Part shown: piece by piece, positions 1-64,000 of the stretch | How positions within the stretch are numbered: the stretch's first letter is position 1 | Layout of the letters: every line of letters begins with the position of its first letter | IMG/VR virus record: IMGVR_UViG_3300020147_000065 | Span: 1-64,000 of that record | Strand: one strand, 5' to 3' | DNA: 64,000 nucleotides | Position numbers and translations under genes: made by a program | Notes under the pieces: model-generated | Told to the model about the DNA's origin: nothing | Seen by the model: only the letters and a program-made list of their open reading frames with translations | Databases searched by the model: none

Positions 1-82
1 GTCTGGACGGACGACACTATTTTCTGCGATTGGTCGCGCGGTGACCCGTGGGACTAATTGCCCCCCCCCCCTCGGACAACAC

Positions 83-111
83 TTGACACGATAGGTAAAA
101 AACGATAAAAT
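83..111 (+). promoter_or_regulatory. sigma70-type promoter (near-leaderless) for ruvB-like gene
   Basis: TTGACA 83-88, 17 nt spacer, TAAAAT 106-111; ATG at 122. Confidence 0.8.
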
Positions 112-121
112 ATATATTGCT

Positions 122-1075
122 ATGATTTTCGACAAGATGATTGGACAAGAACAAGCCAAAGATTTACTCCAATTCTATCTTGAGGCGAAAGATAAACTTG
201 GTATTTTCCCTAATATGCTGATGTTGGCACCAAAGGGAACGGGAAAAACTTATTTAGCTGAGTTATTGGGCGAAGCCTTAGAAAAGCCCTTTATTAAAAT
301 CAATGCAGCTTCTATCAAATCTTTCGATTCACTTGTGCATAAAGTCTTTGAAAAGTTTGAAGGTGAGGAATACACCCTTTTCATTGATGAAATTCACAAA
401 TTAAAGAAAGGTTCTTCAACTATTGATGGGCTGCTGACTGTGCTTGACACGAAAAGTAGCCATGTAACAGAGTTGACGCATGAGGATAGAAAAATTATAT
501 TTGACTTCCGAAAGTTTACATTTCTTGCCTCAACGACAGAAAAACAGTTGGTGTTTGAGCCGTTCTTAGACAGATTGCAACATATAACTTTGGTCGCGTA
601 TTCTCCCGAAGAAATAGGGAAAATTATTCGCTTCCATACACCCGACTTGTTTCTTACTCAGGATGCGGTTGATTTTCTCTTGCCTTATTGTCGGGGTAAT
701 GCTCGGCAAGCATGGCACATCGCACAAAACCTGATTAAGTTTGCCGCAGTAAATGATTTAAAGACTGTGGACAAAGACGCAGCCGTTGCTTTTACGGACA
801 AACTGCATATGCTGGAATTTGGTGTTACATTAGAAGAGTTTAGAGTGTTAAGGCTTATTGCAGAAGAAACAAAAGGTGTTACACTAACAACCTTAACATC
901 TCGCACCGATTACACCAAAGGCTCACAGCAAGACATTGAAAAATTCTTGTTGCGTCTTGGTTTAATTACCAACGAAAACTCTTTGCGTAAGGTAACACAA
1001 AAGGGTAAAGACTACATCACAAGGAACTTAAAATATGCCACGCCCAAAAGGGGCAGTCAATCTGCCCAAAGTTGA
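122..1075 (+). CDS. ruvB: RuvB-like Holliday junction branch-migration AAA+ ATPase
   Basis: Walker A APKGTGKT, Walker B LFIDEIH, sensor FTFLASTT, PFLDRL (RuvB PLRDRF-like), CRGNARQA, C-terminal winged-helix-like region ending RKVTQKG. Confidence 0.85.
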   Translation: MIFDKMIGQEQAKDLLQFYLEAKDKLGIFPNMLMLAPKGTGKTYLAELLGEALEKPFIKINAASIKSFDSLVHKVFEKFEGEEYTLFIDEIHKLKKGSSTIDGLLTVLDTKSSHVTELTHEDRKIIFDFRKFTFLASTTEKQLVFEPFLDRLQHITLVAYSPEEIGKIIRFHTPDLFLTQDAVDFLLPYCRGNARQAWHIAQNLIKFAAVNDLKTVDKDAAVAFTDKLHMLEFGVTLEEFRVLRLIAEETKGVTLTTLTSRTDYTKGSQQDIEKFLLRLGLITNENSLRKVTQKGKDYITRNLKYATPKRGSQSAQS

Positions 1076-1295
1076 GTTTGTCCCATTGGAAGCCATTATG
1101 ATAGGTCGCACACCCGATGCACTTATCCCAGTGGATAGGGACTTTGCTAAAGCTGTCATGCTTGTTTACAACGCGACTAAAAACGGTCAAGATTTAACTG
1201 CTGACGTGCTTAATCAAATCGAAGAGGACGAAGAGGATAACGACCTCGCCGGAATGGAGATAAAGTATTTTGGAAAAAAGGGGGAAGAAACGTAA
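1035..1295 (+). CDS. hypothetical protein, acidic C-terminus
   Basis: 86 aa ORF overlapping the ruvB end; protein-like composition. Confidence 0.6.
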   Translation: MPRPKGAVNLPKVEFVPLEAIMIGRTPDALIPVDRDFAKAVMLVYNATKNGQDLTADVLNQIEEDEEDNDLAGMEIKYFGKKGEET

Positions 1296-1303
1296 TAAAA
1301 CCC

Positions 1304-1332
1304 TTTACAAACCTATCCCCACATGATATAAT
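1304..1332 (+). promoter_or_regulatory. sigma70-type promoter
   Basis: TTTACA-17-TATAAT. Confidence 0.75.
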
Positions 1333-1357
1333 TTAAAGGGATAAAGAAAGGAACAAT

Positions 1358-1483
1358 ATGATTGGATTGATACTCGCTTTTATTGGTTTTGTTTGGTGCC
1401 TGTCGTTGAATAAAGACTTCGTAGTTCCTACACCAGTTGGCGTAGTTATTGGATTCATTCTATTGTTACTGGGGTTACAATGA
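1358..1483 (+). CDS. small membrane protein (41 aa, missed by ORF track)
   Basis: AAGGA RBS; MIGLILAFIGFVWCLSLNKDFVVPTPVGVVIGFILLLLGLQ; ATGA overlap with next gene. Confidence 0.6.
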   Translation: MIGLILAFIGFVWCLSLNKDFVVPTPVGVVIGFILLLLGLQ

Positions 1484-1683
1484 GCATCACAGACGCTTTA
1501 GAAGCAATCCGTGAAGAGAACAAAGCGGCTCGGCCTGTATCTTGGAAAAGTAAAGGTCGGGCCGTAATCTTCATAGAACTTACACAGCAGTTTGAACTTT
1601 TTGGAGACACTAACTTTTCTGCTTCCGAATGGGACTTTCTGGCTCCGTGGGAAGTAATAGAACTTGATGAGGTTTTTGCATGA
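1480..1683 (+). CDS. hypothetical protein
   Basis: translationally coupled ORF. Confidence 0.6.
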   Translation: MSITDALEAIREENKAARPVSWKSKGRAVIFIELTQQFELFGDTNFSASEWDFLAPWEVIELDEVFA

Positions 1684-2348
1684 ACACACAAAAAGCACAA
1701 GAGGCCGTAAAGGACTTTGGCCCTAAAGAAGTCCAGCACTATATTCCTTACTGGGAAGCCATTACACCAAAGACAGACGAAGAAGTTTTTAGACGTTGGC
1801 TGTTCGCTTATCTTTCTATACATACCACATGGGAATCGAACGTGCGCGGATACGAAATGCTCAAAGATTTATCATGGTGGAACGATAAGCAGATGCTACT
1901 TGATAAGTTAATCCTTTCCAAGTGCGGTATGCAAAATGCCAGACAGAAATATATATGGCAATTCCGCGAACAATTTGAAAAGAATCCGTCCTATTATGGT
2001 AAGATTTCTGATTCGTGGATTAAGACAAGAAACAAGCTGACAGAAGAATGTCATGGTATCGGTATTACTAAGGTTTCATTTGTCTTGGAAATGTGCCACC
2101 CGTTAGATGCCCAAGTGGTTTGCCTTGATACTCATTTATTACAACTTTATGAGATTACAGGCACAAAAACCAAAGCACAGGTGCAAACCTATCACGACGC
2201 AGAAGAACATTGGTTGAACATGAGTAACGGAAAGGGTATCGCTCCATATATCCTGCGCTCGGCTTTTTGGGACAAGAAACAAGGGTATGAGGATAATGAC
2301 TATTGGGCGTATGTATTTACGCCCAATGGGAAACCAACCACGGGCTGA
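1680..2348 (+). CDS. HhH-GPD family DNA glycosylase (archaeal/Thermotoga Ogg-like)
   Basis: HhH motif GIGITKVSFVL with the catalytic-position Lys, followed by VVCLDTHLL (AILDRHIL-like Asp). Confidence 0.7.
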   Translation: MNTQKAQEAVKDFGPKEVQHYIPYWEAITPKTDEEVFRRWLFAYLSIHTTWESNVRGYEMLKDLSWWNDKQMLLDKLILSKCGMQNARQKYIWQFREQFEKNPSYYGKISDSWIKTRNKLTEECHGIGITKVSFVLEMCHPLDAQVVCLDTHLLQLYEITGTKTKAQVQTYHDAEEHWLNMSNGKGIAPYILRSAFWDKKQGYEDNDYWAYVFTPNGKPTTG

Positions 2349-2363
2349 AAGGTCTTAACTCTT

Positions 2364-2624
2364 ATGGAAATCTACAAGGTCGTTATGACAGTTCATTCGG
2401 ATGCTGCCGGTCAACACAACTTCGTGGTTAAAACCGCGCAAAGTGGAGACATTGCTGCATCCTTTTTTAATGAAGTATTACTCGACCCAGATTTACATAT
2501 AGATGACGACGAAAAGGCATCAGCCCTGTCAATCCTTGACCCGCAAGACCGTTATGTTATCTGGATAAATCTTAACGAGTTTAACGGTGAGCCTTTTCTG
2601 GTGTTAGGTGATTATAGAGCCTGA
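2364..2624 (+). CDS. hypothetical protein
   Basis: ORF in coupled run. Confidence 0.6.
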   Translation: MEIYKVVMTVHSDAAGQHNFVVKTAQSGDIAASFFNEVLLDPDLHIDDDEKASALSILDPQDRYVIWINLNEFNGEPFLVLGDYRA

Positions 2625-2806
2625 TGGACAACCGCACACTAACTTGTGATCAAGCCAGAGAACTTCAATTTCAGATTAGAGAGAATCTACGTTTCTACGA
2701 AGACACAGGTAATCTTGAATATCTTGAAAACGCATATCGGCACACCACGGAATTAAGGCTTCTGCTAGGTAATAGAGTTGCCGTCGAAAAGAGGAATTTA
2801 CAGTGA
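2624..2806 (+). CDS. hypothetical protein
   Basis: TGATG coupling. Confidence 0.55.
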   Translation: MDNRTLTCDQARELQFQIRENLRFYEDTGNLEYLENAYRHTTELRLLLGNRVAVEKRNLQ

Positions 2807-3051
2807 CCTTAATTATTGCTTTGTTTACAGTCGTGTTTGTCTTTCTATTTTTATATTTCCCTTTACTTTCATTCTATTCTCTTGTAATGTATGCTGGTTA
2901 TTACCACCTACAACTACATTTCTTCCCCCAGTGGCCGGAAATAGAATGGTTTACTTTCTTTTGGGTAATCATAATGATTTATATGACCGGCAGATTTATT
3001 GCAGCTATGTTTGGGAAGGAAAACGTGACGATCACTCGCTTTCTAAGGTAA
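2803..3051 (+). CDS. hydrophobic membrane protein
   Basis: two or three hydrophobic stretches; GTGA overlap. Confidence 0.6.
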   Translation: MTLIIALFTVVFVFLFLYFPLLSFYSLVMYAGYYHLQLHFFPQWPEIEWFTFFWVIIMIYMTGRFIAAMFGKENVTITRFLR

Positions 3052-3077
3052 AAGGACGCTCTTCGGGGCGTCCTTTT
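3051..3077 (+). terminator. intrinsic terminator
   Basis: AAAGGACGC / GCGTCCTTTT stem around a CTTCGG-containing loop. Confidence 0.8.
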
Positions 3078-3091
3078 CCTTGCCCCCCCCC

Positions 3092-3120
3092 TTGCTCACC
3101 TTCATTTTAATTGATATAAT
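3092..3120 (+). promoter_or_regulatory. sigma70-type leaderless promoter preceded by a C9 tract
   Basis: TTGCTC-17-TATAAT; ATG 6 nt after the -10. Confidence 0.7.
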
Positions 3121-3126
3121 CTAAGT

Positions 3127-3372
3127 ATGAAAATCAAATTCGAACAAACAACATTTGGTGAATTAAAAAGCGGAGATTGGTTTAGTTTATCCGCTCTAAT
3201 AAGAACTATCCCACAAGGTTTACCTACTATGGGTAATGTAAAACTTGCTAAAGAAGGTATTGCAGCAAAAGAGAGTGAGAGAATGGGGCCGTTTAATGTG
3301 GTTTCATTTGATGGCCGATTCAGGACTTTTCGAGACGATGAAAAGGTCTATAAATTGACTTTGGAGAAATAA
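3127..3372 (+). CDS. hypothetical protein
   Basis: ORF directly behind promoter. Confidence 0.65.
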   Translation: MKIKFEQTTFGELKSGDWFSLSALIRTIPQGLPTMGNVKLAKEGIAAKESERMGPFNVVSFDGRFRTFRDDEKVYKLTLEK

Positions 3373-3809
3373 TGTATCCACATAATACTCTAACTAAAAT
3401 TCCTAAACCCGAACCACCCGATTACGAAAAGAGCACAGGTCAGCTTGGTGGTAAACTCGAAGAATTTAATCCTATTCATCGCCGCTTTCCAGGCCCATAT
3501 AAACGTAAGGTAGAGTTTAGTGCTCTACGTTTTCCAGGTTATCCACACTACCACGTTAAACTCAAAGAGGAACACAATACTGTTTTTAGTGTAGATGATG
3601 CAGGGAATCGTTATTGGGTAAATCCGTGGAATGACCCCGAAGGCGAGGGTAAAATCTTTCAGTGGAAAAAGACGGCTTCTTTGCGTCGTGCTCACTTTTG
3701 GGCAAAGCTCAAATTCGCAAAAGAGTTCGACCCTGAGACTCACGAACTCGTTTTTGAAGATAGAGCTTTACAGGCTCGTGTAAACAGACTATTAAGACAA
3801 GGCGATTAA
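3372..3809 (+). CDS. hypothetical protein
   Basis: TAATG coupling, 145 aa. Confidence 0.65.
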   Translation: MYPHNTLTKIPKPEPPDYEKSTGQLGGKLEEFNPIHRRFPGPYKRKVEFSALRFPGYPHYHVKLKEEHNTVFSVDDAGNRYWVNPWNDPEGEGKIFQWKKTASLRRAHFWAKLKFAKEFDPETHELVFEDRALQARVNRLLRQGD

Positions 3810-3825
3810 TAGTCTGCCCCCCCCC

Positions 3826-3854
3826 TTGCGCACCAACCTCGACTACGATATAAT
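3826..3854 (+). promoter_or_regulatory. sigma70-type leaderless promoter preceded by a C9 tract
   Basis: TTGCGC-17-TATAAT; ATG at 3862. Confidence 0.7.
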
Positions 3855-3861
3855 TTATTCC

Positions 3862-4416
3862 ATGAGCGAACAAAAGACCACTAACTTTAAGGCCGGTGAG
3901 GACGTAATTGTTTACAGCGATTTCCTCAACCAAAGGCGACCACTGGGAAAAGCCATGCTCGACGAGCGTTTAGGCGATTACCCCACAAAGAACCAATGGG
4001 CACTCGCACAGTGGCGAGTGCGATTCTATGACGAACGCGGCAACTTGGAAACAGACGACGATAAAAAGCCTGTCTTTTCTACCATGCCGATTCTTGAAGT
4101 TGGCAAGCCAAACGAGAATCGCCCACAATCTGAGGACTATTCGCAATATGGAGCGAAGCCCGAAGCTGACGAAACTGGCGAAGTTGTTGAAAAGAAAAAG
4201 CCGGAGAAGAAAGCAGCCCCATCAACCGGCAGTCGTGGACGTGGACGCCCCGAAGTCCCAATGAATGAAATCAAGGCCCGTAACATTGTGCGACAACTCA
4301 AAGATAAAAAGCGCGATGGGCGACTTGATGAAGCTGTGGACTACCTTTTAAATGAGTGTCCAAAGGCCGCAAAATTCGTAGAAAAATACCTTGAATACCT
4401 TGACGGCAGCTTCTAA
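3862..4416 (+). CDS. hypothetical protein with AT-hook-like RGRGRP motif
   Basis: start moved to ATG 3862 behind the promoter; Lys/Glu-rich linker. Confidence 0.65.
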   Translation: MSEQKTTNFKAGEDVIVYSDFLNQRRPLGKAMLDERLGDYPTKNQWALAQWRVRFYDERGNLETDDDKKPVFSTMPILEVGKPNENRPQSEDYSQYGAKPEADETGEVVEKKKPEKKAAPSTGSRGRGRPEVPMNEIKARNIVRQLKDKKRDGRLDEAVDYLLNECPKAAKFVEKYLEYLDGSF

Positions 4417-4428
4417 TCTTGGTATAAT
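4400..4428 (+). promoter_or_regulatory. sigma70-type promoter for rIIA
   Basis: TTGACG-17-TATAAT; AGGAG RBS before ATG 4465. Confidence 0.85.
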
Positions 4429-4464
4429 TTAATTGTCACATTGAAAGGAATTTAGGAGAAAACA

Positions 4465-6636
4465 ATGAGTATTCCCATCGCTGAAAAAGAGATTGTTGTG
4501 CTGTCCAACATGGACTTTGAGAGTGCCGAAATGGGCATTGCAGAAGAAGATGTGCCGACTATCATCGCTATTCTGCGCGACAAACTTTATCGCAACAAAG
4601 AACGTGCAATCGTGCGCGAATATAGCACCAATGCGCGGGACGCAATGATTGAGTGCGATAATGGTAGTAATCCGTTTGAGGTTTGGCTACCCACGCGGTT
4701 AGACCCTGTTTTCAAAGTGCGCGACTATGGCACAGGTTTATCGGAAACTGCAATTAACCAAATCTTTCGTTTCTTGGGTAAGTCCACGAAGCGCGACAGC
4801 AATTTGGTAAACGGTCAGCTTGGCATCGGTGCGAAGTCCGGTCTTGCTCTTGCGAACCAGTTTAACGTAACGTCCTATGTGGATGGACAAGTGACCTTTT
4901 ACGTTGTTTTGAATGACCCATCGCGCAAAGGTCGCATTGATAAAATTGCAGGGCCATTACCTACTGATGAACCTAACGGCGTTTTAATCGAAGTGCCTAT
5001 CCCTGCTGCCAGCATCGAAAAAATGCACCAAGAGGCTTCGTTTGTTTACAAGTATTTCGATTTGAAACCAACGATTCACGGTTTAGACGAAAGCAAATAT
5101 CCTTTAACCCGTCCTAAACCAGTGTTGGAAGGTAAGACTTGGCGAATTGTGGGCGGCGAATCGGTTGCCATTATGGGCAACGTGGCCTATCCTATCGGTT
5201 CTGACTTCATCGTGCCGGAAGTTCACGGTGAAGAAGGCGAAAAGTGGAAGCAGTTTTTGAGTGCCGGTGTTGAGATTGACTTTCCTATCGGCTCAATCGA
5301 ATTTGCCCCATCCCGCGAAGAACTGAGCTACAACGAACATACTATCAATGTTTTAATTGATACAATCAAGTCGGCTATCAAGGAAGCTGCCGACCTGATT
5401 ACTGACAAACTGAAAAACGCGCCTAACCGTTGGGAAGCCATGTGTTTAGTTTCAGCGTTGCAAGGTGAGTTAGGTGAGTTTGGCCGTAATCTCAAATCTG
5501 TTATTGGTAAAATCCAGTGGCAAGGAAAAGAGGTAGGCAATACAATTCACGTTGGCTATAATCACAATGCCGCAACTTCGGGTTGGATGGTGCGCGAGTA
5601 TCAGAACAACACCTATACAAACCGTTTCTCTCACACCGGCAATCCTTCAAGCCTTTATGCTTCGCATAAAACACTCTTGATTGAGATTGACGATAAGAAC
5701 GGCAAAGCGCAACCGGCGAAGATGAAGTATTACTGTGAGCAGAACGGCTATGAGCGTGTATATTTGCTCTCTTTCACTTCGGCAACTGCGCGGCAACTGT
5801 TTTATAAGTCGCACTTAGAAGATATTCCTGTAATGATGCAAACGGCTTTGCCGAAAGCGCCGCCATCAAGCAGTGGTTCGGGTGGAAGCGGCCCCGTAAA
5901 CCCAAAGCATAGCTTACAGGTATTCACTTTCAACTATTCGACAAGTAGCACCGCAAGCGAATCATGGGAGCAGGAAACCGTTGATGCTGTGAACGGTAAA
6001 GGCTACTACGTTGTTATTGACCGTTTCAACGTGCAAAAGGAACACGGCACCGAACTTTACCCTAAAGACTACCTTGATACTTTGGAGTTCGCACACAAGT
6101 TGCTCGGCTTCAACTGGAAAAAGGAAACCATTATTGGTGTCAAGCGCAGTTTCTTTGACAATAAGAAACTGGGTAAGAACTGGAAACCGTTGTTTGAATA
6201 TCTGCGCGATGCTGCTAAAAAGGTGCTGGAAAAGCAAAAGCAGTTTCAGGTGGCTATTGACTACTCAGAATATATGACGCATAGGGCACAGACGTTTGAG
6301 TGCTTTCAAAAAGAGTTAGTCAATCTACAATATCCTGATGAAGCGATGGGCACTTATTTGGCCGCAGCACAAGAGGCGTATTTCCGCCACGATAAAGTGA
6401 CGAAGGGCAAGTTAAACGAGGCCAAAACCCTGTTTGATAAAATCGGCTACCCGCTTCACTACACTTACACGCCGACTTATTTGTTTTCTGACGGTGCCGA
6501 AAAGATTACAGAAAGTTACCCGCTTATGGGCGTAGTCGGAACGGGTTATTACTCGCATGGCTACGCTCAAAACGTGGAGAAGTTTATCCACTATATCAAC
6601 TTGTGCGATGCCGAAACGGTGTCCAAACGTCTGTAA
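4465..6636 (+). CDS. rIIA: rIIA-like protein with N-terminal GHKL (Hsp90-like) ATPase domain
   Basis: LYRNKERAIVREYSTNARDA, VRDYGTGLS, GQLGIGAKS motifs; 723 aa; directly followed by rIIB. Confidence 0.85.
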   Translation: MSIPIAEKEIVVLSNMDFESAEMGIAEEDVPTIIAILRDKLYRNKERAIVREYSTNARDAMIECDNGSNPFEVWLPTRLDPVFKVRDYGTGLSETAINQIFRFLGKSTKRDSNLVNGQLGIGAKSGLALANQFNVTSYVDGQVTFYVVLNDPSRKGRIDKIAGPLPTDEPNGVLIEVPIPAASIEKMHQEASFVYKYFDLKPTIHGLDESKYPLTRPKPVLEGKTWRIVGGESVAIMGNVAYPIGSDFIVPEVHGEEGEKWKQFLSAGVEIDFPIGSIEFAPSREELSYNEHTINVLIDTIKSAIKEAADLITDKLKNAPNRWEAMCLVSALQGELGEFGRNLKSVIGKIQWQGKEVGNTIHVGYNHNAATSGWMVREYQNNTYTNRFSHTGNPSSLYASHKTLLIEIDDKNGKAQPAKMKYYCEQNGYERVYLLSFTSATARQLFYKSHLEDIPVMMQTALPKAPPSSSGSGGSGPVNPKHSLQVFTFNYSTSSTASESWEQETVDAVNGKGYYVVIDRFNVQKEHGTELYPKDYLDTLEFAHKLLGFNWKKETIIGVKRSFFDNKKLGKNWKPLFEYLRDAAKKVLEKQKQFQVAIDYSEYMTHRAQTFECFQKELVNLQYPDEAMGTYLAAAQEAYFRHDKVTKGKLNEAKTLFDKIGYPLHYTYTPTYLFSDGAEKITESYPLMGVVGTGYYSHGYAQNVEKFIHYINLCDAETVSKRL

Positions 6637-6644
6637 TTAGTAGA

Positions 6645-6682
6645 GGGCTACCCTTGACAGGGTAGCCCGAAACTGGTATAAT
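6645..6682 (+). promoter_or_regulatory. sigma70 promoter with the -35 hexamer as loop of a 9-bp inverted repeat
   Basis: GGGCTACCC-TTGACA-GGGTAGCCC, TATAAT at 6677-6682 (17 nt spacer). Confidence 0.85.
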
Positions 6683-6700
6683 TTCAGTTAGGAGAAAACA

Positions 6701-7579
6701 ATGGAACAATTACCTTGCATCTATTCACCGGATAAATCCGCAACCGTGTTTTTGGGCAGCAAAGCTGTAACGGTTGTGGCCGGACAACCGCACTTCCGCG
6801 AAGTGCAGGACGCGATTATCGCGCAGGACTGGGAAGCTGTAGCCCGTTTGGTGGACGTTATCACTTCGATTAAAGCCTATTTAGTTAAAGACGGCGATTT
6901 CGAGATTTCCCGCGAAGAAATAAAATACCGCAACGAACCTGTTAAGGGTGTTATCGCTGACCGTATTTTGAGCTTCATGGAAAAGGGTTATCCTTCGGCT
7001 CCGCTTATCGAATTTCTGCGTAATTTAATGAGCAATCCGTCTTTCAACTCGCGTAATCAGCTTTACACGTTCTTAGAGCGTTGGAATCTGCCTATTACAC
7101 CAAACGGCAACTTCTTGGCTTACAAAGCCGTTCGCAATGACTACATGAGCATTGCTTCTGACCGCAATACCGGCGAACACGTTGATAACTCGATTGGTCG
7201 CGTCGTAGTTATGGACAGGGCAAAGATTGACGATAACCCGAAAAATCACTGCTCTGCCGGTTTACACGCCGGAGCCTTACAATACGTCCGTTGGTATGGT
7301 GGCATTTCTCACGGTGGAGCGATTGAAGGCGGAAACCGCGCAATCATCGTAGAGATTAACCCTGCTGACGTGGTTAGCGTTCCTAACGACCATGACTGCC
7401 AAAAGATGCGCGTCTGCAAGTATAAGGTGATTGGTGACTACATTGGCGAATTGCCTACCGATTACACCGACGCTGCCGTTTATGACGGTTATGAGGACGG
7501 TGACGAGGGCGACAGCTACGACGAGGACGATTATTGTCCTGATTGTGGCGAACCTTACGAAATCTGCAACTGTGACTAA
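6701..7579 (+). CDS. rIIB: rIIB-like protein
   Basis: PITPNGNFLAYKAVRNDY, CSAGLHAG, INPADVVSVPND, KMRVCKYKV are typical rIIB motifs. Confidence 0.9.
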   Translation: MEQLPCIYSPDKSATVFLGSKAVTVVAGQPHFREVQDAIIAQDWEAVARLVDVITSIKAYLVKDGDFEISREEIKYRNEPVKGVIADRILSFMEKGYPSAPLIEFLRNLMSNPSFNSRNQLYTFLERWNLPITPNGNFLAYKAVRNDYMSIASDRNTGEHVDNSIGRVVVMDRAKIDDNPKNHCSAGLHAGALQYVRWYGGISHGGAIEGGNRAIIVEINPADVVSVPNDHDCQKMRVCKYKVIGDYIGELPTDYTDAAVYDGYEDGDEGDSYDEDDYCPDCGEPYEICNCD

Positions 7580-7600
7580 ATTCCTGTGTGACAAGAAACT

Positions 7601-7625
7601 GGGGAGCCTTCGGGCTTCCCTTTTT
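7601..7625 (+). terminator. intrinsic terminator
   Basis: GGGGAGCC-TTCG-GGCTTCCC followed by T5. Confidence 0.85.
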
Positions 7626-7778
7626 CTGCGCACGAGGGGGGGGGCAGACAGGAAAATGCAAACACACCACAATACTCTAAATAAACTACCCCACATTACT
7701 TTTTCAACTATTTAGCCCCAAAACATTGGAAGATGACGTTGCCGGGTAAACCGGACAAAAATAAAAAAGAGAAATACG

Positions 7779-8246
7779 ATGGCGAGACAACTATATCTGG
7801 TCTGTGACCAATGCAAACGAAAGAGCCTGGAATTTCAAGCGATCAACTGGATCGAGACGCGTTTAGCGGGGATTAATGCTATTACCACTGATATGGCACC
7901 CGTGGATGGTTTGTTCTGTAGTAGTGATTGTGTTGTGCGTTATTTTATCGCCAACCACGGGGCTAAGGCTACGAACCCATTCGATGACGAAGACGGTATC
8001 ACAGAAGTTGAAAAGGAAAAGGCCGCTACGCGTGAGGCTGCGCGGCCTAACCCTGTATTCGGCCCATTATTAAAGGTTGAGCATGGGGTAGCTTCTACTT
8101 CTGATGTTCCTCCCGAACTACAGAAGCGTTACAATGCTGACGGTACCCCAGCCGAAACAGGAGCAGGTTATGCTTTCCCATCCGGTGGTAAGCCAACGGG
8201 CGCTAACCTCGATAAACAACTCAATCCAAAGGACTGGTTAGAATGA
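7779..8246 (+). CDS. hypothetical protein with CxxC...FCSxxC zinc-binding motif
   Basis: CDQC and FCSSDC. Confidence 0.65.
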   Translation: MARQLYLVCDQCKRKSLEFQAINWIETRLAGINAITTDMAPVDGLFCSSDCVVRYFIANHGAKATNPFDDEDGITEVEKEKAATREAARPNPVFGPLLKVEHGVASTSDVPPELQKRYNADGTPAETGAGYAFPSGGKPTGANLDKQLNPKDWLE

Positions 8247-8449
8247 GTGAGCTAAGCGAATCCGCGCAATATAAATTGGGCCGGCATCATGCTTTAATTA
8301 AATCGGCCCCACGTTCTGCTAACAAAAGTTACATGGAGGGCTACAATAGTGTCCCTGTTTACGTAGCCCCACCATTCAAACCCAAACCAATTGAACCAGA
8401 CAAAGACGGGGAGTACCCCGGACTATTTAGCCACTGGCTGGAGGATTAA
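8243..8449 (+). CDS. hypothetical protein
   Basis: coupled ORF; resembles 8901..9086. Confidence 0.6.
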   Translation: MSELSESAQYKLGRHHALIKSAPRSANKSYMEGYNSVPVYVAPPFKPKPIEPDKDGEYPGLFSHWLED

Positions 8450-8886
8450 TGAACGAAGATACATATCCATTGAGAGCTAAGATTATTGATACGTTTCATG
8501 GAGCTAATGGAACAATCCACGGGAATGGACAACATCAGGTAACCCGTGACGACATGTATGCCCGGTTAAAAGAGCGGGGCTTTACTATTTACACGGTCCG
8601 CGGTTTCATGCCGCGGACCTACGAGGTAGGCGGAACAACGGATGAAGTAACTGCGAATGTTGCCATCAAGGGAAACCTTGAGAAACAATATTTTACAGTA
8701 AACGAAGCCAGAGAATTCCAGGCATTCGTGGCCAGTAACTATCCGCCCTACGTCTACTTCAACGATGATGGTCCCTGGACAAAATACCCATCGAGTGATA
8801 CAAAGGGAGTCAACCCCTGGCACAAACAGTATGTACCGGTCACTTATATGGAAGAAGGCGTGGCCGGGGAAACCGGTCAGAAATAA
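8449..8886 (+). CDS. hypothetical protein
   Basis: TAATG coupling. Confidence 0.65.
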   Translation: MNEDTYPLRAKIIDTFHGANGTIHGNGQHQVTRDDMYARLKERGFTIYTVRGFMPRTYEVGGTTDEVTANVAIKGNLEKQYFTVNEAREFQAFVASNYPPYVYFNDDGPWTKYPSSDTKGVNPWHKQYVPVTYMEEGVAGETGQK

Positions 8887-8900
8887 AAAGGAAAGATACA

Positions 8901-9086
8901 ATGGGTGAAAGTAAAGACAGAGAGAACAAAGCAATTGATTCAGGTCGTTATGATGCTTTACAGGGTTTTATGACACCACGCAACACTGATCCCGAATACC
9001 TCAAGGGATTTCGAGAGATTCGTGATGGAGCTACAACAGCCGGAGAAGCTTTAAAGAAAGAGAGACAATCTAATGGGACAATTTGA
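8901..9086 (+). CDS. hypothetical protein
   Basis: AAGGA RBS; resembles 8243..8449. Confidence 0.6.
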   Translation: MGESKDRENKAIDSGRYDALQGFMTPRNTDPEYLKGFREIRDGATTAGEALKKERQSNGTI

Positions 9087-9501
9087 TGATTCGATTTTAA
9101 TAAATCCAGGGATCAACCCTTACGCTGAATATAATGGCCATCGTGTGAGATTTTCTACGATGGAAGAACGTCTCAAGAAAGAAGGCTTCTTTGTGGAAGA
9201 GGTCGAGGGGTTCACCGACGAGAACATGCAACCGCTGCCAGGTGATTCCGGTATGTGGAAGACCAAACGTAAGGTGGCTGTTGATCCGATGGCCACAGTC
9301 TATTGTGGACCCTTCACTGAGAATACCATCGGAGCTTACGAATTCCATACGCGCAGATGGTACTGGATCGAGGTCTACTTCAGTCGTGTTGCCGACAAGT
9401 ATCCCAGCGAGGATGTTGGTAACCAATCGTGGGAAGAGCCTCATGATCTAACCCTCACAGGGAAAGAAGTCCTCGTGGAAGAAACTCCCCAGGACGCGTA
9501 A
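9073..9501 (+). CDS. hypothetical protein
   Basis: 142 aa ORF overlapping previous gene. Confidence 0.65.
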   Translation: MGQFDDSILINPGINPYAEYNGHRVRFSTMEERLKKEGFFVEEVEGFTDENMQPLPGDSGMWKTKRKVAVDPMATVYCGPFTENTIGAYEFHTRRWYWIEVYFSRVADKYPSEDVGNQSWEEPHDLTLTGKEVLVEETPQDA

Positions 9502-9855
9502 TTTATTGGCGAATACGTAGTATTCCCTTGGAAGAGGGGTTGGCGGCACCATCAGGATAGGAATATGAACGAAATTGACTTTTTTATGTTCGTTGACAAT
9601 CTCGATGATGTCTCTGACTTCCTCTTTTCGAAGAAATTATGGAAGAGGGCGCGGCGGCGTAAGCAGGATAGGAATAGGGATAAGTTATACATACATAGGG
9701 ATAACTCGCCATCCGCGGGTGATAAAATCCAAAATTAATGTCGGAAATATCCTATTATGTCGGAAATAGGCGAAACCCAGTTTTCGAACCTCTCCCTATT
9801 AATAAGGAATTACTTCTCACCGGCAGCAGTAGGTCAACAGACCGAATGCTGCCTC

Positions 9856-9884
9856 TTGACAGATACATCTACATGCAGTATAAT
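9856..9884 (+). promoter_or_regulatory. consensus sigma70 promoter
   Basis: TTGACA-17-TATAAT. Confidence 0.85.
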
Positions 9885-9914
9885 TATCCATGACGATGAT
9901 TTAAGGATAGAATT

Positions 9915-10100
9915 ATGTTCGCTGTAGACTTACATCTGGACGAGGAGGGTTTCCCTTATGTCGGTACTTTTGATCTTGACCCCGATCTCATTTACTGGCA
10001 CGAGGTTCTCCCGAACGATTTCATGCGCGTTCGGCTTTCAGGAGCCGAACGTACCCTCGTGTTAAAGCATGATTCTTTATGGAAGAGATATTTTAAATGA
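9915..10100 (+). CDS. hypothetical protein
   Basis: AAGGA RBS downstream of promoter. Confidence 0.6.
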   Translation: MFAVDLHLDEEGFPYVGTFDLDPDLIYWHEVLPNDFMRVRLSGAERTLVLKHDSLWKRYFK

Positions 10101-10791
10101 AAGGGAGGGTGATTACCCGTGGATAGCAGAGTAAGACGAGCCTACGTATTGTACCATGACGGACAATTCAGGATGAACTGCATGTTGAACCTCGGATTAG
10201 GTAAGCACAAGCAGTTGACTCCTCAACTCTTGTGGAAGAAGGCATGGCATGTCGCAAGATTATCTGGTTAATGGAACGTAACCACCGGTTATCTCGTATG
10301 AGTAGCCGGTGGTTTCACTTTACGGCAAAATCAGGGGGTAATAGCCCTGTGCGCGACAGCAAGGGTCCACTATGGTTACCTTTATGGTATTAGAGGTACC
10401 GGGCAGAGCTTTGGAGAGACAAAGTTACAAATTCGAAATGATCCTGTGAACTCCCTGGAATCCAGCGGAGTTGTTTTTGTCTGATTTTTTGGGTACTTGG
10501 GAAAGAGTTGTGTGTTCTGTTATAGAATATGTAGGTTATGATATGATTTACCCCGTGGATAGCCCAAAAATTGATGATTCCAGAGCAAAAATCGAATGAA
10601 TTGACTATAATACCATGAATAGAAAGAGAAAAAGTAGGGTCAAATCATTGGAAGAAGGCGTTAGCTGGTAAATTTTGTCAAAAATAGGAAGTTAGAATAC
10701 GAATTTTTTAATAGTGTGTAGTGAGTTGAGTGGAAAATTGTAAAAATGGGGTGTCTCTCTCGCTTCTATGCCTATTAAATCCCATATTCTC

Positions 10792-10829
10792 ACCTTTGAA
10801 ACCCAAAATCTAACCTTTGAAACCCAAAA
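10792..10829 (+). repeat. 17-nt direct repeat ACCTTTGAAACCCAAAA x2, 21-nt period
   Basis: copies at 10792-10808 and 10813-10829. Confidence 0.85.
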
Positions 10830-10838
10830 CAAACCAAA

Positions 10839-10970
10839 ATGTCATTCTTCAAAAAGCCCAAAACCGAAGGTATTTTCATCGCAATCTGCCTATTATCCCT
10901 ACTTTTACCCGGATTACTCTTTCTTCTTTACTTATTTTACTCTATTCTACTTGGAAAACGTACTCTATAA
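10839..10970 (+). CDS. hydrophobic microprotein 1 (43 aa)
   Basis: MSFFKKPKTEGIFIAICLLSLLLPGLLFLLYLFYSILLGKRTL; no clear RBS. Confidence 0.5.
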   Translation: MSFFKKPKTEGIFIAICLLSLLLPGLLFLLYLFYSILLGKRTL

Positions 10971-10977
10971 TAAAACA

Positions 10978-11061
10978 ATGGCAACTATGGTAATAGTTGC
11001 TGGAATGATCTATGGGGTCCTCCACACTTTCGTGGAACCACCCGTCCCGAAGAGAGTGTAA
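10978..11061 (+). CDS. hydrophobic microprotein 2 (27 aa)
   Basis: MATMVIVAGMIYGVLHTFVEPPVPKRV; starts 7 nt after previous stop. Confidence 0.45.
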   Translation: MATMVIVAGMIYGVLHTFVEPPVPKRV

Positions 11062-11067
11062 CCACCT

Positions 11068-11139
11068 ATGTTTCTTAATATAGTACTATTGGTAGTATTC
11101 TTTGTTCTCTTTAAAATTAGCAAACCACGGGGGAGGTAA
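11068..11139 (+). CDS. hydrophobic microprotein 3 (23 aa)
   Basis: MFLNIVLLVVFFVLFKISKPRGR. Confidence 0.5.
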   Translation: MFLNIVLLVVFFVLFKISKPRGR

Positions 11140-11142
11140 TTC

Positions 11143-11238
11143 ATGAGGTTAGCCAAGGCCTTCATCACGCGTTGGCCTTTCATGTTCATGTGTCTCGTTG
11201 CTTTAGCATCCTACTTACTGAGTAAATTATTTCAATGA
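11143..11238 (+). CDS. hydrophobic microprotein 4 (31 aa)
   Basis: strong GGAGG RBS; MRLAKAFITRWPFMFMCLVALASYLLSKLFQ. Confidence 0.6.
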   Translation: MRLAKAFITRWPFMFMCLVALASYLLSKLFQ

Positions 11239-11348
11239 TAAAACCACTACCACCAGGAATATTACTCCTCAGATGGTTAATCTTAGTATTCTTCTTCCTA
11301 ACCTTATTAGTACTGATAGAGGAAGATGTTCTTAAATTATTCAGCTAA
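11235..11348 (+). CDS. hydrophobic microprotein 5 (37 aa)
   Basis: ATGA overlap; MIKPLPPGILLLRWLILVFFFLTLLVLIEEDVLKLFS. Confidence 0.55.
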   Translation: MIKPLPPGILLLRWLILVFFFLTLLVLIEEDVLKLFS

Positions 11349-11360
11349 CCACGGGTAAAA

Positions 11361-11441
11361 ATGAAATTCATCATTGGAATCATCATATTAGCTTTTATTA
11401 ACTTTTACTTTGGTGATGATAAACGGCCAGACCTGAAGTAA
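11361..11441 (+). CDS. hydrophobic microprotein 6 (26 aa)
   Basis: MKFIIGIIILAFINFYFGDDKRPDLK. Confidence 0.5.
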   Translation: MKFIIGIIILAFINFYFGDDKRPDLK

Positions 11442-11516
11442 TTTCTTTTAGCTGCACGACGGTCTTTTGGGACCGTCTCCAGCTTTCCTTTGTCTGTAAG
11501 GTTGGTGGTGATTCCT

Positions 11517-11708
11517 ATGATCTTCGGATATGTGGTCTGCGACAACTGCCATAAGAAGGAGCACATTAGCAACACTAACGGATGGTTAATTCTAAAGCCT
11601 GAGCTAAATGACCGACTTGAGCAGATTACGCCGCAAAAAGACTTTTGTGGTTACTCCTGCCTTGGGGCCTATGCCCGTAAAAAGACGGAGGAAGTACGTC
11701 AAGATTGA
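11517..11708 (+). CDS. small CxxC...FCGxxC zinc-binding protein
   Basis: CDNC and DFCGYSC; start set at ATG 11517. Confidence 0.6.
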   Translation: MIFGYVVCDNCHKKEHISNTNGWLILKPELNDRLEQITPQKDFCGYSCLGAYARKKTEEVRQD

Positions 11709-11711
11709 CAT

Positions 11712-12059
11712 ATGTATCAAATTAATTCCCAATCGAACGAAGGACTATGTACACTCGAATTTAGATTCCGTGTGCTTCCGGCCAAACCAAAGAATCCTAT
11801 GGGTTCTAATTGTTTACTCGGTATTGAATGCCATGTACTCGATGTTAGCGACAGTCAATACACAGGTTACCCCGTGGGTGGGTTATCCCTCATTGGTGGC
11901 CAGGGTTGGGCTGACGATTACGACAAGGCGAGACAAGATGCCCTCGCCCAGGCTCTCGAACTCATTGATCCGAAGTACCGTAGCAAACAAATCCATGCTG
12001 ACGCGTGGACAACCTACGTCAAAGAATACGGTTTATCTTCAGGAACAAGAAAGGTATGA
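11712..12059 (+). CDS. hypothetical protein
   Basis: 115 aa ORF in coupled run. Confidence 0.6.
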   Translation: MYQINSQSNEGLCTLEFRFRVLPAKPKNPMGSNCLLGIECHVLDVSDSQYTGYPVGGLSLIGGQGWADDYDKARQDALAQALELIDPKYRSKQIHADAWTTYVKEYGLSSGTRKV

Positions 12060-12232
12060 AACACGAAAAGAAGATGGTCTGTCGTCAATGTGGTAAAATC
12101 TTCCCACTTCAAAGAACGATGGATTGGGTCCACCCTCGTATAGAAGGTGAGAAAATATCAGGTGTATGCCCTGATTGTAATAGGAAAAGGATTGAATACG
12201 ATGAGCGAACCGGTAACATTAACCCTCGATGA
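12056..12232 (+). CDS. small zinc-ribbon protein
   Basis: CRQC...CPDC; ATGA overlap. Confidence 0.55.
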   Translation: MKHEKKMVCRQCGKIFPLQRTMDWVHPRIEGEKISGVCPDCNRKRIEYDERTGNINPR

Positions 12233-12488
12233 GATTGTAAGCAAAATCTTCGAAAACAATGACACAGCATTAAATGCTTATTTGGCCGCACACGGGGCAG
12301 ACGAATACACTATTCGCCGCTTTAAACCTGTGTACGAACCAAGTAAAGAACGACCTGAGAAGATCATTGATCGTGTGGCCATTGTTCCCAACGAAGATTT
12401 TCTGGCCGTCATTGACCTTAGTTTCGATGAGCTAACTGAGAAAAAGTATCAGACTATCGAAATGACAACCAACATCAATTACAAATGA
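12201..12488 (+). CDS. hypothetical protein
   Basis: start set at ATG 12201 after AAGGA. Confidence 0.6.
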   Translation: MSEPVTLTLDEIVSKIFENNDTALNAYLAAHGADEYTIRRFKPVYEPSKERPEKIIDRVAIVPNEDFLAVIDLSFDELTEKKYQTIEMTTNINYK

Positions 12489-12513
12489 GCGTGAAGATAT
12501 TACGGAAAAGAAA

Positions 12514-12699
12514 GTGATGTGTAAGGTTGCCACACCAGATGGCGATTTTATTCCTTATGAAATTTATCGAATGGAAGATGACGGTAATGGTAATTTCAAG
12601 GTTATAACTAATTTTGAAGGTAAAACCATTGTCGCACACGTCAGACAACTTCAATTTGATAAATACTTTACCACATATGACGAAAGGGAGATAACATGA
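12514..12699 (+). CDS. hypothetical protein
   Basis: ends in the terminator hairpin. Confidence 0.55.
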   Translation: MMCKVATPDGDFIPYEIYRMEDDGNGNFKVITNFEGKTIVAHVRQLQFDKYFTTYDEREIT

Positions 12700-12713
12700 G
12701 TTATCTCCCTTTC
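12682..12713. terminator. convergent terminator hairpin
   Basis: perfect 14-bp stem GAAAGGGAGATAAC / GTTATCTCCCTTTC between convergent genes. Confidence 0.75.
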
Positions 12714-12716
12714 TGC

Positions 12717-12806
12717 TTACTTGCGTCCGCCAGCCTTCTTACCAGAAGAGGTATTAACCATCTTGTAATAAGAGCCTGAACGCTTGGAATTTGTTACCTT
12801 CGCCAT
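12717..12806 (-). CDS. 29-aa basic peptide (missed by ORF track)
   Basis: AAGGAG RBS; MAKVTNSKRSGSYYKMVNTSSGKKAGGRK. Confidence 0.6.
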   Translation of the reverse strand: MAKVTNSKRSGSYYKMVNTSSGKKAGGRK

Positions 12807-12834
12807 TTGCTGTTCTCCTTGTTGTGTGGGTCGT

Positions 12835-13014
12835 TTAGCTGCCGCCTTCTACGTGAGACGGATCAGACTTCCAGTTAGGTGACTGGATATTGGAATGACT
12901 CTTCTGAGACATCGAAGTAATCGGTGCGGTGCCCAGAGGCTTTGCAGGACGAATAGGTTGGTTGCTCAGGGTTGGAGCCTTTTTGGGACTCGTTGAAATA
13001 ATCTTTTTGGCCAT
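12835..13014 (-). CDS. 59-aa Pro/Ser/Lys-rich peptide (missed by ORF track)
   Basis: GGAGG RBS; MAKKIISTSPKKAPTLSNQPIRPAKPLGTAPITSMSQKSHSNIQSPNWKSDPSHVEGGS. Confidence 0.6.
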   Translation of the reverse strand: MAKKIISTSPKKAPTLSNQPIRPAKPLGTAPITSMSQKSHSNIQSPNWKSDPSHVEGGS

Positions 13015-13066
13015 TTAATGAGGTACCTCCGCGATTTTAAACGTATATGTTAGTACCCATGTTCCC

Positions 13067-13810
13067 CTAAACGTCTTTCCATGTTCGAAATTCCATAATA
13101 GACTGAATCGTGCTTCGTGCCACATTGAAGCGGTGGGCTAATTTACCGTAAGAAACAGTTCCTTTAAGGCCGCGAATTACCTGCACATCTTCGCGCGAGA
13201 GAATAGCTGCCGGTTTCTTTTCATTAAGAGTCTTACGAATAGCTTCTTTCTGCTGTTCTGATACTGCTCGACCCCGTCGCTGCTCTGACCATAGTTTCCT
13301 GGTTTCTGGGCTTGGTTTTCTTCCAAGATTATTAAGTCTCATTTGCTCAATATGCTGCGGTGAAAGTTTCCGACCTCTTAGAGGACTTGGGCGACCTTTC
13401 TGGGTCATACTTCTCTTTAAATTAGAGTCGGGTGTGGTGAAATTCAGAGCACCATATCTCTCTAACATAGTTCGATTTCTTTGGGCTATAGATTCGGGTG
13501 ATCTTTTTACTCCTAATGCAGTTGCTACAACTTCAACACAGATATTCAATTCAGGTTTAAGTTCGTTAACGTAAAATTGTTCTCTGTTAATTAAATCGTT
13601 TGTTTCTTCAAGTATAGAAAACTCAAACGCTTGTTCTCCGTACTTATTCCAAGAATTTTGTAATTTCTTGTTACAGTGGTTACCTTTTTTCAACGCATTG
13701 ATGTGTTGTTTCCATCGAATTTCTATTTGAATAGAACTACCAATGTAGAACTTACCATTGACCTTGTTCGTTATCTGGTATATTCCAGATTTGTGGATTT
13801 TATTACCCAT
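13067..13810 (-). CDS. free-standing GIY-YIG homing endonuclease with NUMOD3 repeats
   Basis: SGIYQITNKVNGKFYIGSS, HCNKKLQNSWNKYG, E..E..Y...LKPELN; NUMOD3-like SPQHIEQMR / SPETRKLWSE; AGGAG RBS before ATG 13810. Confidence 0.92.
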   Translation of the reverse strand: MGNKIHKSGIYQITNKVNGKFYIGSSIQIEIRWKQHINALKKGNHCNKKLQNSWNKYGEQAFEFSILEETNDLINREQFYVNELKPELNICVEVVATALGVKRSPESIAQRNRTMLERYGALNFTTPDSNLKRSMTQKGRPSPLRGRKLSPQHIEQMRLNNLGRKPSPETRKLWSEQRRGRAVSEQQKEAIRKTLNEKKPAAILSREDVQVIRGLKGTVSYGKLAHRFNVARSTIQSIMEFRTWKDV

Positions 13811-14795
13811 GACTTCTTCTCCTAATTCTAAACCAACATTTGGTATAATGTGCACCACATTCGGTGGTGCTCCATACGTACATCTTCAGTTGGCGATCCG
13901 CCGAAAATTTTTCGGAAAGGTCCCTATGGCGATTATAGATGATTGTTCCTATCAGAGTAAAATTTTGATGAAGCTCTGCGAACATTACGATGCCTATTTT
14001 CTTTCCGGTAACGAACGCCTCGGCCACCTGCAAGGCGACCTTCAGGCTCATCGTCTGGGCCTCGAATGGGCAAAATATCTCGGTTTGGAATACCTCGTAA
14101 AAATTTCCAGACGTTGTGTGCCCCTTTTTGACTGGACTGGTGCCTTTATAAAAACCGTTGAGGATACCGGACACCTTCCAACTTATGCGGGTACTGACAA
14201 TTATTTTATGTACCCACTACGCTCCGAATGCTGGGCCATGAATGTAGAGGAATGGTATCCAATTAAAGATGAAATTTTAGGTGTAGCAAAAGAAGCGGCT
14301 GAATATACTCTTCATCGTCATGCGGTCAGGCTCGGTAACATTGGCCCTGATTGGGGCCTCTGTGCTGAAAATCGTAGAGTGCGTAAAGAGGGAGTTCTGT
14401 GGCACGAAAATACTACTCTGGAAGAATACGCTGCCGCAGCAAATCAATTTGGTTTAAAATATACCGCAGAAGATTTCGATAATGTAAATGGTGGACTCGG
14501 ACTGGGAAATGAGAAATGGCGTCATTCGGTACCGGGAAGTGTGCTTCCGTGTCCAGGAAAAGAAACTCGCCCTGAACAAACTATTCGAAAATTAGAACAA
14601 AACAGAGTAGGACAGAATATTTCCGTACCAAAGGCTAAAAAATCTAAGCGAATTGAGACATGGCCACCAGTTAAAGAAAGGATTATCATTCCCAAATCAA
14701 CTCGTAGAGGGGAAGAAGCGCCTATTCCACAACCGCGTCCATCTACTGGTGCGACGGTCAAACCAATTAATACCGACTATATTCACGGTGACTAA
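13809..14795 (+). CDS. GT-A fold glycosyltransferase-like protein with low-complexity C-terminus
   Basis: N-terminal beta strand FGIMCTT, MAIIDDCS, GHLQGDL...GL, LVKISRR pattern. Confidence 0.55.
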   Translation: MTSSPNSKPTFGIMCTTFGGAPYVHLQLAIRRKFFGKVPMAIIDDCSYQSKILMKLCEHYDAYFLSGNERLGHLQGDLQAHRLGLEWAKYLGLEYLVKISRRCVPLFDWTGAFIKTVEDTGHLPTYAGTDNYFMYPLRSECWAMNVEEWYPIKDEILGVAKEAAEYTLHRHAVRLGNIGPDWGLCAENRRVRKEGVLWHENTTLEEYAAAANQFGLKYTAEDFDNVNGGLGLGNEKWRHSVPGSVLPCPGKETRPEQTIRKLEQNRVGQNISVPKAKKSKRIETWPPVKERIIIPKSTRRGEEAPIPQPRPSTGATVKPINTDYIHGD

Positions 14796-15616
14796 TGTTT
14801 TTTGTTACACAACCAATTTTTATTCCTGCGGCAGACAAAGCACAGAGGTATATTGATTCCATCACCTCATTAGGTGAATACATGCGAAAGTATTATCCAA
14901 CTGATCGCCGTATTAGCTTCGCCTTCGGAGGATGGTGTTTTGATGATGAATTTTGGGGAGTAGCAGCAGCCACCATTAAAGAGTACTTTCCTGATGCTCC
15001 CTGTGTTAGATATAAAGAAAATAAAGGTAAAGCAGTTATCATCAACGATCTTTCCAGACAGTTTCTTTATGATAATCCTTACCTTATCTCCGTGGATAGC
15101 GATATTTTATTTCCTTTCTACACACCATACATGTTTGATAGACTGGATATAATGTTTCAGATGTCTCAGAAGATAAGAAAAACACCACCTGGAGTGATAG
15201 GGCTTAAACAGGATGAGAATGGTGTTCACTATCAGTCTGTTTATAGTAATCAATATGAGTATGAGACGGCCATCCACGGGGTAAATTATCGTGAGAGGTT
15301 CGTGTGGCCCAATATCCGTGGAGGCATTGGTGGCGGATGCCTTTTAATCAACGCTGAGTTATGGAAGAAGATTGGTGGATACAGAGTAATGGGAGTTTAC
15401 TCGTCTGATGACGGTAAACTCCTGTTGGATGCTCGTAATAACGGTTATTCTATACAGGTTTCTGACTCCATTTCTATTATTCATCCCATAGAAGATGATC
15501 CGACTTATGGTGTATGGAAGCGTAGAGTGTGTCAGGCTACTACTCGAACTGGTGTGAAGGCTGATATTACACAACAAATTAAAGAAGCTGATGATTTTTG
15601 GGCACGTAGACGTTGA
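14795..15616 (+). CDS. GT2-like glycosyltransferase
   Basis: ENKGKAVIIN, LISVDSDI (DxD), GGGCLLINAELWKKIGGY, YSSDD. Confidence 0.75.
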   Translation: MFFVTQPIFIPAADKAQRYIDSITSLGEYMRKYYPTDRRISFAFGGWCFDDEFWGVAAATIKEYFPDAPCVRYKENKGKAVIINDLSRQFLYDNPYLISVDSDILFPFYTPYMFDRLDIMFQMSQKIRKTPPGVIGLKQDENGVHYQSVYSNQYEYETAIHGVNYRERFVWPNIRGGIGGGCLLINAELWKKIGGYRVMGVYSSDDGKLLLDARNNGYSIQVSDSISIIHPIEDDPTYGVWKRRVCQATTRTGVKADITQQIKEADDFWARRR

Positions 15617-15660
15617 CTTACGTGCTCATTTTTGTTATACTGTACGTGAGGTACACAAAC

Positions 15661-16434
15661 ATGATATTGATTGAAACAAACAACACCTTCTTTGCTGTGG
15701 CACATGAGGACGATGGGATTTTCAAACCAGATCGCCGCCCCATCATTTTAAATGAGCCTGGACCAACTGCAAAAGCTATCAAACATCTTAAAGATGCGGG
15801 AGCAGACTCTTATTTAAGCTCTACTGGTAAGTTTGGTAATAAAAACATACAAAAACCACAACCACCCTCTCCCTACAATGATGTCAGGGTTGGTGTGGAA
15901 GAAGAAAATCCAGATCAGCTACGTTTAAAACTTCTTGAAGAGAATCCTGGTATTAACTCTGACGCTGACTTTCTTCCTCACCCTGATGAATTACGTGCTC
16001 AGGCTCTTGATCTCGTTTTGAGTGGAATGGCGGCTGCAACCGGAACTCCTGTTGAACACGTAAGAGAAAACTTTAACAAAAGTCTCTACAGAAAAGATGA
16101 GAAGCAAAGTTTGATTGAGGCATCTGAAAGGATCGTCAACAAATTAAAGAATAATCCTGAAGAAGCCAGGAAATTCCTGACTTCTCTTCGACCAAAAGAG
16201 GCCCCTTACCGACCAAACAGAAAGCGTAAAGATTTACTGAAAGCTGGTCTTGCGGCTCCTGAATACATGAGTAAGCCTGTTTCTACATTTGCTACTCGTT
16301 TAGAGGGTTACCTACCACGGGGTATTTATATTACAGACCCAGAGGAAAAAGTCACCCATGAAGTGAGTGATGATGTGAAGTTAGCGAAAGCTGTTCTCGG
16401 ATTGAACTCAAAATATAAGGTGAGATTAGGATAA
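15661..16434 (+). CDS. hypothetical protein
   Basis: GAGG RBS before ATG 15661. Confidence 0.65.
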   Translation: MILIETNNTFFAVAHEDDGIFKPDRRPIILNEPGPTAKAIKHLKDAGADSYLSSTGKFGNKNIQKPQPPSPYNDVRVGVEEENPDQLRLKLLEENPGINSDADFLPHPDELRAQALDLVLSGMAAATGTPVEHVRENFNKSLYRKDEKQSLIEASERIVNKLKNNPEEARKFLTSLRPKEAPYRPNRKRKDLLKAGLAAPEYMSKPVSTFATRLEGYLPRGIYITDPEEKVTHEVSDDVKLAKAVLGLNSKYKVRLG

Positions 16435-16673
16435 TGCCGAAAACAATTGAATACAAATGTGAAGTTTGTGGAAAGAGAACGTCGGCCTTTGACCTTGAGG
16501 GTCAAGACTCGACGCAAATTTGGCTGCTCCTAACCGAAGAAGTTGTCATGCCTTATTATGAATATGCTGCTCCACCGATCAGAAAACGTCTGTCGGGTAT
16601 TTATTGCTCCCCAGCCTGTCTGGTTTCGTGTGTAGCACCGGAAATAAGGGTAGTTGATCTTGATGACAAGTAA
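16434..16673 (+). CDS. small CxxC...YCSxxC zinc-binding protein
   Basis: CEVC and YCSPAC. Confidence 0.6.
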   Translation: MPKTIEYKCEVCGKRTSAFDLEGQDSTQIWLLLTEEVVMPYYEYAAPPIRKRLSGIYCSPACLVSCVAPEIRVVDLDDK

Positions 16674-16884
16674 ATTTATAGTTATTTATCTTGATGATAC
16701 CTACTTCTGTGTGGCCACACAAAAAGAGTACATCGAGAGATTCGAAAAAGGACTGGGTGTTTATAAAAAGTCAGAACCAAACTCTGTTAATGCGAGACAC
16801 ATGAGAATGGCAATGGAATATTCTTCATGGATATGGAGATTGTTTTATACCGAGGCTTTACCATATAAAGGTTACTATTACTAA
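16654..16884 (+). CDS. hypothetical protein
   Basis: overlapping ORF. Confidence 0.5.
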   Translation: MILMTSKFIVIYLDDTYFCVATQKEYIERFEKGLGVYKKSEPNSVNARHMRMAMEYSSWIWRLFYTEALPYKGYYY

Positions 16885-16969
16885 GGAACTCGAAGGTAAG
16901 CTAAGCCTTCTTACTTTACGAACTATTCCCTTTGCCAAGAAGGGAGCTTTTATTTAGGAGAAAACAAAA

Positions 16970-17611
16970 ATGGCAAACAGAGTTTGGGTTGGTACTACGA
17001 GTACGGCCTATAATACCACAACCAACTGGCAGGGTGGAACAGTTCCCGTAAACGGTGATTCTGTAACTGTAGCGGCTGCGGCTGTCAACGACCTTGTTCT
17101 AAACCCAGGTACAGCATTATCCCTGGCTTCTATTGCTAACGAAGTCCCCGCTAACCCTATTCGTGGTTATAAGAAAGTACACCTTGGTAGCGATGCTTCT
17201 GGTGTTGCTTCTGTAGGTAAGGTAACCGTTACCGGAGACGCTAAGGCTAACTTTGGTAATGTATCAAACTTTGAAGTAGATGGTGATATGACCGCACCCG
17301 CCGAGGCTTCATTCCTCGACGGTAAGGTAGACGGTAAGCTAACTCTTGAAGTTATAGCTGATGTTTCTGAACTGACACTTGCAGAAGACCCTGATCTTAA
17401 TATCAAATCAACTGTTGGTGCCGGTGATGAACTTGAAGGTACAGTGTCTCTTGGAGAGGACGCTGTTAAACCAGGCTCTATTATCTCTGATGAGCGTCAG
17501 GCCATGCTTGATGCTATGGATGAGGGACTGGCCACAGGTAGTGTTCGGGGCACATTCCGCGTTGATCGTGGTAAAGTAGTCCCACGCAGCCAGTTCTTAA
17601 CATCACAATAA
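16970..17611 (+). CDS. putative virion surface protein with W-x-G...NW...VP...GD-x-V beta-helix starter motif
   Basis: MANRVWVGTTSTAYNTTTNWQGGTVPVNGDSVTV; strong AGGAG RBS; own terminator. Confidence 0.55.
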   Translation: MANRVWVGTTSTAYNTTTNWQGGTVPVNGDSVTVAAAAVNDLVLNPGTALSLASIANEVPANPIRGYKKVHLGSDASGVASVGKVTVTGDAKANFGNVSNFEVDGDMTAPAEASFLDGKVDGKLTLEVIADVSELTLAEDPDLNIKSTVGAGDELEGTVSLGEDAVKPGSIISDERQAMLDAMDEGLATGSVRGTFRVDRGKVVPRSQFLTSQ

Positions 17612-17628
17612 AAATTGGTATTGATAAT

Positions 17629-17662
17629 GAGGGGCAAGTCTTTTGGCTTGCCCCTCTTTTTT
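17629..17662 (+). terminator. intrinsic terminator
   Basis: GAGGGGCAAG / CTTGCCCCTC followed by T6. Confidence 0.85.
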
Positions 17663-17746
17663 GGGTACAAAAAGAATCTCGATGCATTTTGCTTCGTTAG
17701 GAAATACAGGATACCGACTAAACGGTACAACAAAGGAACAATAAAA

Positions 17747-18055
17747 ATGAACCCACTAGATTACCTCTCTCCTGAACAAGGAAAAAACTTGTACAATCAA
17801 TACGTCCAGCAGGACGCGGCAGAAGTAGTTAACTACAGCCGAGTATTGTCCAAGGCAAAGACCAAATTAACTGTAACAGAAGCTCAGCAAGCTGCCAATC
17901 AAGACGCTAAGAAAGTCAAGTTCTATGAACAGGCTGTCGCAGAATGCCTAAATGAAATTAGCAATGCCGAACTTCGTTTAGAACAGGCAAAAGCTTTCTT
18001 AGAAACAAGTGTTTCTGAAATGAATTCTGCTTTCCCACCTGAAGCTGGAGAATAA
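17747..18055 (+). CDS. coiled-coil hypothetical protein
   Basis: start set at ATG 17747 after AAGGA. Confidence 0.65.
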   Translation: MNPLDYLSPEQGKNLYNQYVQQDAAEVVNYSRVLSKAKTKLTVTEAQQAANQDAKKVKFYEQAVAECLNEISNAELRLEQAKAFLETSVSEMNSAFPPEAGE

Positions 18056-18060
18056 AATAA

Positions 18061-20040
18061 ATGCCTGATGTAGCTTATGTTCCATTTTCCTTAGCGGAAC
18101 TTTCTGATGATGTTGAACTAACCCCGGTAGTTTCTACCGGGGATTTGTTGATGTTTGGATTAGAAGGTAAGTGGAGGAATCTGGAACATGGGCCTGAAGG
18201 TTATATTTTAACTTCCCACGGGGATAACGAAGAGCTTAGTTGGGAGCCTCCTGCTATCCCAACATCTTTAAACAACGGTGGCGGCAGTGTCGCTGTGAAC
18301 TTATCGGGTGCCATTACGCTGACTCCTGCGAGTGGGCAGCCCATTTCTCTCATCAATAACGATGTTGGTTTTTTTGTTGATGCTGACAATGAAATTCGCG
18401 TTATGAATGCGTCTCGAACAGGCTGGCGAAATCTCACGTTCGGCGGATTCTACGCATACAACAGTGCAACGGTCTCAGGTGGGTTTCGGGCAGGTCAGGC
18501 AGTCGTTGCCAACACGGCGTTATCCGTTACGCCTGGCGCTGTGCTTCACGTTGTCAACTCTGACGCTTCTCAGCCTGTCCTAAGGCTCGATTGCGCTCTT
18601 GGTCAAAGCGCGAATGCGTTCGAGGTGCGCGATAGTGACCGTGTAATTAAAGCCTCGATAGACGCAAGCGGCACGATAAGAGCAGCGCAGAGCGAGTTTG
18701 CTGGTGCAGCGACTTTGGGCTATTACGGAAGCACTGATTTTGCTAAATTCCAGCACGTCGGCGCGAACACGTATGGGCTATTGCAAGGCGTAGATGGCGC
18801 AACGTATCTCAACGCAGCGGCAGGGCGATCTATTCATTTTCGCATTGACAACTCGGAAAAAATGACGATGGACTCGAACGGCAACCTGAGCGCGGCGAGT
18901 GCAACGATAGGCGATAACACGTTAATGTTGGGCGGACAAGGCGGAGTTCAATTGATTGTCCGTAGGAGTTCTGCGGACATTGTTGCTTTCGGCAGAAACG
19001 CATTTCTTGCTCCATTTCTCGCTCTTGCCTCTAACGCGCTCGTTACGTGGGGAGGCACCGCCAACTCTGTTAATGCAATTCCTGACACGGATATTCATCG
19101 TGCTTCGGCTGGTGTTGTCGGTATTGGAGACGGTGCAGGAGGACTCGGCAACCTGAGCGCAGCGGGTGCGACGTTTAACACAGGTGGAAGCATAAAGATT
19201 GCCGGGTTGCCGGGTGTTGAATCATCGTATGGCGCATTGTGGATGGCCCAAGGCTCACCTTCTGGCTCTAATTACGCGCTGACAGGTAGTGCGAACGAAA
19301 CGATTTTGAACGCGACGAATATTATTTACCTGCGGCTCAATAATGGAATTAAAGGGACTCTTGACTCAACGGGATTGGCCCTAAGCGGCAACCTGAGCGC
19401 AAATCAGGGGAACTTTGGTGGCCTCATTCAGAATCAGAACGGAATCTATTGGAATAACTTTGCTGGTCTTGGGCTAACTACTACAGCCGGAGTGCCGGGA
19501 CGATTGATTCTGGAAAGTGCAACGGCAGCCGTTGCACTTGGAGGGATAACGGGCGCTTACCCAATGCTCAAGCGCAACGGCACCGGCATAGATTTCCGAC
19601 TGGCTGACGATTCGGCCTACGCCAATATCGCAGTGGCGGGGCTTGATGTTGAAGGCCGCTTCAATGACGAAATCAGTGTGCGTGGCACGGGTAAAATCCA
19701 TCATTCGGGTGGAGCTTTCTATATTGATGATGCGACGCATGATTTAGCTCTACAAGTTGGAAGCGTTGGAAGCGTTGGAATTGGTATATATAATCCGAGT
19801 GAGAAGTTGCACGTAGATGGAAATATATTATCTACGGGTGGAATTACTTCATCAACTAGAATTTCGATTTATAATGGTGGTATAGAACAAGCTTACTTTG
19901 ATGACAGCGGTAACTTGGGAATTACCGGCGCAATAAAATCTTCTCTTGCTGATTCAGCACCCGGTGATCCTACTGTTCCAGTTGCCTGGAAAGTCGAATA
20001 CGTTGATGGTGTTCCTTACAAACGCCCTTTATATCTTTAA
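18061..20040 (+). CDS. tail fibre-like protein, mosaic
   Basis: Gly/Ala/Asn-rich beta-fibre repeats, GIGIYNPSEKLHVDGNI motif typical of fibres; GC-richer internal segment. Confidence 0.7.
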   Translation: MPDVAYVPFSLAELSDDVELTPVVSTGDLLMFGLEGKWRNLEHGPEGYILTSHGDNEELSWEPPAIPTSLNNGGGSVAVNLSGAITLTPASGQPISLINNDVGFFVDADNEIRVMNASRTGWRNLTFGGFYAYNSATVSGGFRAGQAVVANTALSVTPGAVLHVVNSDASQPVLRLDCALGQSANAFEVRDSDRVIKASIDASGTIRAAQSEFAGAATLGYYGSTDFAKFQHVGANTYGLLQGVDGATYLNAAAGRSIHFRIDNSEKMTMDSNGNLSAASATIGDNTLMLGGQGGVQLIVRRSSADIVAFGRNAFLAPFLALASNALVTWGGTANSVNAIPDTDIHRASAGVVGIGDGAGGLGNLSAAGATFNTGGSIKIAGLPGVESSYGALWMAQGSPSGSNYALTGSANETILNATNIIYLRLNNGIKGTLDSTGLALSGNLSANQGNFGGLIQNQNGIYWNNFAGLGLTTTAGVPGRLILESATAAVALGGITGAYPMLKRNGTGIDFRLADDSAYANIAVAGLDVEGRFNDEISVRGTGKIHHSGGAFYIDDATHDLALQVGSVGSVGIGIYNPSEKLHVDGNILSTGGITSSTRISIYNGGIEQAYFDDSGNLGITGAIKSSLADSAPGDPTVPVAWKVEYVDGVPYKRPLYL

Positions 20041-20044
20041 TACC

Positions 20045-20761
20045 ATGAGTTACACACGAATTTTTACAATTGATGCGCACCCACTCGCTGAATTAACAGC
20101 ACAGTTGGTAGATAAGGATGGCTCCCTTTCAGGGGGAGCCATCCCTTTCTCTTCTTTCAATTTACTTAATAGCTCAGCAAAAGTAAATAATTATGCGGTA
20201 GAGGTTACGGTACCGGATGATTTTACTGGTGCTTTGCTTATAAATAATTCTTTAAATGAAAGAACATCTTCTATCTCTATAAACAAAGATATATCAACTT
20301 TGTTGAATTCTATCAAGAGTAAAACTGATAGTATCGTGGACGGAAGAGTTACAGTATTGTCCTCAATTTTACAGGATGATGGTGTAGTTAACGTATTTAG
20401 ATATGACACCTGGAATCTCAACATGTCTAATCTGGGTAACCTCAGTGATAAAGTTGTAATTTTTTCTCTGGCTAACTCTAATCCAACTGACACTAAACCG
20501 TATTTATTAATACGGAGTGACACAGGATTGGAAATGATTAAAGGAAAGGTCACAACCGAAGAAGAAAAAAGTTTAGGTTCTGTAACCTTATTAGATGAAA
20601 CCAATGGACGTATTGGAATAAGAGTTGATGAATCTATCACAAGTCAGCTAACCACGGGGAGATTCATGTGGAGTGTAAAATCTTCTGAGAACGATGACAT
20701 TCAAACACTTGCTTATGGAGACTTTAAAATCATAAAAGAAATTTCCAGAGTCATAGTATAA
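20045..20761 (+). CDS. putative structural protein (BppU-like beta sandwich)
   Basis: C-terminal part ITSQLTTGRFMWSVK...QTLAYGDFKI resembles baseplate-upper N-terminal domains. Confidence 0.45.
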   Translation: MSYTRIFTIDAHPLAELTAQLVDKDGSLSGGAIPFSSFNLLNSSAKVNNYAVEVTVPDDFTGALLINNSLNERTSSISINKDISTLLNSIKSKTDSIVDGRVTVLSSILQDDGVVNVFRYDTWNLNMSNLGNLSDKVVIFSLANSNPTDTKPYLLIRSDTGLEMIKGKVTTEEEKSLGSVTLLDETNGRIGIRVDESITSQLTTGRFMWSVKSSENDDIQTLAYGDFKIIKEISRVIV

Positions 20762-20764
20762 GAG

Positions 20765-22846
20765 GTGAGTTCTATAGCCGATCTAGTTTATGTTCCTTTT
20801 GCTCTTAAAGAGTTAAAGGAAGATGTTAATATAACAAACCCTGCTCCTGGTGATACCTTACAACGTAGTGCTGAAGGTAAATGGATAAACACACCTATGG
20901 AGCAATTAACTGGTGCCCAAGGACCGCAAGGTGCTCAGGGATCGGCTGGTGCTCAGGGGCCGCAAGGCTCTGCTGGTGCTCAGGGGCCGCAGGGTTATGA
21001 AGGTATAGCTGGAACACAGGGGCCGCAAGGCACACAAGGAAGACAAGGCTTTCAAGGTGTGCAGGGTGCAGTTGGTACACAGGGTACTCAGGGTATAGCC
21101 GGTGCGCAAGGTGCAACTGGTTCACAAGGTACTCAGGGAGTTCAGGGTACTCAGGGTACTCAGGGTACTCAGGGAAGACAAGGATTCCAAGGTGTGCAAG
21201 GCACACAAGGAGTACAGGGTGCCGTAGGTGTACAAGGCCCACAAGGTATAACTGGTTCTCAAGGAGAAACTGGACCACAGGGTACTCAGGGTAGTCGTGG
21301 TTATCAAGGATACCAAGGTTATCAGGGAGCCGCAGGTGCTCAAGGTGTGCAAGGTGCTGTTGGTGTAGCAGGAGATACTGGTCCACAGGGTGCTCAAGGT
21401 TCAACTGGTGCGACCGGAGCGCAAGGTCCACAGGGAACACAGGGTTCTACCGGCGCTCAGGGAACTGCTGGAATTACTGGCCCACAAGGTGTGCAGGGTG
21501 CTGCTGGAACACAAGGTCCACAAGGTTATCAAGGTGCGACCGGGGCCGGAACTCAGGGACCACAAGGTGTGCAAGGTTCTCAGGGTGTTCCCGGTGAAAG
21601 CGCGGATATTGGTGCGCAAGGTCCGCAGGGTGCGACTGGACCACAAGGTGTACAGGGTGCGACTGGACAAGGATTTAACATTGCTAAATCTTATGCATCT
21701 GTTGCCGCCCTAACTGCGGATACTAATCCTTCTGATATACTACCTGGTGAGTTTGCGATTATCTTATCCACGGTTGATGATCCAGACAACTCTAAGTTAT
21801 ATCTCTGGGACGGCGAAGATTATATTTATACCTCTGATCTTTCGGGTGCGGCAGGTATTACCGGACCACAGGGTACACAGGGAGCTACCGGAGCACAGGG
21901 TGTGCAGGGTTCTCAAGGTGTAGCCGGTGCGACTGGTCCACAAGGGGATGCCGGTGAAGCCGGTGCTGCTGGACCACAGGGTGCAGCGGGGGCACAGGGA
22001 CCGCAAGGAACTGCTGGTGCAGCCGGAGAAGCTGGTGAAGCTGGTGCCCAAGGTCCACAAGGATTTCAGGGCGCTGCCGGTGCTCAGGGAGCTACCGGAG
22101 CGCAAGGTTCTGCCGGAGCTACCGGAGCACAGGGACCACAGGGAGACGTTGGTGCTCAAGGATCAACTGGTGCTCAGGGTGCTGCGGGGGCGCAGGGCAC
22201 ACAAGGTGTAGCCGGAGCGCAGGGCGCAGCCGGAGCCGAAGGTCCGCAAGGTAATCAGGGGGCACAAGGTCCACAAGGTTATCAGGGTAGCCAAGGTGTT
22301 GCCGGTGCTCAGGGTCCGCAGGGAACACAAGGTTATCAGGGACTTACTGGTGAAGGAACACAGGGTCCGCAGGGAACACAGGGTCCGCAAGGCGCGTCAG
22401 GTGGAGGAGCAGGTGGAACGGGTGCGTCCATCTCTGTTGTTCAGAATAGTCATGGTTTCGCGGTTGGCGATGTTGTTCGTTTGAGTGGGTCAGCAACATA
22501 CACAAAAGCTTTAGCTGATTCCGCAGCAAACGCTGAAGTAGCGGGTATTGTTTCGGCTGTTGCAGATTCTAACAATTTTACTCTGAGTCTTGTCGGACAG
22601 GTAACCGGTCTAACTGGTCTTTCGGCAGAAACGCTTTACTTTCTGAGTCCAACGGTGGCCGGTGCTATGACATCTACCGAACCAACAGTCACCGGTCAAA
22701 TTAGTAAACCTGTATTTTTGGCAGACACAACAACATCAGGTTTTGTTATCACACAAATGCGCGGATACATTATATCAGATACCGGTGGTGCTGTAGGAGG
22801 ATCATCGGTGGGCGGTAATATTTATCTGAGTCGCAACTTCATTTAA
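20765..22846 (+). CDS. collagen-like (Gly-X-Y) fibre protein
   Basis: two long GXY tracts (GAQ/GPQ/GVQ) split by a globular insert; C-terminal beta domain; GTG start. Confidence 0.92.
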   Translation: MSSIADLVYVPFALKELKEDVNITNPAPGDTLQRSAEGKWINTPMEQLTGAQGPQGAQGSAGAQGPQGSAGAQGPQGYEGIAGTQGPQGTQGRQGFQGVQGAVGTQGTQGIAGAQGATGSQGTQGVQGTQGTQGTQGRQGFQGVQGTQGVQGAVGVQGPQGITGSQGETGPQGTQGSRGYQGYQGYQGAAGAQGVQGAVGVAGDTGPQGAQGSTGATGAQGPQGTQGSTGAQGTAGITGPQGVQGAAGTQGPQGYQGATGAGTQGPQGVQGSQGVPGESADIGAQGPQGATGPQGVQGATGQGFNIAKSYASVAALTADTNPSDILPGEFAIILSTVDDPDNSKLYLWDGEDYIYTSDLSGAAGITGPQGTQGATGAQGVQGSQGVAGATGPQGDAGEAGAAGPQGAAGAQGPQGTAGAAGEAGEAGAQGPQGFQGAAGAQGATGAQGSAGATGAQGPQGDVGAQGSTGAQGAAGAQGTQGVAGAQGAAGAEGPQGNQGAQGPQGYQGSQGVAGAQGPQGTQGYQGLTGEGTQGPQGTQGPQGASGGGAGGTGASISVVQNSHGFAVGDVVRLSGSATYTKALADSAANAEVAGIVSAVADSNNFTLSLVGQVTGLTGLSAETLYFLSPTVAGAMTSTEPTVTGQISKPVFLADTTTSGFVITQMRGYIISDTGGAVGGSSVGGNIYLSRNFI

Positions 22847-22856
22847 GGTATTTATT

Positions 22857-23252
22857 ATGGCAAATGAACCCAATTTCGTAGCAACACCTCGTAACGCAAT
22901 AGCACAGGTTAGCGCGGCAAATACCGCTCGTGATGGCACGGGCACTGTTGTCACAGTTTTTACAGCGGGTGCCTCTGGTTCTCGTATAGATCGCATTACC
23001 ATCGAGGCTGTGGCAACAACAACGGCAGGAATGATTCGTCTTTTTGTTAATGACGGTAGTAATTCCCGTTTATGGCGTGAAGTATCTGTTTCAGCGATTA
23101 CGCCCAGTGGAACGGTGGCAACTTTTACAACTGAAATCAACAGTAGTAATAGTGCTTTACCTTTGCTTATTTTACCAAATGGCTACTCGTTACGTGCCTC
23201 AACACATAACGCGGAGACATTTAATATTATAGCAGAGGGTGGAGATTTTTAA
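22857..23252 (+). CDS. putative small virion beta-sandwich protein
   Basis: Thr/Ala-rich, beta-strand pattern, in fibre operon. Confidence 0.55.
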   Translation: MANEPNFVATPRNAIAQVSAANTARDGTGTVVTVFTAGASGSRIDRITIEAVATTTAGMIRLFVNDGSNSRLWREVSVSAITPSGTVATFTTEINSSNSALPLLILPNGYSLRASTHNAETFNIIAEGGDF

Positions 23253-23977
23253 TGAGCAACGGGCTTTTTGGTTTTCCCAGTGGAGCGGCAACTCAAAACA
23301 GAGGTTTTACTAAACCTACCGCGGGTAGTCGTCTGAATCCATCACACAGCTTGGCTTCTGGATTAAGAGCACGTTACCTTTTTAATGAATCGGGTGTAGT
23401 AATTCAGGATTATTCGGCCAACTGTTATCATCTTACACTTTCTGGTGACTGGAAAAGAGTTCAAACTCCAGAAGGTATGGCTGTTAACTTTATTAAAGCG
23501 ACCGGTAAAAAAGGTAATGCGTTCGTTGCAAGTAATCTTGGTATCACCAACACCTTTACGTTGTGGTGTCGCTTCAAAGTAACCGCATTAAATGCGGCTG
23601 GTGCGTTAATGAAACTCGGAGCTAATAATGATGGAATCGGATTTGGTATTGGGGACACCACAATGGATGCAGCAGGTAATAAATTAGTTGCACTTGCTGA
23701 AAATGTAGTGTGGCATCCAACGACCGTGACCATTACTACGGAGTATTTAAATATCGCCCTTACAGCCAACACAATTTATAACCGCGATGTTATAGCTAAA
23801 ACCAGTGTTTATTTTTCTAATCCCGGCAACCTGTTTAGTGTCGGTGGATACACTGCGATTGGTGCAGTAGAACGTTACCTTGATTGCATTGTTCAATCCG
23901 TGGGCGTATGGAACAGAGCTTTAACGGCAAATGAATTGGGGTTATTAGAGAACAACCCATATTGTGATTTTGCATAA
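23252..23977 (+). CDS. LamG/concanavalin A-like lectin domain protein
   Basis: YLFNESG, FTLWCRFK, VGVWNRALTANEL (LamG_3 C-terminal signature). Confidence 0.75.
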   Translation: MSNGLFGFPSGAATQNRGFTKPTAGSRLNPSHSLASGLRARYLFNESGVVIQDYSANCYHLTLSGDWKRVQTPEGMAVNFIKATGKKGNAFVASNLGITNTFTLWCRFKVTALNAAGALMKLGANNDGIGFGIGDTTMDAAGNKLVALAENVVWHPTTVTITTEYLNIALTANTIYNRDVIAKTSVYFSNPGNLFSVGGYTAIGAVERYLDCIVQSVGVWNRALTANELGLLENNPYCDFA

Positions 23978-23999
23978 GACTCACGCAGGAGAATGTTAA

Positions 24000-25130
24000 A
24001 TGGCAAACAGTGTATTACCGGGATTAGCATATCAAGGACCACAGGGTGTTCAGGGTGTTCAGGGTGTTCAGGGAGCACAAGGATACCAGGGAGCACAAGG
24101 ATACCAGGGAGCTACCGGATCAGGTGCTCAGGGACCGCAAGGTGTTCAGGGACCACAGGGGGCTGACGGCGGCGGTGGAGGCGGAAGTGGTAGTGGTGAC
24201 AGCCTTACCATTAATGTCTCACAGACAGCCCACGGTTTTGCTGTTGGTGATCTTGTAAGACACAACGGAACAACTTATGTAAAAGCACAGGCTGACAGTG
24301 CAACAAATGCTAACGTCGCAGGTATGGTTAAAACTGTAACCGACGCTAATAACTTTGTACTTACATTGCCCGGCTCTTATATAACTGGTTTGTCTGGTCT
24401 GACAGCAGGAGAGACATACTTTCTCTCACCGTCATCTGCCGGAGCGATGACGGCTACCGAGCCTTCAACAACTGGACAGATAAGAAAAGTTGTTCTCATT
24501 GCGACCAGCACAACAGCCGGTATTCTTCAATCAGACATTGGCTTTTTGTTACAAACAGCAGTAGCTTATGAGACCACGGTTGCTCCCGGTAAATTTAGAA
24601 CCAGTGGTGCCGTAGTTCAGTTTGGTATTCCCGGCAGAAGTCCAGCGGCGGCGGCTACAACTTTTGCTTTCACAGCCAACCGAATTTATTATGAACCAAT
24701 TATGGTAGAAGATACCATAACACTTGATAGAATTATCGCTGAGGTTACAACATTAATTACATCTTCCACAATTCGTCTTGGTATTTACAATGCTGACGAA
24801 AACTGGCAGCCCACTACTCTTGTATTAGATGCTGGAACCATTGATTCTGCCACCACGGGAGTAAAGACAATTACAATCAACCAGATTCTAACTCGTGGAC
24901 GTTATCTACTTGCGTTGCATAGTGGACATGCACCAACTGTTCGAGCATTGTTGATGGCTGGTTCAATTACTGGACCAATTGCCCCCGCTGTGGGTACTAA
25001 CTCCAATATAGTTCAACTATATAAAGCAAGTCAGGCGTATGCTGCTTATGCTTCCAGTGGAGTTCAATGGGATACAGCAGTGGCAGCCAACACAGCATTT
25101 AGACATGCGGCAATGTTGAGGTGGACATAA
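24000..25130 (+). CDS. collagen-like fibre protein
   Basis: short GXY tract followed by a domain paralogous to the C-terminus of 20765..22846. Confidence 0.85.
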   Translation: MANSVLPGLAYQGPQGVQGVQGVQGAQGYQGAQGYQGATGSGAQGPQGVQGPQGADGGGGGGSGSGDSLTINVSQTAHGFAVGDLVRHNGTTYVKAQADSATNANVAGMVKTVTDANNFVLTLPGSYITGLSGLTAGETYFLSPSSAGAMTATEPSTTGQIRKVVLIATSTTAGILQSDIGFLLQTAVAYETTVAPGKFRTSGAVVQFGIPGRSPAAAATTFAFTANRIYYEPIMVEDTITLDRIIAEVTTLITSSTIRLGIYNADENWQPTTLVLDAGTIDSATTGVKTITINQILTRGRYLLALHSGHAPTVRALLMAGSITGPIAPAVGTNSNIVQLYKASQAYAAYASSGVQWDTAVAANTAFRHAAMLRWT

Positions 25131-25438
25131 TGAATAAGAGATACAACGAAGAGTATGGAATTGGAGGATTTAATCCTTCTCTTCCTGATAATAATCTTGT
25201 GAGTAGGGAAGAAATTCCCTACTCATGGGAGGAAATTCGAGAATTAAGAGAGCCACTTCTTGTGGAAGCGGATATTCTTATTAATCGTGCAACTGATTTG
25301 TCACTCACCGCGGGTAATGTGAATGCAGATTATCTGAAAGCTTTAAGCGAATATCGCATGGCCCTAAGAGACATCACAAAAACATACGAAAATCCCAACG
25401 ATGTTGAGTGGCCCGTTAAGCCGGAGGTAATAGTTTAA
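25130..25438 (+). CDS. phage tail fibre assembly chaperone
   Basis: WEEIRELREPLL.EAD...EYRMALRDIT...VEWPVKP signature; TAATG coupling. Confidence 0.8.
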   Translation: MNKRYNEEYGIGGFNPSLPDNNLVSREEIPYSWEEIRELREPLLVEADILINRATDLSLTAGNVNADYLKALSEYRMALRDITKTYENPNDVEWPVKPEVIV

Positions 25439-26289
25439 TGGCAACTACCGCACTAACACAATCAAATATACGCGGACCACAGGGAACACAAGGCTTTCAG
25501 GGTAATCAGGGAACACAAGGTGTGCAAGGCACCCAAGGATTTCAAGGTAACCAAGGATTTCAAGGATTCCAAGGTAACCAAGGCACTCAGGGAGTGCAGG
25601 GACCACAACCTTCTTTAAACGGCACCTCTACTACTTCCATATTAATGGGTAACGGCACGAAAGTGTTCACAACTCAAGCTAACCTTGCATGGAGTAATGG
25701 ATATAGAATTCGAGTATCACAAACTTCTGATCCATCAGCAAACTACATGGAAGGAGTTGTCTCTTCTTATTCCGATACAACATTAACTGTTACAATAGAT
25801 TATGTTGTAGGAAGCGGAACACTAAGTGATTGGAGCTTTGCTCTTGCGGGAGAAAGAGGCGCTCAGGGAGCAGCCGGAGCAACAGGAGCACAGGGAAGTG
25901 GAGGAGCAGGAACAATGTCTCGTGCAAGCGTAGTTGTTACAACGGCTTCACTTGCTGATCTTGCTACTGAAAATGCTGCGCCCACAATTGCAAAGACCGC
26001 ACTATTACTTTCCGTCCAAACTGATCGTGCGGCATGGGTAAGAGTTTATAATTCGGCGGCGGCTCGGACAGCCGACGCCTCACGTTCAATTGCTGACGAC
26101 CCCGTGGCAAGCAGTGGAGTAGTAGCTGAAATAATTACCACCGGAGCCGAGACAATCAATCTTGCACCACCATATGAAATTTATAGCGCAGAGGCGGTCC
26201 CCTCTGCTAATCTATCTGTCGCTATTCAGAACAGAAGTGGTAGCACATCAACGGTCCAAGTAACATTCACCTATCTGGTATTGGAGTAA
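25438..26289 (+). CDS. collagen-like fibre protein
   Basis: GTQ/GFQ/GNQ tract; STTSILMGNGTKVFTTQ...YMEGVVSSYS...W fibre domain. Confidence 0.85.
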   Translation: MATTALTQSNIRGPQGTQGFQGNQGTQGVQGTQGFQGNQGFQGFQGNQGTQGVQGPQPSLNGTSTTSILMGNGTKVFTTQANLAWSNGYRIRVSQTSDPSANYMEGVVSSYSDTTLTVTIDYVVGSGTLSDWSFALAGERGAQGAAGATGAQGSGGAGTMSRASVVVTTASLADLATENAAPTIAKTALLLSVQTDRAAWVRVYNSAAARTADASRSIADDPVASSGVVAEIITTGAETINLAPPYEIYSAEAVPSANLSVAIQNRSGSTSTVQVTFTYLVLE

Positions 26290-26290
26290 A

Positions 26291-27181
26291 ATGGCAACAG
26301 CAAGTAATACACTCAACCTGGGTATCTCCACCGACGCGGCGTTTCGTGCTTGGGCATCTGTCATATCTACTCGTCTTGGGGATATGGGACTTGTGAAGTT
26401 AGTTATCTCTGGTGAGATTGATATGGGTACAGTTACTAAACCAAACCCAAGCACAAGTAACTGGCCGTATGATGGTTTTGAGTCTAAGGGTTTTCAAATC
26501 TGGAGACTCGATGATGCTTTACAAGCAGCATATCCTGTGTATTTAAAAATTGAATATGGTGGTCAGCAAATCAACACTCCCTGGTGGACTGAATATGGTG
26601 CCGCTCTTAGACTTACATTAGGTAGAGGTTACAGTGGAACAGATTTAACAAATGCAACTGCAAGTAAGGTCGTTTATAGTTATCCCCATGCATCAACTGA
26701 ATGTCGTTTTAGCGGCTCGACTTCTCGATTTGCAGCATTAATCGGTAATATATTTTTCGCATTCGAAAGAATAAAAGATTATGCTGGAAATGATACAGGT
26801 ATCGGAGCCTCAATCATAGGGGATAGTTATCATGCCGTGGATGGCTCCACAGTATATGGCATAGATTACAAATGGCAGATGACTCTATTAAGCTCCGGTA
26901 GTAATCCACCAACCGAAAGTCGGTGGGGAGTTTTGCTTCCAACTACTGCCGATGGTGTGATAAACACAGAGAGTCATGGTTACACTGTCCATCCTTTTAC
27001 ACCGAGACAAGAACACGCATTATTAAATGCGCTTGTCTTCTTTACTGGTAACCTTGTTTCTGGAACTGAATATGATATTTCTGTGTCGGGTAAGAGTAGA
27101 CATTATTTGTTCGTAGGAGAACATAATTATATTACTACTATACGACCAACTGAAGTATCGCTTGCAATGCGCTGGGAGTAA
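26291..27181 (+). CDS. putative virion protein
   Basis: in fibre operon; aromatic-rich beta pattern. Confidence 0.55.
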   Translation: MATASNTLNLGISTDAAFRAWASVISTRLGDMGLVKLVISGEIDMGTVTKPNPSTSNWPYDGFESKGFQIWRLDDALQAAYPVYLKIEYGGQQINTPWWTEYGAALRLTLGRGYSGTDLTNATASKVVYSYPHASTECRFSGSTSRFAALIGNIFFAFERIKDYAGNDTGIGASIIGDSYHAVDGSTVYGIDYKWQMTLLSSGSNPPTESRWGVLLPTTADGVINTESHGYTVHPFTPRQEHALLNALVFFTGNLVSGTEYDISVSGKSRHYLFVGEHNYITTIRPTEVSLAMRWE

Positions 27182-27183
27182 CT

Positions 27184-27927
27184 ATGATTCCATATATTTT
27201 TAATTTTATTCATCTGGGCGACAAGAAACTTAGCCTCGAAAAAAGAGCTTACATCCAAAGTTTTAAAGACACTAATCCTAATGCAGAGATAAAGGTGTGG
27301 TCTAATGCTGATGTTCAAGCTCTTACATTGCCTGAATCATTCTATAAAGAAGAAGATTTCCGTGCGAAGAGTGACGTTCTTCGTTATTGGATTTTAGCCA
27401 ACCACGGGGGAATCTATTGCGACACGGACGTAATCTCTTTAAATTCATGGGAAGAATGGCTTCAAGGCAAAGAAGTTTTTGTAGCCCAGTATGATGTCGG
27501 ACGACTTGCACTTACCAATGCTATCATGGGTGCAGCTCCGGGTAACGCATTCTTTCCAAAACTTGTTGATATGCTACCCGGTGCTGAAGTAATCTTTCGT
27601 AATGGTGGTTATCTACAGAGAGTCGGTTCTCATTTGATTGACCTTTTGCTTGCTACTGGTAAATACCCCGAAGTCCATCGAATTGAACCGGACAAAACTT
27701 GTTCGTTGACACTTGCAGAAAGAGCCAAGGGTGTTATACCAAATCTCATTAAACTCAAGGAAGAAGGCGCTCTTTGCGTTCACCTTTGGGCAACTGCCGG
27801 AGATCAACCAAGTATAGCTAAAACCTATCCTGCTCTGGCAAATGCTATGTTAAATGCTTTGGGTCATGACCACATATTCTTTGGTGAAGACCCAGACCTT
27901 CTACCAGAACCAAGGAACAATAAATGA
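27184..27927 (+). CDS. GT32-like (DxD, Gly_transf_sug) glycosyltransferase
   Basis: IFNFIHLG, KSDVLRYWILANHGGIYCDTDV, TNAIMGAAPGNAFF, VHLW. Confidence 0.88.
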   Translation: MIPYIFNFIHLGDKKLSLEKRAYIQSFKDTNPNAEIKVWSNADVQALTLPESFYKEEDFRAKSDVLRYWILANHGGIYCDTDVISLNSWEEWLQGKEVFVAQYDVGRLALTNAIMGAAPGNAFFPKLVDMLPGAEVIFRNGGYLQRVGSHLIDLLLATGKYPEVHRIEPDKTCSLTLAERAKGVIPNLIKLKEEGALCVHLWATAGDQPSIAKTYPALANAMLNALGHDHIFFGEDPDLLPEPRNNK

Positions 27928-28331
27928 ATGTTAATGTAACCTTTCAGAACACACAAGCATCATATGAGTGGCCGGGTTTTACATGGAGACTTAATAGAGT
28001 CACAGGCTCCAGTTGTGAAGGTTACACCACTGAGGTCGCTGCCACCAGTACTACTCCCAACGGTTTCGCAGTAACATTACCCTCTGGTCTTGCTGCCGCA
28101 GACCACGGTACTACTCAGGTTGCTGTGGTTACCCCGCCAACTTCGGGTGATATTAACTACTATTATTTCCTTGAAGTATGGGCAGCTATTGATTCTGGTT
28201 ATGGTGATCCAAACTATGATCGCTGGATGAACAGTGCATCACCTTTTCAAGTACTCGTTCTTGATAGTGTTGATGCCGGAATGAGGACACGACCAATGAG
28301 AGGTGCTGTCTGGCCTCGTAATATACGTTGA
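27924..28331 (+). CDS. hypothetical protein
   Basis: coupled ORF. Confidence 0.6.
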   Translation: MNVNVTFQNTQASYEWPGFTWRLNRVTGSSCEGYTTEVAATSTTPNGFAVTLPSGLAAADHGTTQVAVVTPPTSGDINYYYFLEVWAAIDSGYGDPNYDRWMNSASPFQVLVLDSVDAGMRTRPMRGAVWPRNIR

Positions 28332-28356
28332 CGAAATGAGGAATTTGTGCTATACT
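28328..28356 (+). promoter_or_regulatory. sigma70-type promoter
   Basis: TTGACG-17-TATACT. Confidence 0.7.
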
Positions 28357-28386
28357 AATTCCTCATTCCATTTTGATCGGAGTCTT

Positions 28387-29652
28387 ATGTTGTTTTCTAT
28401 TTTTACCCCCACTAATCGCCCGGACTATCTTCTTGAACTATATGAAAGTCTTTTAGCACAAAAGTACACCAACTGGGAGTGGATTATTGTTCCCAACGGT
28501 GGTTGTCGTATTCCTGATGTGATTCTGGAGAATAAGAAAGTTATTGTGCGTGAACCAGGCGTACCAAATTCTAATATCGGTGCTCTAAAGAGATTTGCGT
28601 GTTCCCTTGCCTCTGGAGACATTCTCGTTGAGGTAGATCATGATGACATGCTTTTACCAAACTGTTTGGATGAATTAAATTACTGGTTCAATAGACCGGA
28701 AAATTATGGTTTTGTCTATTCAGACAATTTAGTTCTCTCTGATAACTTTATACCATTTAATTCCGCATTTGGTTGGACACATGATAAAATTACCCTAAAT
28801 GATTACAAACAGGGTAGTGGATTAACTTCAACGGAATGCATTCGAATGCATTCCTTCGAGCCATCCGCGGCATCAATGGCTTTTATATGGTATGCTCCCG
28901 ACCACGTAAGAGCTTGGAGAAAAAACGTATATTGGCAGATTGGTGGACATAATGCTGAGATGGATGTATTAGACGATCATGAATTGTTGATACGTACTTA
29001 TTTGCATACTCCGATGGCCAAGACAATGAATCCTCTCTACATCTACCGGCATACGGGTCACAACACATCAATGAGTTCTGAAAAGAATGCAAAGATACAG
29101 AAAGGTACTGTTGAATTATTTCACACCTACGGGTTTGATCTCGTACAACGCGAAGCCGATCTCCGCGGTTTGAGAAAGCTTGATCTTGGTGGTGGATTTA
29201 ATGCCCCAAGAGGCTACGAAACAGTTGATCTCGTTAATGGAGACATTACATGCGACCTGAATGAGCCTTGGCCGTTTGAAGATGGTAGTGTTGGAGTTCT
29301 ACGTGCCCATCATATCTTCGAGCATCTAAAGAATCCTTTATTCACAATGCAGGAAGCACATAGAGTACTTGCAGATGGTGGTTGGTTAATGGTTGAAGTG
29401 CCATCCACGGATGGTAGGGGAGCATGGTGTGATCCCACGCATGTTTCTTACTGGAATCAGGTAAGTTTTTTCTACTATACTCGTGCTGAACAAGCGGGGT
29501 ATATTTATAATGATACCGCCAAATTTCAGGAATTCAGATTGGAAACGCGTTATCCAAACCCCTATTTCGAAGCCAATCACATTCCATGCGTAACATTTTG
29601 GGGTAGAGCAATAAAATCTAATGAGCGACGACCTCATTTAATTCAGGTGTAA
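28387..29652 (+). CDS. GT2 glycosyltransferase fused to class I SAM methyltransferase-like domain
   Basis: FSIFTPT, WEWIIV, LVEVDHDD (DxD-like), DDHELLIR; C-terminal LDLGGG, HIFEHL, AHRVLADGG, DPTH. Confidence 0.85.
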   Translation: MLFSIFTPTNRPDYLLELYESLLAQKYTNWEWIIVPNGGCRIPDVILENKKVIVREPGVPNSNIGALKRFACSLASGDILVEVDHDDMLLPNCLDELNYWFNRPENYGFVYSDNLVLSDNFIPFNSAFGWTHDKITLNDYKQGSGLTSTECIRMHSFEPSAASMAFIWYAPDHVRAWRKNVYWQIGGHNAEMDVLDDHELLIRTYLHTPMAKTMNPLYIYRHTGHNTSMSSEKNAKIQKGTVELFHTYGFDLVQREADLRGLRKLDLGGGFNAPRGYETVDLVNGDITCDLNEPWPFEDGSVGVLRAHHIFEHLKNPLFTMQEAHRVLADGGWLMVEVPSTDGRGAWCDPTHVSYWNQVSFFYYTRAEQAGYIYNDTAKFQEFRLETRYPNPYFEANHIPCVTFWGRAIKSNERRPHLIQV

Positions 29653-29654
29653 GC

Positions 29655-30497
29655 ATGAAATATACTAAAACCATTTCCTTAAATCTCGGAGCAGTTAACG
29701 CTGGTTTGACTTTGGAAGCCCAACCTGTTGATCAGACTGGTGCTGATTCCGGCGATCCAATTGACACTGGCTTTGTTGAACTATTCCCTGGTAACTATCT
29801 ATGGACAGGTGAATTGGAAGAAACACTCCGTGGTGCGGTTAAGTTCAAGAACATGGACACGGGCCAGTTTTATGGTGCCGTAGCCGTTGAACCTAATCCG
29901 GTTAGTGGTTTTGGTCCTTATGTGGTCACGATACTCGTAAAGAGTCTTACATCAGGATTACCTATTGCGAACGCCTCAGTACGTTTATTTAATGATACAG
30001 AGGACGTAAGCAAGACTACAGGTGTTGATGGATTAGTTTCATTAAATGTGAAATCCGGTACATTCAAACGTATAGTTAGTGCAGGTGGATTTGTAACTGT
30101 ATCTGACGAGGTTGATGTTGTAGGAGACGAGGAATTATCTGACGTATCTCTTTCAATCCAATCAATTCCTGTTGTTGAAACAGAAGGTATGACCATTGTC
30201 ACCTGTCTTGCTTCTGATTTTGGTAAACCACAAAAGAATGTGAAGTTTGTTTTGAGTTTCGAAGATAAGAGTAAGAACTTCGTTAACGGTGTATTTCAAC
30301 CTGATAAAGAACAGGAAGGTTATACAAATGCTAATGGTAGAGCCGAACTTCAAGTTTGGCCAAGCTATGTTCTTCAAGACAATGATTTTGAACCGGCAAC
30401 ATATGCCGCCTACGTGGATGGCACCTTTATAGGTAGAGTACTTGTTCCATCAGGTGGAGGAAATCTTTCTGATTTAATTATAGCGGAAGATGATTAA
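29655..30497 (+). CDS. protein with carboxypeptidase-regulatory-like (transthyretin-like) domains
   Basis: VTILVKSLTSGLPIANASVRL...TTGVDG.VSL. Confidence 0.6.
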   Translation: MKYTKTISLNLGAVNAGLTLEAQPVDQTGADSGDPIDTGFVELFPGNYLWTGELEETLRGAVKFKNMDTGQFYGAVAVEPNPVSGFGPYVVTILVKSLTSGLPIANASVRLFNDTEDVSKTTGVDGLVSLNVKSGTFKRIVSAGGFVTVSDEVDVVGDEELSDVSLSIQSIPVVETEGMTIVTCLASDFGKPQKNVKFVLSFEDKSKNFVNGVFQPDKEQEGYTNANGRAELQVWPSYVLQDNDFEPATYAAYVDGTFIGRVLVPSGGGNLSDLIIAEDD

Positions 30498-30499
30498 CG

Positions 30500-30528
30500 A
30501 AAAGGCCATGCTTTATGCATGGCCTTTT
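30500..30528. terminator. bidirectional terminator
   Basis: AAAAGGCCATGC / GCATGGCCTTTT between convergent blocks. Confidence 0.85.
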
Positions 30529-30530
30529 CC

Positions 30531-30908
30531 TTAGATTATTGTCGGTGGATATTGATGCATTGGAAGGAGACGCCCAGGAATCAATTCTCCTGTTTCAGTG
30601 TCGTAATAGTTTAACGCAGGATAAATTTCTGAGGGGCGTCTTCTCACTAAACAAGGACCACTCATAGTTTTCACCGTCATGGTCACACAATCTGGAGTAA
30701 CAAATTCGATTCGCCCTATGAAGACATTGTTACCATCCCTAAATTCAGCCACATAACCTTTCTTAGCTGATTTAAACCAGAACGCATTAAATCGCCTGAT
30801 CTTTTCTTTGTATTCTTTCTTTTCCTTTCCACAGCAATAAAGTCTATGGGAAAGTAATACAATACAAATCAGACCCATAATAATTAAAAGAGTTAAACCC
30901 CTGTCCAT
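30531..30908 (-). CDS. hypothetical protein with N-terminal TM helix
   Basis: AGGAG RBS. Confidence 0.6.
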   Translation of the reverse strand: MDRGLTLLIIMGLICIVLLSHRLYCCGKEKKEYKEKIRRFNAFWFKSAKKGYVAEFRDGNNVFIGRIEFVTPDCVTMTVKTMSGPCLVRRRPSEIYPALNYYDTETGELIPGRLLPMHQYPPTII

Positions 30909-30938
30909 TTTAGGCTCCTACATATTCTCTTTTCCCTG

Positions 30939-31505
30939 TCAAAGTGGTTTAAGTGCAAAGGTCATTTGCATTTCTGGCTTTACGATGTTACCACGAATAA
31001 TTAAAAAGCTTCCGCCCCATAAAACAGGACGAAGTTCTCCGTGTAATCCAAGTAAAGCTCTGTCTGGCCCGGCTACTTTGAGAAATTCTTGAAGCTCTGA
31101 TTCAGTAAATTCTTTTACTTCCGCTTCTCCGCTTTCCCCTGCCATAACTACGAAATATTTATCGTTGGGATTATTTTCCCTGCGTTGACGCTGCGGAGGA
31201 CGTTCGTAATAAACGTCTTCAACCTGAGAATTAGTTGCCTCTATCCATTCTTCTTCTGGAATGGCTACAGGTTCCTGGGCCTGTGCTGCTGCAAGCTGCT
31301 CAGGCGGTGGGGGTGGAATGTCTTCTTCCATGCGACGCGGAGAACGAGAAAGAAATGATCTCGCATCTTTTGGTCCATCATCGGGTACCGCAACACCTAT
31401 CGGTCTTCGGCCCCTTCCCATATAAGGAGCCTGTTGTTGTTCCAGTGGATGACCTATTGGTTGCTGGGTTCGCATATCTCTTGGGCCTCGTGTTCGGCTA
31501 CTCAT
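30939..31505 (-). CDS. hypothetical protein
   Basis: 188 aa, disordered N-terminus. Confidence 0.65.
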   Translation of the reverse strand: MSSRTRGPRDMRTQQPIGHPLEQQQAPYMGRGRRPIGVAVPDDGPKDARSFLSRSPRRMEEDIPPPPPEQLAAAQAQEPVAIPEEEWIEATNSQVEDVYYERPPQRQRRENNPNDKYFVVMAGESGEAEVKEFTESELQEFLKVAGPDRALLGLHGELRPVLWGGSFLIIRGNIVKPEMQMTFALKPL

Positions 31506-31771
31506 TTGTTACCTCCTGCGAAAAATCGAGAGAAGGCATCCATAAATTCAGCACCGTCCACAGAACCAGTAGTTGCCTTTATACGGGCTTTTACGGTTGG
31601 TATTTTAACTCGTAAAAGCATATCAGATAAAACCACTATCGGGCGTCTCTGTGATTTAATTTCACCATTCTCCACGTTTCTAACGTCTACAAAGGTGTCA
31701 AGTTCGGTGTAGATAACTACATCTTCATTGGGACTATCAAGAAGTTGTCGTGCTAACTCATGTGCTTTCAT
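31502..31771 (-). CDS. hypothetical protein
   Basis: MKAHELARQLL small phage-protein pattern; GGAGG RBS. Confidence 0.65.
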   Translation of the reverse strand: MKAHELARQLLDSPNEDVVIYTELDTFVDVRNVENGEIKSQRRPIVVLSDMLLRVKIPTVKARIKATTGSVDGAEFMDAFSRFFAGGNK

Positions 31772-31938
31772 TATCTTCCTCCAATTGCGCTACCAATAAA
31801 CCATAGTAAAATACCTAAAATAAGACCGTTGATCTTAATGTCCAAATCTTCCTTACTACTCATAAGGGTAGCACAAAGGATTATAAGTGCCAGAACACGG
31901 AATATAACAAACAGGCTTACCGTAATAAGTTCTACCAT
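31771..31938 (-). CDS. small two-TM protein (55 aa, missed by ORF track)
   Basis: fills the gap exactly; two hydrophobic helices. Confidence 0.55.
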   Translation of the reverse strand: MVELITVSLFVIFRVLALIILCATLMSSKEDLDIKINGLILGILLWFIGSAIGGR

Positions 31939-32600
31939 AAGTCTTCACCTTCTTTCGGTGTAATCACGGGTGCTTCCTTGGCTGTTGGTTCAATAAGACG
32001 GTAACGCTGTCGTAAACCTGGCTTCTGTTCCTCTTTACTTACTTGTAACGGAACATCAAAATTCCACATAAATGGTGGAAGAGGATTAAGTTCATGGGCA
32101 ACTCGTGTATGAATTTTACCAAACTTGGTATCTACGAGATTGCGCTCAAGAACAGAAGACTTTTCCCATCCTATTAGGTACACAGTCTGTGGCTCGTCTG
32201 GATAAGCAAGAGCTAAAACATAAATGCGATTAGGATGCATATCAATAGGTCGAACAAATAGTTTATAATCCAGAATGTTCATTTTCCTGTTACGCATGAA
32301 GGATGCCTTAATATCTACGTTACTACCAGTTACATCAGCACCGTTATCGCCTAACCACGGGGTTTTATTAATCTCTTCACGACGAGTAAAGTATTCGTCG
32401 GCAGACCCACGTAACCAAATACAACCGGCCCACTCACCGAGTTGGCCGATTAGCTGGTCTTCTGCATTGGTTTTCTTTTGTTCAGCCCGGTCTTTGATCT
32501 TCGAGCCATAGCAGAGGTTTGCTGCCTCTGCATTGGCTTTAATTAATTCAAAGTCATCGCCTGGGATGTCAAGGATTAAGATGTCTTCTTCTCTAATCAT
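31932..32600 (-). CDS. putative PD-(D/E)xK nuclease-like protein
   Basis: GQLGEW, GADV...VDIKAS pattern. Confidence 0.5.
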   Translation of the reverse strand: MIREEDILILDIPGDDFELIKANAEAANLCYGSKIKDRAEQKKTNAEDQLIGQLGEWAGCIWLRGSADEYFTRREEINKTPWLGDNGADVTGSNVDIKASFMRNRKMNILDYKLFVRPIDMHPNRIYVLALAYPDEPQTVYLIGWEKSSVLERNLVDTKFGKIHTRVAHELNPLPPFMWNFDVPLQVSKEEQKPGLRQRYRLIEPTAKEAPVITPKEGEDLW

Positions 32601-33238
32601 GGTGAAATATCTGAATCAGGTCGGTTGATTCTCTCTTTATTCTTTGTCATCTCTACTGGGTCCCCGTGGATGGCATAAACAATTAGTTTCTTTAGTTCGT
32701 TTATACATTCAGTACAGTAAATCCCACCTAATATAGAAGGTTGTAGCTCTGAATAAGCATTATGTAGTTCTCTACCCCACATCATGACGCGTTTACCACA
32801 TTTGTCACAACATCTACTACGAAAAGTGTTCGCACTGTTACCAACAGGGAATTGTTTGTTGAATGCCCGTCTTACTTTCTCCATCTCAACAGCTTCTCGA
32901 TGGATTGTTTCACAATTAAAAGCTTCTGTTTCGCTATCGTATTGCTGATTACATTCACCACATTCCCACTTCTCTATTTTCTTCGGCATTATCCTTCTAC
33001 CTTTCGATTCATAGCATTTTATCTCACAATTGACAGCATCTTCACAGAGATCGTAACTACTACCACAAATGTGACACAGATACTTTTCAATGGGAGGATA
33101 GCTTGGTCGCTTATGTTCAGGCCAAGTATTAACTCTATCTACCGTTCTGGCTACAAATAGCCAGAACTGTCGGTTTTCTTCTGTGGATAGATTCATTCCG
33201 AATTTCATACGTAACCTCTGGCCAGAATTTCGGCCCAC
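32597..33238 (-). CDS. multi-zinc-finger hypothetical protein
   Basis: CHICG, CGECN, CDKCG, CTEC. Confidence 0.6.
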   Translation of the reverse strand: MGRNSGQRLRMKFGMNLSTEENRQFWLFVARTVDRVNTWPEHKRPSYPPIEKYLCHICGSSYDLCEDAVNCEIKCYESKGRRIMPKKIEKWECGECNQQYDSETEAFNCETIHREAVEMEKVRRAFNKQFPVGNSANTFRSRCCDKCGKRVMMWGRELHNAYSELQPSILGGIYCTECINELKKLIVYAIHGDPVEMTKNKERINRPDSDISP

Positions 33239-33939
33239 CTATCGAGATAAGCGTCAGCATATAAGTCGGGATAAATACTATAAGCACCCAGCGCGGGGAA
33301 GTCGTTTACTTCGATAAGAACTGTGTTAGTTCTTAGCTTGGTCTGGATTACACCCACATCAAGTCCGTAAGCAATAGGTGAATCTTTATAAGCCGCCATC
33401 ATATCACGTATGATTTTCCAGTTTGGTGTTGCTTCTGGATTACCTTTGTAGAAAGAGAAGCCGATTGCATCATTATTATGTACAAATACTCTGTACTCGG
33501 CATCAAAATGAACCACATCTGATTTCCAGACCATACTATCTATAAATTCATTTCGTAGTGCTGGTGAAAAGTATCTGTTTTCTTTGGCTTCGAATTGCTT
33601 CGTGACAACAGGTTTAATGAAGCATTTTTCTTCTGGTTTTATATCCCTTAATTTTACCTGCTTTATATTACGGGCAAACCACGGGTGCAAAGACTCTGGA
33701 TAATCCAGATAATTGAGTTTGATTTCGCTGTTGCGAAGATAACGATGCACGAAAGCAACACTGCCCGTTGCTACTTCATCAGGGAGAAGACCAAAATGAC
33801 CATCAGAGCTACGTCTCAACTGTGGAATAAAAGCGGTTTCGTTGCTCGCCATTCCGTTCATCAAAACGACGGCTTCTGGAAGCTTGGGAAGTTGATCGTT
33901 AAAACTTTCGATTAGCAGGGTAATCATTGATTTCTCCAA
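33205..33939 (-). CDS. ATP-grasp domain protein (R2K/DUF4343-like)
   Basis: FIKPV..KQF, AEYRVFV, AYGLDVGV, LIEVNDF. Confidence 0.8.
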   Translation of the reverse strand: MEKSMITLLIESFNDQLPKLPEAVVLMNGMASNETAFIPQLRRSSDGHFGLLPDEVATGSVAFVHRYLRNSEIKLNYLDYPESLHPWFARNIKQVKLRDIKPEEKCFIKPVVTKQFEAKENRYFSPALRNEFIDSMVWKSDVVHFDAEYRVFVHNNDAIGFSFYKGNPEATPNWKIIRDMMAAYKDSPIAYGLDVGVIQTKLRTNTVLIEVNDFPALGAYSIYPDLYADAYLDRWAEILARGYV

Positions 33940-34163
33940 TCATCATTATCTTTTTCTTTGACTTCCTCAACGCGAAGCATCAACATCGCATAAGCTGTTT
34001 TCGCCTGAGAAGCTGCACACATAGCCGATAATGCATTAGCTTCTACCACTGTAATTAAACCAGTCTTGGAGTATTCTGTAGTGAGTTGAGCTACAGCGTC
34101 ATCCATGACTTTAGCTTGACGTAGTGCTTCTACTGTTTCAGGTCTAAATTCTTGTAACGGCAT
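33924..34163 (-). CDS. hypothetical protein
   Basis: coupled ORF. Confidence 0.55.
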   Translation of the reverse strand: MPLQEFRPETVEALRQAKVMDDAVAQLTTEYSKTGLITVVEANALSAMCAASQAKTAYAMLMLRVEEVKEKDNDDWRNQ

Positions 34164-34564
34164 TATTTTTCCTTTACCAGTTCTCCATTGACGAATTTAC
34201 CAATTCTCTCTCCGTATTCATATGCGATGTCGTCATCGTCAACGGATACCCAGCCTTTATTTTTGGTACTAATCCACTCGTAAGCAATACCTTTAATATA
34301 CTCATCATCTGGAAGCCGTTTGGAACCCTCAATCATTTTGTCATGAGCAAGAGCCATAGCAAAACAACCAGCTAAAGAATTATCCCATGTGTATTTAGTT
34401 GTCATGTATGCACCCGTGGGTAGCACACATCGTACAATCATGGTCGGTTCTTTCACAGTTTTAGCATACCAACGTAAAAGAAAAGACCCCCAGAGGTCAA
34501 GTAATTTTCTTCGCATAAGAAGATTATACCAGTTCTGAGGGTCTGCGTCAAGGGTCAGAGCCAA
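34163..34564 (-). CDS. hypothetical protein
   Basis: coupled ORF. Confidence 0.6.
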   Translation of the reverse strand: MALTLDADPQNWYNLLMRRKLLDLWGSFLLRWYAKTVKEPTMIVRCVLPTGAYMTTKYTWDNSLAGCFAMALAHDKMIEGSKRLPDDEYIKGIAYEWISTKNKGWVSVDDDDIAYEYGERIGKFVNGELVKEK

Positions 34565-34893
34565 TCGTTATCGTCGTCGAGGAAGTCATTCTTTACGGGT
34601 GAAGGAATAGAGGGAATTTCCTGAGTCTTCTTCTCTCTTTCCCTGATAGCCGCAGCAGAGAAATCATCGTCTGTCAATATGAGAAGAGGAATATCATCTA
34701 ATGATGACGGAAAAGTGTGTTTGACCCCTGGTTTGCACATAATCACAATCGAGGAGTCCGTCATTTTGATTCCCCATACTCCCTCCCGATTCATTATCGA
34801 ATTGGAGTATTTCAGTTTCACTTCGGCTATCTGACGATTGTAAGGAGTCGCGCAGATAGTTGGCTGCTTTACGGAGTCTTGTGGAGTTGTCAT
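34555..34893 (-). CDS. hypothetical protein (start uncertain, overlaps endonuclease)
   Basis: protein-like C-terminal half; up to about 200 nt overlap with the endonuclease VII gene. Confidence 0.5.
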   Translation of the reverse strand: MTTPQDSVKQPTICATPYNRQIAEVKLKYSNSIMNREGVWGIKMTDSSIVIMCKPGVKHTFPSSLDDIPLLILTDDDFSAAAIREREKKTQEIPSIPSPVKNDFLDDDNDWL

Positions 34894-35269
34894 AAAAATT
34901 CCCTATTCCCAAATTACAACTTGAACATAGTAAACCGCGTACCTTACCTGTACTATGGTCATGGTCTACACATAGCTGCTTTTCGTGTTTTTGTGGTTTA
35001 AATCCACAGATGGCACAGGAATTATCCTGTGCCTCTAATAATTGTGTATATTCTTCTTCTGTAATTTGACATAGTGGTTCTCCAGGCTTTGTGCGAGAAC
35101 GTATTCGTCTATTAATTATTCTTATGCGGCTTTTGAGTATCTTGTTGCGCTCTCTTGCCTTATCTTCTTTACATTTCTTACAATATGTGTCGTAACCATC
35201 TGAGCTACTATTAGATTTATGGCACGTTAATGGTGTCTTTTCAATGTCGCAAATAGGACAATTAGGCAT
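34694..35269 (-). CDS. endonuclease VII-family HNH (homing) endonuclease
   Basis: CAICG, LCVDHDHSTGKVRGLLCSSCNLGIG, N-terminal Cys-rich domain YCKKC. Confidence 0.9.
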   Translation of the reverse strand: MPNCPICDIEKTPLTCHKSNSSSDGYDTYCKKCKEDKARERNKILKSRIRIINRRIRSRTKPGEPLCQITEEEYTQLLEAQDNSCAICGFKPQKHEKQLCVDHDHSTGKVRGLLCSSCNLGIGNFYDNSTRLRKAANYLRDSLQSSDSRSETEILQFDNESGGSMGNQNDGLLDCDYVQTRGQTHFSVIIR

Positions 35270-35270
35270 T

Positions 35271-35307
35271 GGGTGTCTCCTAAGACTGGTACTCTAAGGA
35301 GACACCC
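35271..35307 (-). promoter_or_regulatory. RBS-occluding hairpin of endonuclease VII gene
   Basis: 11-bp stem GGGTGTCTCCT / AGGAGACACCC containing AGGAG 7 nt before ATG. Confidence 0.75.
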
Positions 35308-35326
35308 GCGACCACAAAGGTTCCAC

Positions 35327-35422
35327 TTAACTAATCATACTGGCATAAGGGTAGCGTTTAAAAGCGTTGGATAAAACCCTTCTGCGTTGCCAATTATACG
35401 CAATTCGCTTCAATATAGCCAT
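35327..35422 (-). CDS. 31-aa basic peptide
   Basis: GGGAGG RBS; MAILKRIAYNWQRRRVLSNAFKRYPYASMIS; start codon within a 9-bp stem. Confidence 0.4.
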   Translation of the reverse strand: MAILKRIAYNWQRRRVLSNAFKRYPYASMIS

Positions 35423-35514
35423 AACTACCTCCCTTTTATGGCGATGTAGTTATGACGATTAATGTGTTTTTACGTGTTGTTTATTTCTTATCTAACTTAT
35501 GTTATGTATAGTTG

Positions 35515-36033
35515 TCAAGAATAAACATATGCGCGTAATTTTCTTTCGACTTTTTCTCTGGCTCTCCATGAACGAGACTTAACTGTTCCAATAGGTACTT
35601 GTAACTTTGCTGCCGTTTCTTCAACATCCAGATTACCTAAGTAACGTGTAACAAGTATCCGTTGTGAAACAGGACTTAGGGTATCTATTACTTCACCGGC
35701 TAAAACTCTTAACTCCGCAGACTCTACAATCTCATGTGGTAAATCATCAGCAACATCAGTACACGCTGCTATGATTTTATCCATATTCTCACGGTAACGT
35801 AGTTTACGTCTGATAAGATCGCAGCAATAATTCCTTGCTACCGCTTTTACCCATTCACGCATCTTAGTTGTTTCTGTTACTGTATGACGGTTCAACCAAC
35901 AACGTAACAACACATCTTGTTCTGCGTCTTCTATGAAAGCAGGTTCATGTTTTAATATATAGCCGAGCATTAAGCGAACCACGGGTCTATAATCTGCGTA
36001 GTACGCTTCCATTTCTGTTAGCGTTTTTTGCAT
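35515..36033 (-). CDS. ECF-type (sigma24-like) RNA polymerase sigma factor
   Basis: region 2 DAEQDVLLRCW...WVKAVARNYCCDLIRR; region 4 LSPVSQRIL...EETAAKLQVPIGTVKSR. Confidence 0.9.
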   Translation of the reverse strand: MQKTLTEMEAYYADYRPVVRLMLGYILKHEPAFIEDAEQDVLLRCWLNRHTVTETTKMREWVKAVARNYCCDLIRRKLRYRENMDKIIAACTDVADDLPHEIVESAELRVLAGEVIDTLSPVSQRILVTRYLGNLDVEETAAKLQVPIGTVKSRSWRAREKVERKLRAYVYS

Positions 36034-36416
36034 ATCACTTCCCCATCTACTGCAAAGTAGACTTCTTTAGTGAGGCGATCCTTGACTCTCTGATTAATTT
36101 CGATGGTATCTTGGGCGTGTTCCGCTGTCATCGAAGCAGCATACAAACGTTCAAATCCCAAGCGAACAAGTTCAGCCACCTGTTGTTCTGTTGCCTTTTC
36201 GGGTTCAGGAGAAGGTACCGGAAAAGATATTGCGGGGAATGGAAGGTCTTCTACATCAACAATATTTTCTTTTGGTAAAGGGGTTTTAAAGAGGAAGTGA
36301 GGGCGACTGACCTTCGAAAGGTCAGTCGCCACTGTTCTCCCCAGCGGTTTAGGAAAAGGGTATCTGCTGGACATGAATTGCTGCTCCTGGTTTTGGAGTA
36401 TAACCAATAAGTTCAA
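36018..36416 (-). CDS. hypothetical protein
   Basis: ORF in coupled run; start may be downstream. Confidence 0.55.
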   Translation of the reverse strand: MNLLVILQNQEQQFMSSRYPFPKPLGRTVATDLSKVSRPHFLFKTPLPKENIVDVEDLPFPAISFPVPSPEPEKATEQQVAELVRLGFERLYAASMTAEHAQDTIEINQRVKDRLTKEVYFAVDGEVICKKR

Positions 36417-36594
36417 TAGCTAAATCGCCTTCTTCTGGCATTTTAGCACTGATTAGAATTTCACTTCGATCTGGACGAACTTTCTTGCGTCCAAAGGCCA
36501 TCACGTTTGTGCGAGGAGAGAAGATAACGAATATATCGTCTCCGTTTTCAAGCAAAGCTTTCTCTAAATAAGCTCTGGGGATTGAGACTTGCAT
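36349..36594 (-). CDS. hypothetical protein
   Basis: AGGAG RBS. Confidence 0.55.
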   Translation of the reverse strand: MQVSIPRAYLEKALLENGDDIFVIFSPRTNVMAFGRKKVRPDRSEILISAKMPEEGDLAIELIGYTPKPGAAIHVQQIPFS

Positions 36595-36985
36595 AAGACT
36601 CCTGTGGTATATAGTGGTTGTGGACTTTATTTATATCTTCCACGCAAACCTGTGGTAGCTCAGAAACTACACTAAATAACTGTTCGGATTTACTTAGACG
36701 CTGTGGTACTTCACGATAACTCCAGAAAACGTAGTACTCGTCATCCACTGCATCTAATTCCATCCACCAACCGTCACCTACAACAACAAGGTCACAAGCT
36801 GGACCGGTGTAATTTGGGACGTAAGCTGTCTGAGGCAGCTTCATAAATTCATCCCAAGTCACACTAAACTTACCGTCTTTAGAGCCAATCCATTCAATAT
36901 CCTCTGGATTTTTGCAATTGGCGGCTAAATTATATTCGATTTCCTCAACCATATTTATGGTCGGTATTGATTTTTGGTCATTCAT
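36548..36985 (-). CDS. hypothetical protein
   Basis: first gene behind minus-strand promoter. Confidence 0.65.
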   Translation of the reverse strand: MNDQKSIPTINMVEEIEYNLAANCKNPEDIEWIGSKDGKFSVTWDEFMKLPQTAYVPNYTGPACDLVVVGDGWWMELDAVDDEYYVFWSYREVPQRLSKSEQLFSVVSELPQVCVEDINKVHNHYIPQESYASLNPQSLFRESFA

Positions 36986-37003
36986 TTTTCATCACCAAGC
37001 TAA

Positions 37004-37032
37004 ATTATAGCAGATTCCAGCTATGTCGTCAA
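37004..37032 (-). promoter_or_regulatory. sigma70-type promoter
   Basis: TTGACG-17-TATAAT on minus strand. Confidence 0.8.
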
Positions 37033-37085
37033 GTCCTGACAAACCTGAGAATGAGTTATGCGTATGAAGATGAGGAGGAAGCACC

Positions 37086-37307
37086 ATGATTATCAAAATT
37101 GATGGCAAACTTGTTTGTGGAATTTGCTTCATGGATGCTGAATTGGTGGAAAGCGGGTGTGGGCGATCCGACTGCCCTTACCGAGATGGTGCAAACGATG
37201 AAGTGTGTCATTTATGCGGGAAACCCATGAAAGAACACAACGATGTTGCTTGTCGGGAAGAGGTAAGGGAGGATAGAAATGGAGAACAATACTACGGGGT
37301 TAATTAG
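37086..37307 (+). CDS. small Cys-rich protein
   Basis: GAGGAGG RBS; CGIC, CHLC. Confidence 0.6.
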   Translation: MIIKIDGKLVCGICFMDAELVESGCGRSDCPYRDGANDEVCHLCGKPMKEHNDVACREEVREDRNGEQYYGVN

Positions 37308-38052
37308 TCGCGGTTTAGGCCGACGTGTTCCTCCCGATTGGGAACACGTAAATAATTTTCCTCTTCGTGCTTTAGGTCGTAGCACCATTGCTAATGTCGA
37401 ATCAACTTTAATTCTACCTACGTGGGTTGCAGAACACGATCAGGGAAGTGAAGGCGCGTGTGTTGGTTTTGGCACATCTATGATGTTAGCTATAATCAAC
37501 GAGAATCAGTGCCGAAATCAGGGGGCACAGGGTGTAAATATCCGATATAACCCCTGGTGGCTATGGAATCAGGCAAAGATGCGTGATCCCTTCGCTGACA
37601 CCAATCCTGGCGACCACAATGGTACTACCGTTCGTGCAGCCTGTGAAGTGTTGCGCGATCTCGGACACGTACTCTGGAACATCGAGAATCCAACTTGTGT
37701 AGATAACTGCACACCAGACCTCAACTTTGGTGTATCTGCCTTCCGCTGGGCTACATCTGTTGATGAAGTCCGAACCGCTATTGGAACCAACTCACCTCTT
37801 TCTATTGGTGTAAACTGGTATTCAGGATTTGATAGTCCTGAAGAAAAGAATGGTGAAGCCTGGATTACCTCTTTTGGTTATCAGCGTGGTGGACACTGTG
37901 TTTGTGTCTATGCTGCCTCAGATAAGAGACAGGCTATTGGTTTTGTTAACTCATGGGGTAGAAACTACCCACGGTTGACATGGGTTAGCTATGCTGACTT
38001 TGATAGGCTAATTAGGGAAGAAGGGGAAATCGCGGTCGTGACAGACCGATGA
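37279..38052 (+). CDS. papain-like (C1) cysteine peptidase
   Basis: DQGSEGACVGF (oxyanion Gln, catalytic Cys), GGHCVCV (His), FVNSWG (Asn). Confidence 0.9.
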   Translation: MENNTTGLISRGLGRRVPPDWEHVNNFPLRALGRSTIANVESTLILPTWVAEHDQGSEGACVGFGTSMMLAIINENQCRNQGAQGVNIRYNPWWLWNQAKMRDPFADTNPGDHNGTTVRAACEVLRDLGHVLWNIENPTCVDNCTPDLNFGVSAFRWATSVDEVRTAIGTNSPLSIGVNWYSGFDSPEEKNGEAWITSFGYQRGGHCVCVYAASDKRQAIGFVNSWGRNYPRLTWVSYADFDRLIREEGEIAVVTDR

Positions 38053-38078
38053 TCGGTAATTATTGCAACTTGTAAAGT

Positions 38079-38112
38079 AAACCTCCGTCAGATAAAGACG
38101 GAGGTTTCTTTT
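38079..38112 (+). promoter_or_regulatory. terminator-like hairpin that also occludes the HNH RBS
   Basis: AAACCTCCGTC / GACGGAGGTTT stem with GGAGG, then CTTTT-ATG. Confidence 0.75.
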
Positions 38113-38871
38113 ATGAAAAAGAAATGCACACGATGTGGTATCGAAAAACACGAAGACGAGTTCAGGAAAGCGAAGGGTTATAAGAATGGAATTTACAGTC
38201 AATGTAAACTCTGCGAAAAGGAAAAATTAGAAGAATGGCGAAAAGCCAATCCTGATAAGTTCAAAGCACAACAAAAAAGAACAGACCGAAATAAAAACAA
38301 TGAGAAGGCTGCGCGTTATCGAGAAACACATAGAGAGAAGGTAAACGAAGCCGCCAAAGAGCGACGTAAGGAAAATTCAGGAAAAGAAAAGCCTGAAATC
38401 AAAGAGTTAAAATGCACTTCCTGTGGTCACACTAAAGAAGCATCAAAACATTTCTTTAAGGATAAAAGCACAGCAACAGGGTATAAGTTCATTTGTAAAG
38501 ATTGCTACAAAGACACTGACTATTATAAGAACCGCAAGAAAACTAATAATCGAACTCCGGCTTCTCGTGAATCAAAGAATAAATGGAAGAAAAGAAATCC
38601 TGAGAAGGTTAGACAGGATACCAGAGACAGACGTTTATTCCGTAGGGTCGGTAGAGATAAAGAGGCATTAGAATATGCTAAAGTACTACGTAATGATCCT
38701 TGTTCCTATTGTGGTAAACCTGGGCCGTCCACGGTGGATCATATAATCCCAGTATCTAAAGGTGGAACAAATGATATTTCCAATTTGACTGCTGCTTGTG
38801 CTGACTGCAATTCATTAAAACACAATAAGGACGTGTTAACTTTCATGTTACAAAGAGTAACTGATAGATAA
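38113..38871 (+). CDS. HNH homing endonuclease with Cys-rich N-terminal repeats
   Basis: CSYCG...TVDHIIPVSKGGTNDISNLTAACADCNSLK; KKCTRCG and KCTSCG repeats. Confidence 0.92.
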   Translation: MKKKCTRCGIEKHEDEFRKAKGYKNGIYSQCKLCEKEKLEEWRKANPDKFKAQQKRTDRNKNNEKAARYRETHREKVNEAAKERRKENSGKEKPEIKELKCTSCGHTKEASKHFFKDKSTATGYKFICKDCYKDTDYYKNRKKTNNRTPASRESKNKWKKRNPEKVRQDTRDRRLFRRVGRDKEALEYAKVLRNDPCSYCGKPGPSTVDHIIPVSKGGTNDISNLTAACADCNSLKHNKDVLTFMLQRVTDR

Positions 38872-38873
38872 GG

Positions 38874-38902
38874 AAAAGGGAAGCTTTTAAAGCTTCCCTT
38901 TT
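38874..38902. terminator. bidirectional terminator
   Basis: AAAAGGGAAGC / GCTTCCCTTTT. Confidence 0.8.
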
Positions 38903-38903
38903 C

Positions 38904-39125
38904 TCATTCCTTACCATGTTTTTTAAAGTATTCCCGTTTCTTAACAGAAATCCGAGCCTCGATTTGATCAGCCACAGTATCTCTTCCTCGTTCACGAAAT
39001 GCATCAGCCAATCTCTGAGCAAGCAATAAGACGGAATCCGGTTCGGTCGAATTAACGGCAAGGTCAACCCATTGTACTAAACCGTTTTCTAATTGTTCTG
39101 TTGTATAAGGTTTTGGATCAGCCAT
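38904..39125 (-). CDS. hypothetical protein
   Basis: GAGG RBS. Confidence 0.6.
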   Translation of the reverse strand: MADPKPYTTEQLENGLVQWVDLAVNSTEPDSVLLLAQRLADAFRERGRDTVADQIEARISVKKREYFKKHGKE

Positions 39126-39324
39126 TATTATCCTCGTGTTTTTGCCAAGACAGATAAATCAAATCATGAATCTTTGCAGCCATAATCTCAGCATCCCCAA
39201 GAGTAACACTACTTGGGAGATTCACCCAAAGGAAATTGTTAATTTGTTCTTTTAAATCCTCTGGTATTTCCTCTGGTAATAATGTAAATCCAACTTGTGG
39301 AAATGTGTTTTCTTCAACCATCAT
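39118..39324 (-). CDS. hypothetical protein
   Basis: start set at ATG 39324 after GGAGG. Confidence 0.6.
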   Translation of the reverse strand: MMVEENTFPQVGFTLLPEEIPEDLKEQINNFLWVNLPSSVTLGDAEIMAAKIHDLIYLSWQKHEDNNG

Positions 39325-39651
39325 ATCCTCCTTCAATCTCAACTTCTCTGGTGCCATATGATATAAAAGGTTTCATACCTTCTTTTCTATCGTATTTCTC
39401 TATCAGGTCATGAACATTTGTACCAAAGAAAATTGTTTCTTTTAAACGAAGAATTCTTTTAAAAAACCAGATTCGTTTTTGCTGTTCGTAATAACGTGTC
39501 GCGTAAGCCTCTCTTGAAAAGCATCAAGATAAACATCATAGTGATTACCAGTCAGCCTGTATAAGGCGCAAGCCACGGGGCACGATTGTGCTGATTTGGG
39601 GCGACCTTTATCAATATCTTCCTGTGTCACGGTTAAACAAAAACTTGACAT
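39314..39651 (-). pseudogene. frameshifted gene (or programmed -1 frameshift), paralog of 40490..40780
   Basis: 0-frame stops at 39442; -1 frame continues ...VHDLIEKYDRKEGMKPF...EVEIE to 39314, matching the paralog C-terminus; U_UUU_UUA at 39460-39466. Confidence 0.6.
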
Positions 39652-39653
39652 AA

Positions 39654-40493
39654 TTAAATTCCTAATGGTGGTTTGGGAATACTAAACCCGGCTGCGGTTC
39701 GATGACCGCCGCCTCCCCTTTTCTTAGCAATCAAGCTTACGTCTACATCACCGGATTTAGAAGAACGCATGGAGAAAACTCTCTTGTCTTCAGTATCAAA
39801 ATACATCACAACAAACGGGTAATCATTAGCCAGAGCATCACCAATTTCACTTATCATGTTAGTAGCATTGATGCAGGGCACCCGATAGCCATCTAACTCA
39901 ATCATTGGTAGCTTCCTACGCATAATAGTACCAATTTGCTGCTGTTGATAGCGCAGGATAGCCTCACCATCATTAGCCAGTTGATCCAAACCAAAACCAT
40001 TTAAATAACTATCCCAGTTGGATTGTAGCATCGGCATTGATTTGAGTCCAGCAGACAATTCACGGCTGCGTAATAACTCAAACTTCCAGAGATCATAATC
40101 CTCAATGTATTTTAAGAATAAAGGTACAGGTTCGAACTCAAAGAAATACTTCCATGCTAAGACGGCACCCGAATGATTCATATCAAAAACGATGTCATCA
40201 CTTATAAGGTCTTTAAGGTTTTCCTCTGCTGTTTTGTGATGGTCAATGACAACAACCCAATCAGCCTTCTCTTGCATATCTTCGATGACGGCCCGTGGAA
40301 AGCTAAAATCAACCATGATGATGTTGTCACCCGGCTCTACAGATAATGGTTCATCACCATATTGACTTGCAATGAACTCAACATTATTTCTAACAAAGTC
40401 AAAGTTGTAGTCACGAAGTAGCCAACGACGCACAACCATCATTCCCGCAAATCCGTCTGCACAACAACCATGATAATAAACAACGTATCTCAT
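39654..40493 (-). CDS. DHH/DHHA1 phosphoesterase (NrnB-like)
   Basis: YHGCCADG, VDFS, IDHHK, GGGGHRTAAGF. Confidence 0.92.
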   Translation of the reverse strand: MRYVVYYHGCCADGFAGMMVVRRWLLRDYNFDFVRNNVEFIASQYGDEPLSVEPGDNIIMVDFSFPRAVIEDMQEKADWVVVIDHHKTAEENLKDLISDDIVFDMNHSGAVLAWKYFFEFEPVPLFLKYIEDYDLWKFELLRSRELSAGLKSMPMLQSNWDSYLNGFGLDQLANDGEAILRYQQQQIGTIMRRKLPMIELDGYRVPCINATNMISEIGDALANDYPFVVMYFDTEDKRVFSMRSSKSGDVDVSLIAKKRGGGGHRTAAGFSIPKPPLGI

Positions 40494-40780
40494 TTCACAG
40501 TCTCCACTTCTATTTCAAAGCAACCCACGGACATTCTTCTACCTTTATCGAACCGTTCAATGTCGGTGGCAAGAGGTTTTGGAATTTCACATACTTTAGT
40601 TCCTGTGAACGAATTATCTGAACCCATCCAAAAATCCTCAGCAGGATATACTTGCCAACTACCACCTAATGTTCTATTAAGTGCTTTAGCTACCGGACAA
40701 CATTCGGAATCACCTGGTACGGCATGAAGAATGTCACCAGGAGTAATAGAAACTTTAACTTTTTCTCTGGTCACTTTCAT
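40490..40780 (-). CDS. hypothetical protein (IT..DI...CPVA.AL family)
   Basis: paralog of 39314..39651. Confidence 0.65.
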
Positions 40781-41370
40781 TTCCTATTTCCTTTCAGAAG
40801 TTCAAGGTATTTCTCATCTTGTAGCTCTTTCAACATGTTACAGAATAAGACACCTTGTTCAATAGCGTCGTCAAGTGCCTTGTGTGTATGACGATGACCT
40901 TTACCAAACCATCGGTTTGGCATATTCTTTTTGATAGACTGTCTGTAAGGTGTACCCATCATCGCCATCGCAAAGCTTTTGATGTCGAGAGCCGACCACG
41001 AGAAGGGGCTACGGCCAGCAAATCGAATCATATACCAATACATGAATAGAAAGTCAAAACCAGCAGGGTAGGCGACAAATACTGGCTTGTATTCTTTAAA
41101 GCTTTCTATCCATTCAACATACCGTGTCATAGCATATTTAGGATCAGCAGGGTCTTCTCTACATGCTGCCCATGCTTCCGGTTGTGTCTCCCACCACTTC
41201 ATCGTGTCAGGATCGCCTTGCGCATCAGGCAGTGTTTTGAGATTCATTTCAAAACATGCCAACATACTCCCATCCTCAGTAAAAGCAGCCGACGCAAAAG
41301 AAAGCATCGAGTGTGGACCAGGAATCTTTCCGTCAGTCTCTATATCTGTCGAAAAGTAAAGTTCTTTCAT
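40777..41370 (-). CDS. DEDDh 3'-5' exonuclease (RNase AS / DUF5051-like)
   Basis: [32 protein letters not shown]. Confidence 0.88.
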
Positions 41371-41738
41371 AAAAATTCCTCATTTCGTTTCTTGCGTCGT
41401 TCGAGGTTACGCGCTGTGCCGGATTTCTCTCGACCAGGACGTACCCATGCAATATCGTAATCGGATGCCGCAGTCATGGCGGCATCCTTAGCAGTTTGTG
41501 AAGGATACTCACCACGGGTGGGAAATCCTGCATTGTTTCTCGGCGTCTGGTGGGTGTGATAAATTATTGCATGACCACATAGAGCCTTAATTAGATACTG
41601 GGCCATTTTATCGGCCCCGGCAGCATCACCAATAACAAATGTATGATGAAGGGTGATCGCATCATTTATCTGGTCACAGTAATGCTGCTCAAATTCTTCC
41701 TGGGTCAGGTCTAAATGACCACTAACAAAAGCTATCAC
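41367..41738 (-). CDS. SLOG-like nucleotide-binding protein
   Basis: [24 protein letters not shown]...SGTARN. Confidence 0.6.
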
Positions 41739-41941
41739 TCAATTTCCTTTCTCATTATTAGATAGCCAAACGCTATGAATACATTTAACATGGCCCATAG
41801 CGAGAACAAGAATGATAGCTCGAATCGCAACATAAGGCGGGTAAACAAATCAATATTTGCGGTTCTGACTACATATTCAAAGGTGGCCACGGGGGATAAA
41901 ATAAAAACAGCCAGAAGAAGTTGAAGAACTAAACTTTTCAT
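41735..41941 (-). CDS. small membrane protein
   Basis: two hydrophobic helices. Confidence 0.55.
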   Translation of the reverse strand: MKSLVLQLLLAVFILSPVATFEYVVRTANIDLFTRLMLRFELSFLFSLWAMLNVFIAFGYLIMRKEIE

Positions 41942-42441
41942 AATTCATCCGCCAGACTTTTGATCCACTCGTAATCATCCTGAGTATAACCAAAACGCTC
42001 TTTGTTTATCTCGATTGATTTGTAGATGTCTCCAGTGATATGTTTGCGACAGGCCGCTCTCCAGTCACAGACCATTTCAATTCTATCTAATGCACACATT
42101 CTATTGTATGCCTGTCCATCCTCAATATCTTCATCTTTTAAAAGGTAATATTGAGGATGGTGTGAATTGTGAGCATAATGATGAACAAGAGATTTAGCAA
42201 CACTTCCAAGTGATTCTTTGTATGCATCAGAACCATAATCCGACTCCCGTGGATAGCTTGTACGTGCAAATGCTTCTGCTTCTACCCATTGATACTTACT
42301 CATATCATGCATTATAGCTCTCCACATTAGCTTTGCACAAACTCGTGTCATGTAATAGACAACCCAAAACTTATGTATTGTAGTTTGATACTGGGTTACC
42401 ACATAACCTTTCCACGGGAATGATTTTAGATTCTCCACCAC
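41938..42441 (-). CDS. HD-like protein (DUF5662-like)
   Basis: HKFWV, HDMSKY, HHYAHNSHHPQYY, EMVCDW. Confidence 0.75.
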   Translation of the reverse strand: MVENLKSFPWKGYVVTQYQTTIHKFWVVYYMTRVCAKLMWRAIMHDMSKYQWVEAEAFARTSYPRESDYGSDAYKESLGSVAKSLVHHYAHNSHHPQYYLLKDEDIEDGQAYNRMCALDRIEMVCDWRAACRKHITGDIYKSIEINKERFGYTQDDYEWIKSLADEL

Positions 42442-42956
42442 GGTTTACTCACTTTCTTTTCTTTGTCTTTTTCGTCCAGTTCTGCTTTGGCTGCTCTACG
42501 TCTGGTTTCTTCCTCTGCTTCAAGCTGATACTCACGATATTTTGACATCGTGTATCTTTCATCTTCAAGGAAAGATACATAGCTTAGTAAATCATATACA
42601 GAACGGTTCTGGTCCATGTAAAGAAATGCTTCATTATAGAAATGGTCATATCCTGCTCGTGGAAAATAAGCGAATAAGGTTTTTCTTTCGCCGTGAGGGC
42701 AAACTTCAAACTTTCGTCCTTCGTAAGTGAAAGCTACCGATCTATCCTCGGATTTATATCGAGTTACCTCTTCCAATTCTCTCGCATTGAACTTTGCGTT
42801 TTCGAGAAATGTCTCAAAGGAAATCTCATAAAAAATTTTATTAAAAGACTGCCAACAGGTATGCTTAACAGCTAATTCATTATCTTTATAAGCCTTTTCT
42901 TTGTTGGCAAAGGCCCACTGGTCAATAGGTCTTTCGTTAATTGATTCATCAGTCAT
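42426..42956 (-). CDS. hypothetical protein
   Basis: 176 aa coupled ORF. Confidence 0.6.
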   Translation of the reverse strand: MTDESINERPIDQWAFANKEKAYKDNELAVKHTCWQSFNKIFYEISFETFLENAKFNARELEEVTRYKSEDRSVAFTYEGRKFEVCPHGERKTLFAYFPRAGYDHFYNEAFLYMDQNRSVYDLLSYVSFLEDERYTMSKYREYQLEAEEETRRRAAKAELDEKDKEKKVSKPWWRI

Positions 42957-43542
42957 AACGAACTATACCCCCTTCTCCACCTAAACGAGCAATATAAAAC
43001 GGTGCGCTGGTGGTCATACAGTGCTTATTAGCCGCCTTGAGTGCGTTAAGCATTGTAGCTACTGGTGGGCAACCAATTTGATAAGTTGCGGCGAGGGCGC
43101 CCATCATAAAATCCTGACCGGAAGCATCCGCCCAGTATTCGGTAATCTCATCTACGTCAAACTCTTTATCAATCACAAAGAGTTTGTCACGATAACCTAA
43201 CATGAAGATAGTGTTGCTGCCACCCACGCGGTTACGCATCTCAGCCAAAGCACCATGATCTTCAAGTAAATCTCTAAAAACAGGCAACCATTCAGCCACG
43301 ATAAATTCTTCTACACCCATATTATCTGGATGCTTTACCTGACCGATTACATGCTTCCAGATTGCTGCTGCTCTCCCGTGGCCAGCATAAGCCACGAGCA
43401 TTTCATCTTTTTGTTCGGGACCATTTTTATGGATGAACAACTTACCTGCTACGGTTGAAATCATTGCTTCATCAGTAATAGCAGAGTCAGCACCCATTAC
43501 TATTCCGGTTGTGGTCACCATTCCTGCAATTAAACTCATCAT
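42949..43542 (-). CDS. Ntn-hydrolase, proteasome beta/HslV-like protein
   Basis: N-terminal SLIAGM...IVMGADS.IT, GK, ASGQDFMMGAL, TTSAPF. Confidence 0.7.
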   Translation of the reverse strand: MMSLIAGMVTTTGIVMGADSAITDEAMISTVAGKLFIHKNGPEQKDEMLVAYAGHGRAAAIWKHVIGQVKHPDNMGVEEFIVAEWLPVFRDLLEDHGALAEMRNRVGGSNTIFMLGYRDKLFVIDKEFDVDEITEYWADASGQDFMMGALAATYQIGCPPVATMLNALKAANKHCMTTSAPFYIARLGGEGGIVRYD

Positions 43543-43560
43543 TTTCTCCCATCAAGACAG

Positions 43561-43599
43561 ATTATACAGCAAAAAGGGGAGGCTGTCAAGCCTCCCCTT
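43561..43599 (-). promoter_or_regulatory. terminator hairpin whose loop is the TTGACA of a sigma70 promoter
   Basis: minus strand AAGGGGAGGC-TTGACA-GCCTCCCCTT-TTT...TATAAT with 17 nt spacer. Confidence 0.85.
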
Positions 43600-43601
43600 C
43601 C

Positions 43602-44207
43602 TCAGTGTACGTCACTTGTTGGACGTTTCCCAAATGTTCTAACCACATGGTCAAGACTCGCTTCGTATTCTTTAACCTCTTCTTCCTTCTTGCGTGTAAC
43701 AATTCCACAAACAATCATTGCGGCAAACGCAGAAGTCATAAGGTCAAGCGCGAGGCTCGGACCAATTGAAGGAAAATGAGAATCAAGATGACTTAAAATG
43801 ACTCCTGTTTGATTCTTTAGAATCCCAGCACATTGAGCGGTTGTGTAACTTTTCCATAGGTAAGCTCTTTGTGGAATAACATTGTGAGAAAATTGTCTCA
43901 ATGTTTCTTCATCTTGCTCCAACCTAAGTGCCCTGTAAGCGATTGCAGCCACTTTCCTAAAGGCACATAGCGCACGATGATCGCCAGCAAACTTAACCCA
44001 AAGAAGGCAACTCTCTTCCGCGTAGACATTTGCCATAACCATATAGTCCGCAAGCGTCTTAGAAGAACCGTCAGTTCGGTCGCCGCCAAGTGCATTCTGA
44101 TATTCGATTTCATCCGTGACGGCATCTAAAATCTCCTCAATTAGAGCACCGTATTCATTCTGGCTCATCGGTGGACTCTCCCTTCTTCTGCGCAATTTCA
44201 CGCGCAA
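43602..44207 (-). CDS. hypothetical helical protein
   Basis: 201 aa; start probably MSQNEY. Confidence 0.6.
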   Translation of the reverse strand: MRVKLRRRRESPPMSQNEYGALIEEILDAVTDEIEYQNALGGDRTDGSSKTLADYMVMANVYAEESCLLWVKFAGDHRALCAFRKVAAIAYRALRLEQDEETLRQFSHNVIPQRAYLWKSYTTAQCAGILKNQTGVILSHLDSHFPSIGPSLALDLMTSAFAAMIVCGIVTRKKEEEVKEYEASLDHVVRTFGKRPTSDVH

Positions 44208-45048
44208 TACATTGTTGATTCCAGGCAGAGGTAGGATAACTTTTCATAAAGTCACCATCTGCCTCACTGGTTTTCTTCATGAAAGCAAAGTAAGCAGCAT
44301 GGACGCGCTGAGGAGGTGTTAACACCGCGGTTTGCTCAATGAGTCCAGAACTCAGTGCAGCATCCATGATTTCTTCTTCGGTAAGAGTAAGATTACTTTC
44401 ATTTGGATTACCTTCAAGAGCATCAATAATATCAGAAAGATACTTTACTCTATCTTGACCATTGAAAGATGCCATATCATAAGCACGTTTAGCAAGTTCA
44501 TTTGAGGCTTCCGCTGTCCACAGGATTTCGGGATCATATCCCTTCAACCATCTTTGTATAAACTTGGAAGTATCAGCAATAATAGATTCGTAGGCTTCAG
44601 CCTCAGCTTTACCAATACGATTACTCATTTTGAATCCTTTGTCAGACAACTTGATTGTTTGCCAGCGTACTCGGCCCTCCTGAATACACCGTTTAATTTT
44701 TCTCTCGGTGGGCGTCAGTTGAGCGTTGCCGGTTTTCACGTCAACAAAAACAATCTCATTAATATCAGCATCATTTTCCCTGGCCGCGCTCATTCCATCA
44801 ATAACTACGTAATCGAATGGGCTACCAAAATGTTTACAATCTGAACCTAACCACGGCCAACCCTGCATAACAGGACCCATTTCTTCCCATAGTTGACCTT
44901 TAACTACATAGCGTTGCTTGTTCAAGGCATCAGCTATTTTCTTTTTCAGTTCCTTATCCCACTTTTTATCTATGAGCCATTTAACGAGGAGGCCAGTCAA
45001 AGTAGCGGTAACAAGGATACTTGCGCCTAAGATTATGTAAGATACCAT
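44155..45048 (-). CDS. Holliday junction resolvase-like endonuclease (PF10107-like) with N-terminal TM helix
   Basis: KGQLWEEMGP, FGSPFDYVVIDG, EIVFVDVKTGNAQLTPTERKIK. Confidence 0.8.
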   Translation of the reverse strand: MVSYIILGASILVTATLTGLLVKWLIDKKWDKELKKKIADALNKQRYVVKGQLWEEMGPVMQGWPWLGSDCKHFGSPFDYVVIDGMSAARENDADINEIVFVDVKTGNAQLTPTERKIKRCIQEGRVRWQTIKLSDKGFKMSNRIGKAEAEAYESIIADTSKFIQRWLKGYDPEILWTAEASNELAKRAYDMASFNGQDRVKYLSDIIDALEGNPNESNLTLTEEEIMDAALSSGLIEQTAVLTPPQRVHAAYFAFMKKTSEADGDFMKSYPTSAWNQQCIAREIAQKKGESTDEPE

Positions 45049-45254
45049 TTTCTATTTCCCTTTTAGGGTTGTAACCCATCCTCTGGCCCAGCCTTGAGAT
45101 GGCTGGGCCAATTACTACAAAGTATAACACAAGTAGCAGGACGATTACAAGTACCATTTTAGAAGTGACTCTTACAGATTATGCAACCATAACTAAAACC
45201 CAATGCAACAGGACAATTAGAAGGACAGCAGCAACGGCTGCGGCCCCAGCTAAT

Positions 45255-45830
45255 TTAAAGAAGTTTCTTCTGTTCATTTTTCTCATCCAATCTATCACAA
45301 TGAGCAACAAGAATAGTAAACACAGATAACATTTTCTGTTGCTTGTTTAACTCCGAACCTTTAGGTGCAATAAACATTTGATATGCGCGTTGTTTTATTG
45401 TCTCATGAGTAACAGAAATACCATAAGGATATAGTGCTCTTGTGTTTCCAATCAAGCCAGAAATAATATTCTGGGCAACTCTTTCCCGTGGATAGCCTGT
45501 GTCGTCTGACATATCAACAATCATATTCCAGCAGGAATCAGCCATACCTGAAGCTTCTTCTTTCGGGAATTTATATGCAGTAGCAAGAAGGCTGTAAAAA
45601 ATACCTTTTGTTTTAACATCCAAAGGAATATCTTTATATACCTCTGGATGCAATGCCATTAAAAAGCACTGCTCGGCGGTTAAACCTAAAACTTCTTCCG
45701 TTTGAGGTAATGGTTTTGGTTTATCTCTTTCTGCATTCTGTTCTTCAAGATATTTAATACCTTGATTCATTGGTAATGCTAAGAAGGTTGTTAGCATTGT
45801 TGATTTTGTGAGAAACTCTCTTCTATTCAT
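45255..45830 (-). CDS. protein with twin-arginine-like N-terminus
   Basis: MNRREFLTKS. Confidence 0.6.
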   Translation of the reverse strand: MNRREFLTKSTMLTTFLALPMNQGIKYLEEQNAERDKPKPLPQTEEVLGLTAEQCFLMALHPEVYKDIPLDVKTKGIFYSLLATAYKFPKEEASGMADSCWNMIVDMSDDTGYPRERVAQNIISGLIGNTRALYPYGISVTHETIKQRAYQMFIAPKGSELNKQQKMLSVFTILVAHCDRLDEKNEQKKLL

Positions 45831-46035
45831 TATCTCTCCTCATTTCACCCACCGCTAAAGAAACTGCAAACCAAAAGACAACTAAGATAGTTGCACAGCT
45901 AATTACCGAACCAATCTGATTCACAACATCTTTAGTTTGTCCGTAATACACATAAAATGCGTAAGCAGAATAGATGATAGACAAACTAATCATCAAAATC
46001 GACAAAGTCGCTAATATTTTACGTAACATTATCAT
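45823..46035 (-). CDS. small two-TM protein
   Basis: hydrophobic pattern. Confidence 0.55.
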   Translation of the reverse strand: MIMLRKILATLSILMISLSIIYSAYAFYVYYGQTKDVVNQIGSVISCATILVVFWFAVSLAVGEMRRDNE

Positions 46036-46511
46036 CCTTTCTGTAACTCAAACAAGTCAACTATCTCTTGCACCTTTTCTAAAGTTAAACCTTGTTGGGG
46101 ATCAGTCCTGACAAGATTGGTAACTTTACCACCTAATTGTTCATCCGACATATCATCAACTACAACGAATTGATTGATATGTTTATGTTCAATGTAGGTT
46201 TTGATTTGTTTATCTCGTCCAGCAAGTGCTTCATCAGAACACGTATGACCGATTAGCTTACCACGGGCATTGGCTCCCGCAATCAAAAGAATATATTCAA
46301 ATCCTTTAAGGCTGACATCGCAGCCGAGAATCATATATCTCCATGCAGAGCTAAGGACAATTCGCATTTCAGGGATTTTCTCGAAAAGCACATTGAGATT
46401 TTCTATGCAGTCTTGTCTTAATCCACAGTAACCATTCGGCCACCTTTCGTGACCATTTAGAACGCCGTCGCAGTCGAGAAACAGGATAGGTATGTTCGTC
46501 AGTCTTTGCAT
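46032..46511 (-). CDS. HAD domain protein (Swiss Army Knife RNA-repair type)
   Basis: ILFLDCDGVLN, IVLSSAWR, FVVVDD, GLT. Confidence 0.85.
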   Translation of the reverse strand: MQRLTNIPILFLDCDGVLNGHERWPNGYCGLRQDCIENLNVLFEKIPEMRIVLSSAWRYMILGCDVSLKGFEYILLIAGANARGKLIGHTCSDEALAGRDKQIKTYIEHKHINQFVVVDDMSDEQLGGKVTNLVRTDPQQGLTLEKVQEIVDLFELQKG

Positions 46512-46660
46512 TTTTTCGTACCTTATAAGGGAAATGACATTCTTCCCATTCTTTAATTGTTGGTGGTGGACACGGCATCAGGATACCACCTTAATTAACC
46601 ATGTGGCTAATAAAAAACCAAGAATCAAACCACCAAGGAAAGCGCAGAAAACTATTCCTG

Positions 46661-47284
46661 TCAAGTTGGCCACCAACCCATGAAAATAATACCAATTTCC
46701 GCGTCTGACTCCAGTAAATTCTTGCGGACTCGATTGATTATCGGACAACCATAATTTTCAAGTTTAGGATCGAAGTGTGGGGTGTAAATATCGAGTCCGG
46801 TTATGATAACCCCAGGTTGAAGCATATCAAAGGCTTCAAGTAGATTATCACCAAAAACTTTAGTGTGTAACCGAGCACCATCAATATTCCAGGTGTCACG
46901 CATGATCTGATAGTCAACAATTTTACCATATTCATCGTGGATTTCTCGTAAATCCTGCTGATGCTCTGGATTCATTTCTGAGAAGAAATATTTTGTACCA
47001 TTAATATCTATTACTAATGGAAACTGTTGATTAGCTAAACCTTTTACGGGATTATGGCGAGGAGATAGTTTATCAGGAATTATTTGTGGAGGTTGAGTGA
47101 CCTCTGATACTTCTTCAATGTCATCTTCCAATTCCCATTCATCATCAGATAAATCTAATTCCTCTACCTCTTCAACAGAGGGAAGAGGCTTCAAAGCCTC
47201 TTCCGCATCGCTTATTTTAGCCGCCACTAAAGTAGCAGGAATAATCCCAAAAAGTCGTAAGAATCCACGTCTATTGATATTCAT
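46661..47284 (-). CDS. protein with twin-arginine-like N-terminus
   Basis: MNINRRGFLRLFGIIPATLVAA. Confidence 0.6.
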   Translation of the reverse strand: MNINRRGFLRLFGIIPATLVAAKISDAEEALKPLPSVEEVEELDLSDDEWELEDDIEEVSEVTQPPQIIPDKLSPRHNPVKGLANQQFPLVIDINGTKYFFSEMNPEHQQDLREIHDEYGKIVDYQIMRDTWNIDGARLHTKVFGDNLLEAFDMLQPGVIITGLDIYTPHFDPKLENYGCPIINRVRKNLLESDAEIGIIFMGWWPT

Positions 47285-47742
47285 TATGGTCCCTGTAAAA
47301 TTGGCGTTGGGTCATTCAATGCACTTACCGAATAAGTAAACATGTCATTATGGCCCTTCGCGTGTTCGATTGCCATTGGGATCAACCATTTGAGGTTGGG
47401 AACGGTTGGTTCTTTCTCTAAATTGGAAACTTCGATGAATGTAATCTTTTCATCGGTTAACGTCTCAAATTTATTCCAATCCTCTCTGACAACATAAAAG
47501 AAATATAATTCGGTTCCATGAGGAAAGTCTAATTTCATCAAGGGTTTCCATTCATCCCAGGGAATATTTAAACCACATTCCTCACGAACCTCTCTGGCTA
47601 CGGCATCAACAGCAAACTCGAAAGGTTCAATCTTGCCACCAATCCCATTTAATAAACCGGCTTGCCACGCCGGGCGATTCTTCTCCACCAGAGTTACTGC
47701 CTGTAATTCTGGTGAGAAGATAAATCCTACAACATACCGCAT
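47284..47742 (-). CDS. NUDIX hydrolase
   Basis: GGKIEPFEFAVDAVAREVREECGL Nudix box. Confidence 0.92.
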   Translation of the reverse strand: MRYVVGFIFSPELQAVTLVEKNRPAWQAGLLNGIGGKIEPFEFAVDAVAREVREECGLNIPWDEWKPLMKLDFPHGTELYFFYVVREDWNKFETLTDEKITFIEVSNLEKEPTVPNLKWLIPMAIEHAKGHNDMFTYSVSALNDPTPILQGP

Positions 47743-48497
47743 AAATCCTCCTTCATTGCTACCTGATAACGAGCCTTATTGATGAACGGAGTATAAGCAC
47801 TCAATAAAATGTTGTTAGCCAATTCATCATCAAACTTACGATCCATAAATTGAGATTCTTTAAATGCTTCATCAAACTTCTCGTAAGCATTTTCCATCAT
47901 TGTTTTTACTTCTTCTGGTTTAAAAGTAAGAGGGTTACACTTTAAATTCCAACAGATGTTCATGTGTCTCTTTGGTTTAACTGTGAATACCCCCGTGGTT
48001 AGCAGGTTAATAGCAGATTCCGAAAGTCGCATGACGTGATAAGCTGGTTTGTTAGCATATCCATATTTTGAAATCATTTCTGCTCTTGCTTTACCTTCTT
48101 CGGCTTTTCCACTCGCGTTAAAAACAGCCTGGATTTGATTTCTTAGATAACCATCAAACCCACCAGCAACCTTTCTAACATCTGTCAACCTTTCCCGATT
48201 GCGACGAACGACATCGAATAACGGTGTTGTTACCTCAAAAGCATCGTCCGGTGCCCATAGTGCTTCGAGAGCAGGTGTTGCTCCACCTTTTATTTTGGTA
48301 AGAAACTCACGAAGTTCAGAGTAATCTACATCCACCTCGCTGTTTTGCTTAACAAGATGTTTGTTTTGAGTATGTTCTATACCAAGTATTTTTGAAATTT
48401 CAGTATTGAGAAAAACACCACGTTCATCAATATCTGACTCAGGAGTAGCAAGACCATATAAATAGCTACCCCCTCGAAATTTAGCCAAGATAATCAT
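47727..48497 (-). CDS. nucleotidyltransferase (YcgL/RlaP-like)
   Basis: GGSYLYGLATPESDIDERGVF, ALEAL, AYHVMRL. Confidence 0.85.
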   Translation of the reverse strand: MIILAKFRGGSYLYGLATPESDIDERGVFLNTEISKILGIEHTQNKHLVKQNSEVDVDYSELREFLTKIKGGATPALEALWAPDDAFEVTTPLFDVVRRNRERLTDVRKVAGGFDGYLRNQIQAVFNASGKAEEGKARAEMISKYGYANKPAYHVMRLSESAINLLTTGVFTVKPKRHMNICWNLKCNPLTFKPEEVKTMMENAYEKFDEAFKESQFMDRKFDDELANNILLSAYTPFINKARYQVAMKEDLCGML

Positions 48498-48927
48498 TAT
48501 TAATCTTCTCCCTTATTTTCTTCTTATTGATACTCCATCCGTGTGCATCAAGATAATCAAGAGCAAGAGTAACATCAAGAACTCGTAAAAAATTGGCAGT
48601 AAATAGATACCACACAAGACCGAATACCACAGTGGTTTGAAACAATTCATTTCCACTGTGGCATCCTATCATATCAGCAGCTTGAAGTAAATGAATGACT
48701 CCAAACGCCAAAAACAACCATATAAACATGAAGAATGGAAATGTATTTTCATCACACATTCCAACCCACGGTTTAAAGCAACGAGCCTGAATATATGTTA
48801 GCCAGGAAGACTTGTCAATTTTATTCCTTGCTGACTCAAGCGACTTAACCATCAACTTCTCACGATTAGAGCAACCTACTTTCCTACCCAATAAGGCGCT
48901 CATACCGCTATGTGGAACGTAACGCAT
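48481..48927 (-). CDS. membrane protein
   Basis: two hydrophobic helices. Confidence 0.55.
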   Translation of the reverse strand: MRYVPHSGMSALLGRKVGCSNREKLMVKSLESARNKIDKSSWLTYIQARCFKPWVGMCDENTFPFFMFIWLFLAFGVIHLLQAADMIGCHSGNELFQTTVVFGLVWYLFTANFLRVLDVTLALDYLDAHGWSINKKKIREKINNDYLG

Positions 48928-48991
48928 GTCGTCCCCCCGTTTACTTCAATTTGCTTATATGACTATTTTGGTTTAGTAGCGTTCGACATCA

Positions 48992-49903
48992 TTACAAATC
49001 AGTATCGTCTGGTCGCTCCAAAGCTTCGCCAACTACTAACACTCCAGCAAAACCTTTTTCCTCGCACCATTGCTCAACCCTTGGCCATGTTGGTTGGTCG
49101 GCTCCTACTGGGCCGACCAGTTTAGCAAGTTGCATATCTGAATAATGGTAAAGATACATTCGGCGCTTTACTTCGGCAGGGAGAGAACATAACTCCTCAA
49201 CCGAAGCATGAACCAAACCCTTACCTTCAAACTGGCAATCGTGTAGGATAACGATGTTTTGTTCAGAAGCAAAAGCGACAATTAACGCCGGATCGAATTG
49301 AGTATCTCCACTGATGAACAATTCCTCATTCACTAAGAGTCCAGAAGACCACATATAATACTGAGACATTTTAGCCAAACCACGGGGTGGTGGTCCACCT
49401 GGTGTATGCTTGGTCTGAAATGCAAGAAGTTTAAACCCTTCCCATTCAATTCCGTAACATTCACGATAACTGGTAGGGTCACATTCCTGTCGCTCCATTC
49501 TAATTATCTCAGCGTAATCATCCAGATTGAGATAAGGAAATTCTGCTTTGTAAAGACCACCCTTCAAAGTTTCTTCCCAGAGAGGAGTAAGAATTGGTTC
49601 AGGAGCGAGAAGCTTGACACGCTTCTTCGCCATATAACGGGCAGCAAACAATACCTCACCAAAGCCATAGCAGTGGTCAGGATGTGTATGTGTAATGTAA
49701 TATGCATCGAAATCAGCGATGTTGATTCCATCGGACTTCAGCGCGTCAGGAACATTGGCACCACAATCCACCAGAATTGTCTTACCGTGGTAAGCCAGGA
49801 TAAAACTGCTGTTGGTCTGAGACGCGAACGCACTGCCGACGCCCACCGGAGTCACGATGAGTCGGTCTTCGCTATCAATGCGAATCTGCTCTAAAGTATT
49901 CAT
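48992..49903 (-). CDS. metallo-beta-lactamase fold hydrolase (RNase Z / cyclic-nucleotide phosphodiesterase-like)
   Basis: GVGSAF, ILVDCG, ITHTHPDHCYG, ISGDT, LHDC, YLYHY; start at ATG 49903 behind promoter. Confidence 0.88.
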   Translation of the reverse strand: MNTLEQIRIDSEDRLIVTPVGVGSAFASQTNSSFILAYHGKTILVDCGANVPDALKSDGINIADFDAYYITHTHPDHCYGFGEVLFAARYMAKKRVKLLAPEPILTPLWEETLKGGLYKAEFPYLNLDDYAEIIRMERQECDPTSYRECYGIEWEGFKLLAFQTKHTPGGPPPRGLAKMSQYYMWSSGLLVNEELFISGDTQFDPALIVAFASEQNIVILHDCQFEGKGLVHASVEELCSLPAEVKRRMYLYHYSDMQLAKLVGPVGADQPTWPRVEQWCEEKGFAGVLVVGEALERPDDTDL

Positions 49904-49913
49904 CTTGGTTGTA

Positions 49914-49942
49914 ATTATACACGAACCCAAGAGGTATGTCAA
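49914..49942 (-). promoter_or_regulatory. consensus sigma70 promoter, near-leaderless
   Basis: TTGACA-17-TATAAT on minus strand, 10 nt before ATG 49903. Confidence 0.85.
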
Positions 49943-49945
49943 GAC

Positions 49946-50524
49946 ATGGAGAAAAGAATTCCTGAAGTCTCTGATGCAAGAGCACATTGTCCCAATCCGG
50001 GGGCATGGAATTGTTATGATGGTATGTCTTCGGAAATCGAAGTCATTGATTTTTTAGGCGCTCTAACACGCTTAATCAAACCCCAGCTTATCGTTGAAAC
50101 CGGCACTTTTCATGGGAGAAGTACACTCTCTATGGCAATGGCACTTAGAGAAAACGGATTCGGAAGGCTCTACTCGCTTGATGTTGATCCAGAAAGCATT
50201 AAAATTGCCTCAGAAAGATGTCAAGATTATCCCGAAGCTGAAATTTTACAGCGTTCATCGCTCGATTATGAACCAGTTGGAAAAATTAATCTTCTTTTTT
50301 GTGACAGTGAATTACATCTGAGAGCAACAGAGATACTACATTTTCTCCCGTGGATGGATGAAAGAAGTATCATAGCTGTGCATGACACAGGTAATCATCG
50401 CCCAAGACCACTCAACGATCTTGAAAAGCTAAGAAACGATGGTGTTGCTAACCTGATTCACTTCGACACACCTCGTGGCTTATCTCTTTTACAACTAAGA
50501 CCGGGTTACGGAGGAAGAAAATAA
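49946..50524 (+). CDS. class I SAM-dependent methyltransferase (Methyltransf_24-like)
   Basis: IVETGTFHGRST, LYSLDVD, LLFCDS, IAVHDT. Confidence 0.85.
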   Translation: MEKRIPEVSDARAHCPNPGAWNCYDGMSSEIEVIDFLGALTRLIKPQLIVETGTFHGRSTLSMAMALRENGFGRLYSLDVDPESIKIASERCQDYPEAEILQRSSLDYEPVGKINLLFCDSELHLRATEILHFLPWMDERSIIAVHDTGNHRPRPLNDLEKLRNDGVANLIHFDTPRGLSLLQLRPGYGGRK

Positions 50525-50556
50525 AAAAGCCCCGCAGGGTTGCTCTGCGGGGCTTT
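50523..50556 (+). terminator. intrinsic terminator
   Basis: AAAAGCCCGCAG / CTGCGGGGCTTTT stem with one extra G. Confidence 0.75.
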
Positions 50557-50849
50557 TGGTTCGAAGGACACCGGGCCTGGGGATTATGGCCTTTTACTTT
50601 GGTGTGAACCTTGAGGACGGATTTTGTTATATGAGGCTAACTCGGCAACCAACAAAGAGTAAACATCGTTGCTGTCTTCACCGCCTCAAATTCCAGAATC
50701 AAAAAAGTCACACTGGTTCCAATCTAAACCTGAGAGTCTTGAGTCAAAAATCTTCGTCACTTGCCACAAATCTCCAAACTTTGCACAATTAGTCACATGT
50801 GTTGTTAATGAGTGTTAAACTTATGGAGAAACTAAGAAAGGGAAGAAGA

Positions 50850-51587
50850 ATGAATTTCAGAGAAGCTAAGAAGATATGCGTGAATATCACCGCTTCCTAT
50901 GAAGGTACTGGATACGACAGAGTTGTAGGTAACTTCGATGGGCAAGGTTTCACGTTCGGACTCTTTGGTTTTTGCTTAGGACAAGGCTCCCTTCAGAGCC
51001 TTGTGCGAAAGATGCATAACAAGAATCCAGAGAAATTTAGTAACGCTTGTACAGTTTTTGTACCTCACTACGGAAAGCACATGAATTTGGCTGCTACATT
51101 GCTTGAGGCGTGTACTCTGTCACCCTCTCAAGCTGTAGAATGGGCTAAAGACAGGCAAAAGAATAACGTCCCCGACCCCCAGTGGAAGGCGGTATTTTCA
51201 AATTTAGGTAACATATCTGAGTTCAGAGAAGTTCAGATAGAAGCGGTTCAACCACGCTTCATTAGGGCCAGAGACTACTGTGTGAAATATAAGATGCCCA
51301 CAGTTCGTGCTCTGGCTTTGTTCTTTGACTGCACCATTCAACAAGGGAGTCTTAAAGCTGCAACCACCGCAAAGATAGCATTTCGATCTCTATCAGCCAA
51401 AAATTACAAAGAGCGAATGACAATCATCGCTCAAGAGATGGCTAATCAGGCTAACCCTAAGTGGAGACAAGATGTTCTTTCTCGTAGGATGGCGATAGTT
51501 CGTGGTTGGGGTACCGTCCACGGGAGACAGTATTTCCTTGATCGTGAATTTGATTTGTCAGATTCGGAGGTAGATTTCAATGGATAA
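50850..51587 (+). CDS. lysozyme-like fold protein, putative endolysin/peptidoglycan hydrolase
   Basis: YEG...GNFDGQGFTFG..FCLGQGSL and ALFFDCTIQQG motifs of chitosanase/lysozyme-like proteins. Confidence 0.6.
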   Translation: MNFREAKKICVNITASYEGTGYDRVVGNFDGQGFTFGLFGFCLGQGSLQSLVRKMHNKNPEKFSNACTVFVPHYGKHMNLAATLLEACTLSPSQAVEWAKDRQKNNVPDPQWKAVFSNLGNISEFREVQIEAVQPRFIRARDYCVKYKMPTVRALALFFDCTIQQGSLKAATTAKIAFRSLSAKNYKERMTIIAQEMANQANPKWRQDVLSRRMAIVRGWGTVHGRQYFLDREFDLSDSEVDFNG

Positions 51588-51900
51588 ATGGATTGGTTTA
51601 GCGAAAGAGGCGGAATCAAGACTGATGAATACGCCTGAATTTTTAGACGAACTCTGGCTTTGTTCATATACATTTCTCGCTTTGGTATCTTTACTAGCCA
51701 ATGAAGCTGGGATTGTGAAGCATGACAGTTGGACTGCCGATTTGCTAACAAACCCTGACCTAAAATTTGGCCCGGAATGGCCATACACCAGAGAAGATAT
51801 GAGTCGAGCAGTGTTGGTGCGCGAACGTGCTGCCCGAATTAATCAGGAATGGCTTCGATTCTGTGAAAAGAACGAACTAACTAATTTGGTTGACCTCTAA
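51580..51900 (+). CDS. hypothetical protein
   Basis: GGAGG RBS. Confidence 0.6.
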   Translation: MDKWIGLAKEAESRLMNTPEFLDELWLCSYTFLALVSLLANEAGIVKHDSWTADLLTNPDLKFGPEWPYTREDMSRAVLVRERAARINQEWLRFCEKNELTNLVDL

Positions 51901-51903
51901 CCC

Positions 51904-51932
51904 TTGACGCAGGATGGCAGAAATGCTATAAT
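51904..51932 (+). promoter_or_regulatory. sigma70-type leaderless promoter
   Basis: TTGACG-17-TATAAT; ATG at 51940. Confidence 0.8.
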
Positions 51933-51939
51933 GCTGAAT

Positions 51940-52248
51940 ATGAACGAATTAGCTTTGACTTGCTTGATTTTATTTATCATGGGTGCATTGTGGGTTATTT
52001 TCAATACATTGCTTCAATACTTCGTGCTCAAAAAAGAGACACTTGGTATATTTTTAGTGGCTATATTGATTGGTTATATGTGGCCAGGAATTGCTTTTAT
52101 GTCTGTGAGTACCGTATTCACCAAAGGGGCGGACACGATTAGTGTACTTTTTATGTCCTTTGCTTTAGGTTATGCTTTCGCTATGGTAGCGGTACAAAAA
52201 ATTAATCTTGATAAAACGGTAGAGGTTCCCCGTGATCGTCGCTCTTAA
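51940..52248 (+). CDS. three-TM membrane protein
   Basis: hydrophobic helices; start reset behind promoter. Confidence 0.65.
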   Translation: MNELALTCLILFIMGALWVIFNTLLQYFVLKKETLGIFLVAILIGYMWPGIAFMSVSTVFTKGADTISVLFMSFALGYAFAMVAVQKINLDKTVEVPRDRRS

Positions 52249-52669
52249 ACATCCTGATGGTGATTACCTGTTGTTCGACGATCCTTCGGGATCGTCGGAC
52301 GGTAAGACATATCAACACAAGGACAAAATAAAAGCTGCCGGTGGCAAATGGGACGGCACCCGATGGAGAGTCCCAAGCGTCGAGAAATTATCCTTTGTGG
52401 AGAAGTTGTTCGACGTGGAAGTATCAGCCTTCTGTCATATGCCACCACAGGATTATGTTGCAACTGCTTCTGAGGTAAAAAAGAAATCTTTGAAGCTAAC
52501 ATGTTGGGGTTGCGAAAAGAAGCCTAACAAAGGCTTCGTTAAAATAGTGAAGGTTATAGGTGAATCGGTAATTCTCCGACCTGACAATCCACCACAAGAA
52601 GTCAAGCCGGAACCAGAGGATGACTTTCTAACCTCTGATTCACCAAAAGAGTCTGTAGATTTGTGGTAA
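52232..52669 (+). CDS. protein with DUF5710-like domain
   Basis: TYQHKDKIKAAGGKWDG..W. Confidence 0.55.
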   Translation: MIVALKHPDGDYLLFDDPSGSSDGKTYQHKDKIKAAGGKWDGTRWRVPSVEKLSFVEKLFDVEVSAFCHMPPQDYVATASEVKKKSLKLTCWGCEKKPNKGFVKIVKVIGESVILRPDNPPQEVKPEPEDDFLTSDSPKESVDLW

Positions 52670-52965
52670 AGGGTGATCCTATGAAACTGAAAGTTTGGCA
52701 ACCAATTGACCTTGAAGTAAACTGCACACCTGAAGAATTTGTTGATCTCATTGCTGAGATTAGAGATCAATGGGATATTGGACCAGAAGAACCAATTTCT
52801 TTCTCTGATGTTCTTACTTATGGAGCAAAACTTGGCTATGTTACTAATTGTCCACCGGGTTTCTTCATAATGGACAAAGAATTTAAAGGTGTAGCCACAG
52901 AGGAAGAGTTGATTGAGGCCCACGCACTTGATAGGCTCGTGGGAGGTAATCTGCGGCTATGCTAA
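52663..52965 (+). CDS. hypothetical protein
   Basis: coupled ORF. Confidence 0.6.
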   Translation: MVKGDPMKLKVWQPIDLEVNCTPEEFVDLIAEIRDQWDIGPEEPISFSDVLTYGAKLGYVTNCPPGFFIMDKEFKGVATEEELIEAHALDRLVGGNLRLC

Positions 52966-54530
52966 AAGGCACCGAATACGTTGGAATTACAGAAAGAAAA
53001 TGGGGCGAGGTAGCGCAAGCATACCTCGCCTCTATTGTTGAATCCTCCAGTGATGCCATCTTTTCTACATCAAAAGATGGGGTAATTACCACATGGAATG
53101 CTGCCGCACAGCAAATTTTTGGTTATAGTAACCATGAAATTTTAGGTTATCCTGTATCATCCATCATTCCAGAGGGTCATCATATTAATCTGGAAGACAT
53201 TTACGGTGAAATAGTCAATGAAAACAAATCTGTAAGTTATGAATCCTTCATAATGCACAAAAACAAAACTCTTGTGCCAGTATGGATAACTCTATCACCA
53301 ATACGTGATGTTCACGGTAGTATAATTGGTGTCTCTGGTATTGTTCGTGATATGAGCCATCAAAAGAAACTGGAATCAGCTATCGCGGCTATTCACAGAA
53401 CCTTTCAACTGGCTCTATCGGCTTCACCTGACGCTATTTTAATTACAAATCAAGATGGCTGCATCACATACTGGAATGATGGTGCTGCTAATCTATTTGG
53501 TTACCAAGAAAAGGATATTCTTGGCCGACCTGTGAGCCAACTATTACCAAAAGAAACCGCAAGTAAATATGAAGGATGTATCAATAAGATGCTTGATAGC
53601 GGCTTCCCTGATGGAAGCCGCAAAATGGTTGAGATAACGGCCAAAAAGAAAGATGATACATTCTTTCCGGCTGAGGCTTCAATAGCTGTTCTTGATACTG
53701 AGTACGGTAGGCTTTGCTGTGCAATTATTCGTGATATAACAGATCGCTTGAGACAGGAAGAAAAGCTTGTTAAGACTAACGAGGAGATGCAAACCAACTT
53801 AATTCTTGCCCGAAAGGTTCAAGAAGCATTGCTTCCATCCGCCGAAGTTAAACATGAACGTTTTAAATCTTTGACAGTAGCATCAAAATATATTCCTGCT
53901 TCCGACCTTGGAGGGGATTTCTTTGTTTGCCTACCAGTTAAACAAGACACCTTAGGTATCTTTGTTGGTGATGTAATGGGTCACGGAGTTCGTTCTGCCC
54001 TTCTTACTTCAATGCTTTATGCTCTTGTTGAAGAACTTAGTCCAGAAGAAAAAGACCCTTCAATTTTCATGACTCACCTTAATCGTAGCTTCACTCATAT
54101 CATGGAGAAGACCAGTTGTAATATCTTTGCGTCTGGAGTATATGCTCAATTAAATACTACAAACAATATTGCCACAGTAGTAAGTGCTGGGCATCCTGCG
54201 CCGGTAAGGGTTTCAAAAGATGGTAAGGCTGTCTTCCTACGACCATCAGATAATTCTCCTGCTCTCGGTTTAATTAATGATTGGGTATATGGTGGATTAT
54301 CTATAAATTATGAACCTGGTGATAAATTTGTCTTTTACACAGACGGATTAACCGAAGTTGATCCCTCCCGTGGTAAGATTCTCCCTGATGTTGGTTTATT
54401 GGAGTTAATCTCGACCAATGCTAACTTAAAAGCATCTGCATTACTCGAAAGATTACTGGAAGTCTCCAACAAAATGTCTTCTAATGATGAGAGACACGAT
54501 GATATTTGCCTTCTGGCTGTAGAAACTTAG
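52959..54530 (+). CDS. PAS-PAS-PP2C (SpoIIE/RsbU-like) serine phosphatase
   Basis: two PAS/PAC domains (SSSDAI...WNAAAQQIFGY; SPDAIL...WNDGAANLFGY); PP2C LGGDFF, VGDVMGHG, SAGHP, YTDGLTE, DDICLL. Confidence 0.92.
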   Translation: MLKGTEYVGITERKWGEVAQAYLASIVESSSDAIFSTSKDGVITTWNAAAQQIFGYSNHEILGYPVSSIIPEGHHINLEDIYGEIVNENKSVSYESFIMHKNKTLVPVWITLSPIRDVHGSIIGVSGIVRDMSHQKKLESAIAAIHRTFQLALSASPDAILITNQDGCITYWNDGAANLFGYQEKDILGRPVSQLLPKETASKYEGCINKMLDSGFPDGSRKMVEITAKKKDDTFFPAEASIAVLDTEYGRLCCAIIRDITDRLRQEEKLVKTNEEMQTNLILARKVQEALLPSAEVKHERFKSLTVASKYIPASDLGGDFFVCLPVKQDTLGIFVGDVMGHGVRSALLTSMLYALVEELSPEEKDPSIFMTHLNRSFTHIMEKTSCNIFASGVYAQLNTTNNIATVVSAGHPAPVRVSKDGKAVFLRPSDNSPALGLINDWVYGGLSINYEPGDKFVFYTDGLTEVDPSRGKILPDVGLLELISTNANLKASALLERLLEVSNKMSSNDERHDDICLLAVET

Positions 54531-54559
54531 GAAATTTTAAGAATTTTTCCGAAAACCTC

Positions 54560-54588
54560 TTGACAAACGGGAACGAGTGGTGTACAAT
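54560..54588 (+). promoter_or_regulatory. sigma70-type promoter
   Basis: TTGACA-17-TACAAT. Confidence 0.8.
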
Positions 54589-54604
54589 ATACATCAATAC
54601 GGCT

Positions 54605-55756
54605 ATGAAACGCACAAACATCTACCTTTCAGACGACCAAAACCGCGAATTAGAAATTCTTGCGAAAGCAGGAGTCTCTTCTGCGGAACATGTCCGCCGC
54701 GCGGTGGATGCTTATCTGCAAAGGCCACACATCAGGAGACAATTAGAAATGTCAACAACAGGCGCAACGCGCACCATCCCGTCCCGTCAATCGGCTCAAT
54801 TAGGCCCACTGACCGTTGTTTTCCATCGTACCATTCGTGTACCACAGGGAAACACTCCGTCCTCTTTACCACCAAGTCGTGGTACTTTTCCTGTCTACAA
54901 GGTTTCTGATCTGGGTTCACTTGCTCTTCCACAGTGGGATCGTGAAGGTTACGTGATTCCTATCAAGGAAACCGAAGCAATGTGGATGGCATTCTCATGT
55001 GCATGGGACAAGCAACCCGTTGCTGTCGCCATCGGTGCTGGTGGAATCAACGCTGTCTCTGGTGAGAAGATGAGCAGGAAGCTTCAAGAGGATGGATATT
55101 TAGTAACTCCACCTCAACCCTGGCTTGATGGGTTTAAGTCACCAGATGGTCATGTTTATCAGTTTGTGGGAACAGAACATAAGGGCGGCGAAGGTCATAC
55201 CGTAGCCGAACAGATTATCGGTGAAGAGTCGGTTTCTGGCGGTCTTGCTTTCTCTGTTTATGAAGCAAAGGAGGGCGCCATTGTTGTTCCCAAACCCTCA
55301 ACACATCTTGAATGCTTTACTATGTCTATGGATAGTGACATTAAAAGTTTCTCTCCGGCAGCAGCATCTTTATCTTCGTCTCCAAGACGTATGAGAATGA
55401 TGCGTGGTAATGAATACAGTCAACCAGACGTTCAGAAATGTGCAACGCGTGGGCCTGTGGAAATGGGTCTTGGACGTGGTGGAGCTATCGAACAGAAGGT
55501 TTATCCTGATCCTCACGGATTATCCGCGTGGAAGGCCGAACCATCTGCTGTTGCTGTAGTATATCTTATTAGTGAACGTGAGTTTAATGCTCTTCTTGGG
55601 CTACCCACGGGTGACGTTGCTTCTACAGACAATACTTCTGGACCATACTTCAAAACTCAGGATAAACATCTTGCCGACACAGAAGGCAGCGAGAAATTCG
55701 AGAAAGTCAAAGCTGTTCCAGTCGGTGCGAAAGCTAAGCTCTTTCCGGGTGACTAA
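54605..55756 (+). CDS. ribbon-helix-helix domain fused to a conserved uncharacterised domain
   Basis: MKRTNIYLSDDQ...SAEHVRRAVDAYL (RHH); FHRTIRVP, LPPSRGTFP, EAMW, PQPWLDG, TVAEQ..GEE..GG; internal AGGAG + ATG 54749. Confidence 0.75.
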   Translation: MKRTNIYLSDDQNRELEILAKAGVSSAEHVRRAVDAYLQRPHIRRQLEMSTTGATRTIPSRQSAQLGPLTVVFHRTIRVPQGNTPSSLPPSRGTFPVYKVSDLGSLALPQWDREGYVIPIKETEAMWMAFSCAWDKQPVAVAIGAGGINAVSGEKMSRKLQEDGYLVTPPQPWLDGFKSPDGHVYQFVGTEHKGGEGHTVAEQIIGEESVSGGLAFSVYEAKEGAIVVPKPSTHLECFTMSMDSDIKSFSPAAASLSSSPRRMRMMRGNEYSQPDVQKCATRGPVEMGLGRGGAIEQKVYPDPHGLSAWKAEPSAVAVVYLISEREFNALLGLPTGDVASTDNTSGPYFKTQDKHLADTEGSEKFEKVKAVPVGAKAKLFPGD

Positions 55757-55791
55757 ATGATAGTCGAAATAAACGTGGTCATCAAAAATAC

Positions 55792-56049
55792 TTGTTTGTT
55801 CGATGTAATAATTGCGGATTTCAAGTACCAATAGGGTTAATGACCAAATATTTCGCTTTTGACTTCAAAATACTCGACGAAGATGGTAGTCCACCACCAC
55901 TACCCGAACAACAAGAACACTTCTGTGGCAACGGCTATGGATGTGCTGAAAAAGAAAACCTCCCCGTCAAGGGAGGTTTTCTTATTTTGTCTGGTGCTTG
56001 TCATGCCATCGTGCGTCAGAACCCTATATTGAAAGCACAGGGGTTATAA
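55792..56049 (+). CDS. small zinc-binding protein
   Basis: CNNC...HFCG...C; start uncertain. Confidence 0.5.
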   Translation: MFVRCNNCGFQVPIGLMTKYFAFDFKILDEDGSPPPLPEQQEHFCGNGYGCAEKENLPVKGGFLILSGACHAIVRQNPILKAQGL

Positions 56050-56050
56050 T

Positions 56051-56494
56051 ATGACCATAAAAGAAAATATTATGGTGCGTTGGGAGTTACTCAAAGCGGT
56101 ACACCGTCGCGCTCTGATTTCTGATACATTTTCTACCGAGTGCTGGATAGCGTGGTTAATTATTTTGGTAGGATTATCAGTAATCTTAATTCCTAATTTA
56201 TTTTCACCAAGCTTCTGGCTTATGGAGATTATTCTCAAGATACCGAGATGGTTATGGGGAAGTCTCCTGATATACACTGGCTATAAGTCACTTATAGCCT
56301 TGACTGAAGAAAATACAACAAGAGCAAGGCACGATGCTACACGCTTCGGACTTAGAGTTGGCGTTTTCTTCACAGGAATGACTCTCTTTTCAGCATTTGC
56401 TGGCAATATAGGGCTTGGGTTGGTTGTGTTTCCCTTTTATGCATTCCAACAACTTATGATGTTATGGAGGTTCGCCGGAAAATTTAACACGTAA
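56051..56494 (+). CDS. four-TM membrane protein
   Basis: hydrophobic helices. Confidence 0.65.
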   Translation: MTIKENIMVRWELLKAVHRRALISDTFSTECWIAWLIILVGLSVILIPNLFSPSFWLMEIILKIPRWLWGSLLIYTGYKSLIALTEENTTRARHDATRFGLRVGVFFTGMTLFSAFAGNIGLGLVVFPFYAFQQLMMLWRFAGKFNT

Positions 56495-56509
56495 TAGGAG
56501 TAAACGTCT

Positions 56510-56986
56510 ATGCCTCCTGAGAATTTAGAACAGGGCATTAGCCCCCTGAGCGTTGCTCTTTCTATTCTTACAACACTCATAATCTCAATGCTTGCTCCTA
56601 TTGCGGTCGAATATTTTAAGAACCGCTTGGCAAAGGATACCGATGACGAGAAGGAGGAGAAGACCGATGAAGAAATAGAGCACGAACACGAAATTAAAGC
56701 GATTCGTCTCGAATTTCAAAATAGGATTCTTCTCGACAAAGCTGAAAGACTCGCTCAGAAAACAAAACGAGTAATTTGGTTCGTCCGTAGTCAAGACCCC
56801 GCTCTTGATTACATCCTGGCCGATCTTGAAGCAGAAATGGCTTCGCTTGGTTTCAGCCCTGATCCGGCTAAAGCGTCGGTTACAGAGCGAATCTATGAAC
56901 CACAAGGTGCCCCATTACAAGTGCCGCCTATCAGAGAAACACCTGAGCGTTCTCTGCGACCACCACCAGACAACTCACCTTCTTAA
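56510..56986 (+). CDS. protein with N-terminal TM helix and coiled coil
   Basis: AGGAG RBS. Confidence 0.65.
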   Translation: MPPENLEQGISPLSVALSILTTLIISMLAPIAVEYFKNRLAKDTDDEKEEKTDEEIEHEHEIKAIRLEFQNRILLDKAERLAQKTKRVIWFVRSQDPALDYILADLEAEMASLGFSPDPAKASVTERIYEPQGAPLQVPPIRETPERSLRPPPDNSPS

Positions 56987-56988
56987 AT

Positions 56989-57063
56989 AACGTCCTGTTT
57001 GTGGAAAATACCCAAACAGGACGTTCTTTTTAGCTTGACAAAAAGCCCGGAAACCGCTATAAT
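56989..57063 (+). promoter_or_regulatory. terminator followed by leaderless sigma70 promoter
   Basis: AACGTCCTGTTT / AAACAGGACGTT + CTTTTT; TTGACA 57035-17-TATAAT 57058; ATG 57071. Confidence 0.85.
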
Positions 57064-57070
57064 TTAATAC

Positions 57071-57349
57071 ATGATCGAGATTAGATTCAGAGACTACCCC
57101 GAAGATAACTTCGATTCTTTTTATGATTTCCCCACAAAAACGGAAGCCATCAGTTGGTGGAATACGTTCTTAGCTGAGAAAAAAGAATCTGGAGCAGAAG
57201 TTACTGTCTTCAAGGAGTGGCCCGAAGATGAAGATACCCTAAAGTCTTTGGGTTTAAATTCTCCCACCTTTGGTGGCGAGTTTATGAAAGGGTATTGTAT
57301 AACCGGAGGAGAAAAGGCATTATGGGTGCTAATACTGTCATTACAGTAG
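57071..57349 (+). CDS. hypothetical protein
   Basis: leaderless ORF. Confidence 0.65.
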   Translation: MIEIRFRDYPEDNFDSFYDFPTKTEAISWWNTFLAEKKESGAEVTVFKEWPEDEDTLKSLGLNSPTFGGEFMKGYCITGGEKALWVLILSLQ

Positions 57350-58806
57350 AAGAGCGAGATAAAGAACGAGTAATATCTAACTTAGCAGTGGAAAGCGGAA
57401 GCCTCGCACTGTCAATGATGTATGAAGAATGTGCAGATGCGGCTGTAGAAAAATTAACGCCAGAAGATTTTTATTGGCCTCATCACCAAGTTATTTTCGA
57501 TGTAATTCGTGACCTATTTAAACAGAACAGACACATTGACCACAACATCGTCTCAGATGAACTTCAAAAGCGAGGAAAATTAGAAGAAGCTAAAGGAAAA
57601 GTATATGTTTCCAACCTTGTAGACCTTGCCCCAGCTAAAGAAGCTACTGATGAATACATTAAAGCTATCCAGGGGTGGTCTTTACTCCGAGAGATTGACG
57701 AAGGTGCGCGAGAAACACACTCAAGGATTACACTTGGATACCTGAGTGATCCACTTGAGGCTATTAACCAGTTGGGTACAAGACTTGATAAAGCTACAAC
57801 TCGTCTTCGTCGCGCTAAGGTTGAGACAGTTGCTTCTATATGTGATGAAATTCTTGGAGACATTGCTCGCGCAATGGCTACAGGAATTGACGAGTCTGGT
57901 ATTCCTACCGGATTTGAAGGCTTCGATGATTTGACCGGTGGTGTGCAACCAGGTGAAAACCTTGTAGTTGCTGCCCGTACATCAGTTGGTAAAACAGCAT
58001 TCGTTCTTCAGATGGCAGCACAGATTGCCATCAACCAAAAGAAACCAGCATTAATCTTCTCTCTGGAAATGCCTAAGAAGAAATTAATGTTTCGTTTGAT
58101 TTGCTCTTATGCCAAAGTGAACTCACGCGATGCTCGTCGAGGTAAGATTACTCAAGAGCAATACGATAAGATGCAGGAAGCAGCTAAAATGCTTAGTGAA
58201 TGCCCTCTTCTTATTGATGATAACACATCTGCCACATTAATTGAGATGATGGCAGCTACCAAAAAATTGATTAGGGATCACGGAGAACTCGGTTGTGTTG
58301 TAATTGACAACCTCCCTTTGGTTTCTCCGACAAACCCAGGTGCAGATGGTCATGTGCAGACAGCGGAACTAAGCCGTGGACTAAACCGTTTCTGTATGGA
58401 TGTAGGAGTACCGTTGGTAACGGTTACTCAGCTTAACCGAGCAACAGAAGAAAAGACGGATAAAAAACCAACTTTATCTAACATCGCCGGTTCTGACTGT
58501 GTGGCACGAGATGCGGCTACTGTGGCATTGTTATGGCGACCAGAATACTACGACGACAAGGTTGCCAAGACACAGCAACAGGAGCGTTACGTCAACGCGA
58601 AACGAGAAGAACAAAGACAGTTGATTACGCCTCAACCTTTGGTAGTGCCTGAACAAAAAACTGTTGTAATTGTAGATAAACAACGCAATGGCCCAACGGG
58701 AACATTTAACCTGTGGTTTGATATGAACTGCTCGTATTTCTCAGACAAGCCAACAATGGAGAGTTTCAGTTACACTGACGATAAGCGCAACGACTTCTTT
58801 GACTGA
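57322..58806 (+). CDS. dnaB: DnaB-like replicative helicase
   Basis: N-terminal DnaB domain (DFYWPHHQVIF), IPTGF..FD...GG, AARTSVGKT, FSLEM, TQLNR, KQRNGPTG; GGAGG RBS. Confidence 0.95.
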   Translation: MGANTVITVEERDKERVISNLAVESGSLALSMMYEECADAAVEKLTPEDFYWPHHQVIFDVIRDLFKQNRHIDHNIVSDELQKRGKLEEAKGKVYVSNLVDLAPAKEATDEYIKAIQGWSLLREIDEGARETHSRITLGYLSDPLEAINQLGTRLDKATTRLRRAKVETVASICDEILGDIARAMATGIDESGIPTGFEGFDDLTGGVQPGENLVVAARTSVGKTAFVLQMAAQIAINQKKPALIFSLEMPKKKLMFRLICSYAKVNSRDARRGKITQEQYDKMQEAAKMLSECPLLIDDNTSATLIEMMAATKKLIRDHGELGCVVIDNLPLVSPTNPGADGHVQTAELSRGLNRFCMDVGVPLVTVTQLNRATEEKTDKKPTLSNIAGSDCVARDAATVALLWRPEYYDDKVAKTQQQERYVNAKREEQRQLITPQPLVVPEQKTVVIVDKQRNGPTGTFNLWFDMNCSYFSDKPTMESFSYTDDKRNDFFD

Positions 58807-58817
58807 GGAGAAAACAA

Positions 58818-59414
58818 ATGGAATTAGTACTGGTTTTGTTTCGGTTCATGGATACCGACTCACGCGTAACTCATGAGGCAGGGGATTATCTCTACTACAA
58901 TGATAAAGTTATGCAAATTCGCGCGGATGCAAGTGGCATCCGAAAACTTATAGTTCGACTAAAAGACGGTAATAAGGTTGTTCTTGAGACACGAGGTACT
59001 CGTGTCGTTAATTACAAGCCTGGCGAGTGGGAAGAGCATGTTAAGTCAATTGCTTCTGATGCGTTCGCTGCTCACCGTGAAGAGAATGAGGAACAGGCTC
59101 AGAACGTAGAGAGCCGTGTTCAGGAACAGCTTCAGGTAGCCCTGAGTGCTGAACCAGACCCCGTAGAAGTTCTGGTCGAAGACGAAGTAGCTGTAGTAGC
59201 TCCCAGCTTTGGTCCATCAAACGTAGATACTACGAATGAATCCAAGCCGGACGAATTACTCTCTGCTCCATCTCCTGTACCCGCAGGTGATGATGTAGTC
59301 GAACCAGAGACAACTGAAGAATCGCAATCCACGGAGGAATCAAAAGCTGACGAAGCTCCGGTTCCAGTAAGTGAAGCGGCCTTCGGCGGAAGACGCAAGC
59401 AACCGCGCAATTAA
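58818..59414 (+). CDS. hypothetical protein with acidic disordered tail
   Basis: GAGGAG RBS. Confidence 0.7.
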   Translation: MELVLVLFRFMDTDSRVTHEAGDYLYYNDKVMQIRADASGIRKLIVRLKDGNKVVLETRGTRVVNYKPGEWEEHVKSIASDAFAAHREENEEQAQNVESRVQEQLQVALSAEPDPVEVLVEDEVAVVAPSFGPSNVDTTNESKPDELLSAPSPVPAGDDVVEPETTEESQSTEESKADEAPVPVSEAAFGGRRKQPRN

Positions 59415-59419
59415 CCAAT

Positions 59420-59479
59420 AAAGGGCCAGGAGATTTTCTTCTCCTGGCCCTTGACTTTTAGTGTGTATGTTGGTATAAT
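59420..59479 (+). promoter_or_regulatory. terminator hairpin abutting a sigma70 promoter
   Basis: AAGGGCCAGGAG / CTCCTGGCCCTT stem overlapping TTGACT 59451; TATAAT 59474. Confidence 0.8.
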
Positions 59480-59514
59480 TTACTGTAGCTTTATAAATAA
59501 GGAGTCCATTTCAA

Positions 59515-60150
59515 ATGGCAAAAGCAGCAGTAGCACAGGCAGAGGATAACTCTGCAACCCCTGAAAAAGTCAAGCGTAACCACGGCCAGGAATTTAAAGA
59601 GGCAGCCGGTGACGTAGCAAAACAGCTTGAAATTATTGACGATTTCGTAGCAAACGTAATGCGTAAAGGTGAAGATTACGGTATCATTCCTGGTACAAAT
59701 AAACCTTCTCTTTACAAAGGTGGAGCAGAAAAGCTTTTAGGCTTGCTCGACGCGACTCCTCGATTCGAAATCCTCGAATACATCTTCGATCCCGATAAAG
59801 TTGTTACCACTCTTGAGTGGGATAATGCAACTAAAACAAAGAAACCAAAAGAAAGTAGAGTCGGTTTAGCTTCTTTTACTTTTAAGTGCGTCCTCGTGGA
59901 TGGCGACGAAAAAGAACTTGGTTCAGGCTTTGGTCATTGTAATTCCCTTGAAGGGAAGTATGCCAAACAAGGTGCAGTAAACGTAGCTAACACTGCGTTG
60001 AAAATGTCGAAGAAACGTTCATTGGTGGACGCCATTCTAACAGCTACTCGTATTTCTGGTCAGTTCACGCAGGACGTGGAAGACATGGACTTGGGTGGAG
60101 GTAGTAGTGGAGGAGGACGAAAGCCTTCCAGCGACGATTTTGAACTCTAA
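59515..60150 (+). CDS. putative single-strand annealing/recombination protein
   Basis: EDYGIIPGTNKPSLYKGGAEKL and NTALKMSKKRSLVDA...FTQDVED, a phage family I associate with SSAPs; acidic tail. Confidence 0.5.
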   Translation: MAKAAVAQAEDNSATPEKVKRNHGQEFKEAAGDVAKQLEIIDDFVANVMRKGEDYGIIPGTNKPSLYKGGAEKLLGLLDATPRFEILEYIFDPDKVVTTLEWDNATKTKKPKESRVGLASFTFKCVLVDGDEKELGSGFGHCNSLEGKYAKQGAVNVANTALKMSKKRSLVDAILTATRISGQFTQDVEDMDLGGGSSGGGRKPSSDDFEL

Positions 60151-60159
60151 CCGAAGGAG

Positions 60160-60186
60160 AAAAGGGGGCTTCGGCCCCCTTTTTTG
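60160..60186 (+). terminator. intrinsic terminator
   Basis: AAGGGGGC-TTCG-GCCCCCTT + T tract. Confidence 0.88.
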
Positions 60187-60188
60187 TT

Positions 60189-60728
60189 ATGATTGACCTC
60201 TTTACTGGTGCCGGTAAATGGCACCCTTACAGCAAACTTCTTGCTGAAATGGTAGGTTCAGCTACAGCCTCCATATTCCTACAATCCGTGATAGAGAAGT
60301 GGGATAATTTTAAAGAACCATTCTACTGGTTCGATGAGCCAACTGCACATAAAAACTACGTTCGTAATCGAAGTTGGAGAGAAAACCTGGGCTTTCATGA
60401 AGAAGACCTAATGCTGGCACTCTCTAAGGTTGGCACTAAGATAACAGAAAAGAGGCCGCGTAATTTAATTATCTCTGATAACACGGCGGCTTTCACACCT
60501 AAACGTAAACTTTTAAATGCTCCTCACCTTGTCTTATACCGATGGGACTCAGGTAAGAAGTTGATGTGGTATGAATTGAATGTCAGCTTGTTAGAGTCGG
60601 CATTGTCAACGCACGTAATGGCTCTCCATTCACTCTGCTTGACCACACCTAACTTTGAATTACGAGAACAAGAGCGTTTGAACAAACTTAGAGAAGAACA
60701 TCCCGACTGGTTTGAGGGGAAAAAGTAG
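60189..60728 (+). CDS. putative replication-initiator N-terminal HTH-like protein
   Basis: LAEMVGSATASIFLQ...W...SWRENLGF pattern. Confidence 0.4.
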   Translation: MIDLFTGAGKWHPYSKLLAEMVGSATASIFLQSVIEKWDNFKEPFYWFDEPTAHKNYVRNRSWRENLGFHEEDLMLALSKVGTKITEKRPRNLIISDNTAAFTPKRKLLNAPHLVLYRWDSGKKLMWYELNVSLLESALSTHVMALHSLCLTTPNFELREQERLNKLREEHPDWFEGKK

Positions 60729-60732
60729 GTGC

Positions 60733-61002
60733 CACATGGCAGTAGACAGACATAATCTCTCATTCAAAGAAAAGGATTGGAAAGAACTGAATGGTGTAGC
60801 CAATTCTTACAAACTTGAACTGAGTGCATTTCTACGCGCAGTACTATTTCTTTTTCGTGATCACAAAGATGTAATTAAACCTTTATTGGTGGAGATTATT
60901 GATAAACATCGAAGTGAAATAGTGTTGAGTCGTGGTAGAAAAAACAAACCGCTCCCTCTTGACTTTAGTGGTCTTGAGGGTATTTTTGGAGCAAACAAAT
61001 GA
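60733..61002 (+). CDS. putative RHH DNA-binding protein
   Basis: RHNLSFKEKDWKEL...LSAFLRAVL; start set at the ATG of MAVDRH, coordinate approximate. Confidence 0.45.
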   Translation, partial: HMAVDRHNLSFKEKDWKELNGVANSYKLELSAFLRAVLFLFRDHKDVIKPLLVEIIDKHRSEIVLSRGRKNKPLPLDFSGLEGIFGANK

Positions 61003-61382
61003 AAATTTTAGCAATCGAATACGAAAGAAAAGTGGGCGATGAAACAATTCGCGTTCAAGCGGAAGTCACAGGTGATGAAACACCTGAACAGGCTTATTTT
61101 GGTGTCCGTGATTGGGTTTCTGATAGAGTAAAGGAAACCGAGACACATGAGCAGCAGCGAGTTGCTCAACAAGAAGAAGAACAACGGAAAGCCGAGGAAG
61201 CTGCCAAACGTGAGGAGTTAAAAACCAAAGCCGCACAAACACTTGCAGAGTTAAAGGCTTCTGGATTTAATGAAGAAGATATTGCTGCCATCGTAGCAGC
61301 GCAAGCGGCTGTAGCTGCTTCCGAGGCCGCACCAGAACCTCAGAATAGTTCACTACCAGGTCAAGAAACAACTGAACTTTAA
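60999..61382 (+). CDS. coiled-coil hypothetical protein
   Basis: ATGA overlap. Confidence 0.65.
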   Translation: MKILAIEYERKVGDETIRVQAEVTGDETPEQAYFGVRDWVSDRVKETETHEQQRVAQQEEEQRKAEEAAKREELKTKAAQTLAELKASGFNEEDIAAIVAAQAAVAASEAAPEPQNSSLPGQETTEL

Positions 61383-61393
61383 GGAAAATAATA

Positions 61394-62323
61394 ATGGCAT
61401 TTAATGCAACAGTGATAGCTGACTCTATCAATCCCCGTGGTGTGCGTATGATTACGATGGAATTAACCTTTCCACGGGTTGTATTAGCCGAGTTCAACAC
61501 CCACAGGGCTTTCTCTCGTAACGCTGCATCTTCCCGTGCTATCCCGGTCGAAAAGATGATTCAGCGTGTTCTCGATGATCCTTTTATTCCTGTCTTCCAG
61601 AAGAATAAAAAGGGTATGCAATCAACCGAACCTCTCTCCGTTGAAGAGACTGTGGCCGCTACCTCTATTTGGCTACGGCAGCGCGATGATGCTGTCGCTG
61701 CGGTTAGAAAACTCATTGGTAAATACGAGGTAAACGAACGCGGGGAACATTGGAGTAATCCATGGAAAGATGGAATCACCCTCGACGTTCATAAACAATT
61801 CGCCAACCGTCTGCTTGAGCCGTGGATGTGGACGACTGATATTGTGACGTTTACGGACGTTGCAAATTACGCTAATCTGCGCTTTTCCCCACATGCCGAG
61901 CCTTCGATGGCTCGGATTACCGAGATGGGCCTTGAGCAGATTGCTTTATCTGTTCCAAAGAAACTTCGCAAAGGTCAATGGCATTTACCCTTGATTTTTG
62001 AGGAAGACTATGATATGCTTAGGAAAGAGCAGATCACTTTCGACGATTTAATTAAAATTTCTGTGGGCCGATGTGCCAGAGTTTCTTACTTGACACACGA
62101 TGGCCGGAGAGATTTACAGGCAGACATTGATTTACACGACCGATTACTCGCTAACGGACATATGTCTCCATTCGAGCATCAAGGTCGTGCAATGAACTCT
62201 AAAGTGAAGCGTTCTGGAAATCTTGTTGGCTTCGAACAGTACCGTAAGATGCTTCCTAACGAAAACAGAACGTATTTCAAATGTACTCTACCAAGTGGTC
62301 GTGAATTAATTTTGGAGAGATAA
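61394..62323 (+). CDS. thyX: FAD-dependent thymidylate synthase
   Basis: EFNTHRAFSRNAASSRAIP (RHR..S...S.R motif), ARVSY, HMSPFEH. Confidence 0.92.
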   Translation: MAFNATVIADSINPRGVRMITMELTFPRVVLAEFNTHRAFSRNAASSRAIPVEKMIQRVLDDPFIPVFQKNKKGMQSTEPLSVEETVAATSIWLRQRDDAVAAVRKLIGKYEVNERGEHWSNPWKDGITLDVHKQFANRLLEPWMWTTDIVTFTDVANYANLRFSPHAEPSMARITEMGLEQIALSVPKKLRKGQWHLPLIFEEDYDMLRKEQITFDDLIKISVGRCARVSYLTHDGRRDLQADIDLHDRLLANGHMSPFEHQGRAMNSKVKRSGNLVGFEQYRKMLPNENRTYFKCTLPSGRELILER

Positions 62324-62324
62324 A

Positions 62325-63038
62325 ATGCCCTATTATGAAAAGGCACCTCTGCGCTTAAAGGCAGAGCAATTTCGATTTATTGATGGACCAGACGGCGACG
62401 AAACTCGCCGTCTGGCTCAATCACTTGGACTCATACAACGATATGAGGTTTATCGTGATGGAGACTTTATTGATAACTCTTCACCTTGGGAAGTCCAGAC
62501 ACTTGAAGGTTGGGTTACGGTAAACGATGGTGACTATGTTATCATTGGTATAGAGGGTGAAAAGTATCCTCGTAGCGAAGAAGATTTTCAAAAGAATTAC
62601 ACAAAGGTTGAGGGTGAAGAGAACTTATATGAACGTAAGCCCATATGTGTAAAAGCTTTCCAGTGGTGGAAGAATGGAGATCATCCAGAGGATGAGTCGG
62701 AGCTAATTACTGGTTCTGATGGTGAAATGTTTCTTAGTGAAGGTAAGATAGTCAGACGATTTAATCATCCTAACATTTCATCGCAAGAAAAGTGTGAAGT
62801 TTGTGATCACGTAATGGGTAATCATGGTTGGATTGATAGGGGTGAAAACGGTTTACGTGTTTGCCCAGGTGATATGATTATCCAAACTTACGGTGAAGAA
62901 CCTTATCCATGCAAGCCGCGGATTTTCATAAAAACATATTACCTACTTACGTTTGAACAATTTCCGAAGCCTGTGGGAGAAGATGAAGATGAATTTGGAA
63001 CAGAAGGGCCGATTAGTAGTGAAGCATCTGAGGCATGA
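62325..63038 (+). CDS. hypothetical protein with two copies of a PGDY-like phage domain
   Basis: TLEGWVTVNDGDYVI...YPRSEEDFQKNY and VCPGDMII...YPCKPRIFIKTY. Confidence 0.7.
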   Translation: MPYYEKAPLRLKAEQFRFIDGPDGDETRRLAQSLGLIQRYEVYRDGDFIDNSSPWEVQTLEGWVTVNDGDYVIIGIEGEKYPRSEEDFQKNYTKVEGEENLYERKPICVKAFQWWKNGDHPEDESELITGSDGEMFLSEGKIVRRFNHPNISSQEKCEVCDHVMGNHGWIDRGENGLRVCPGDMIIQTYGEEPYPCKPRIFIKTYYLLTFEQFPKPVGEDEDEFGTEGPISSEASEA

Positions 63039-63564
63039 CCCTCATTCTCTTGGATTTAATTCTCTTTTAACCGGTGGCTATCTCCCCGTGGATAGCTTAT
63101 TAAATTCTATCTGGAAATACAAGGGTGTACGTATAACCAGAGATGAATTAAACGAGATCGTCGAAACCAATAACAAACAACGTCTTTCCTATGATACAAC
63201 TGGTACTCTAATCAGAGCAAACCAGGGGCACAGTATTCCTGTGGACTTGCAGTTGACTCCTGAGACTCCACCGGCTGTACTATATCATGGTACAGATGAA
63301 AAATATGTTGACTCAATTAATGAGACTGGTATATACAAGAGTTCTCGTCATGCCGTTCATTTATCCGAAGATGTACATACCGCAGGTAAAGTAGGCGCTC
63401 GTCACAGCGGAAACCCATATGTTCTTGGGGTAGATGCCGAGCAAATGTATAAAGACGGATACTTGTTCTACAAATCAGAAAATGGCGTGTGGCTTACTGA
63501 TTTTGTGCCACAGGGATATTTACTAAGAGAGGAACATGGATATGAACCGATTCGATTTTATTGA
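62983..63564 (+). CDS. kptA: RNA 2'-phosphotransferase (Tpt1/KptA)
   Basis: HLRHDP, KQRLS, IRANQGHS, LYHGT, VHLS, NGVWLTDFVP. Confidence 0.95.
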   Translation: MKMNLEQKGRLVVKHLRHDPHSLGFNSLLTGGYLPVDSLLNSIWKYKGVRITRDELNEIVETNNKQRLSYDTTGTLIRANQGHSIPVDLQLTPETPPAVLYHGTDEKYVDSINETGIYKSSRHAVHLSEDVHTAGKVGARHSGNPYVLGVDAEQMYKDGYLFYKSENGVWLTDFVPQGYLLREEHGYEPIRFY

Positions 63565-63802
63565 GAGGATCGAACGTGAACAATTTAGGGCCGTATTATA
63601 CCTCAGAAACAATACTCGTCATAACTTCCATGTGATCGCCAAAAAGGATGAATCTGTGGTAGTTGGTGATGAAATTGAATATGAACCATACTGTTTTAAT
63701 TTTGGTTATTTTGTGAAAAAGGTGACAGAAGATGAAGAGGAAATAGCTCGACTCAAAGCTCTTGGGACGCGACGCTCACATTGCGGCTCTGAGAGCAGGT
63801 AA
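63536..63802 (+). CDS. hypothetical protein
   Basis: overlapping ORF; GAGGA RBS. Confidence 0.55.
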   Translation: MDMNRFDFIERIEREQFRAVLYLRNNTRHNFHVIAKKDESVVVGDEIEYEPYCFNFGYFVKKVTEDEEEIARLKALGTRRSHCGSESR

Positions 63803-64000
63803 AACAGTGAGTTTCCGTGAAGGCGGAAACTCTATGACACCACGGATTAAACATAGACAGAAGTGTACTTATACACCCGTGGTTGGCCCCAGCGACGTGA
63901 AGAAAGGTGATGCTGTCTTTTGTAAGGTAGGACACCGATACTTCACACACTTGATTACAGCAATCAAGGGAGATCAATATCAAATCAGCAACAACCACGG

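What the first reader, a model, noticed from the sequence alone, without database searches (positions are those of the whole stretch)
2338..63882. Genome-wide dispersed split motif CCCGTGG-NNN-G(C): candidate unknown cis-acting DNA system
Seen: I counted 40 exact CCCGTGG/CCACGGG heptamers by hand (a minimum). Plus-strand CCCGTGG starts at 45, 7899, 10116, 10552, 11871, 26101, 32663, 34413, 40292, 42246, 43375, 45485, 47992, 50347, 54367, 61434, 63085, 63876. Plus-strand CCACGGG starts at 2338, 7955, 8517, 11125, 11349, 15274, 16315, 18216, 20652, 24853, 27402, 33679, 35979, 39573, 41512, 41887, 42412, 46261, 49380, 51518, 55605, 61472. A zero-order model at my estimated ~42% GC gives about 3. 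In the CCCGTGG orientation, 37 of 40 have G exactly 4 nt downstream and 24 have GC. The three exceptions (45, 24853, 41887) equal the chance expectation. One-mismatch variants also keep the NNNGC tail (15089, 29400, 59893). The motif occurs intergenically and inside genes in all three frames (Pro-Val-Asp, Asn-His-Gly, Pro-Arg-Gly, Pro-Trp), with no strand or transcription polarity, so it is not codon-driven. Inference: a duplex-DNA site under positive selection about every 1.7 kb. Phages usually deplete host restriction sites, so enrichment points to a site for a phage (or co-opted host) protein. Candidate roles: genome organisation or segregation, self/non-self marking against a phage nuclease, site-specific nicking or modification, or recombination/uptake (HIP1/DUS-like). 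I do not recognise it as a known Chi, KOPS, parS or DUS sequence.
Basis: partly seen in the sequence, partly recalled or inferred. Interest (0 to 1): 0.93.

Follow-up and report, generated by a model that had tools for sequence, protein, structure and literature searches.

The report
Genome-wide asymmetric DNA motif, jumbo phage
A 221-kb soil phage carries about one copy every 1.8 kb of a sharply defined one-sided DNA word (CCCGTGG-NNN-G), mostly inside genes whose protein sequences fit it more often than chance allows and partly inside early promoters, so a sequence-specific protein very probably reads it, in a way that resembles but does not match known phage repressor-site networks.

Summary
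38 carry G four bases downstream: 38 copies of the 11-mer against 0.8 expected.

The window is the first 64 kb of a 221-kb soil jumbo phage. I recovered 178.6 kb, which holds 98 canonical sites (47 +, 51 -).

The motif is not codon-driven. A synonymous shuffle gives 10, and the proteins have 75 motif-compatible positions against 42 after residue shuffling.

Two facts are new:
- Intergenic copies concentrate in the 16-17 bp spacer of sigma-70-type early promoters, always co-directional (8 of 47 poly-C promoters, none reversed). A distant relative has the same arrangement.
- Orientation matters. Same-orientation copies avoid each other within about 1.5 kb (P = 0.0002), and five of the six neighbour pairs under 250 bp are convergent.

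The motif recurs only in a small clade. That clade alone encodes a 184-aa AT-hook protein next to rIIA.

Best reading (0.4): the motif is the site of a clade-specific DNA-binding regulator, an operator at early promoters with a dispersed, direction-sensitive intragenic network. It is closest to mycobacteriophage stoperators and P1 C1 operators but fails their orientation rule. Chi-like, nicking or modification, and priming signals remain open.

The parts
2333..11882 (.). Nine canonical 12-bp sites (CCCGTGG-NNN-G-N), listed by low coordinate and strand: 2333-, 7899+, 7950-, 8512-, 10116+, 10552+, 11120-, 11344-, 11871+
15269..27408 (.). Six canonical sites in the tail and tail-fibre module: 15269-, 16310-, 18211-, 20647-, 26101+, 27397-
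   Evidence: gene context
32350..35985 (.). Five canonical sites with alternating orientation: 32350-, 32663+, 33674-, 34413+, 35974- (the last lies inside the sigma-factor gene)
39568..51524 (.). Twelve canonical sites, almost perfectly alternating: 39568-, 40292+, 41507-, 42246+, 42407-, 43375+, 45485+, 46256-, 47992+, 49375-, 50347+, 51513-
54367..63887 (.). Six canonical sites: 54367+, 55600-, 61434+, 61467-, 63085+, 63876+
7899..7961 (.). Convergent close pair (+ then -, 56 bp apart) inside one ORF. The arms do not form a hairpin.
42246..42418 (.). Convergent pair, 166 bp apart
61434..61478 (.). Convergent close pair (38 bp apart) at the 5' end of the ThyX-like gene
45..51 (+). Heptamer without the downstream G. 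It lies 10 bp upstream of a C11 tract. Two more tail-less heptamers lie at 24853-24859 (-) and 41887-41893 (-).
15089..15100 (+). One-mismatch variant that keeps the tail. Others of this kind start at 4686-, 26834+, 29400-, 34725+, 43219-, 55525+, 57664- and 59893+.
3862..4416 (+). Candidate reader: a 184-aa protein with a small beta domain, an invariant GRGRPE AT-hook and a C-terminal three-helix bundle. It is encoded directly upstream of rIIA and expressed from a poly-C promoter as a leaderless mRNA.
   Evidence: Homologues occur in all three motif-bearing relatives and in none of 81 motif-free rIIA loci. The family has only 7 members among 5.8 billion proteins.
44155..45048 (-). Second clade-restricted candidate: a 297-aa nuclease with an Hjc-like Endonuc_Holl domain
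   Evidence: homologues in L080 and L161 only
38113..38871 (+). HNH endonuclease with an unassigned 190-aa N-terminal part. It is a possible nickase, but nothing links it to the motif.
3083..3120 (+). Poly-C promoter: C9, then TTGCTC, a 17-bp spacer and TATAAT, with an ATG 6 nt after the -10. It has no motif in its spacer. A second one lies at 3817-3854. These belong to the promoter class whose spacers hold the motif elsewhere on the contig.

Best explanation
CCCGTGG-NNN-G(C) is the recognition site of a sequence-specific DNA-binding protein that belongs to this small phage clade. It carries about 19 bits, is one-sided and spans one helical turn.

At a subset of early promoters the site lies between the -35 and -10 hexamers, always pointing with transcription. 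A bound protein there must exclude or re-shape RNA polymerase, so these copies act as operators.

The other roughly 90% of copies are kept by selection inside ORFs all over the genome. They form a dispersed network that works in a direction-dependent way. By inference they act as roadblocks or markers for something that travels along the DNA.

Shown: the motif, its selection, its promoter-spacer subclass, its orientation rules and its restriction to one clade.
For: Sharpness of the site.
- Eight invariant positions, with only weak tolerance at C1 and C3.
- An A/T-rich NNN and a GCTAA-like 3' flank.
- This fits one protein reading a major groove, the next minor groove and the next major groove.

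Selection at the DNA level.
- 41 heptamers against 10.4 after synonymous shuffling.
- 75 amino-acid-compatible positions against 42.4 +/- 6.7 in residue-shuffled proteins, with 32 realised.
- No relation to gene starts or stops.

Link to promoters.
- 20 of 98 sites lie in the 7.6% of non-coding DNA.
- 8 of 47 poly-C promoters hold the motif in the 16-17 bp spacer, all forward and none reversed. I estimate about 0.3 would be expected at the genome-wide site density.
- Further non-poly-C promoters do the same, at contig positions 153803, 155630 and 177801.
- Other intergenic DNA is not enriched beyond the genome average.
- The distant relative L080 has TTGACA-N4-motif-N6-TATAAT followed by a leaderless ATG.

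Orientation dependence.
- 67 runs against 49.9 +/- 4.9, P = 0.0003.
- Same-orientation pairs under 1 kb: 11 against 21.3, P = 0.0002.
- The effect appears both in the window (P = 0.006) and in the sequence beyond 64 kb (P = 0.046).

Restriction to one clade.
- L080 has 8 of 8 heptamers with the G tail in 22 kb, against about 0.16 expected.
- L161 has 2 sites and L164 has 1.
- 81 other rIIA loci are not enriched.

A matching clade-restricted DNA-binding candidate exists.

Precedent. Phage regulators with many dispersed asymmetric sites are known: 20-30 stoperators or operators in Cluster A mycobacteriophages (PMC6550527, PMC9283540) and 22 C1 operators in P1 (PMC8546580).
Against: - About 80% of copies are intragenic and not promoter-like. 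Only 1 of 78 has both a TTG upstream and a TAnnnT downstream.
- Their orientation is not tied to transcription: 32 same, 46 anti. That tie is the defining property of stoperators.
- About 120 copies per genome, at a cost to protein sequence, is far more than any known operator network.
- No classical repressor, integrase or partition gene was seen in the Pfam hits of the 178 kb examined.
- Only 8 of 47 early promoters carry the motif, and its register in the spacer varies.
- The model does not explain why same-orientation copies avoid each other.
- The AT-hook candidate rests on co-occurrence in four related genomes and a low-confidence model (pLDDT 57). Neither a fold search nor a sequence search against solved structures matched any known DNA-binding domain.
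Confidence: 0.4

Rival explanations
1. The motif is a Chi-like 'self' signal. It is read on one strand by an end-processing helicase-nuclease, either host RecBCD/AddAB or a phage enzyme. The enzyme stops degrading and starts recombination. A circularly permuted genome would need both orientations everywhere.
For: - Eight specified bases, as in E. coli Chi, and a GTGG/CGTG core like known Chi words (from my own knowledge of those sequences).
- Equal strand use, and density independent of genes.
- Same-orientation copies are spaced out while opposite ones are not. That is expected if each orientation serves one direction of travel.
- Two assemblies of the phage start at different points, which is compatible with a permuted or circular genome.
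- The phage has a RecA-like gene, endonuclease VII and a RuvB-like gene, so it probably relies on recombination.
Against: - About 45-fold enrichment is far beyond what I know of Chi in any phage.
- The word is gapped and has A/T-rich and GCTAA-like flanks.
- A roughly 30-fold concentration in promoter spacers with fixed direction is not predicted.
- Per-strand spacing still leaves gaps of 15 kb.
- The host is unknown, so the key prediction could not be tested.
Confidence: 0.15
2. The motif is a strand-specific nicking or base-modification site of a phage enzyme, as in T5 or Pseudomonas phage tf nicks, or a site-specific hypermodification.
For: - The site is asymmetric and as sharp as a restriction-enzyme site.
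- The phage encodes HNH endonucleases, and a clade-restricted Hjc-like nuclease is shared with L080 and L161.
- Avoidance of nearby same-strand copies would limit the loss of short single-stranded segments, or deletion between identical cut sites (inference).
- Localised nicks at a consensus are known in phage tf (PMC3517423), and phage HNH enzymes are site- and strand-specific nickases (PMC3592412).
Against: - Nothing requires enrichment of a nick or modification site, let alone at a cost to proteins.
- Convergent pairs 38-67 bp apart would risk double-strand breaks.
- No DNA methyltransferase or base-modification enzyme was found in the 178 kb seen.
- The promoter-spacer preference is unexplained.
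- Only contigs were available, so there is no direct evidence either way.
Confidence: 0.12
3. The motif is a replication signal: either a template recognition site for one of the two Prim-Pol primases, or a loading site for the initiator and helicase. Convergent pairs would then act as bidirectional start zones.
For: - The phage has two Prim-Pol genes, one fused to winged-helix domains, plus a DnaB-like helicase.
- One site per about 3.6 kb per strand is within a few-fold of Okazaki-fragment lengths.
- Redundant same-strand copies are avoided, and convergent close pairs are favoured.
- From my own knowledge, the pRN1 Prim-Pol needs a GTG word in its template.
Against: - Known lagging-strand primases read 3 bases, not 8.
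- Per-strand gaps reach 15 kb.
- The Prim-Pol with winged-helix domains has only three homologues, none on the L080 contig.
- The promoter-spacer preference is not predicted.
Confidence: 0.1
4. One reading: a global regulator or nucleoid protein that the phage clade has co-opted or titrates. It is not a phage protein.
For: - The promoters involved are ordinary sigma-70-type promoters.
- The motif is shared by phages whose rIIA proteins are only 31% identical, which could reflect a shared host lineage.
Against: - The motif tracks a narrow phage clade, together with a clade-specific DNA-binding candidate.
- The host is unknown.
Confidence: 0.1
5. The motif has no function. It spread by molecular drive, as proposed for uptake sequences, or by biased repair or gene conversion.
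For: - Equal orientation, presence in ORFs in all frames, and turnover of positions between relatives resemble DUS and USS.
- In L080 and L161 the word forms terminator-like hairpin stems.
Against: - No drive mechanism is known for a phage of this kind.
- Orientation anti-correlation and a fixed direction in promoter spacers are not expected from drive alone.
- In the target, close pairs do not form hairpins.
Confidence: 0.05

Closest known systems
Operator and stoperator network of Cluster A mycobacteriophages (L5, Bxb1; repressor gp71 family)
   Same: - An asymmetric site of about one helical turn.
- Tens of copies spread over the genome.
- A minority are true operators inside early promoters, and the rest are not promoter-associated.
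- The cognate repressor binds as a monomer, using two domains (PMC6550527, PMC9283540).
   Different: - Stoperators number 20-30. From my own knowledge, they lie mainly in short intergenic gaps.
- Stoperators predominantly point with transcription. Here there are about 120 copies, 80% inside ORFs, with 32 pointing with transcription and 46 against it.
- No immunity repressor, integrase or partition gene was seen.
- This is a 221-kb phage with rIIA and rIIB.
- Neighbouring sites are anti-correlated in orientation.
Dispersed asymmetric C1 operators of phage P1
   Same: One-sided operators with no dyad symmetry. There are 22 of them dispersed over a large phage genome, and they control many separate promoters (PMC8546580).
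   Different: P1 operators are 17 bp long. From my own knowledge, they sit at promoters. They are not driven into coding sequence. No C1-like gene was found here.
Chi sites (RecBCD/AddAB)
   Same: A short asymmetric word of about 16 bits or more, active in one orientation, needed on both strands of a permuted genome, and G/T-rich with a GTGG core.
   Different: Chi is contiguous, host-defined and only mildly over-represented. It has no link to promoter spacers.
DNA uptake sequences (Neisseria DUS, Pasteurellaceae USS)
   Same: Comparable density (about 1 per 1-2 kb), both orientations, and copies inside ORFs where the protein tolerates them. Inverted pairs serve as terminators, as seen in L080 and L161.
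   Different: Uptake sequences are a property of naturally competent bacterial genomes, not of a virus. Close pairs in the target do not form hairpins.
Site-specific nicks of phages T5 and tf
   Same: A strand-specific consensus recurring along a phage genome (PMC3517423).
   Different: There are few sites, and no enrichment or coding cost has been reported. Nicks could not be examined here.

Membership tests
Cluster A stoperator/operator network | Asymmetric site of about 13 bp present in tens of copies across the genome | tested here: met
   An 11-12 bp one-sided motif with 98 canonical copies in 178.6 kb
Cluster A stoperator/operator network | Some copies are true operators inside early promoters | tested here: met
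   8 of 47 poly-C promoters and several other promoters hold the motif in the spacer. Binding itself was not tested.
Cluster A stoperator/operator network | Sites predominantly point with the direction of transcription | tested here: not met
   Intragenic copies: 32 same, 46 anti. Only the promoter subset is co-directional.
Cluster A stoperator/operator network | A cognate immunity repressor and a temperate life style (integrase or parABS) | tested here: inconclusive
   None was found among the Pfam hits of the 178 kb seen. 42.5 kb of the genome was not retrieved.
P1 C1 operators | Asymmetric operators located at the promoters they control | tested here: not met
   Only about 10% of copies are in promoters
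Chi | Over-represented and strand-skewed in the host chromosome, and read by the host RecBCD/AddAB | not testable with these tools
   The host is unknown. The one genome-contig scan returned only distant hits.
Chi | Contiguous word of 5-8 nt | tested here: not met
   7 + NNN + 1 invariant positions, with informative flanks
Chi | Action depends on orientation | tested here: inconclusive
   Same-orientation copies are spaced out and opposite ones are not. This is compatible with orientation-dependent action but is not specific to Chi.
DUS/USS uptake sequences | Inverted pairs forming terminator hairpins | tested here: inconclusive
   Yes in L080 (4961/4980) and L161 (13685). No for the close pairs of the target.
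DUS/USS uptake sequences | The same word saturates a naturally competent host genome | not testable with these tools
   The host is unknown
Strand-specific nick sites (T5, tf) | Interruptions in virion DNA at the consensus | not testable with these tools
   The runs holding the phage are kept only as contigs, so there are no read ends
DnaA box | TTATCCACA-type 9-mer | tested here: not met
   The reverse complement reads GC-Y-A-W-CCAC-GGG. It shares CCAC, but G is invariant where the box has A, and the 5' T positions are not conserved.
HIP1-type iterated palindromes | Palindromic word | tested here: not met
   The motif is asymmetric

The most novel reading that the evidence does not exclude
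The motif is not an operator network. It is a new kind of viral 'self' or guidance signal: a direction-dependent word read by an enzyme that tracks along DNA (a nuclease, helicase, primase or nickase). Selection has driven it to about 120 copies, mostly inside ORFs and against protein-level constraint. Its occurrence in promoter spacers is a secondary use. This would be the first such system described for a virus.
Probability: 0.3. Interest if true: 0.9.

Novelty: new variant of a known kind. Interest (0 to 1): 0.75.

Why it matters
If the reading is right, a lytic-looking jumbo phage runs a one-protein, one-word network about five times larger than any described phage operator system. It pays for this network with amino-acid changes in its own proteins.

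That would make an open question testable: how large phages organise, silence or protect 200 kb of DNA without a nucleus-like shell or base modification.

The motif also gives a simple sequence handle, a 19-bit word plus a 184-aa candidate reader, for a soil phage lineage with no cultured member. The strict orientation rules are a clear phenotype to test by recoding.

Tried and rejected
Explanations rejected:
- Codon, dipeptide or repeat artefact. Rejected by the synonymous shuffle and residue shuffle. The other enriched k-mers are collagen-like tail-fibre repeats.
- Promoter or terminator element as the general explanation. Rejected because there is no relation to gene starts or stops and intragenic copies are not promoter-like.
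- DnaA box. It shares CCAC only.
- Regular spacing. Orientation-blind gaps are Poisson-like, with CV 0.94-0.95.
- Replication-strand polarity. No 10-kb bin shows a strand bias.

Searches that gave nothing useful:
- Close relatives for a synonymous-site conservation test do not exist. Run X2 and the ENA assembly hold the identical phage, with 0 substitutions and 3 indels. The nearest rIIA is 32% identical, and no isolate phage is close.
- Other motif-rich viruses: a 14-mer scan of IMG/VR found only the phage's own contig enriched. A convergent-pair scan returned G+C-rich chance matches and hairpins. 80 metagenome rIIA loci were negative.
- The literature holds no report of the word.
- The structure of the AT-hook candidate has low confidence, and neither a fold search nor a sequence search against solved structures matched anything meaningful.
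- Pfam found no domain in 20 small ORFs.
- One contig look-up failed on a wrong gene start. One returned no DNA for the closest Prim-Pol relative.

Full report
WHAT IS THERE

The window contains 41 exact CCCGTGG/CCACGGG heptamers.

Expectations under four null models are far lower:
- 3.7 +/- 1.7 from dinucleotide shuffles.
- 4.65 from a third-order Markov model, under which this is the most over-represented 7-mer of the window.
- 10.4 +/- 2.3 when synonymous codons are shuffled within each gene, with the five intergenic copies left in place.
- A median of 3 for 140 permuted control heptamers.

In the CCCGTGG orientation, 38 of 41 sites have G at +4 and 24 have GC. The 11-mer CCCGTGGNNNG occurs 38 times against 0.79 expected.

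Single substitutions are barely tolerated. There is weak excess only for A/T at C1 and C3.

A position weight matrix converges on 42 sites and about 19-20 bits. Its consensus is CCCGTGG-W-T-R-G-C, followed by a T/A-rich GCTAA-like flank.

WHERE IT COMES FROM, AND THE GENOME-WIDE PICTURE

The window is bases 1-64000 of IMG/VR contig 3300020147_000065, a 221,108-bp contig from a soil metagenome.

The same phage was assembled independently as an ENA contig of 221,049 bp with a different start point. The two differ only by three indels. It is also present in a second soil run. The genome is therefore complete, and circular or permuted in assembly.

By walking along the contig I recovered positions 1-178,577. 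That stretch holds 106 heptamers and 98 canonical 11-mers, 47 on the + strand and 51 on the - strand. That is one per 1.8 kb, with no strand bias in any 10-kb bin.

Density varies by region:
- Highest in an early-gene array at 150-178 kb, at about 0.8 per kb.
- Lowest in the giant structural genes at 120-140 kb.

IT IS A DNA-LEVEL SIGNAL

- In the window, sites lie in all three frames and on both strands relative to genes: 16 co-oriented, 20 anti, 5 intergenic.
- Over 178 kb the split is 32, 46 and 20.
- Their distance to gene starts or stops is the same as for random positions.
- Orientation-blind spacing is Poisson-like.
- The window's genes contain 75 positions whose amino-acid sequence could encode the 11-mer, and 32 of these are realised. 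Residue-shuffled versions of the same proteins offer only 42.4 +/- 6.7 such positions.

So the proteins offer about 33 more motif-compatible positions than residue-shuffled versions of themselves, which is close to the number of realised sites. The signal is therefore not just a matter of synonymous codon choice.

NEW FACT 1: ORIENTATION MATTERS

Neighbouring copies tend to point in opposite directions:
- 67 runs against 49.9 +/- 4.9 expected, P = 0.0003.
- The effect is present in the window alone (P = 0.006) and, independently, in the sequence beyond 64 kb (P = 0.046).

Its source is a deficit of same-orientation pairs at short range:
- Under 1 kb: 11 against 21.3, P = 0.0002.
- Under 1.5 kb: 21 against 35.3.

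Opposite-orientation pairs are not depleted. Of the six neighbour pairs closer than 250 bp, five are convergent and none is divergent.

A protein for which orientation is irrelevant would make all nearby copies equally redundant. The two orientations therefore appear to do different jobs. I performed several such tests, so the single P values should be read with that in mind. The replication in new sequence is the main safeguard.

NEW FACT 2: A PROMOTER-SPACER SUBCLASS

The contig carries 47 promoters of an unusual type, most of them in the 159-178.5 kb array. Each has a C7-C12 tract abutting a TTGNNN -35, a 16-17 bp spacer and a TAnAAT -10. About half have an ATG or GTG 6-7 nt after the -10, so their transcripts are leaderless.

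- Eight of the 47 hold the motif inside the spacer. All eight point with transcription and none is reversed. From the genome-wide site density I estimate about 0.3 such occurrences by chance.
- Several promoters without a C tract do the same.
- Other intergenic DNA is not enriched above the genome average.
- The register within the spacer varies. This argues for an operator rather than a polymerase-contact element.
- Intragenic copies are not promoter-like. Only 1 of 78 has both flanking hexamer hallmarks.

RELATIVES

No close relative exists. The best rIIA match is 32% identical among 5.8 billion proteins, and no isolate phage is near.

| Locus | Description | Motif content |
|---|---|---|
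| L080 | ENA contig, 81.7 kb; 22 kb retrieved | 8 heptamers, all with G at +4, against about 0.16 expected; one in a TTGACA-N4-motif-N6-TATAAT leaderless promoter; two form a terminator-like hairpin |
| L161 | Same synteny group | 2 sites |
| L164 | Same synteny group | 1 site |
| L078 and 80 metagenomic rIIA loci | Other rIIA-bearing phages | Not enriched |

Positions are not conserved between orthologous genes. The word is therefore maintained by turnover, not by descent.

WHO READS IT

A tblastn comparison of all predicted proteins against motif-bearing and motif-free loci singled out two clade-restricted genes:
- The ORF directly upstream of rIIA.
- An Hjc-like nuclease at 44155-45048.

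The first ORF probably starts at 3862, as a leaderless gene behind a poly-C promoter. It has a conserved small beta domain, an invariant GRGRPE AT-hook and a C-terminal three-helix bundle. Its family has seven members in the whole protein collection, including those of L080, L161 and L164.

A basic minor-groove arm followed by a helical bundle would suit a one-sided site with an A/T-rich centre. This is inference only:
- The model is poor (pLDDT 57).
- Neither a fold search nor a sequence search against solved structures matched any known DNA-binding domain.
- The four genomes are not independent.

Other DNA-handling proteins are unlinked to the motif by any evidence:
- The RuvB-like AAA+ protein with a winged helix at 122-1075.
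- The HNH protein at 38113-38871.
- The Prim-Pol with winged-helix domains at about 96 kb.
- The protein with a weak ribbon-helix-helix match at 54506-55756.

MECHANISM AND COMPARISON

The best-supported account is a sequence-specific DNA-binding protein of this clade. It acts as an operator-binding regulator at a subset of early promoters, and its site has been multiplied across the genome.

The closest known systems are:
- The operator and stoperator network of Cluster A mycobacteriophages, with 20-30 asymmetric sites. Some are promoter operators and most are not promoter-associated. They are bound by a monomeric two-domain repressor (PMC6550527, PMC9283540).
- The 22 dispersed asymmetric C1 operators of P1 (PMC8546580).

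The present case fails the defining orientation rule of stoperators. It is about five-fold larger, lies mostly inside ORFs and shows no sign of lysogeny. I therefore file it as working like such a network, not as a member of one.

The orientation statistics keep three rivals alive that involve an enzyme travelling on DNA:
- A Chi-like anti-nuclease signal.
- Strand-specific nicking or modification.
- A priming or loading signal for the Prim-Pol and DnaB machinery.

None of these predicts the promoter-spacer subclass. None could be tested directly, for three reasons: the host is unknown, only contigs are available, and the collection scans are exhausted.

VERDICT

The finding is real, genome-wide, under selection and restricted to one clade. 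The function is not established. I give the operator-plus-dispersed-network reading 0.4. I give 0.3 to the more novel reading, that the motif is a new direction-dependent viral 'self' or guidance signal.

Noticed in passing
window 3083-3120 and 3817-3854; contig 159,000-178,500 (loci L298, L299, L032): 47 promoters have a C7-C12 tract directly abutting a TTGNNN -35, then a 16-17 bp spacer and a TAnAAT -10. About 40 of them sit in one array of small + strand ORFs, nearly one per gene. I do not know of a poly-C upstream element like this.
   Followed up: partly
same promoters, e.g. window 3120-3129 and 3854-3864; L080 around 20540-20600: 24 of the 47 poly-C promoters have an ATG or GTG 6-7 nt after the -10 hexamer with an ORF of at least 30 codons. 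These are leaderless mRNAs. Other genes have strong AGGAG Shine-Dalgarno sites. This mix may be a clue to the host.
   Followed up: partly
whole contig; ENA ERZ27257321 k141_781850; run X2: The identical phage (0 substitutions, 3 indels, one of 15 nt in a 1807-aa fn3-repeat gene) was assembled in a second study with a different start point. It is also present in a second soil run. The genome is therefore complete, and circular or permuted.
   Followed up: yes
window 52959-54530; contig about 72 kb, 94.5 kb and 100 kb (L289 13600-14250, L291 2049-2873, L292 5538-6320): The phage carries bacterial-type signalling genes: a PAS-PAS-SpoIIE (PP2C) phosphatase, a second PP2C, a CHASE3-domain protein and a GGDEF diguanylate cyclase.
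   Followed up: no
window 46032-48497 and 62953-63564; L289 13010-13603: There is an RNA-repair gene set: an RlaP nucleotidyltransferase, a HAD_SAK_2 protein, a NUDIX protein, a Tpt1/KptA 2'-phosphotransferase and a PNKP-type HAD. This suggests a defence against host tRNA or mRNA nicking.
   Followed up: no
window 20765-22846 and 24000-25130: Collagen-like repeats in tail-fibre genes account for the other enriched 10-11-mers, such as CCCTGAGCACC and CCCTGTGGTCC.
   Followed up: yes
L080 4961-4986; L161 about 13680-13715: In the relatives the motif forms the stem of terminator-like hairpins between genes, as uptake sequences do in Neisseria. The close pairs in the target genome do not form hairpins.
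   Followed up: partly
window 1680-2348 and 122-1075: A protein like an Ogg-type HhH DNA glycosylase and a RuvB-like AAA+ protein with a C-terminal winged helix lie next to the rIIA/rIIB pair. The RuvB-like gene is syntenic in relatives with and without the motif.
   Followed up: no
contig 67,849-68,850 and about 95,500-97,000 (L289 10001-11002; L292 8412-9896): There are two Prim-Pol genes. The larger (494 aa) is fused to MarR/TrmB-like winged-helix domains and has only three homologues in the protein collection.
   Followed up: partly
contig about 146-149 kb (L298 1178-3850) and L299 17958-18482: An 890-aa protein has a weak LAGLIDADG hit, which may mark an intein or a homing endonuclease. 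There are further free-standing HNH genes in the early array.
   Followed up: no

What the first reader, a model, noticed from the sequence alone, without database searches (positions are those of the whole stretch)
6645..6682. Promoter whose TTGACA is exactly the loop of a perfect hairpin (rIIA-rIIB junction)
Seen: GGGCTACCC-TTGACA-GGGTAGCCC, then TATAAT at canonical 17-nt spacing. The -35 hexamer is the entire 6-nt loop. Inference: in RNA it is a terminator or processing stem for rIIA; in DNA it could extrude as a cruciform or serve as a symmetric operator that gates rIIB transcription. The arms (GCTACCC/GGGTAGC) also resemble the flank of the dispersed motif.
Basis: partly seen in the sequence, partly recalled or inferred. 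Interest (0 to 1): 0.62.

Follow-up and report, generated by a model that had tools for sequence, protein, structure and literature searches.

The report
Hairpin-wrapped early promoter before rIIB
A textbook bacterial-type promoter for the phage gene rIIB has its -35 box in the loop of a perfect 10-bp hairpin; this is one copy of a space-saving "stem-loop plus promoter" cassette that this uncultured soil phage uses repeatedly and that is already known from T4-like phages, so it is real but not a new kind of switch.

Summary
GGGCTACCC (6645-6653), TTGACA (6654-6659) and GGGTAGCCC (6660-6668) are followed by a 17-nt spacer with TG, then TATAAT (6677-6682). All of this lies in the 64-nt gap between rIIA and rIIB.

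The genome is a 221-kb uncultured soil phage. It has about 60 near-consensus sigma70-type promoters. Three of the 62 best carry a perfect stem of 8 bp or more bracketing the -35 (expected 0.002), and two weaker promoters do the same. Three of these five siblings have a T-run after the stem, so they are true terminators overlapping a promoter. The rIIA/rIIB copy has no T-run (tail score 0.11 against 4.0 or more).

The stems differ in sequence between sites. The nearest relative (47% rIIB identity) has a different stem around TTGACA at the same junction. This argues for a structure and against a sequence-specific operator.

Best reading: a PeSL-like composite cassette (Arbiol 2010; Comeau 2014). 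As DNA it is an early promoter for rIIB. As RNA from the rIIA promoter it is a 3' stem-loop that attenuates or stabilises but lets read-through pass. Cruciform or operator gating is unsupported. No RNA data exist. Interest is modest; the genome-wide poly-C promoter cassettes noticed in passing are more unusual.

The parts
4400..4428 (+). Promoter of rIIA (TTGACG-N17-TATAAT, 11/12, with TG). It is the source of transcripts that would carry the hairpin as RNA.
4465..6636 (+). rIIA ORF (723 aa), stop TAA at 6634-6636
   Evidence: PHROGs phrog_612, E=4e-96
6636..6641 (+). 5' strand of a predicted weak outer helix. It pairs with 6672-6677 and includes two G.U pairs.
   Evidence: MFE and centroid
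6645..6653 (+). 5' arm of the hairpin (GGGCTACCC). Its last three bases, CCC, are the promoter-family consensus upstream of the -35.
6654..6659 (+). -35 hexamer TTGACA, which is the hairpin loop. T6654 and A6659 can close it to a 4-nt UGAC loop.
6660..6668 (+). 3' arm of the hairpin (GGGTAGCCC). It occupies the first 9 nt of the 17-nt spacer.
6674..6682 (+). Extended -10: TG (6674-6675), G, then TATAAT (6677-6682)
6689..6690 (+). Inferred transcription start of the rIIB mRNA. This is a prediction; it has not been observed.
   Evidence: Inferred from the ATG phasing 6-7 nt after the -10 in 20 of 62 sibling promoters. No RNA runs exist.
6690..6694 (+). Shine-Dalgarno AGGAG. The 16-nt ribosome-binding block at 6688-6703 is identical to the one before rIIA (4452-4467).
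6701..7579 (+). rIIB ORF (292 aa)
   Evidence: PHROGs phrog_609, E=1e-60; PF26926 precomputed
7601..7625 (+). Canonical intrinsic terminator after rIIB: 8-bp stem, TTCG loop, T5 (tail score 4.0)
43561..43599 (-). Sibling cassette: an 11-bp stem around TTGACA, then T5, then TATAAT. A terminator overlapping a 12/12 promoter.
15599..15641 (+). Sibling cassette: an 11-bp stem (two G.U pairs on the sense strand) around TTGACT, then T5, then TATACT. The upstream ORF's TGA stop (15614-15616) lies inside the -35.

Best explanation
This is a compact composite cassette that is read in two ways.

(1) As duplex DNA it is a consensus sigma70-type early promoter with an extended -10. It would start an rIIB mRNA at about 6689-6690, with an 11-12-nt leader that begins at the Shine-Dalgarno sequence.

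(2) As RNA it exists only in transcripts that start at the rIIA promoter (4400). There it folds into a 10-bp G+C-rich stem-loop 9 nt after the rIIA stop codon. Because no U-tract follows, it is not a full terminator. It most likely acts as a leaky attenuator and/or a barrier to 3' exonucleases, marking the end of the rIIA cistron. Read-through continues into rIIB and stops at the real terminator at 7601.

The -35 sits in the loop for reasons of space. The gap is 64 nt, and 47 nt are needed from the -35 to the ATG, so a 24-nt hairpin can only fit if it straddles the -35. The family's conserved CCC before TTGACA already supplies the inner part of the 5' arm.

Shown: the sequence anatomy, the non-random recurrence of the design, the different stems at different sites, and the lack of a T-run.
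Inferred: promoter activity, the start site, and what the RNA stem does.
For: - The anatomy is exact. The fold is stable and far better than shuffles.
- The promoter belongs to a coherent family of about 60. The family shows reading-frame phasing: ATG 6-7 nt after the -10 in 20 of 62. This argues that they are real promoters.
- The same -35-in-loop design recurs at 43589(-), 67802, 15613 and 205724, with a short version at 196724(-). Observed 3 against 0.002 expected.
- Three siblings carry T5-T6 tails scoring 4.0 or more, so there the stem is a terminator for the co-oriented upstream gene. In two of them the upstream gene's TGA stop lies inside the -35.
- Stem sequences are unrelated between sites. 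The nearest relative, L002 (47% rIIB identity, 28% over the rIIA C-terminus), has GGGGC-TTGACAAAA-GCCCC followed by TAAAAT at the same junction. Complementarity is conserved; sequence is not.
- Hairpins in this genome behave as sense-strand RNA elements. Loops are TTCG 11 times and CGAA never. The 15613 sibling uses two G.U pairs on the sense strand.
- About 22 of 61 strong promoters have a stable hairpin within 70 nt upstream or overlapping them.
- Published precedent: PeSLs of phages phi1/RB49 combine a strong sigma70 promoter with a stem-loop that can overlap the -35. A PeSL stem-loop cut lacZ expression as much as the rrnB T1 terminator (PMC2839356). My scan of phi1 shows that the predominant PeSL stems sit in the promoter spacer with no T-run after them, and found two -35-bracketing stems.
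Against: - No U-tract follows the stem (tail score 0.11, below the random mean of 0.81), so termination is not predicted by the standard model.
- No RNA data exist for this phage, so neither the start site nor any 3' end has been observed.
- The palindrome is perfect. This copy alone therefore cannot distinguish RNA from DNA structure, or one strand from the other.
- Only one relative shows the design. Of 69 distinct rIIB-upstream junctions in relatives, 18 have a promoter of 10/12 or better. Seventeen of those 18 have no stem around the -35. The stem is therefore not needed for an rIIB promoter.
- The host and its RNA polymerase are unknown.
Confidence: 0.6

Rival explanations
1. The hairpin is an efficient terminator or a processing site, not a leaky one. 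The host polymerase might terminate at U-less stems, or the 10-bp stem plus outer helix (about 16 bp with an internal loop) might be cut by an RNase III-type enzyme. In that case rIIA and rIIB would be separate transcription units.
For: - A PeSL stem-loop reduced reporter expression as strongly as rrnB T1 (PMC2839356), and the predominant phi1 PeSL stems have no T-run after them.
- In this genome only 21 of 180 perfect hairpins have a T-run, so U-less stems are the rule.
- An outer helix is predicted both in the window and in L002.
Against: - The phage does use canonical T-run terminators where it apparently wants a full stop. Examples are directly after rIIB at 7601 and at three sibling cassettes.
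- The tail here scores below random.
- The outer helix is weak, with two G.U pairs, and adds little energy.
Confidence: 0.15
2. The palindrome has no function of its own. It is a by-product of how promoter cassettes arise and recombine, for example a decayed T-run terminator/promoter cassette, and is carried along because it does no harm.
For: - Seventeen of 18 rIIB junction promoters in relatives work without such a stem.
- The 3' half of the spacer (CCCGAAACTGG) follows the family's spacer tendencies.
- PeSL-type cassettes are thought to move by recombination.
Against: - A perfect 9-10-bp stem with no mismatch is unlikely to persist without selection.
- The excess of -35-bracketing stems is large (3 against 0.002).
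- A distant relative keeps complementarity with a different sequence at the same junction.
Confidence: 0.13
3. The inverted repeat is a symmetric operator. A dimeric DNA-binding protein sits on the two 9-bp half-sites and covers the -35, switching the rIIB promoter off.
For: The half-sites are perfect 9-bp repeats with a 6-bp centre lying exactly over the -35. That geometry is compatible with a dimeric repressor.
Against: - The half-site does not recur as an inverted pair anywhere else in the window. The only other exact copy (55598) is a lone half-site inside surrounding unrelated sequence.
- The four sibling -35-in-loop sites and the L002 homologue have unrelated stem sequences and different loop lengths. 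What is shared is self-complementarity, not a recognition sequence.
- No candidate regulator was identified.
Confidence: 0.05
4. This is a DNA cruciform or supercoiling gate. Under negative supercoiling, for example behind polymerases coming from the rIIA promoter, the palindrome extrudes. That puts the -35 in a single-stranded loop and silences the promoter.
For: The palindrome is perfect and centred on the -35. The single-strand DNA fold is -11.9 kcal/mol.
Against: - By established knowledge, extrusion in vivo favours longer arms and A+T-rich centres. This one has 9-10-bp G+C-rich arms.
- One sibling stem (15613) needs G.U pairs, which are C.A mismatches on the other DNA strand, so at least that cruciform would be imperfect.
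- The genome's hairpins show sense-strand RNA signatures: TTCG loops 11, CGAA 0.
Confidence: 0.05

Closest known systems
PeSL (promoter-early stem-loop) cassettes of T4-like phages phi1/RB49, PST/T4 and nt-1/KVP40 (Arbiol et al. 2010, PMC2839356; Comeau et al. 2014, PMC4122927)
   Same: - It is a near-consensus sigma70 promoter fused to a stable stem-loop, in the short gap between one gene's stop codon and the next gene's SD/ATG.
- Such cassettes are repeated many times in the genome.
- The stem-loop position varies, and 'overlapping the -35' is a described subclass.
- In phi1 I found two stems bracketing TTGACA, at 29795 and 9660. The predominant PeSL stems there have no T-run after them.
   Different: - There is no sequence homology.
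- The phage is not T4-like: no Gp23 match was found (though that search's own control also found nothing, so this alone is inconclusive), DNA polymerase 38% or less and terminase 26% or less to any cultured phage.
- The region upstream of the -35 is C-rich (CCC, up to C8-11 in the second promoter class), not A+T-rich.
- This copy sits between two conserved genes (rIIA/rIIB), not among ORFans.
- Here the loop is exactly the -35 hexamer.
- Recombination or mini-circle behaviour could not be examined.
T4 rIIA-rIIB transcription (own knowledge, not tested here): rIIB is read both from the upstream rIIA early transcript and from its own promoters at the end of rIIA
   Same: There is an internal promoter for rIIB at the rIIA/rIIB junction as well as read-through from rIIA. 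Of 69 related junctions, 18 also carry a sigma70-like promoter.
   Different: In T4 the internal rIIB promoters are MotA-dependent middle promoters. Here it is a plain consensus -35/-10 promoter wrapped in a hairpin. In phi1 the rIIA and rIIB genes are not adjacent in the record.
Intrinsic (Rho-independent) terminators overlapping a downstream promoter
   Same: Three sibling cassettes in this genome (43589 minus strand, 67802, 15613) are exactly this. The stem surrounds the -35, the T-run fills the rest of the 17-nt spacer, and the -10 follows.
   Different: The rIIA/rIIB copy lacks the U-tract that defines the class.
Stable intercistronic hairpins of T4 mRNAs, such as C(UUCG)G tetraloop stems (own knowledge: Tuerk et al. 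1988)
   Same: These are G+C-rich stems between cistrons that act in the RNA. The genome is rich in TTCG-loop stems on the sense strand.
   Different: The loop here is UUGACA/UGAC, not a special tetraloop, and the stem doubles as promoter DNA.

Membership tests
PeSL-type composite promoter/stem-loop cassette | Strong sigma70-like (early) promoter | tested here: met
   12/12 match with 17-nt spacer and TG extension. It fits the genome's family consensus. Activity itself was not measured.
PeSL-type composite promoter/stem-loop cassette | Stable stem-loop adjacent to or overlapping the promoter (five positional subclasses, including overlap with the -35) | tested here: met
   A 10-bp stem at -20.2 kcal/mol with the loop equal to the -35. 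The subclass is described in PMC2839356 and was seen in phi1 at 29795 and 9660.
PeSL-type composite promoter/stem-loop cassette | Lies between the stop codon of the upstream gene and the SD/ATG of a co-oriented downstream gene | tested here: met
   TAA at 6634-6636, SD at 6690-6694, ATG at 6701. Both genes are on the + strand.
PeSL-type composite promoter/stem-loop cassette | Many copies per genome, concentrated among small variable ORFs | tested here: met
   About 22 of 61 strong promoters have a nearby or overlapping hairpin. About 70-85 hairpin-polyC-promoter cassettes lie in front of small ORFs at 155-220 kb. This particular copy, however, lies between conserved genes.
PeSL-type composite promoter/stem-loop cassette | A+T-rich tract upstream of the -35 (an accessory part of the published motif, not its definition) | tested here: not met
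   The positions just upstream of the -35 are C-rich (C at -36 in 51 of 59). There is only a mild A excess around -52 to -55.
PeSL-type composite promoter/stem-loop cassette | The stem-loop attenuates or terminates upstream transcription (shown by reporter assay in phi1) | not testable with these tools
   No RNA runs hold this phage. The tail score argues against classical termination.
PeSL-type composite promoter/stem-loop cassette | Cassettes serve as recombination points (indels between close relatives, mini-circles) | not testable with these tools
   No close relative is available: none in INPHARED or IMG/VR, and the best rIIB relative is 50% or less identical. The second soil sample is identical over the parts it covers.
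PeSL-type composite promoter/stem-loop cassette | Host genome is a T4-like myovirus (the range described so far, not a mechanistic requirement) | tested here: inconclusive
   No Gp23 (PF07068) match, but the same search also found nothing in its control genomes, so it does not show absence. DNA polymerase is 38% or less and terminase 26% or less identical to cultured phages, none of them T4-like.
Intrinsic (Rho-independent) terminator | G+C-rich hairpin | tested here: met
Intrinsic (Rho-independent) terminator | U-rich tract directly after the stem | tested here: not met
   The tail GAAACTGG... scores 0.11. It scores 1.07 even after the outer helix. Random mean 0.81, 99th percentile 3.17; bona fide sites in this genome score 4.0-4.6.
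Palindromic operator of a dimeric repressor | A sequence-specific half-site that recurs at co-regulated promoters or is conserved in relatives | tested here: not met
   No second inverted pair in the window. Sibling and orthologous stems differ in sequence.

The most novel reading that the evidence does not exclude
The -35-in-loop geometry could be a transcription-coupled switch rather than mere compaction. Passage of polymerase from the rIIA promoter, or the supercoiling it leaves behind, would transiently extrude the palindrome, or let the nascent RNA stem pause polymerase over the -10. The internal rIIB promoter would then fire only when upstream transcription is low. This would make the rIIA:rIIB ratio self-adjusting. 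The same device would be reused at the other -35-in-loop sites.
Probability: 0.07. Interest if true: 0.7.

Novelty: new member of a known kind. Interest (0 to 1): 0.3.

Why it matters
This shows that the composite promoter/stem-loop cassette described so far only in T4-like coliphages and vibriophages also exists, built independently, in a very distant uncultured soil phage. Here it is pushed to its most compact form. The -35 hexamer is the hairpin loop, and in two sibling cases that hexamer also contains the upstream gene's stop codon.

For rII biology, it says that rIIB has its own strong promoter in this lineage, as in about a quarter of related junctions. For annotation, it warns that a hairpin without a T-run in this genome should not be called a terminator.

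It does not open a new mechanism. The more unusual feature of the genome is the roughly 70-90-fold repeated hairpin / TG-polyC / TTGC promoter / leaderless-ATG cassette.

Tried and rejected
- Near-identical phages: megablast of 6000-7400 against INPHARED gave no match. rIIB against IMG/VR found no relative. A comparison of close strains for compensatory changes was therefore impossible.
- Pfam scan of rIIA and rIIB: no family in this copy of Pfam. PHROGs identified both.
- Expression data: only two DNA soil metagenome runs hold the stretch, and no RNA run does. Laying their contigs showed identity only, with no ends or variants.
- Rfam at E<=1 on 6300-7000: nothing.
- Literature searches for a '-35 hexamer in a terminator loop' or 'terminator overlaps promoter' gave nothing beyond the PeSL papers.
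- Search for the half-site elsewhere as an operator: only a lone exact copy at 55598, inside surrounding unrelated sequence. Rejected.
- Other hairpins with TTGAC-like loops were examined and rejected as promoters because they lack a -10 and/or lie in coding sequence: 183273, 6155 (inside rIIA), 45094, 119803, 154498, 215234 and 74875.
- G.T versus A.C mismatch asymmetry in imperfect stems: 7 against 1 in 155-196 kb, but 3 against 1 the wrong way in 100-150 kb. The numbers are too small to use as evidence.
- The in-frame TGA of the -35 seven codons after the rIIA stop (also in frame in L002) was considered as a relic of a longer rIIA. It is compatible with chance (1 in 3 each) and was not pursued.
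- My window-based hairpin census missed odd-length hairpins such as the one at 205724, so its class counts are lower bounds.

Full report
**1. The observation**

- The 5' arm GGGCTACCC is at 6645-6653, TTGACA at 6654-6659 and the 3' arm GGGTAGCCC at 6660-6668.
- A 17-nt spacer follows, then TATAAT at 6677-6682.
- T6674-G6675 adds an extended -10.
- The first and last bases of the hexamer can pair, so the RNA fold is a 10-bp stem with a UGAC loop. It folds at -20.2 kcal/mol, z=-5.35, with 0 of 200 shuffles as good.
- A weak outer helix, 6636-6641 with 6672-6677, is also predicted.

The element fills most of the 64-nt gap between a 723-aa ORF (4465-6636) and a 292-aa ORF (6701-7579). PHROGs identifies these as RIIA (E=4e-96) and RIIB (E=1e-60).

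A contig from a second soil metagenome run covers 6556-6706 without any difference. The sequence is therefore not an assembly artefact.

**2. The genome**

- The window is the first 64 kb of a 221,108-bp virus record at 43.8% G+C.
- The record's two ends overlap by about 187 nt, so it closes into a circle.
- It has no close relative among cultured phages. rIIA is 34% or less identical, DNA polymerase 38% or less and terminase 26% or less.
- No T4-type capsid protein match was found, but that search's own control also found nothing, so this point is inconclusive.
- It carries 36 tRNA genes.
- The host is unknown.

**3. Is it more than chance?**

Perfect TTGACA-N15-19-TATAAT occurs five times in the window against 0.03 expected.

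Genome-wide there are 62 promoters scoring 11/12 or better. They share features that were not part of the search.
- C lies directly before the -35 in 51 of 59.
- CC often precedes that C.
- TGg lies before the -10.

In 20 of the 62, an ATG that opens an ORF of 40 codons or more sits exactly 6-7 nt after the -10. This phasing is hard to explain unless these are real promoters that make leaderless, or nearly leaderless, mRNAs. It places the rIIB start at about 6689-6690, on the first base of the Shine-Dalgarno AGGAG. rIIB belongs to a second group with the ATG 18-22 nt after the -10.

The genome also has 180 perfect hairpins (8 bp or more) against about 21 expected.

The decisive test swapped upstream and downstream flanks between promoters. 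This null expects 0.002 promoters with a perfect stem of 8 bp or more bracketing the -35. Three are observed: 6654, 43589 on the minus strand and 205724. A 5-bp case lies at 196724. Two slightly weaker promoters, at 67802 and 15613, have the same design.

**4. What the siblings say**

Three siblings look like classical intrinsic terminators: 43589(-), 67802 and 15613.
- In each, the 3' arm is followed by T5-T6, which fills the rest of the 17-nt spacer. Their tail scores are 4.0-4.6, against a random mean of 0.81.
- Each stands behind a co-oriented gene.
- In two of them the upstream gene's TGA stop codon lies inside the -35 hexamer.
- In these three, stop codon, terminator and next promoter are nested in about 45 nt.

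The other three copies have no T-run. The rIIA/rIIB copy scores 0.11, 205724 (behind a tRNA-Arg gene) scores 0.07, and the L002 homologue scores 0.24.

The phage places a canonical terminator directly after rIIB, at 7601-7625 (score 4.0). The missing T-run between rIIA and rIIB therefore looks like a choice for read-through rather than an inability to terminate.

**5. Structure or sequence?**

The stems at the different sites have unrelated sequences. The arm sequence does not recur as a pair elsewhere in the window.

Among rIIB relatives, all 50% or less identical, I examined 69 distinct junctions.
- Eighteen have a sigma70-like promoter of 10/12 or better in front of rIIB.
- Only the nearest relative, L002 (47% rIIB identity, 28% over the rIIA C-terminus), has a stem around the -35.
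- Its stem is GGGGC, then TTGACAAAA, then GCCCC, followed by TAAAAT 17 nt after the -35. The stem sequence and loop length differ, but the design and the junction are the same.

This is what a structural element predicts. It is not what a protein-recognition sequence predicts.

Hairpins in this genome behave as sense-strand RNA elements in general. Eleven 4-nt loops are TTCG and none is CGAA. The 15613 sibling relies on two G.U pairs. This favours RNA over a DNA cruciform, although the perfect palindrome at 6645-6668 cannot decide that for itself.

**6. Mechanism proposed**

One piece of DNA is read in two ways. As duplex DNA it is an early promoter for rIIB. As RNA it is present only in transcripts coming from the rIIA promoter at 4400. 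There it forms a stable stem-loop 9 nt after the rIIA stop codon, which attenuates weakly and/or blocks 3' exonucleases. Polymerase runs on into rIIB and stops at 7601.

The geometry follows from space. From the -35 to the ATG takes 47 of the 64 nt available, so a 24-nt hairpin must straddle the -35. The family's CCC before TTGACA is already half of the inner stem.

Confidence is about 0.6. Promoter activity, the start site and the RNA role are all inferred, because no RNA data exist.

**7. Comparison with what is known**

The closest known system is the PeSL (promoter-early stem-loop) of T4-like phages.
- It combines a strong sigma70 promoter with a stem-loop, lies between genes and is repeated across the genome.
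- Five positional subclasses are described, including overlap with the -35.
- Promoter and terminator activities were shown by reporter assays (PMC2839356; PMC4122927).

I scanned phi1 (EF437941) with the same script. Most of its stems lie in the spacer and have no T-run after them. Two bracket TTGACA, at 29795 and 9660.

The present element works like a PeSL and meets its two defining features. It differs in four ways.
- It has a C-rich rather than an A+T-rich upstream region.
- Its host phage does not look T4-like.
- It sits between conserved genes.
- It shares no sequence with the published cassettes.

It is also not an intrinsic terminator, since the U-tract test fails. It shows no sign of being an operator.

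**8. Verdict**

The terminator label does not fit this copy. Gating by cruciform or operator is unsupported.

It is a new member of a known kind of element, of modest interest (0.3). The most novel reading not excluded is a transcription-coupled switch on the -35, with a probability of about 0.07.

Noticed in passing
Whole genome; in the window at 3083-3091 and 3817-3825 (+) and 7636-7644 (as G9 on +). Densest at 155-195 kb and 206-220 kb (loci L013-L016).: There is a second, very abundant promoter class. The genome has 99 runs of C7-11. Of these, 96 are preceded by TG, 77 are followed at once by TTG (mostly TTGC), and 69 have a TAnnnT 16-18 nt later. 54 have an ATG 5-8 nt after that, and 85 are preceded by a stable hairpin without a T-run. 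That amounts to one cassette per small ORF, nearly all on the + strand. The poly-C might be a factor-binding box replacing a good -35, or a Rho-loading site on read-through RNA. This was not tested.
   Followed up: partly
Genome-wide; for example window 57035-57073, 51904-51942 and 34551-34515 (-): In 20 of 62 strong promoters, the ATG of an ORF of 40 codons or more lies exactly 6-7 nt after the -10 (16 at exactly 7). This implies many leaderless early mRNAs, which is unusual for a phage with otherwise strong Shine-Dalgarno sites.
   Followed up: partly
L015:11374-20000 and L016:71-12555 (genome about 195.4-216.6 kb): There are 36 tRNA genes. They include anticodons CTA (called Pyl by ARAGORN, i.e. 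an amber reader) and TCA (called SeC, i.e. an opal reader). These may be suppressor tRNAs. No evidence of stop-codon recoding was looked for.
   Followed up: no
window 4452-4467 and 6688-6703: rIIA and rIIB have the identical 16-nt translation start block TTAGGAGAAAACAATG.
   Followed up: no
window 15614-15616; genome 67803-67805 (L009:3803-3805): The TGA stop codon of the upstream ORF lies inside the -35 hexamer, which is itself the loop of a T-run terminator. Three signals are nested in one hexamer.
   Followed up: yes
Promoter spacers genome-wide, e.g. 205063, 199271(-), 209861, 202039(-), 92048(-), window 57035: Many promoter spacers share a CCCGTGG(A/T)AA-like motif (C-rich at spacer positions 4-6, A-rich at 10-12, C avoided at position 10). 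The rIIB spacer's GCCCGAAACTGG and L002's GCCCCGAAGTTCAG fit it loosely. Its meaning is unknown.
   Followed up: partly
genome 1-187 and 220923-221108: The two contig ends are identical apart from a C11 versus C10 run. The record is therefore a closed circle (about 220.9 kb), although it is classed 'linear, 89% complete'. It also shows that the poly-C run lengths are uncertain or heterogeneous.
   Followed up: yes
whole genome: Only 21 of 180 perfect hairpins (8 bp or more) are followed by a T-run, and 44 are followed by poly-C. Loops are TTCG 11 times and CGAA never. Most hairpins are therefore sense-strand RNA elements other than classical terminators.
   Followed up: partly
window 20765-22846 (+): A 693-aa ORF has many collagen-like tail-fibre repeat matches in PHROGs.
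   Followed up: no
L006:2017-3362 and L007:259-1604 (metagenome relatives): In one group of relatives, the gene directly upstream of rIIB is a 157-aa sigma-70 region 2/4 protein rather than rIIA.
   Followed up: no

What the first reader, a model, noticed from the sequence alone, without database searches (positions are those of the whole stretch)
10839..11441. Array of six translationally coupled hydrophobic microproteins hidden below the ORF cutoff
Seen: six consecutive 23-43 aa ATG-initiated ORFs (10839-10970, 10978-11061, 11068-11139, 11143-11238, 11235-11348, 11361-11441). They are separated by 3-12 nt or an ATGA overlap, and each has a single TM-like segment with charged ends. The 97-aa ORF 10768..11061 in the track masks the first two. 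Inference: a battery of membrane micro-effectors such as superinfection exclusion factors or inhibitors of host membrane complexes or membrane-based defence sensors.
Basis: partly seen in the sequence, partly recalled or inferred. Interest (0 to 1): 0.68.

Follow-up and report, generated by a model that had tools for sequence, protein, structure and literature searches.

The report
Six tandem phage membrane micro-genes
An uncultured 221-kb phage carries six back-to-back unannotated mini-genes (23-43 codons), each apparently coding for one membrane-spanning helix; the layout is far from chance, but they have no relatives anywhere, so their expression and role are untested.

Summary
Six ATG-initiated ORFs of 43, 27, 23, 31, 37 and 26 aa tile 10839-11441 on the + strand. 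The spacers are 7, 6, 3 and 12 nt, plus one ATGA overlap. This is not a composition artefact. No chain longer than 3 occurs elsewhere in the window or in about 127 kb of other phage DNA. None of 5000 dinucleotide shuffles reaches 5 in a row. None of 3000 shuffles gives more than 2 hydrophobic ORFs, against 6 observed. Every ORF has T-rich second codon positions, and charged residues sit at the ends (combined p = 1e-5). AlphaFold models ORF1 and ORF5 as single long helices. The array lies in the early region of a singleton rIIA/rIIB phage, with a perfect sigma-70 promoter about 1 kb upstream.

The weak points are real. Codon usage is intermediate between real and spurious ORFs. ORF1 and ORF2 lack a Shine-Dalgarno site. 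No gene caller called any of them, and no homologue or related phage exists, so conservation cannot be tested.

Best reading: a translationally coupled cassette of six unrelated single-pass membrane microproteins acting on the host envelope early in infection.

The parts
9856..9884 (+). Perfect sigma-70 promoter (TTGACA-17-TATAAT), the nearest strong promoter upstream. It is the likely start of the transcript that carries the array (inferred).
   Evidence: No + strand terminator-like site lies between it and 10839. The same promoter type precedes rIIA, rIIB and other early genes.
10781..10838 (+). A/C-rich leader with no SD before ORF1. It contains 2.3 copies of a 21-nt tandem repeat (10781-10829).
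   Evidence: It is mostly unpaired in the predicted fold. SD pairing energy is +0.4 kcal/mol.
10839..10970 (+). Micro-ORF1, 43 aa: basic N-terminus, 29-residue uncharged core, GKRTL tail. It ends in tandem TAA TAA.
   Evidence: AlphaFold gives a helix over residues 7-42 with pLDDT 83. No SD. No homologue among 1.84 billion representatives.
10978..11061 (+). Micro-ORF2, 27 aa. It starts 7 nt after the ORF1 stop and has no SD, so it would depend on coupling.
10981..11000 (+). 8-bp palindromic hairpin immediately after the ORF2 start codon. It could restrict independent initiation at ORF2 (inferred).
11068..11139 (+). Micro-ORF3, 23 aa: 15-residue hydrophobic core and KISKPRGR tail. It has an SD-like GAGAG.
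   Evidence: SD pairing energy -5.8 kcal/mol.
11143..11238 (+). Micro-ORF4, 31 aa, preceded by a strong SD (GGGGAGG at 11128-11134).
   Evidence: SD pairing energy -12.7 kcal/mol, against a median of -6.4 for the phage's long genes.
11235..11348 (+). Micro-ORF5, 37 aa. Its start overlaps the ORF4 stop (ATGA).
   Evidence: AlphaFold gives a helix over residues 7-36 with pLDDT 92.
11361..11441 (+). Micro-ORF6, 26 aa: hydrophobic N-terminal helix and charged GDDKRPDLK tail.
   Evidence: Marginal SD at -3.9 kcal/mol.
11457..11476 (+). 8-bp G+C-rich hairpin after ORF6, without a clean U-tract. It may be a weak terminator or a stabiliser, ahead of the next gene (63-aa CxxC protein, 11517-11708).
   Evidence: The terminator scan did not flag it.
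10768..11061 (+). Mechanical 97-aa ORF, judged spurious. Its middle is the out-of-frame reading of ORF1 (S/Y/F-rich) and its C-terminus is ORF2.
   Evidence: It is absent from the protein collection and has no Pfam hit.

Best explanation
The array is a polycistronic cassette inside an early transcription unit of an uncultured, probably complete, 221-kb phage that carries rIIA and rIIB. It encodes six mutually unrelated microproteins of 23-43 aa, each one membrane-spanning helix with short charged ends. Shown: the ORFs, their tiling, the TM-like architecture, the SD sites at ORF3 and ORF4, the ATGA overlap, and the early-region setting. Inferred: ribosomes load at the unstructured A/C-rich leader (ORF1) and at the SD sites of ORF3 and ORF4, and reach ORF2, ORF5 and ORF6 mainly by termination-reinitiation across spacers of -4 to 12 nt. 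Also inferred: the peptides insert into the host cytoplasmic membrane soon after infection and each binds or perturbs a different host membrane component, in the way that small membrane proteins such as MgrB, AcrZ or phage PhiNM1 Gp11 act on larger partners. The confidence given is for 'real, translated membrane microprotein genes'. The modulator role on its own I put at about 0.35.
For: The chain of six tightly spaced ATG ORFs is unique in the window and in 191 kb of phage DNA. It is never reached in 5000 shuffles. There are six hydrophobic ORFs against at most 2 in 3000 composition-preserving shuffles. T at codon position 2 is 0.46-0.63 in all six and is the highest of the three positions each time. 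Charged residues are pushed to the ends, Fisher p = 1e-5. AlphaFold models ORF1 and ORF5 as single helices with pLDDT 83 and 92. SD pairing is -12.7 kcal/mol at ORF4 and -5.8 at ORF3. ATGA overlaps are documented as coupling devices (PMC6728339). ORF1 ends in a tandem TAA TAA. TAA is the commonest genuine stop in this phage, 31 of 58 long ORFs. The sequence is identical in two assemblies. The RNA does not fold unusually well, z = -1.24, and has no Rfam hit, so it does not look like a structured RNA. The context is early: consensus sigma-70 promoters, rIIA/rIIB, and PARP, Macro and HD genes upstream. A called 41-aa two-TM gene with its own early promoter sits at 1358-1483. Small single-TM regulators and a phage early small membrane protein with host targets are precedents (PMC12648545; PMC11237401).
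Against: Codon usage is not gene-like. The total log-odds is about 0. The synonymous log-odds is -0.039, against 0.077 +/- 0.046 for real genes and -0.095 +/- 0.044 for spurious ORFs. ORF1 and ORF2 have no SD, although 76% of the phage's long genes do. There is no strong promoter directly upstream of ORF1. Neither JGI nor ENA gene calling reports any of the six. There is no homologue and no related genome, so no evidence of purifying selection. Hydrophobic ORFs arise easily in AT-rich DNA (PMC11188072). The function is wholly inferred.
Confidence: 0.62

Rival explanations
1. Young proto-genes. The ORFs are real open frames, perhaps weakly translated, that arose recently in a T-rich spacer of the early operon and have no settled function.
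For: They are orphans with no homologues anywhere. Codon usage is intermediate. ORF1 and ORF2 lack an SD. Hydrophobic microproteins are the expected product of AT-rich intergenic DNA (PMC11188072). The local GC of 0.34-0.41 is below that of the flanks.
Against: Composition alone never gives more than 2 hydrophobic ORFs or chains of 5 or more. Tiling with ATG within 0-4 codons of each preceding stop, a consensus SD at ORF4, and charge segregation all imply selection on the reading frames.
Confidence: 0.17
2. Remnant of one multi-pass (about 6 TM, about 200 aa) membrane-protein gene, broken by three TAA stops and two frameshifts.
For: ORF2-3-4 share one frame and are separated only by single TAA codons. 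ORF5-6 likewise share a frame with each other and with ORF1. That gives six hydrophobic segments in series.
Against: Every break is followed within 0-4 codons by an ATG, and ORF4 has a consensus SD. Decay does not create these. No piece matches any family. The sequence is identical in two assemblies. The read-through translation with X at the stops was not searched.
Confidence: 0.05
3. Membrane-damaging toxic peptides of the type I toxin kind, held in check by an antisense RNA.
For: Size and shape (under 60 aa, one TM, short charged ends) fit type I toxins (PMC12648545). There is a 9/12 promoter-like site on the minus strand at 11235-11208, and a minus-strand terminator-like hairpin at 11000-10981.
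Against: Promoter-like matches in the region are fewer than in shuffles, 4 against 8.5. There is no paralogy among the six and no long, strongly folded 5' UTR (z = -1.24). The cistrons are tightly coupled, not separate loci each with its own RNA. The setting is a lytic-phage early operon.
Confidence: 0.05
4. Non-coding spacer whose ORFs are chance products.
For: The ORFs are uncalled by gene finders. The region is T- and C-rich. Generic coding scores are poor.
Against: No shuffle out of 5000, and none out of 3000, reaches the observed values. The array is unique in 191 kb of phage DNA. Second-position T bias is present in all six.
Confidence: 0.03

Closest known systems
[quoted passage not shown]
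   Same: They are 50 aa or shorter, have one TM helix with short charged ends, and are routinely missed by annotation. They act by binding a larger membrane partner.
   Different: Those are single chromosomal genes, often next to or co-regulated with their target. Here six unrelated peptides sit in a row in a phage, with no sequence similarity and no membrane partner encoded nearby.
Phage early small membrane proteins (PhiNM1 Gp11, PMC11237401; from my own knowledge also T4 Imm, Sp and Ac, and lambda Kil)
   Same: They are early-expressed phage products that sit in the host membrane and alter host envelope functions or exclude other phages. T4 Imm and Sp appear in the T4 annotation seen.
   Different: The known ones are mostly 50-100 aa and are single genes. 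No homology was found. An array of six peptides under 45 aa was not seen in the 50 kb of T4 or the other phage loci scanned.
Type I toxin-antitoxin toxins (Hok, TisB, IbsC, Ldr; PMC12648545)
   Same: They have a length of 19-50 aa, a single TM helix, and short polar ends.
   Different: Those have an antisense RNA, a structured leader, and separate, often paralogous loci. None of these is evident here.
Operons of several tiny peptides: psbEFLJ-type photosystem subunit operons, S. aureus psm-alpha, and leaderless multi-peptide bacteriocins such as aureocin A70 (from my own knowledge)
   Same: Several different or related peptides of 20-45 aa are encoded head-to-tail in one transcript.
   Different: No Pfam match to any photosystem or cytochrome small subunit. 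PSMs and bacteriocins are amphipathic, paralogous, and accompanied by export or immunity genes. Here there is no paralogy and no transporter nearby.
Overlapping or closely spaced gene pairs coupled by termination-reinitiation (PMC6728339)
   Same: There is an ATGA overlap (ORF4/ORF5) and spacers of 3-12 nt. Some downstream cistrons lack an SD.
   Different: That mechanism was documented for ordinary-sized gene pairs. A run of five consecutive junctions between micro-cistrons is untested.

Membership tests
Small single-pass membrane proteins (SMPs, 50 aa or shorter) | Length of 50 aa or less | tested here: met
   The six are 23-43 aa.
Small single-pass membrane proteins (SMPs, 50 aa or shorter) | One hydrophobic helix long enough to span a bilayer, with flanking polar or charged residues | tested here: met
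   Uncharged runs are 15-29 residues, and the best 15-residue Kyte-Doolittle window scores 2.1-3.1. ORF1 and ORF5 are modelled as single helices. The cores of ORF3 and ORF5 (15 residues) are at the short limit. No dedicated TM predictor was available.
Small single-pass membrane proteins (SMPs, 50 aa or shorter) | The ORF is actually translated and the product is in the membrane | not testable with these tools
   This needs Ribo-seq, tagging or fractionation. Indirect signals are mixed.
Small single-pass membrane proteins (SMPs, 50 aa or shorter) | Conservation under purifying selection | tested here: inconclusive
   No relatives exist to compare. The nearest rIIB is 47-50% identical, and its loci lack the array. 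Flanking genes are singletons.
Type I toxin-antitoxin | Antisense or overlapping antitoxin RNA with its own promoter and terminator | tested here: inconclusive
   Only a 9/12 promoter-like site and a palindromic hairpin lie on the minus strand. Such matches are at or below chance level.
Type I toxin-antitoxin | Each toxin has its own structured leader, and loci are often paralogous repeats | tested here: not met
   The cistrons are 0-12 nt apart. The fold z-score is -1.24. No pairwise similarity goes beyond composition.
Photosystem / cytochrome b6f small subunits (PsbT, PsbI, PetG and others) | Match to the family HMM | tested here: not met
   No Pfam hit to any such family at E <= 10. The PsbT-like and PsbI-like tails I recalled from memory were not confirmed.
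Holin / lysis cassette | A position next to an endolysin or spanin in a late lysis module | tested here: not met
   The neighbours have no lysin domains. The setting is an early region with sigma-70 promoters and rII genes.
Leaderless multi-peptide bacteriocins / PSM operons | Paralogous amphipathic peptides with export or immunity genes nearby | tested here: not met
   There is no paralogy. The cores are uniformly hydrophobic. No transporter lies in the called neighbourhood.
Translationally coupled operon (termination-reinitiation) | Stop/start overlap or very short spacer between co-directed cistrons | tested here: met
   There is an ATGA overlap and spacers of 3, 6, 7 and 12 nt. The mechanism is described in PMC6728339.
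Translationally coupled operon (termination-reinitiation) | Downstream translation depends on upstream translation | not testable with these tools
   This needs reporter fusions with upstream premature stops.

The most novel reading that the evidence does not exclude
The six peptides are made in fixed proportions by coupling and work as a set. One possibility is that they co-assemble into a hetero-oligomeric membrane complex or pore that is built entirely from microproteins. The other is that they form a multi-target battery in which each helix disables a different host membrane sensor or defence effector. A further twist is not excluded: ORF2-3-4 and ORF5-6 are each in one frame, separated only by single TAA codons. 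Occasional read-through would therefore yield 2- and 3-TM fusion products from the same DNA.
Probability: 0.12. Interest if true: 0.75.

Novelty: new variant of a known kind. Interest (0 to 1): 0.45.

Why it matters
Phage early regions are the main reservoir of host-takeover and anti-defence factors, and proteins under 50 aa are systematically left out of annotation. Here 600 bases that two pipelines left blank would hold six genes. If they are expressed, this would be a compact source of six new transmembrane helices that a phage uses against a bacterial envelope. It would also be a natural test case for serial translational coupling between micro-cistrons, and an argument for scanning phage 'gaps' for chains of micro-ORFs instead of single ones. 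If they are not expressed, the locus still marks how far ORF tiling can depart from chance without conservation data.

Tried and rejected
- **Near and distant DNA search of the region against 50,697 phage records:** no match.
- **tblastn of ORF1 and ORF4 against phages:** nothing for ORF1, and only E >= 5 noise for ORF4.
- **Pfam and PHROGs on all six peptides:** no meaningful hit. The best was phrog_23825, of unknown function, at E = 0.007 over 12 residues. This rejects my lead, recalled from memory, that the ORF2 and ORF6 tails resemble PsbT and PsbI.
- **Exhaustive phmmer of ORF1 against 1.84 billion representatives:** 0 hits.
- **Exact look-up of the six peptides and the 97-aa ORF:** none is in the collection.
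- **Flanking genes as anchors:** the 115-aa, 142-aa, rIIA and 63-aa proteins, searched in viral and metagenome contigs and in the protein database, found only the source contig.
- **Nearest rIIB relatives (47-50% identity):** their loci have no comparable chain. A local-alignment z-score of 4 between ORF1 and a 68-aa two-TM protein of the closest relative was not confirmed by BLASTP, and I treat it as compositional.
- **Size limits of the tools:** The search for related loci refuses queries under 48 aa and the search for homologous proteins refuses queries under 40 aa. The five shorter peptides therefore could not be searched that way.
- **Paralogy among the six:** none.
- **tRNA and Rfam:** none.
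- **Structured-RNA reading:** the fold z-score is -1.24.
- **Complex prediction on ORF4 + ORF5:** no verdict. This is not evidence either way.
- **Walk of 10 kb upstream of the window:** no further array.
- **Sample identifiers in the literature:** none found.

Full report
**Source and setting.** The window is the first 64 kb of IMGVR_UViG_3300020147_000065, which is JGI Ga0196976_1000013, 221,108 bp. An ENA assembly of 221,049 bp is a circular permutation of it. It is identical over 20.1 kb apart from one poly-C length difference near window position 71. The genome is therefore probably complete, and the array sequence (10101-11720 is an exact match) is not an assembly artefact.

The phage encodes rIIA (4465-6636) and rIIB (6701-7579), collagen-like tail fibres, a DnaB-type helicase and thymidylate synthase. 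The 10 kb before the window start carry PARP, Macro, HD, ligase and dCMP-deaminase genes. Consensus sigma-70 promoters, often with an extended -10, precede the first gene, rIIA, rIIB and the 61-aa gene at 9915. Most genes have GGAG-type SD sites. So 1-13 kb is an early region transcribed by host polymerase.

| ORF | Coordinates | Length |
|---|---|---|
| ORF1 | 10839-10970 | 43 aa |
| ORF2 | 10978-11061 | 27 aa |
| ORF3 | 11068-11139 | 23 aa |
| ORF4 | 11143-11238 | 31 aa |
| ORF5 | 11235-11348 | 37 aa |
| ORF6 | 11361-11441 | 26 aa |

- The spacers are 7, 6 and 3 nt, then an ATGA overlap, then 12 nt.
- The 97-aa ORF 10768-11061 reads ORF1 out of frame, giving an S/Y/F-rich stretch, and reads ORF2 in frame. 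Neither public annotation calls it or any of the six. Both leave 10100-11517 empty.

**Is it chance?** No.
- A dynamic-programming scan looked for chains of ATG ORFs of 20-60 codons with gaps of -4 to 12 nt. It finds this chain of six as the longest in the window on either strand, and the next best is three.
- The same scan was run over 191 kb: the window, three loci of rIIB relatives, 40 kb of a Microcystis phage and 50 kb of T4. It finds no other chain above three and none with a hydrophobic member.
- Dinucleotide-preserving shuffles of 10701-11500 gave a longest chain of 0-3 in 4999 of 5000 trials, and 4 once.
- Shuffles of the array itself produced 0, 1 or 2 hydrophobic ATG ORFs in 2631, 357 and 12 of 3000 trials. 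Six are observed. The T-rich composition therefore does not explain it.
- T is the most frequent base at codon position 2 in all six (0.46-0.63), against 0.11-0.41 at position 1 and 0.08-0.33 at position 3.
- Permuting each peptide's own residues shows that the charged residues lie nearer the ends than expected (Fisher p = 1e-5).
- AlphaFold, without an alignment, gives one continuous helix for ORF1 (residues 7-42, pLDDT 83) and for ORF5 (7-36, pLDDT 92).

**Expression signals.**
- ORF4 has a consensus SD (GGGGAGG, -12.7 kcal/mol) and ORF3 a fair one (-5.8). The median for the phage's long genes is -6.4.
- ORF6 is marginal (-3.9). ORF5 overlaps the ORF4 stop. ORF1 and ORF2 have none.
- ORF1 is preceded by an A/C-rich leader that is predicted to be mostly unpaired and contains a 21-nt tandem repeat. 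ORF1 ends in TAA TAA.
- ORF2 starts 7 nt later and is immediately followed by an 8-bp hairpin.
- ATGA overlaps and very short spacers are the classic setting for termination-reinitiation (PMC6728339).
- No strong promoter lies just upstream of ORF1. There is a lone perfect TATAAT at 10606-10611 without a -35, seen by reading the sequence.
- The nearest strong promoter is at 9856-9884, with no terminator-like site in between. I infer that the array is an internal part of that early transcript.
- A G+C-rich hairpin (11457-11476) follows ORF6 but lacks a U-tract.

**Evidence against, or missing.**
- A codon log-odds model trained on the phage's 38 long ORFs scores the six at -0.22 to +0.22. Spurious small ORFs score -0.12 +/- 0.16 and real 30-codon chunks 0.30 +/- 0.16.
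- A synonymous-only version gives -0.039. That is 2.5 sd below real genes and 1.3 sd above spurious ones.
- The called 41-aa two-TM gene at 1358-1483 also scores low (0.075). The measure is therefore weak for hydrophobic mini-genes, but it gives no support.
- No homologue was found by any route.
- The phage is a singleton. The flanking proteins have no relatives, and the nearest rIIB is 47-50% identical.
- The six peptides are not detectably related to one another.

**Alternatives.**
- *Broken multi-pass gene.* The frame pattern (ORF1 | ORF2-3-4 | ORF5-6, with only single TAA codons inside the blocks) suggests it. However, every break is followed by an ATG within 0-4 codons, and ORF4 has a consensus SD. 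TAA is also the phage's commonest true stop.
- *Type I toxin-like module.* It lacks a convincing antisense unit, structured leaders and paralogy.
- *Structured RNA.* Nothing supports it.
- *Young proto-genes.* This is the main rival, and only conservation or expression data can separate it from the best explanation.

**Function.** Nothing here tests it.
- By analogy with small membrane regulators (PMC12648545) and with a phage early small membrane protein that binds MurG and DivIC (PMC11237401), the most likely mode is this: each helix inserts into the host inner membrane and binds or perturbs a host membrane protein early in infection.
- Six unrelated sequences point to several targets, not to one homo-oligomer.
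- The closest relative carries two adjacent small two-TM proteins of 58 and 68 aa just downstream of rIIB. Tandem small membrane proteins in this neighbourhood are therefore not unique to this phage, although no homology was shown.
- The ORF4-ORF5 complex job returned no verdict.

**Verdict.** The coding and membrane reading is probable, at about 0.6. This is a new arrangement of a known kind of gene, and it is of moderate interest until expression or conservation is shown.

Noticed in passing
whole window; e.g. 10116(-), 10552(-), 11125(+), 11349(+), 11871(-): A dispersed motif, roughly GCYAWCCACGGGg. Its core CCACGGG occurs 41 times in 64 kb (23 on +, 18 on -), and 8 more times in the 10 kb upstream. 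The 15-mer with up to 3 mismatches gives 26 hits against 1.8 expected. Copies lie in all three codon phases and in both orientations relative to genes, so the signal is at the DNA level. Five copies cluster round the array, and two of them supply the 'AACCACGGG' before ORF4 and ORF6. The role is unknown; a binding site, a recombination signal or a Chi-like signal are guesses.
   Followed up: partly
window 10101-10838: About 740 nt with no called gene lie between the 61-aa gene and the array, and the stretch is G-rich. It holds a 50-aa GTG ORF (10119-10271) behind a strong SD (AGGGAGGG) and a hairpin AACCACCGG...CCGGTGGTT at about 10281-10315. There is no Rfam hit at E <= 1. The codon score of the 50-aa ORF is about 0.
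   Followed up: partly
window 1358-1483: A 41-aa ORF with two hydrophobic segments, an SD and its own near-consensus promoter (1304-1332). The public annotations call it. It is a second very small membrane protein in the same early region.
   Followed up: partly
L008 2172-2348 and 2352-2558: The closest rIIB relative (47% identity) has two adjacent small two-TM proteins of 58 and 68 aa, 3 nt apart, downstream of rIIB. They are weakly similar to each other (z = 3.5). The 58-aa one is not called.
   Followed up: partly
window 10978-11238 and 11235-11441: ORF2, ORF3 and ORF4 are in one reading frame, separated only by single TAA codons plus 2 and 1 sense codons. ORF5 and ORF6 likewise share a frame, separated by one TAA plus 4 sense codons. 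Read-through would fuse them into 3-TM and 2-TM products.
   Followed up: no
window 83-111, 1304-1332, 4400-4428, 6654-6682, 9856-9884, ~59460-59490: Perfect or near-perfect TTGACA-17-TATAAT promoters, several with TG-extended -10 elements, precede early genes. The phage evidently relies on host sigma-70 polymerase for this region.
   Followed up: partly
L013 1-10000 (10 kb before the window start on the permuted ENA contig): The stretch encodes PARP catalytic and regulatory domains, a Macro domain, an HD_4 domain, DNA ligase, a GIY-YIG endonuclease and a DUF2828/DUF7788 protein. This is an ADP-ribosylation-flavoured early or anti-defence neighbourhood. A 630-nt gap with no called gene lies at 5143-5775.
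   Followed up: no
window 13067-13858 (-): A GIY-YIG homing-endonuclease-like gene lies on the opposite strand, convergent with the operon that contains the array.
   Followed up: no
window ~56-71, ~3816-3825, ~7635-7643: Homopolymer runs are present (C11, C9, G9). The first differs by one base between the JGI and ENA assemblies.
   Followed up: partly
window 10781-10829: 2.3 copies of a 21-nt tandem repeat (CCCAAAATCTAACCTTTGAAA) form the leader immediately before ORF1.
   Followed up: no
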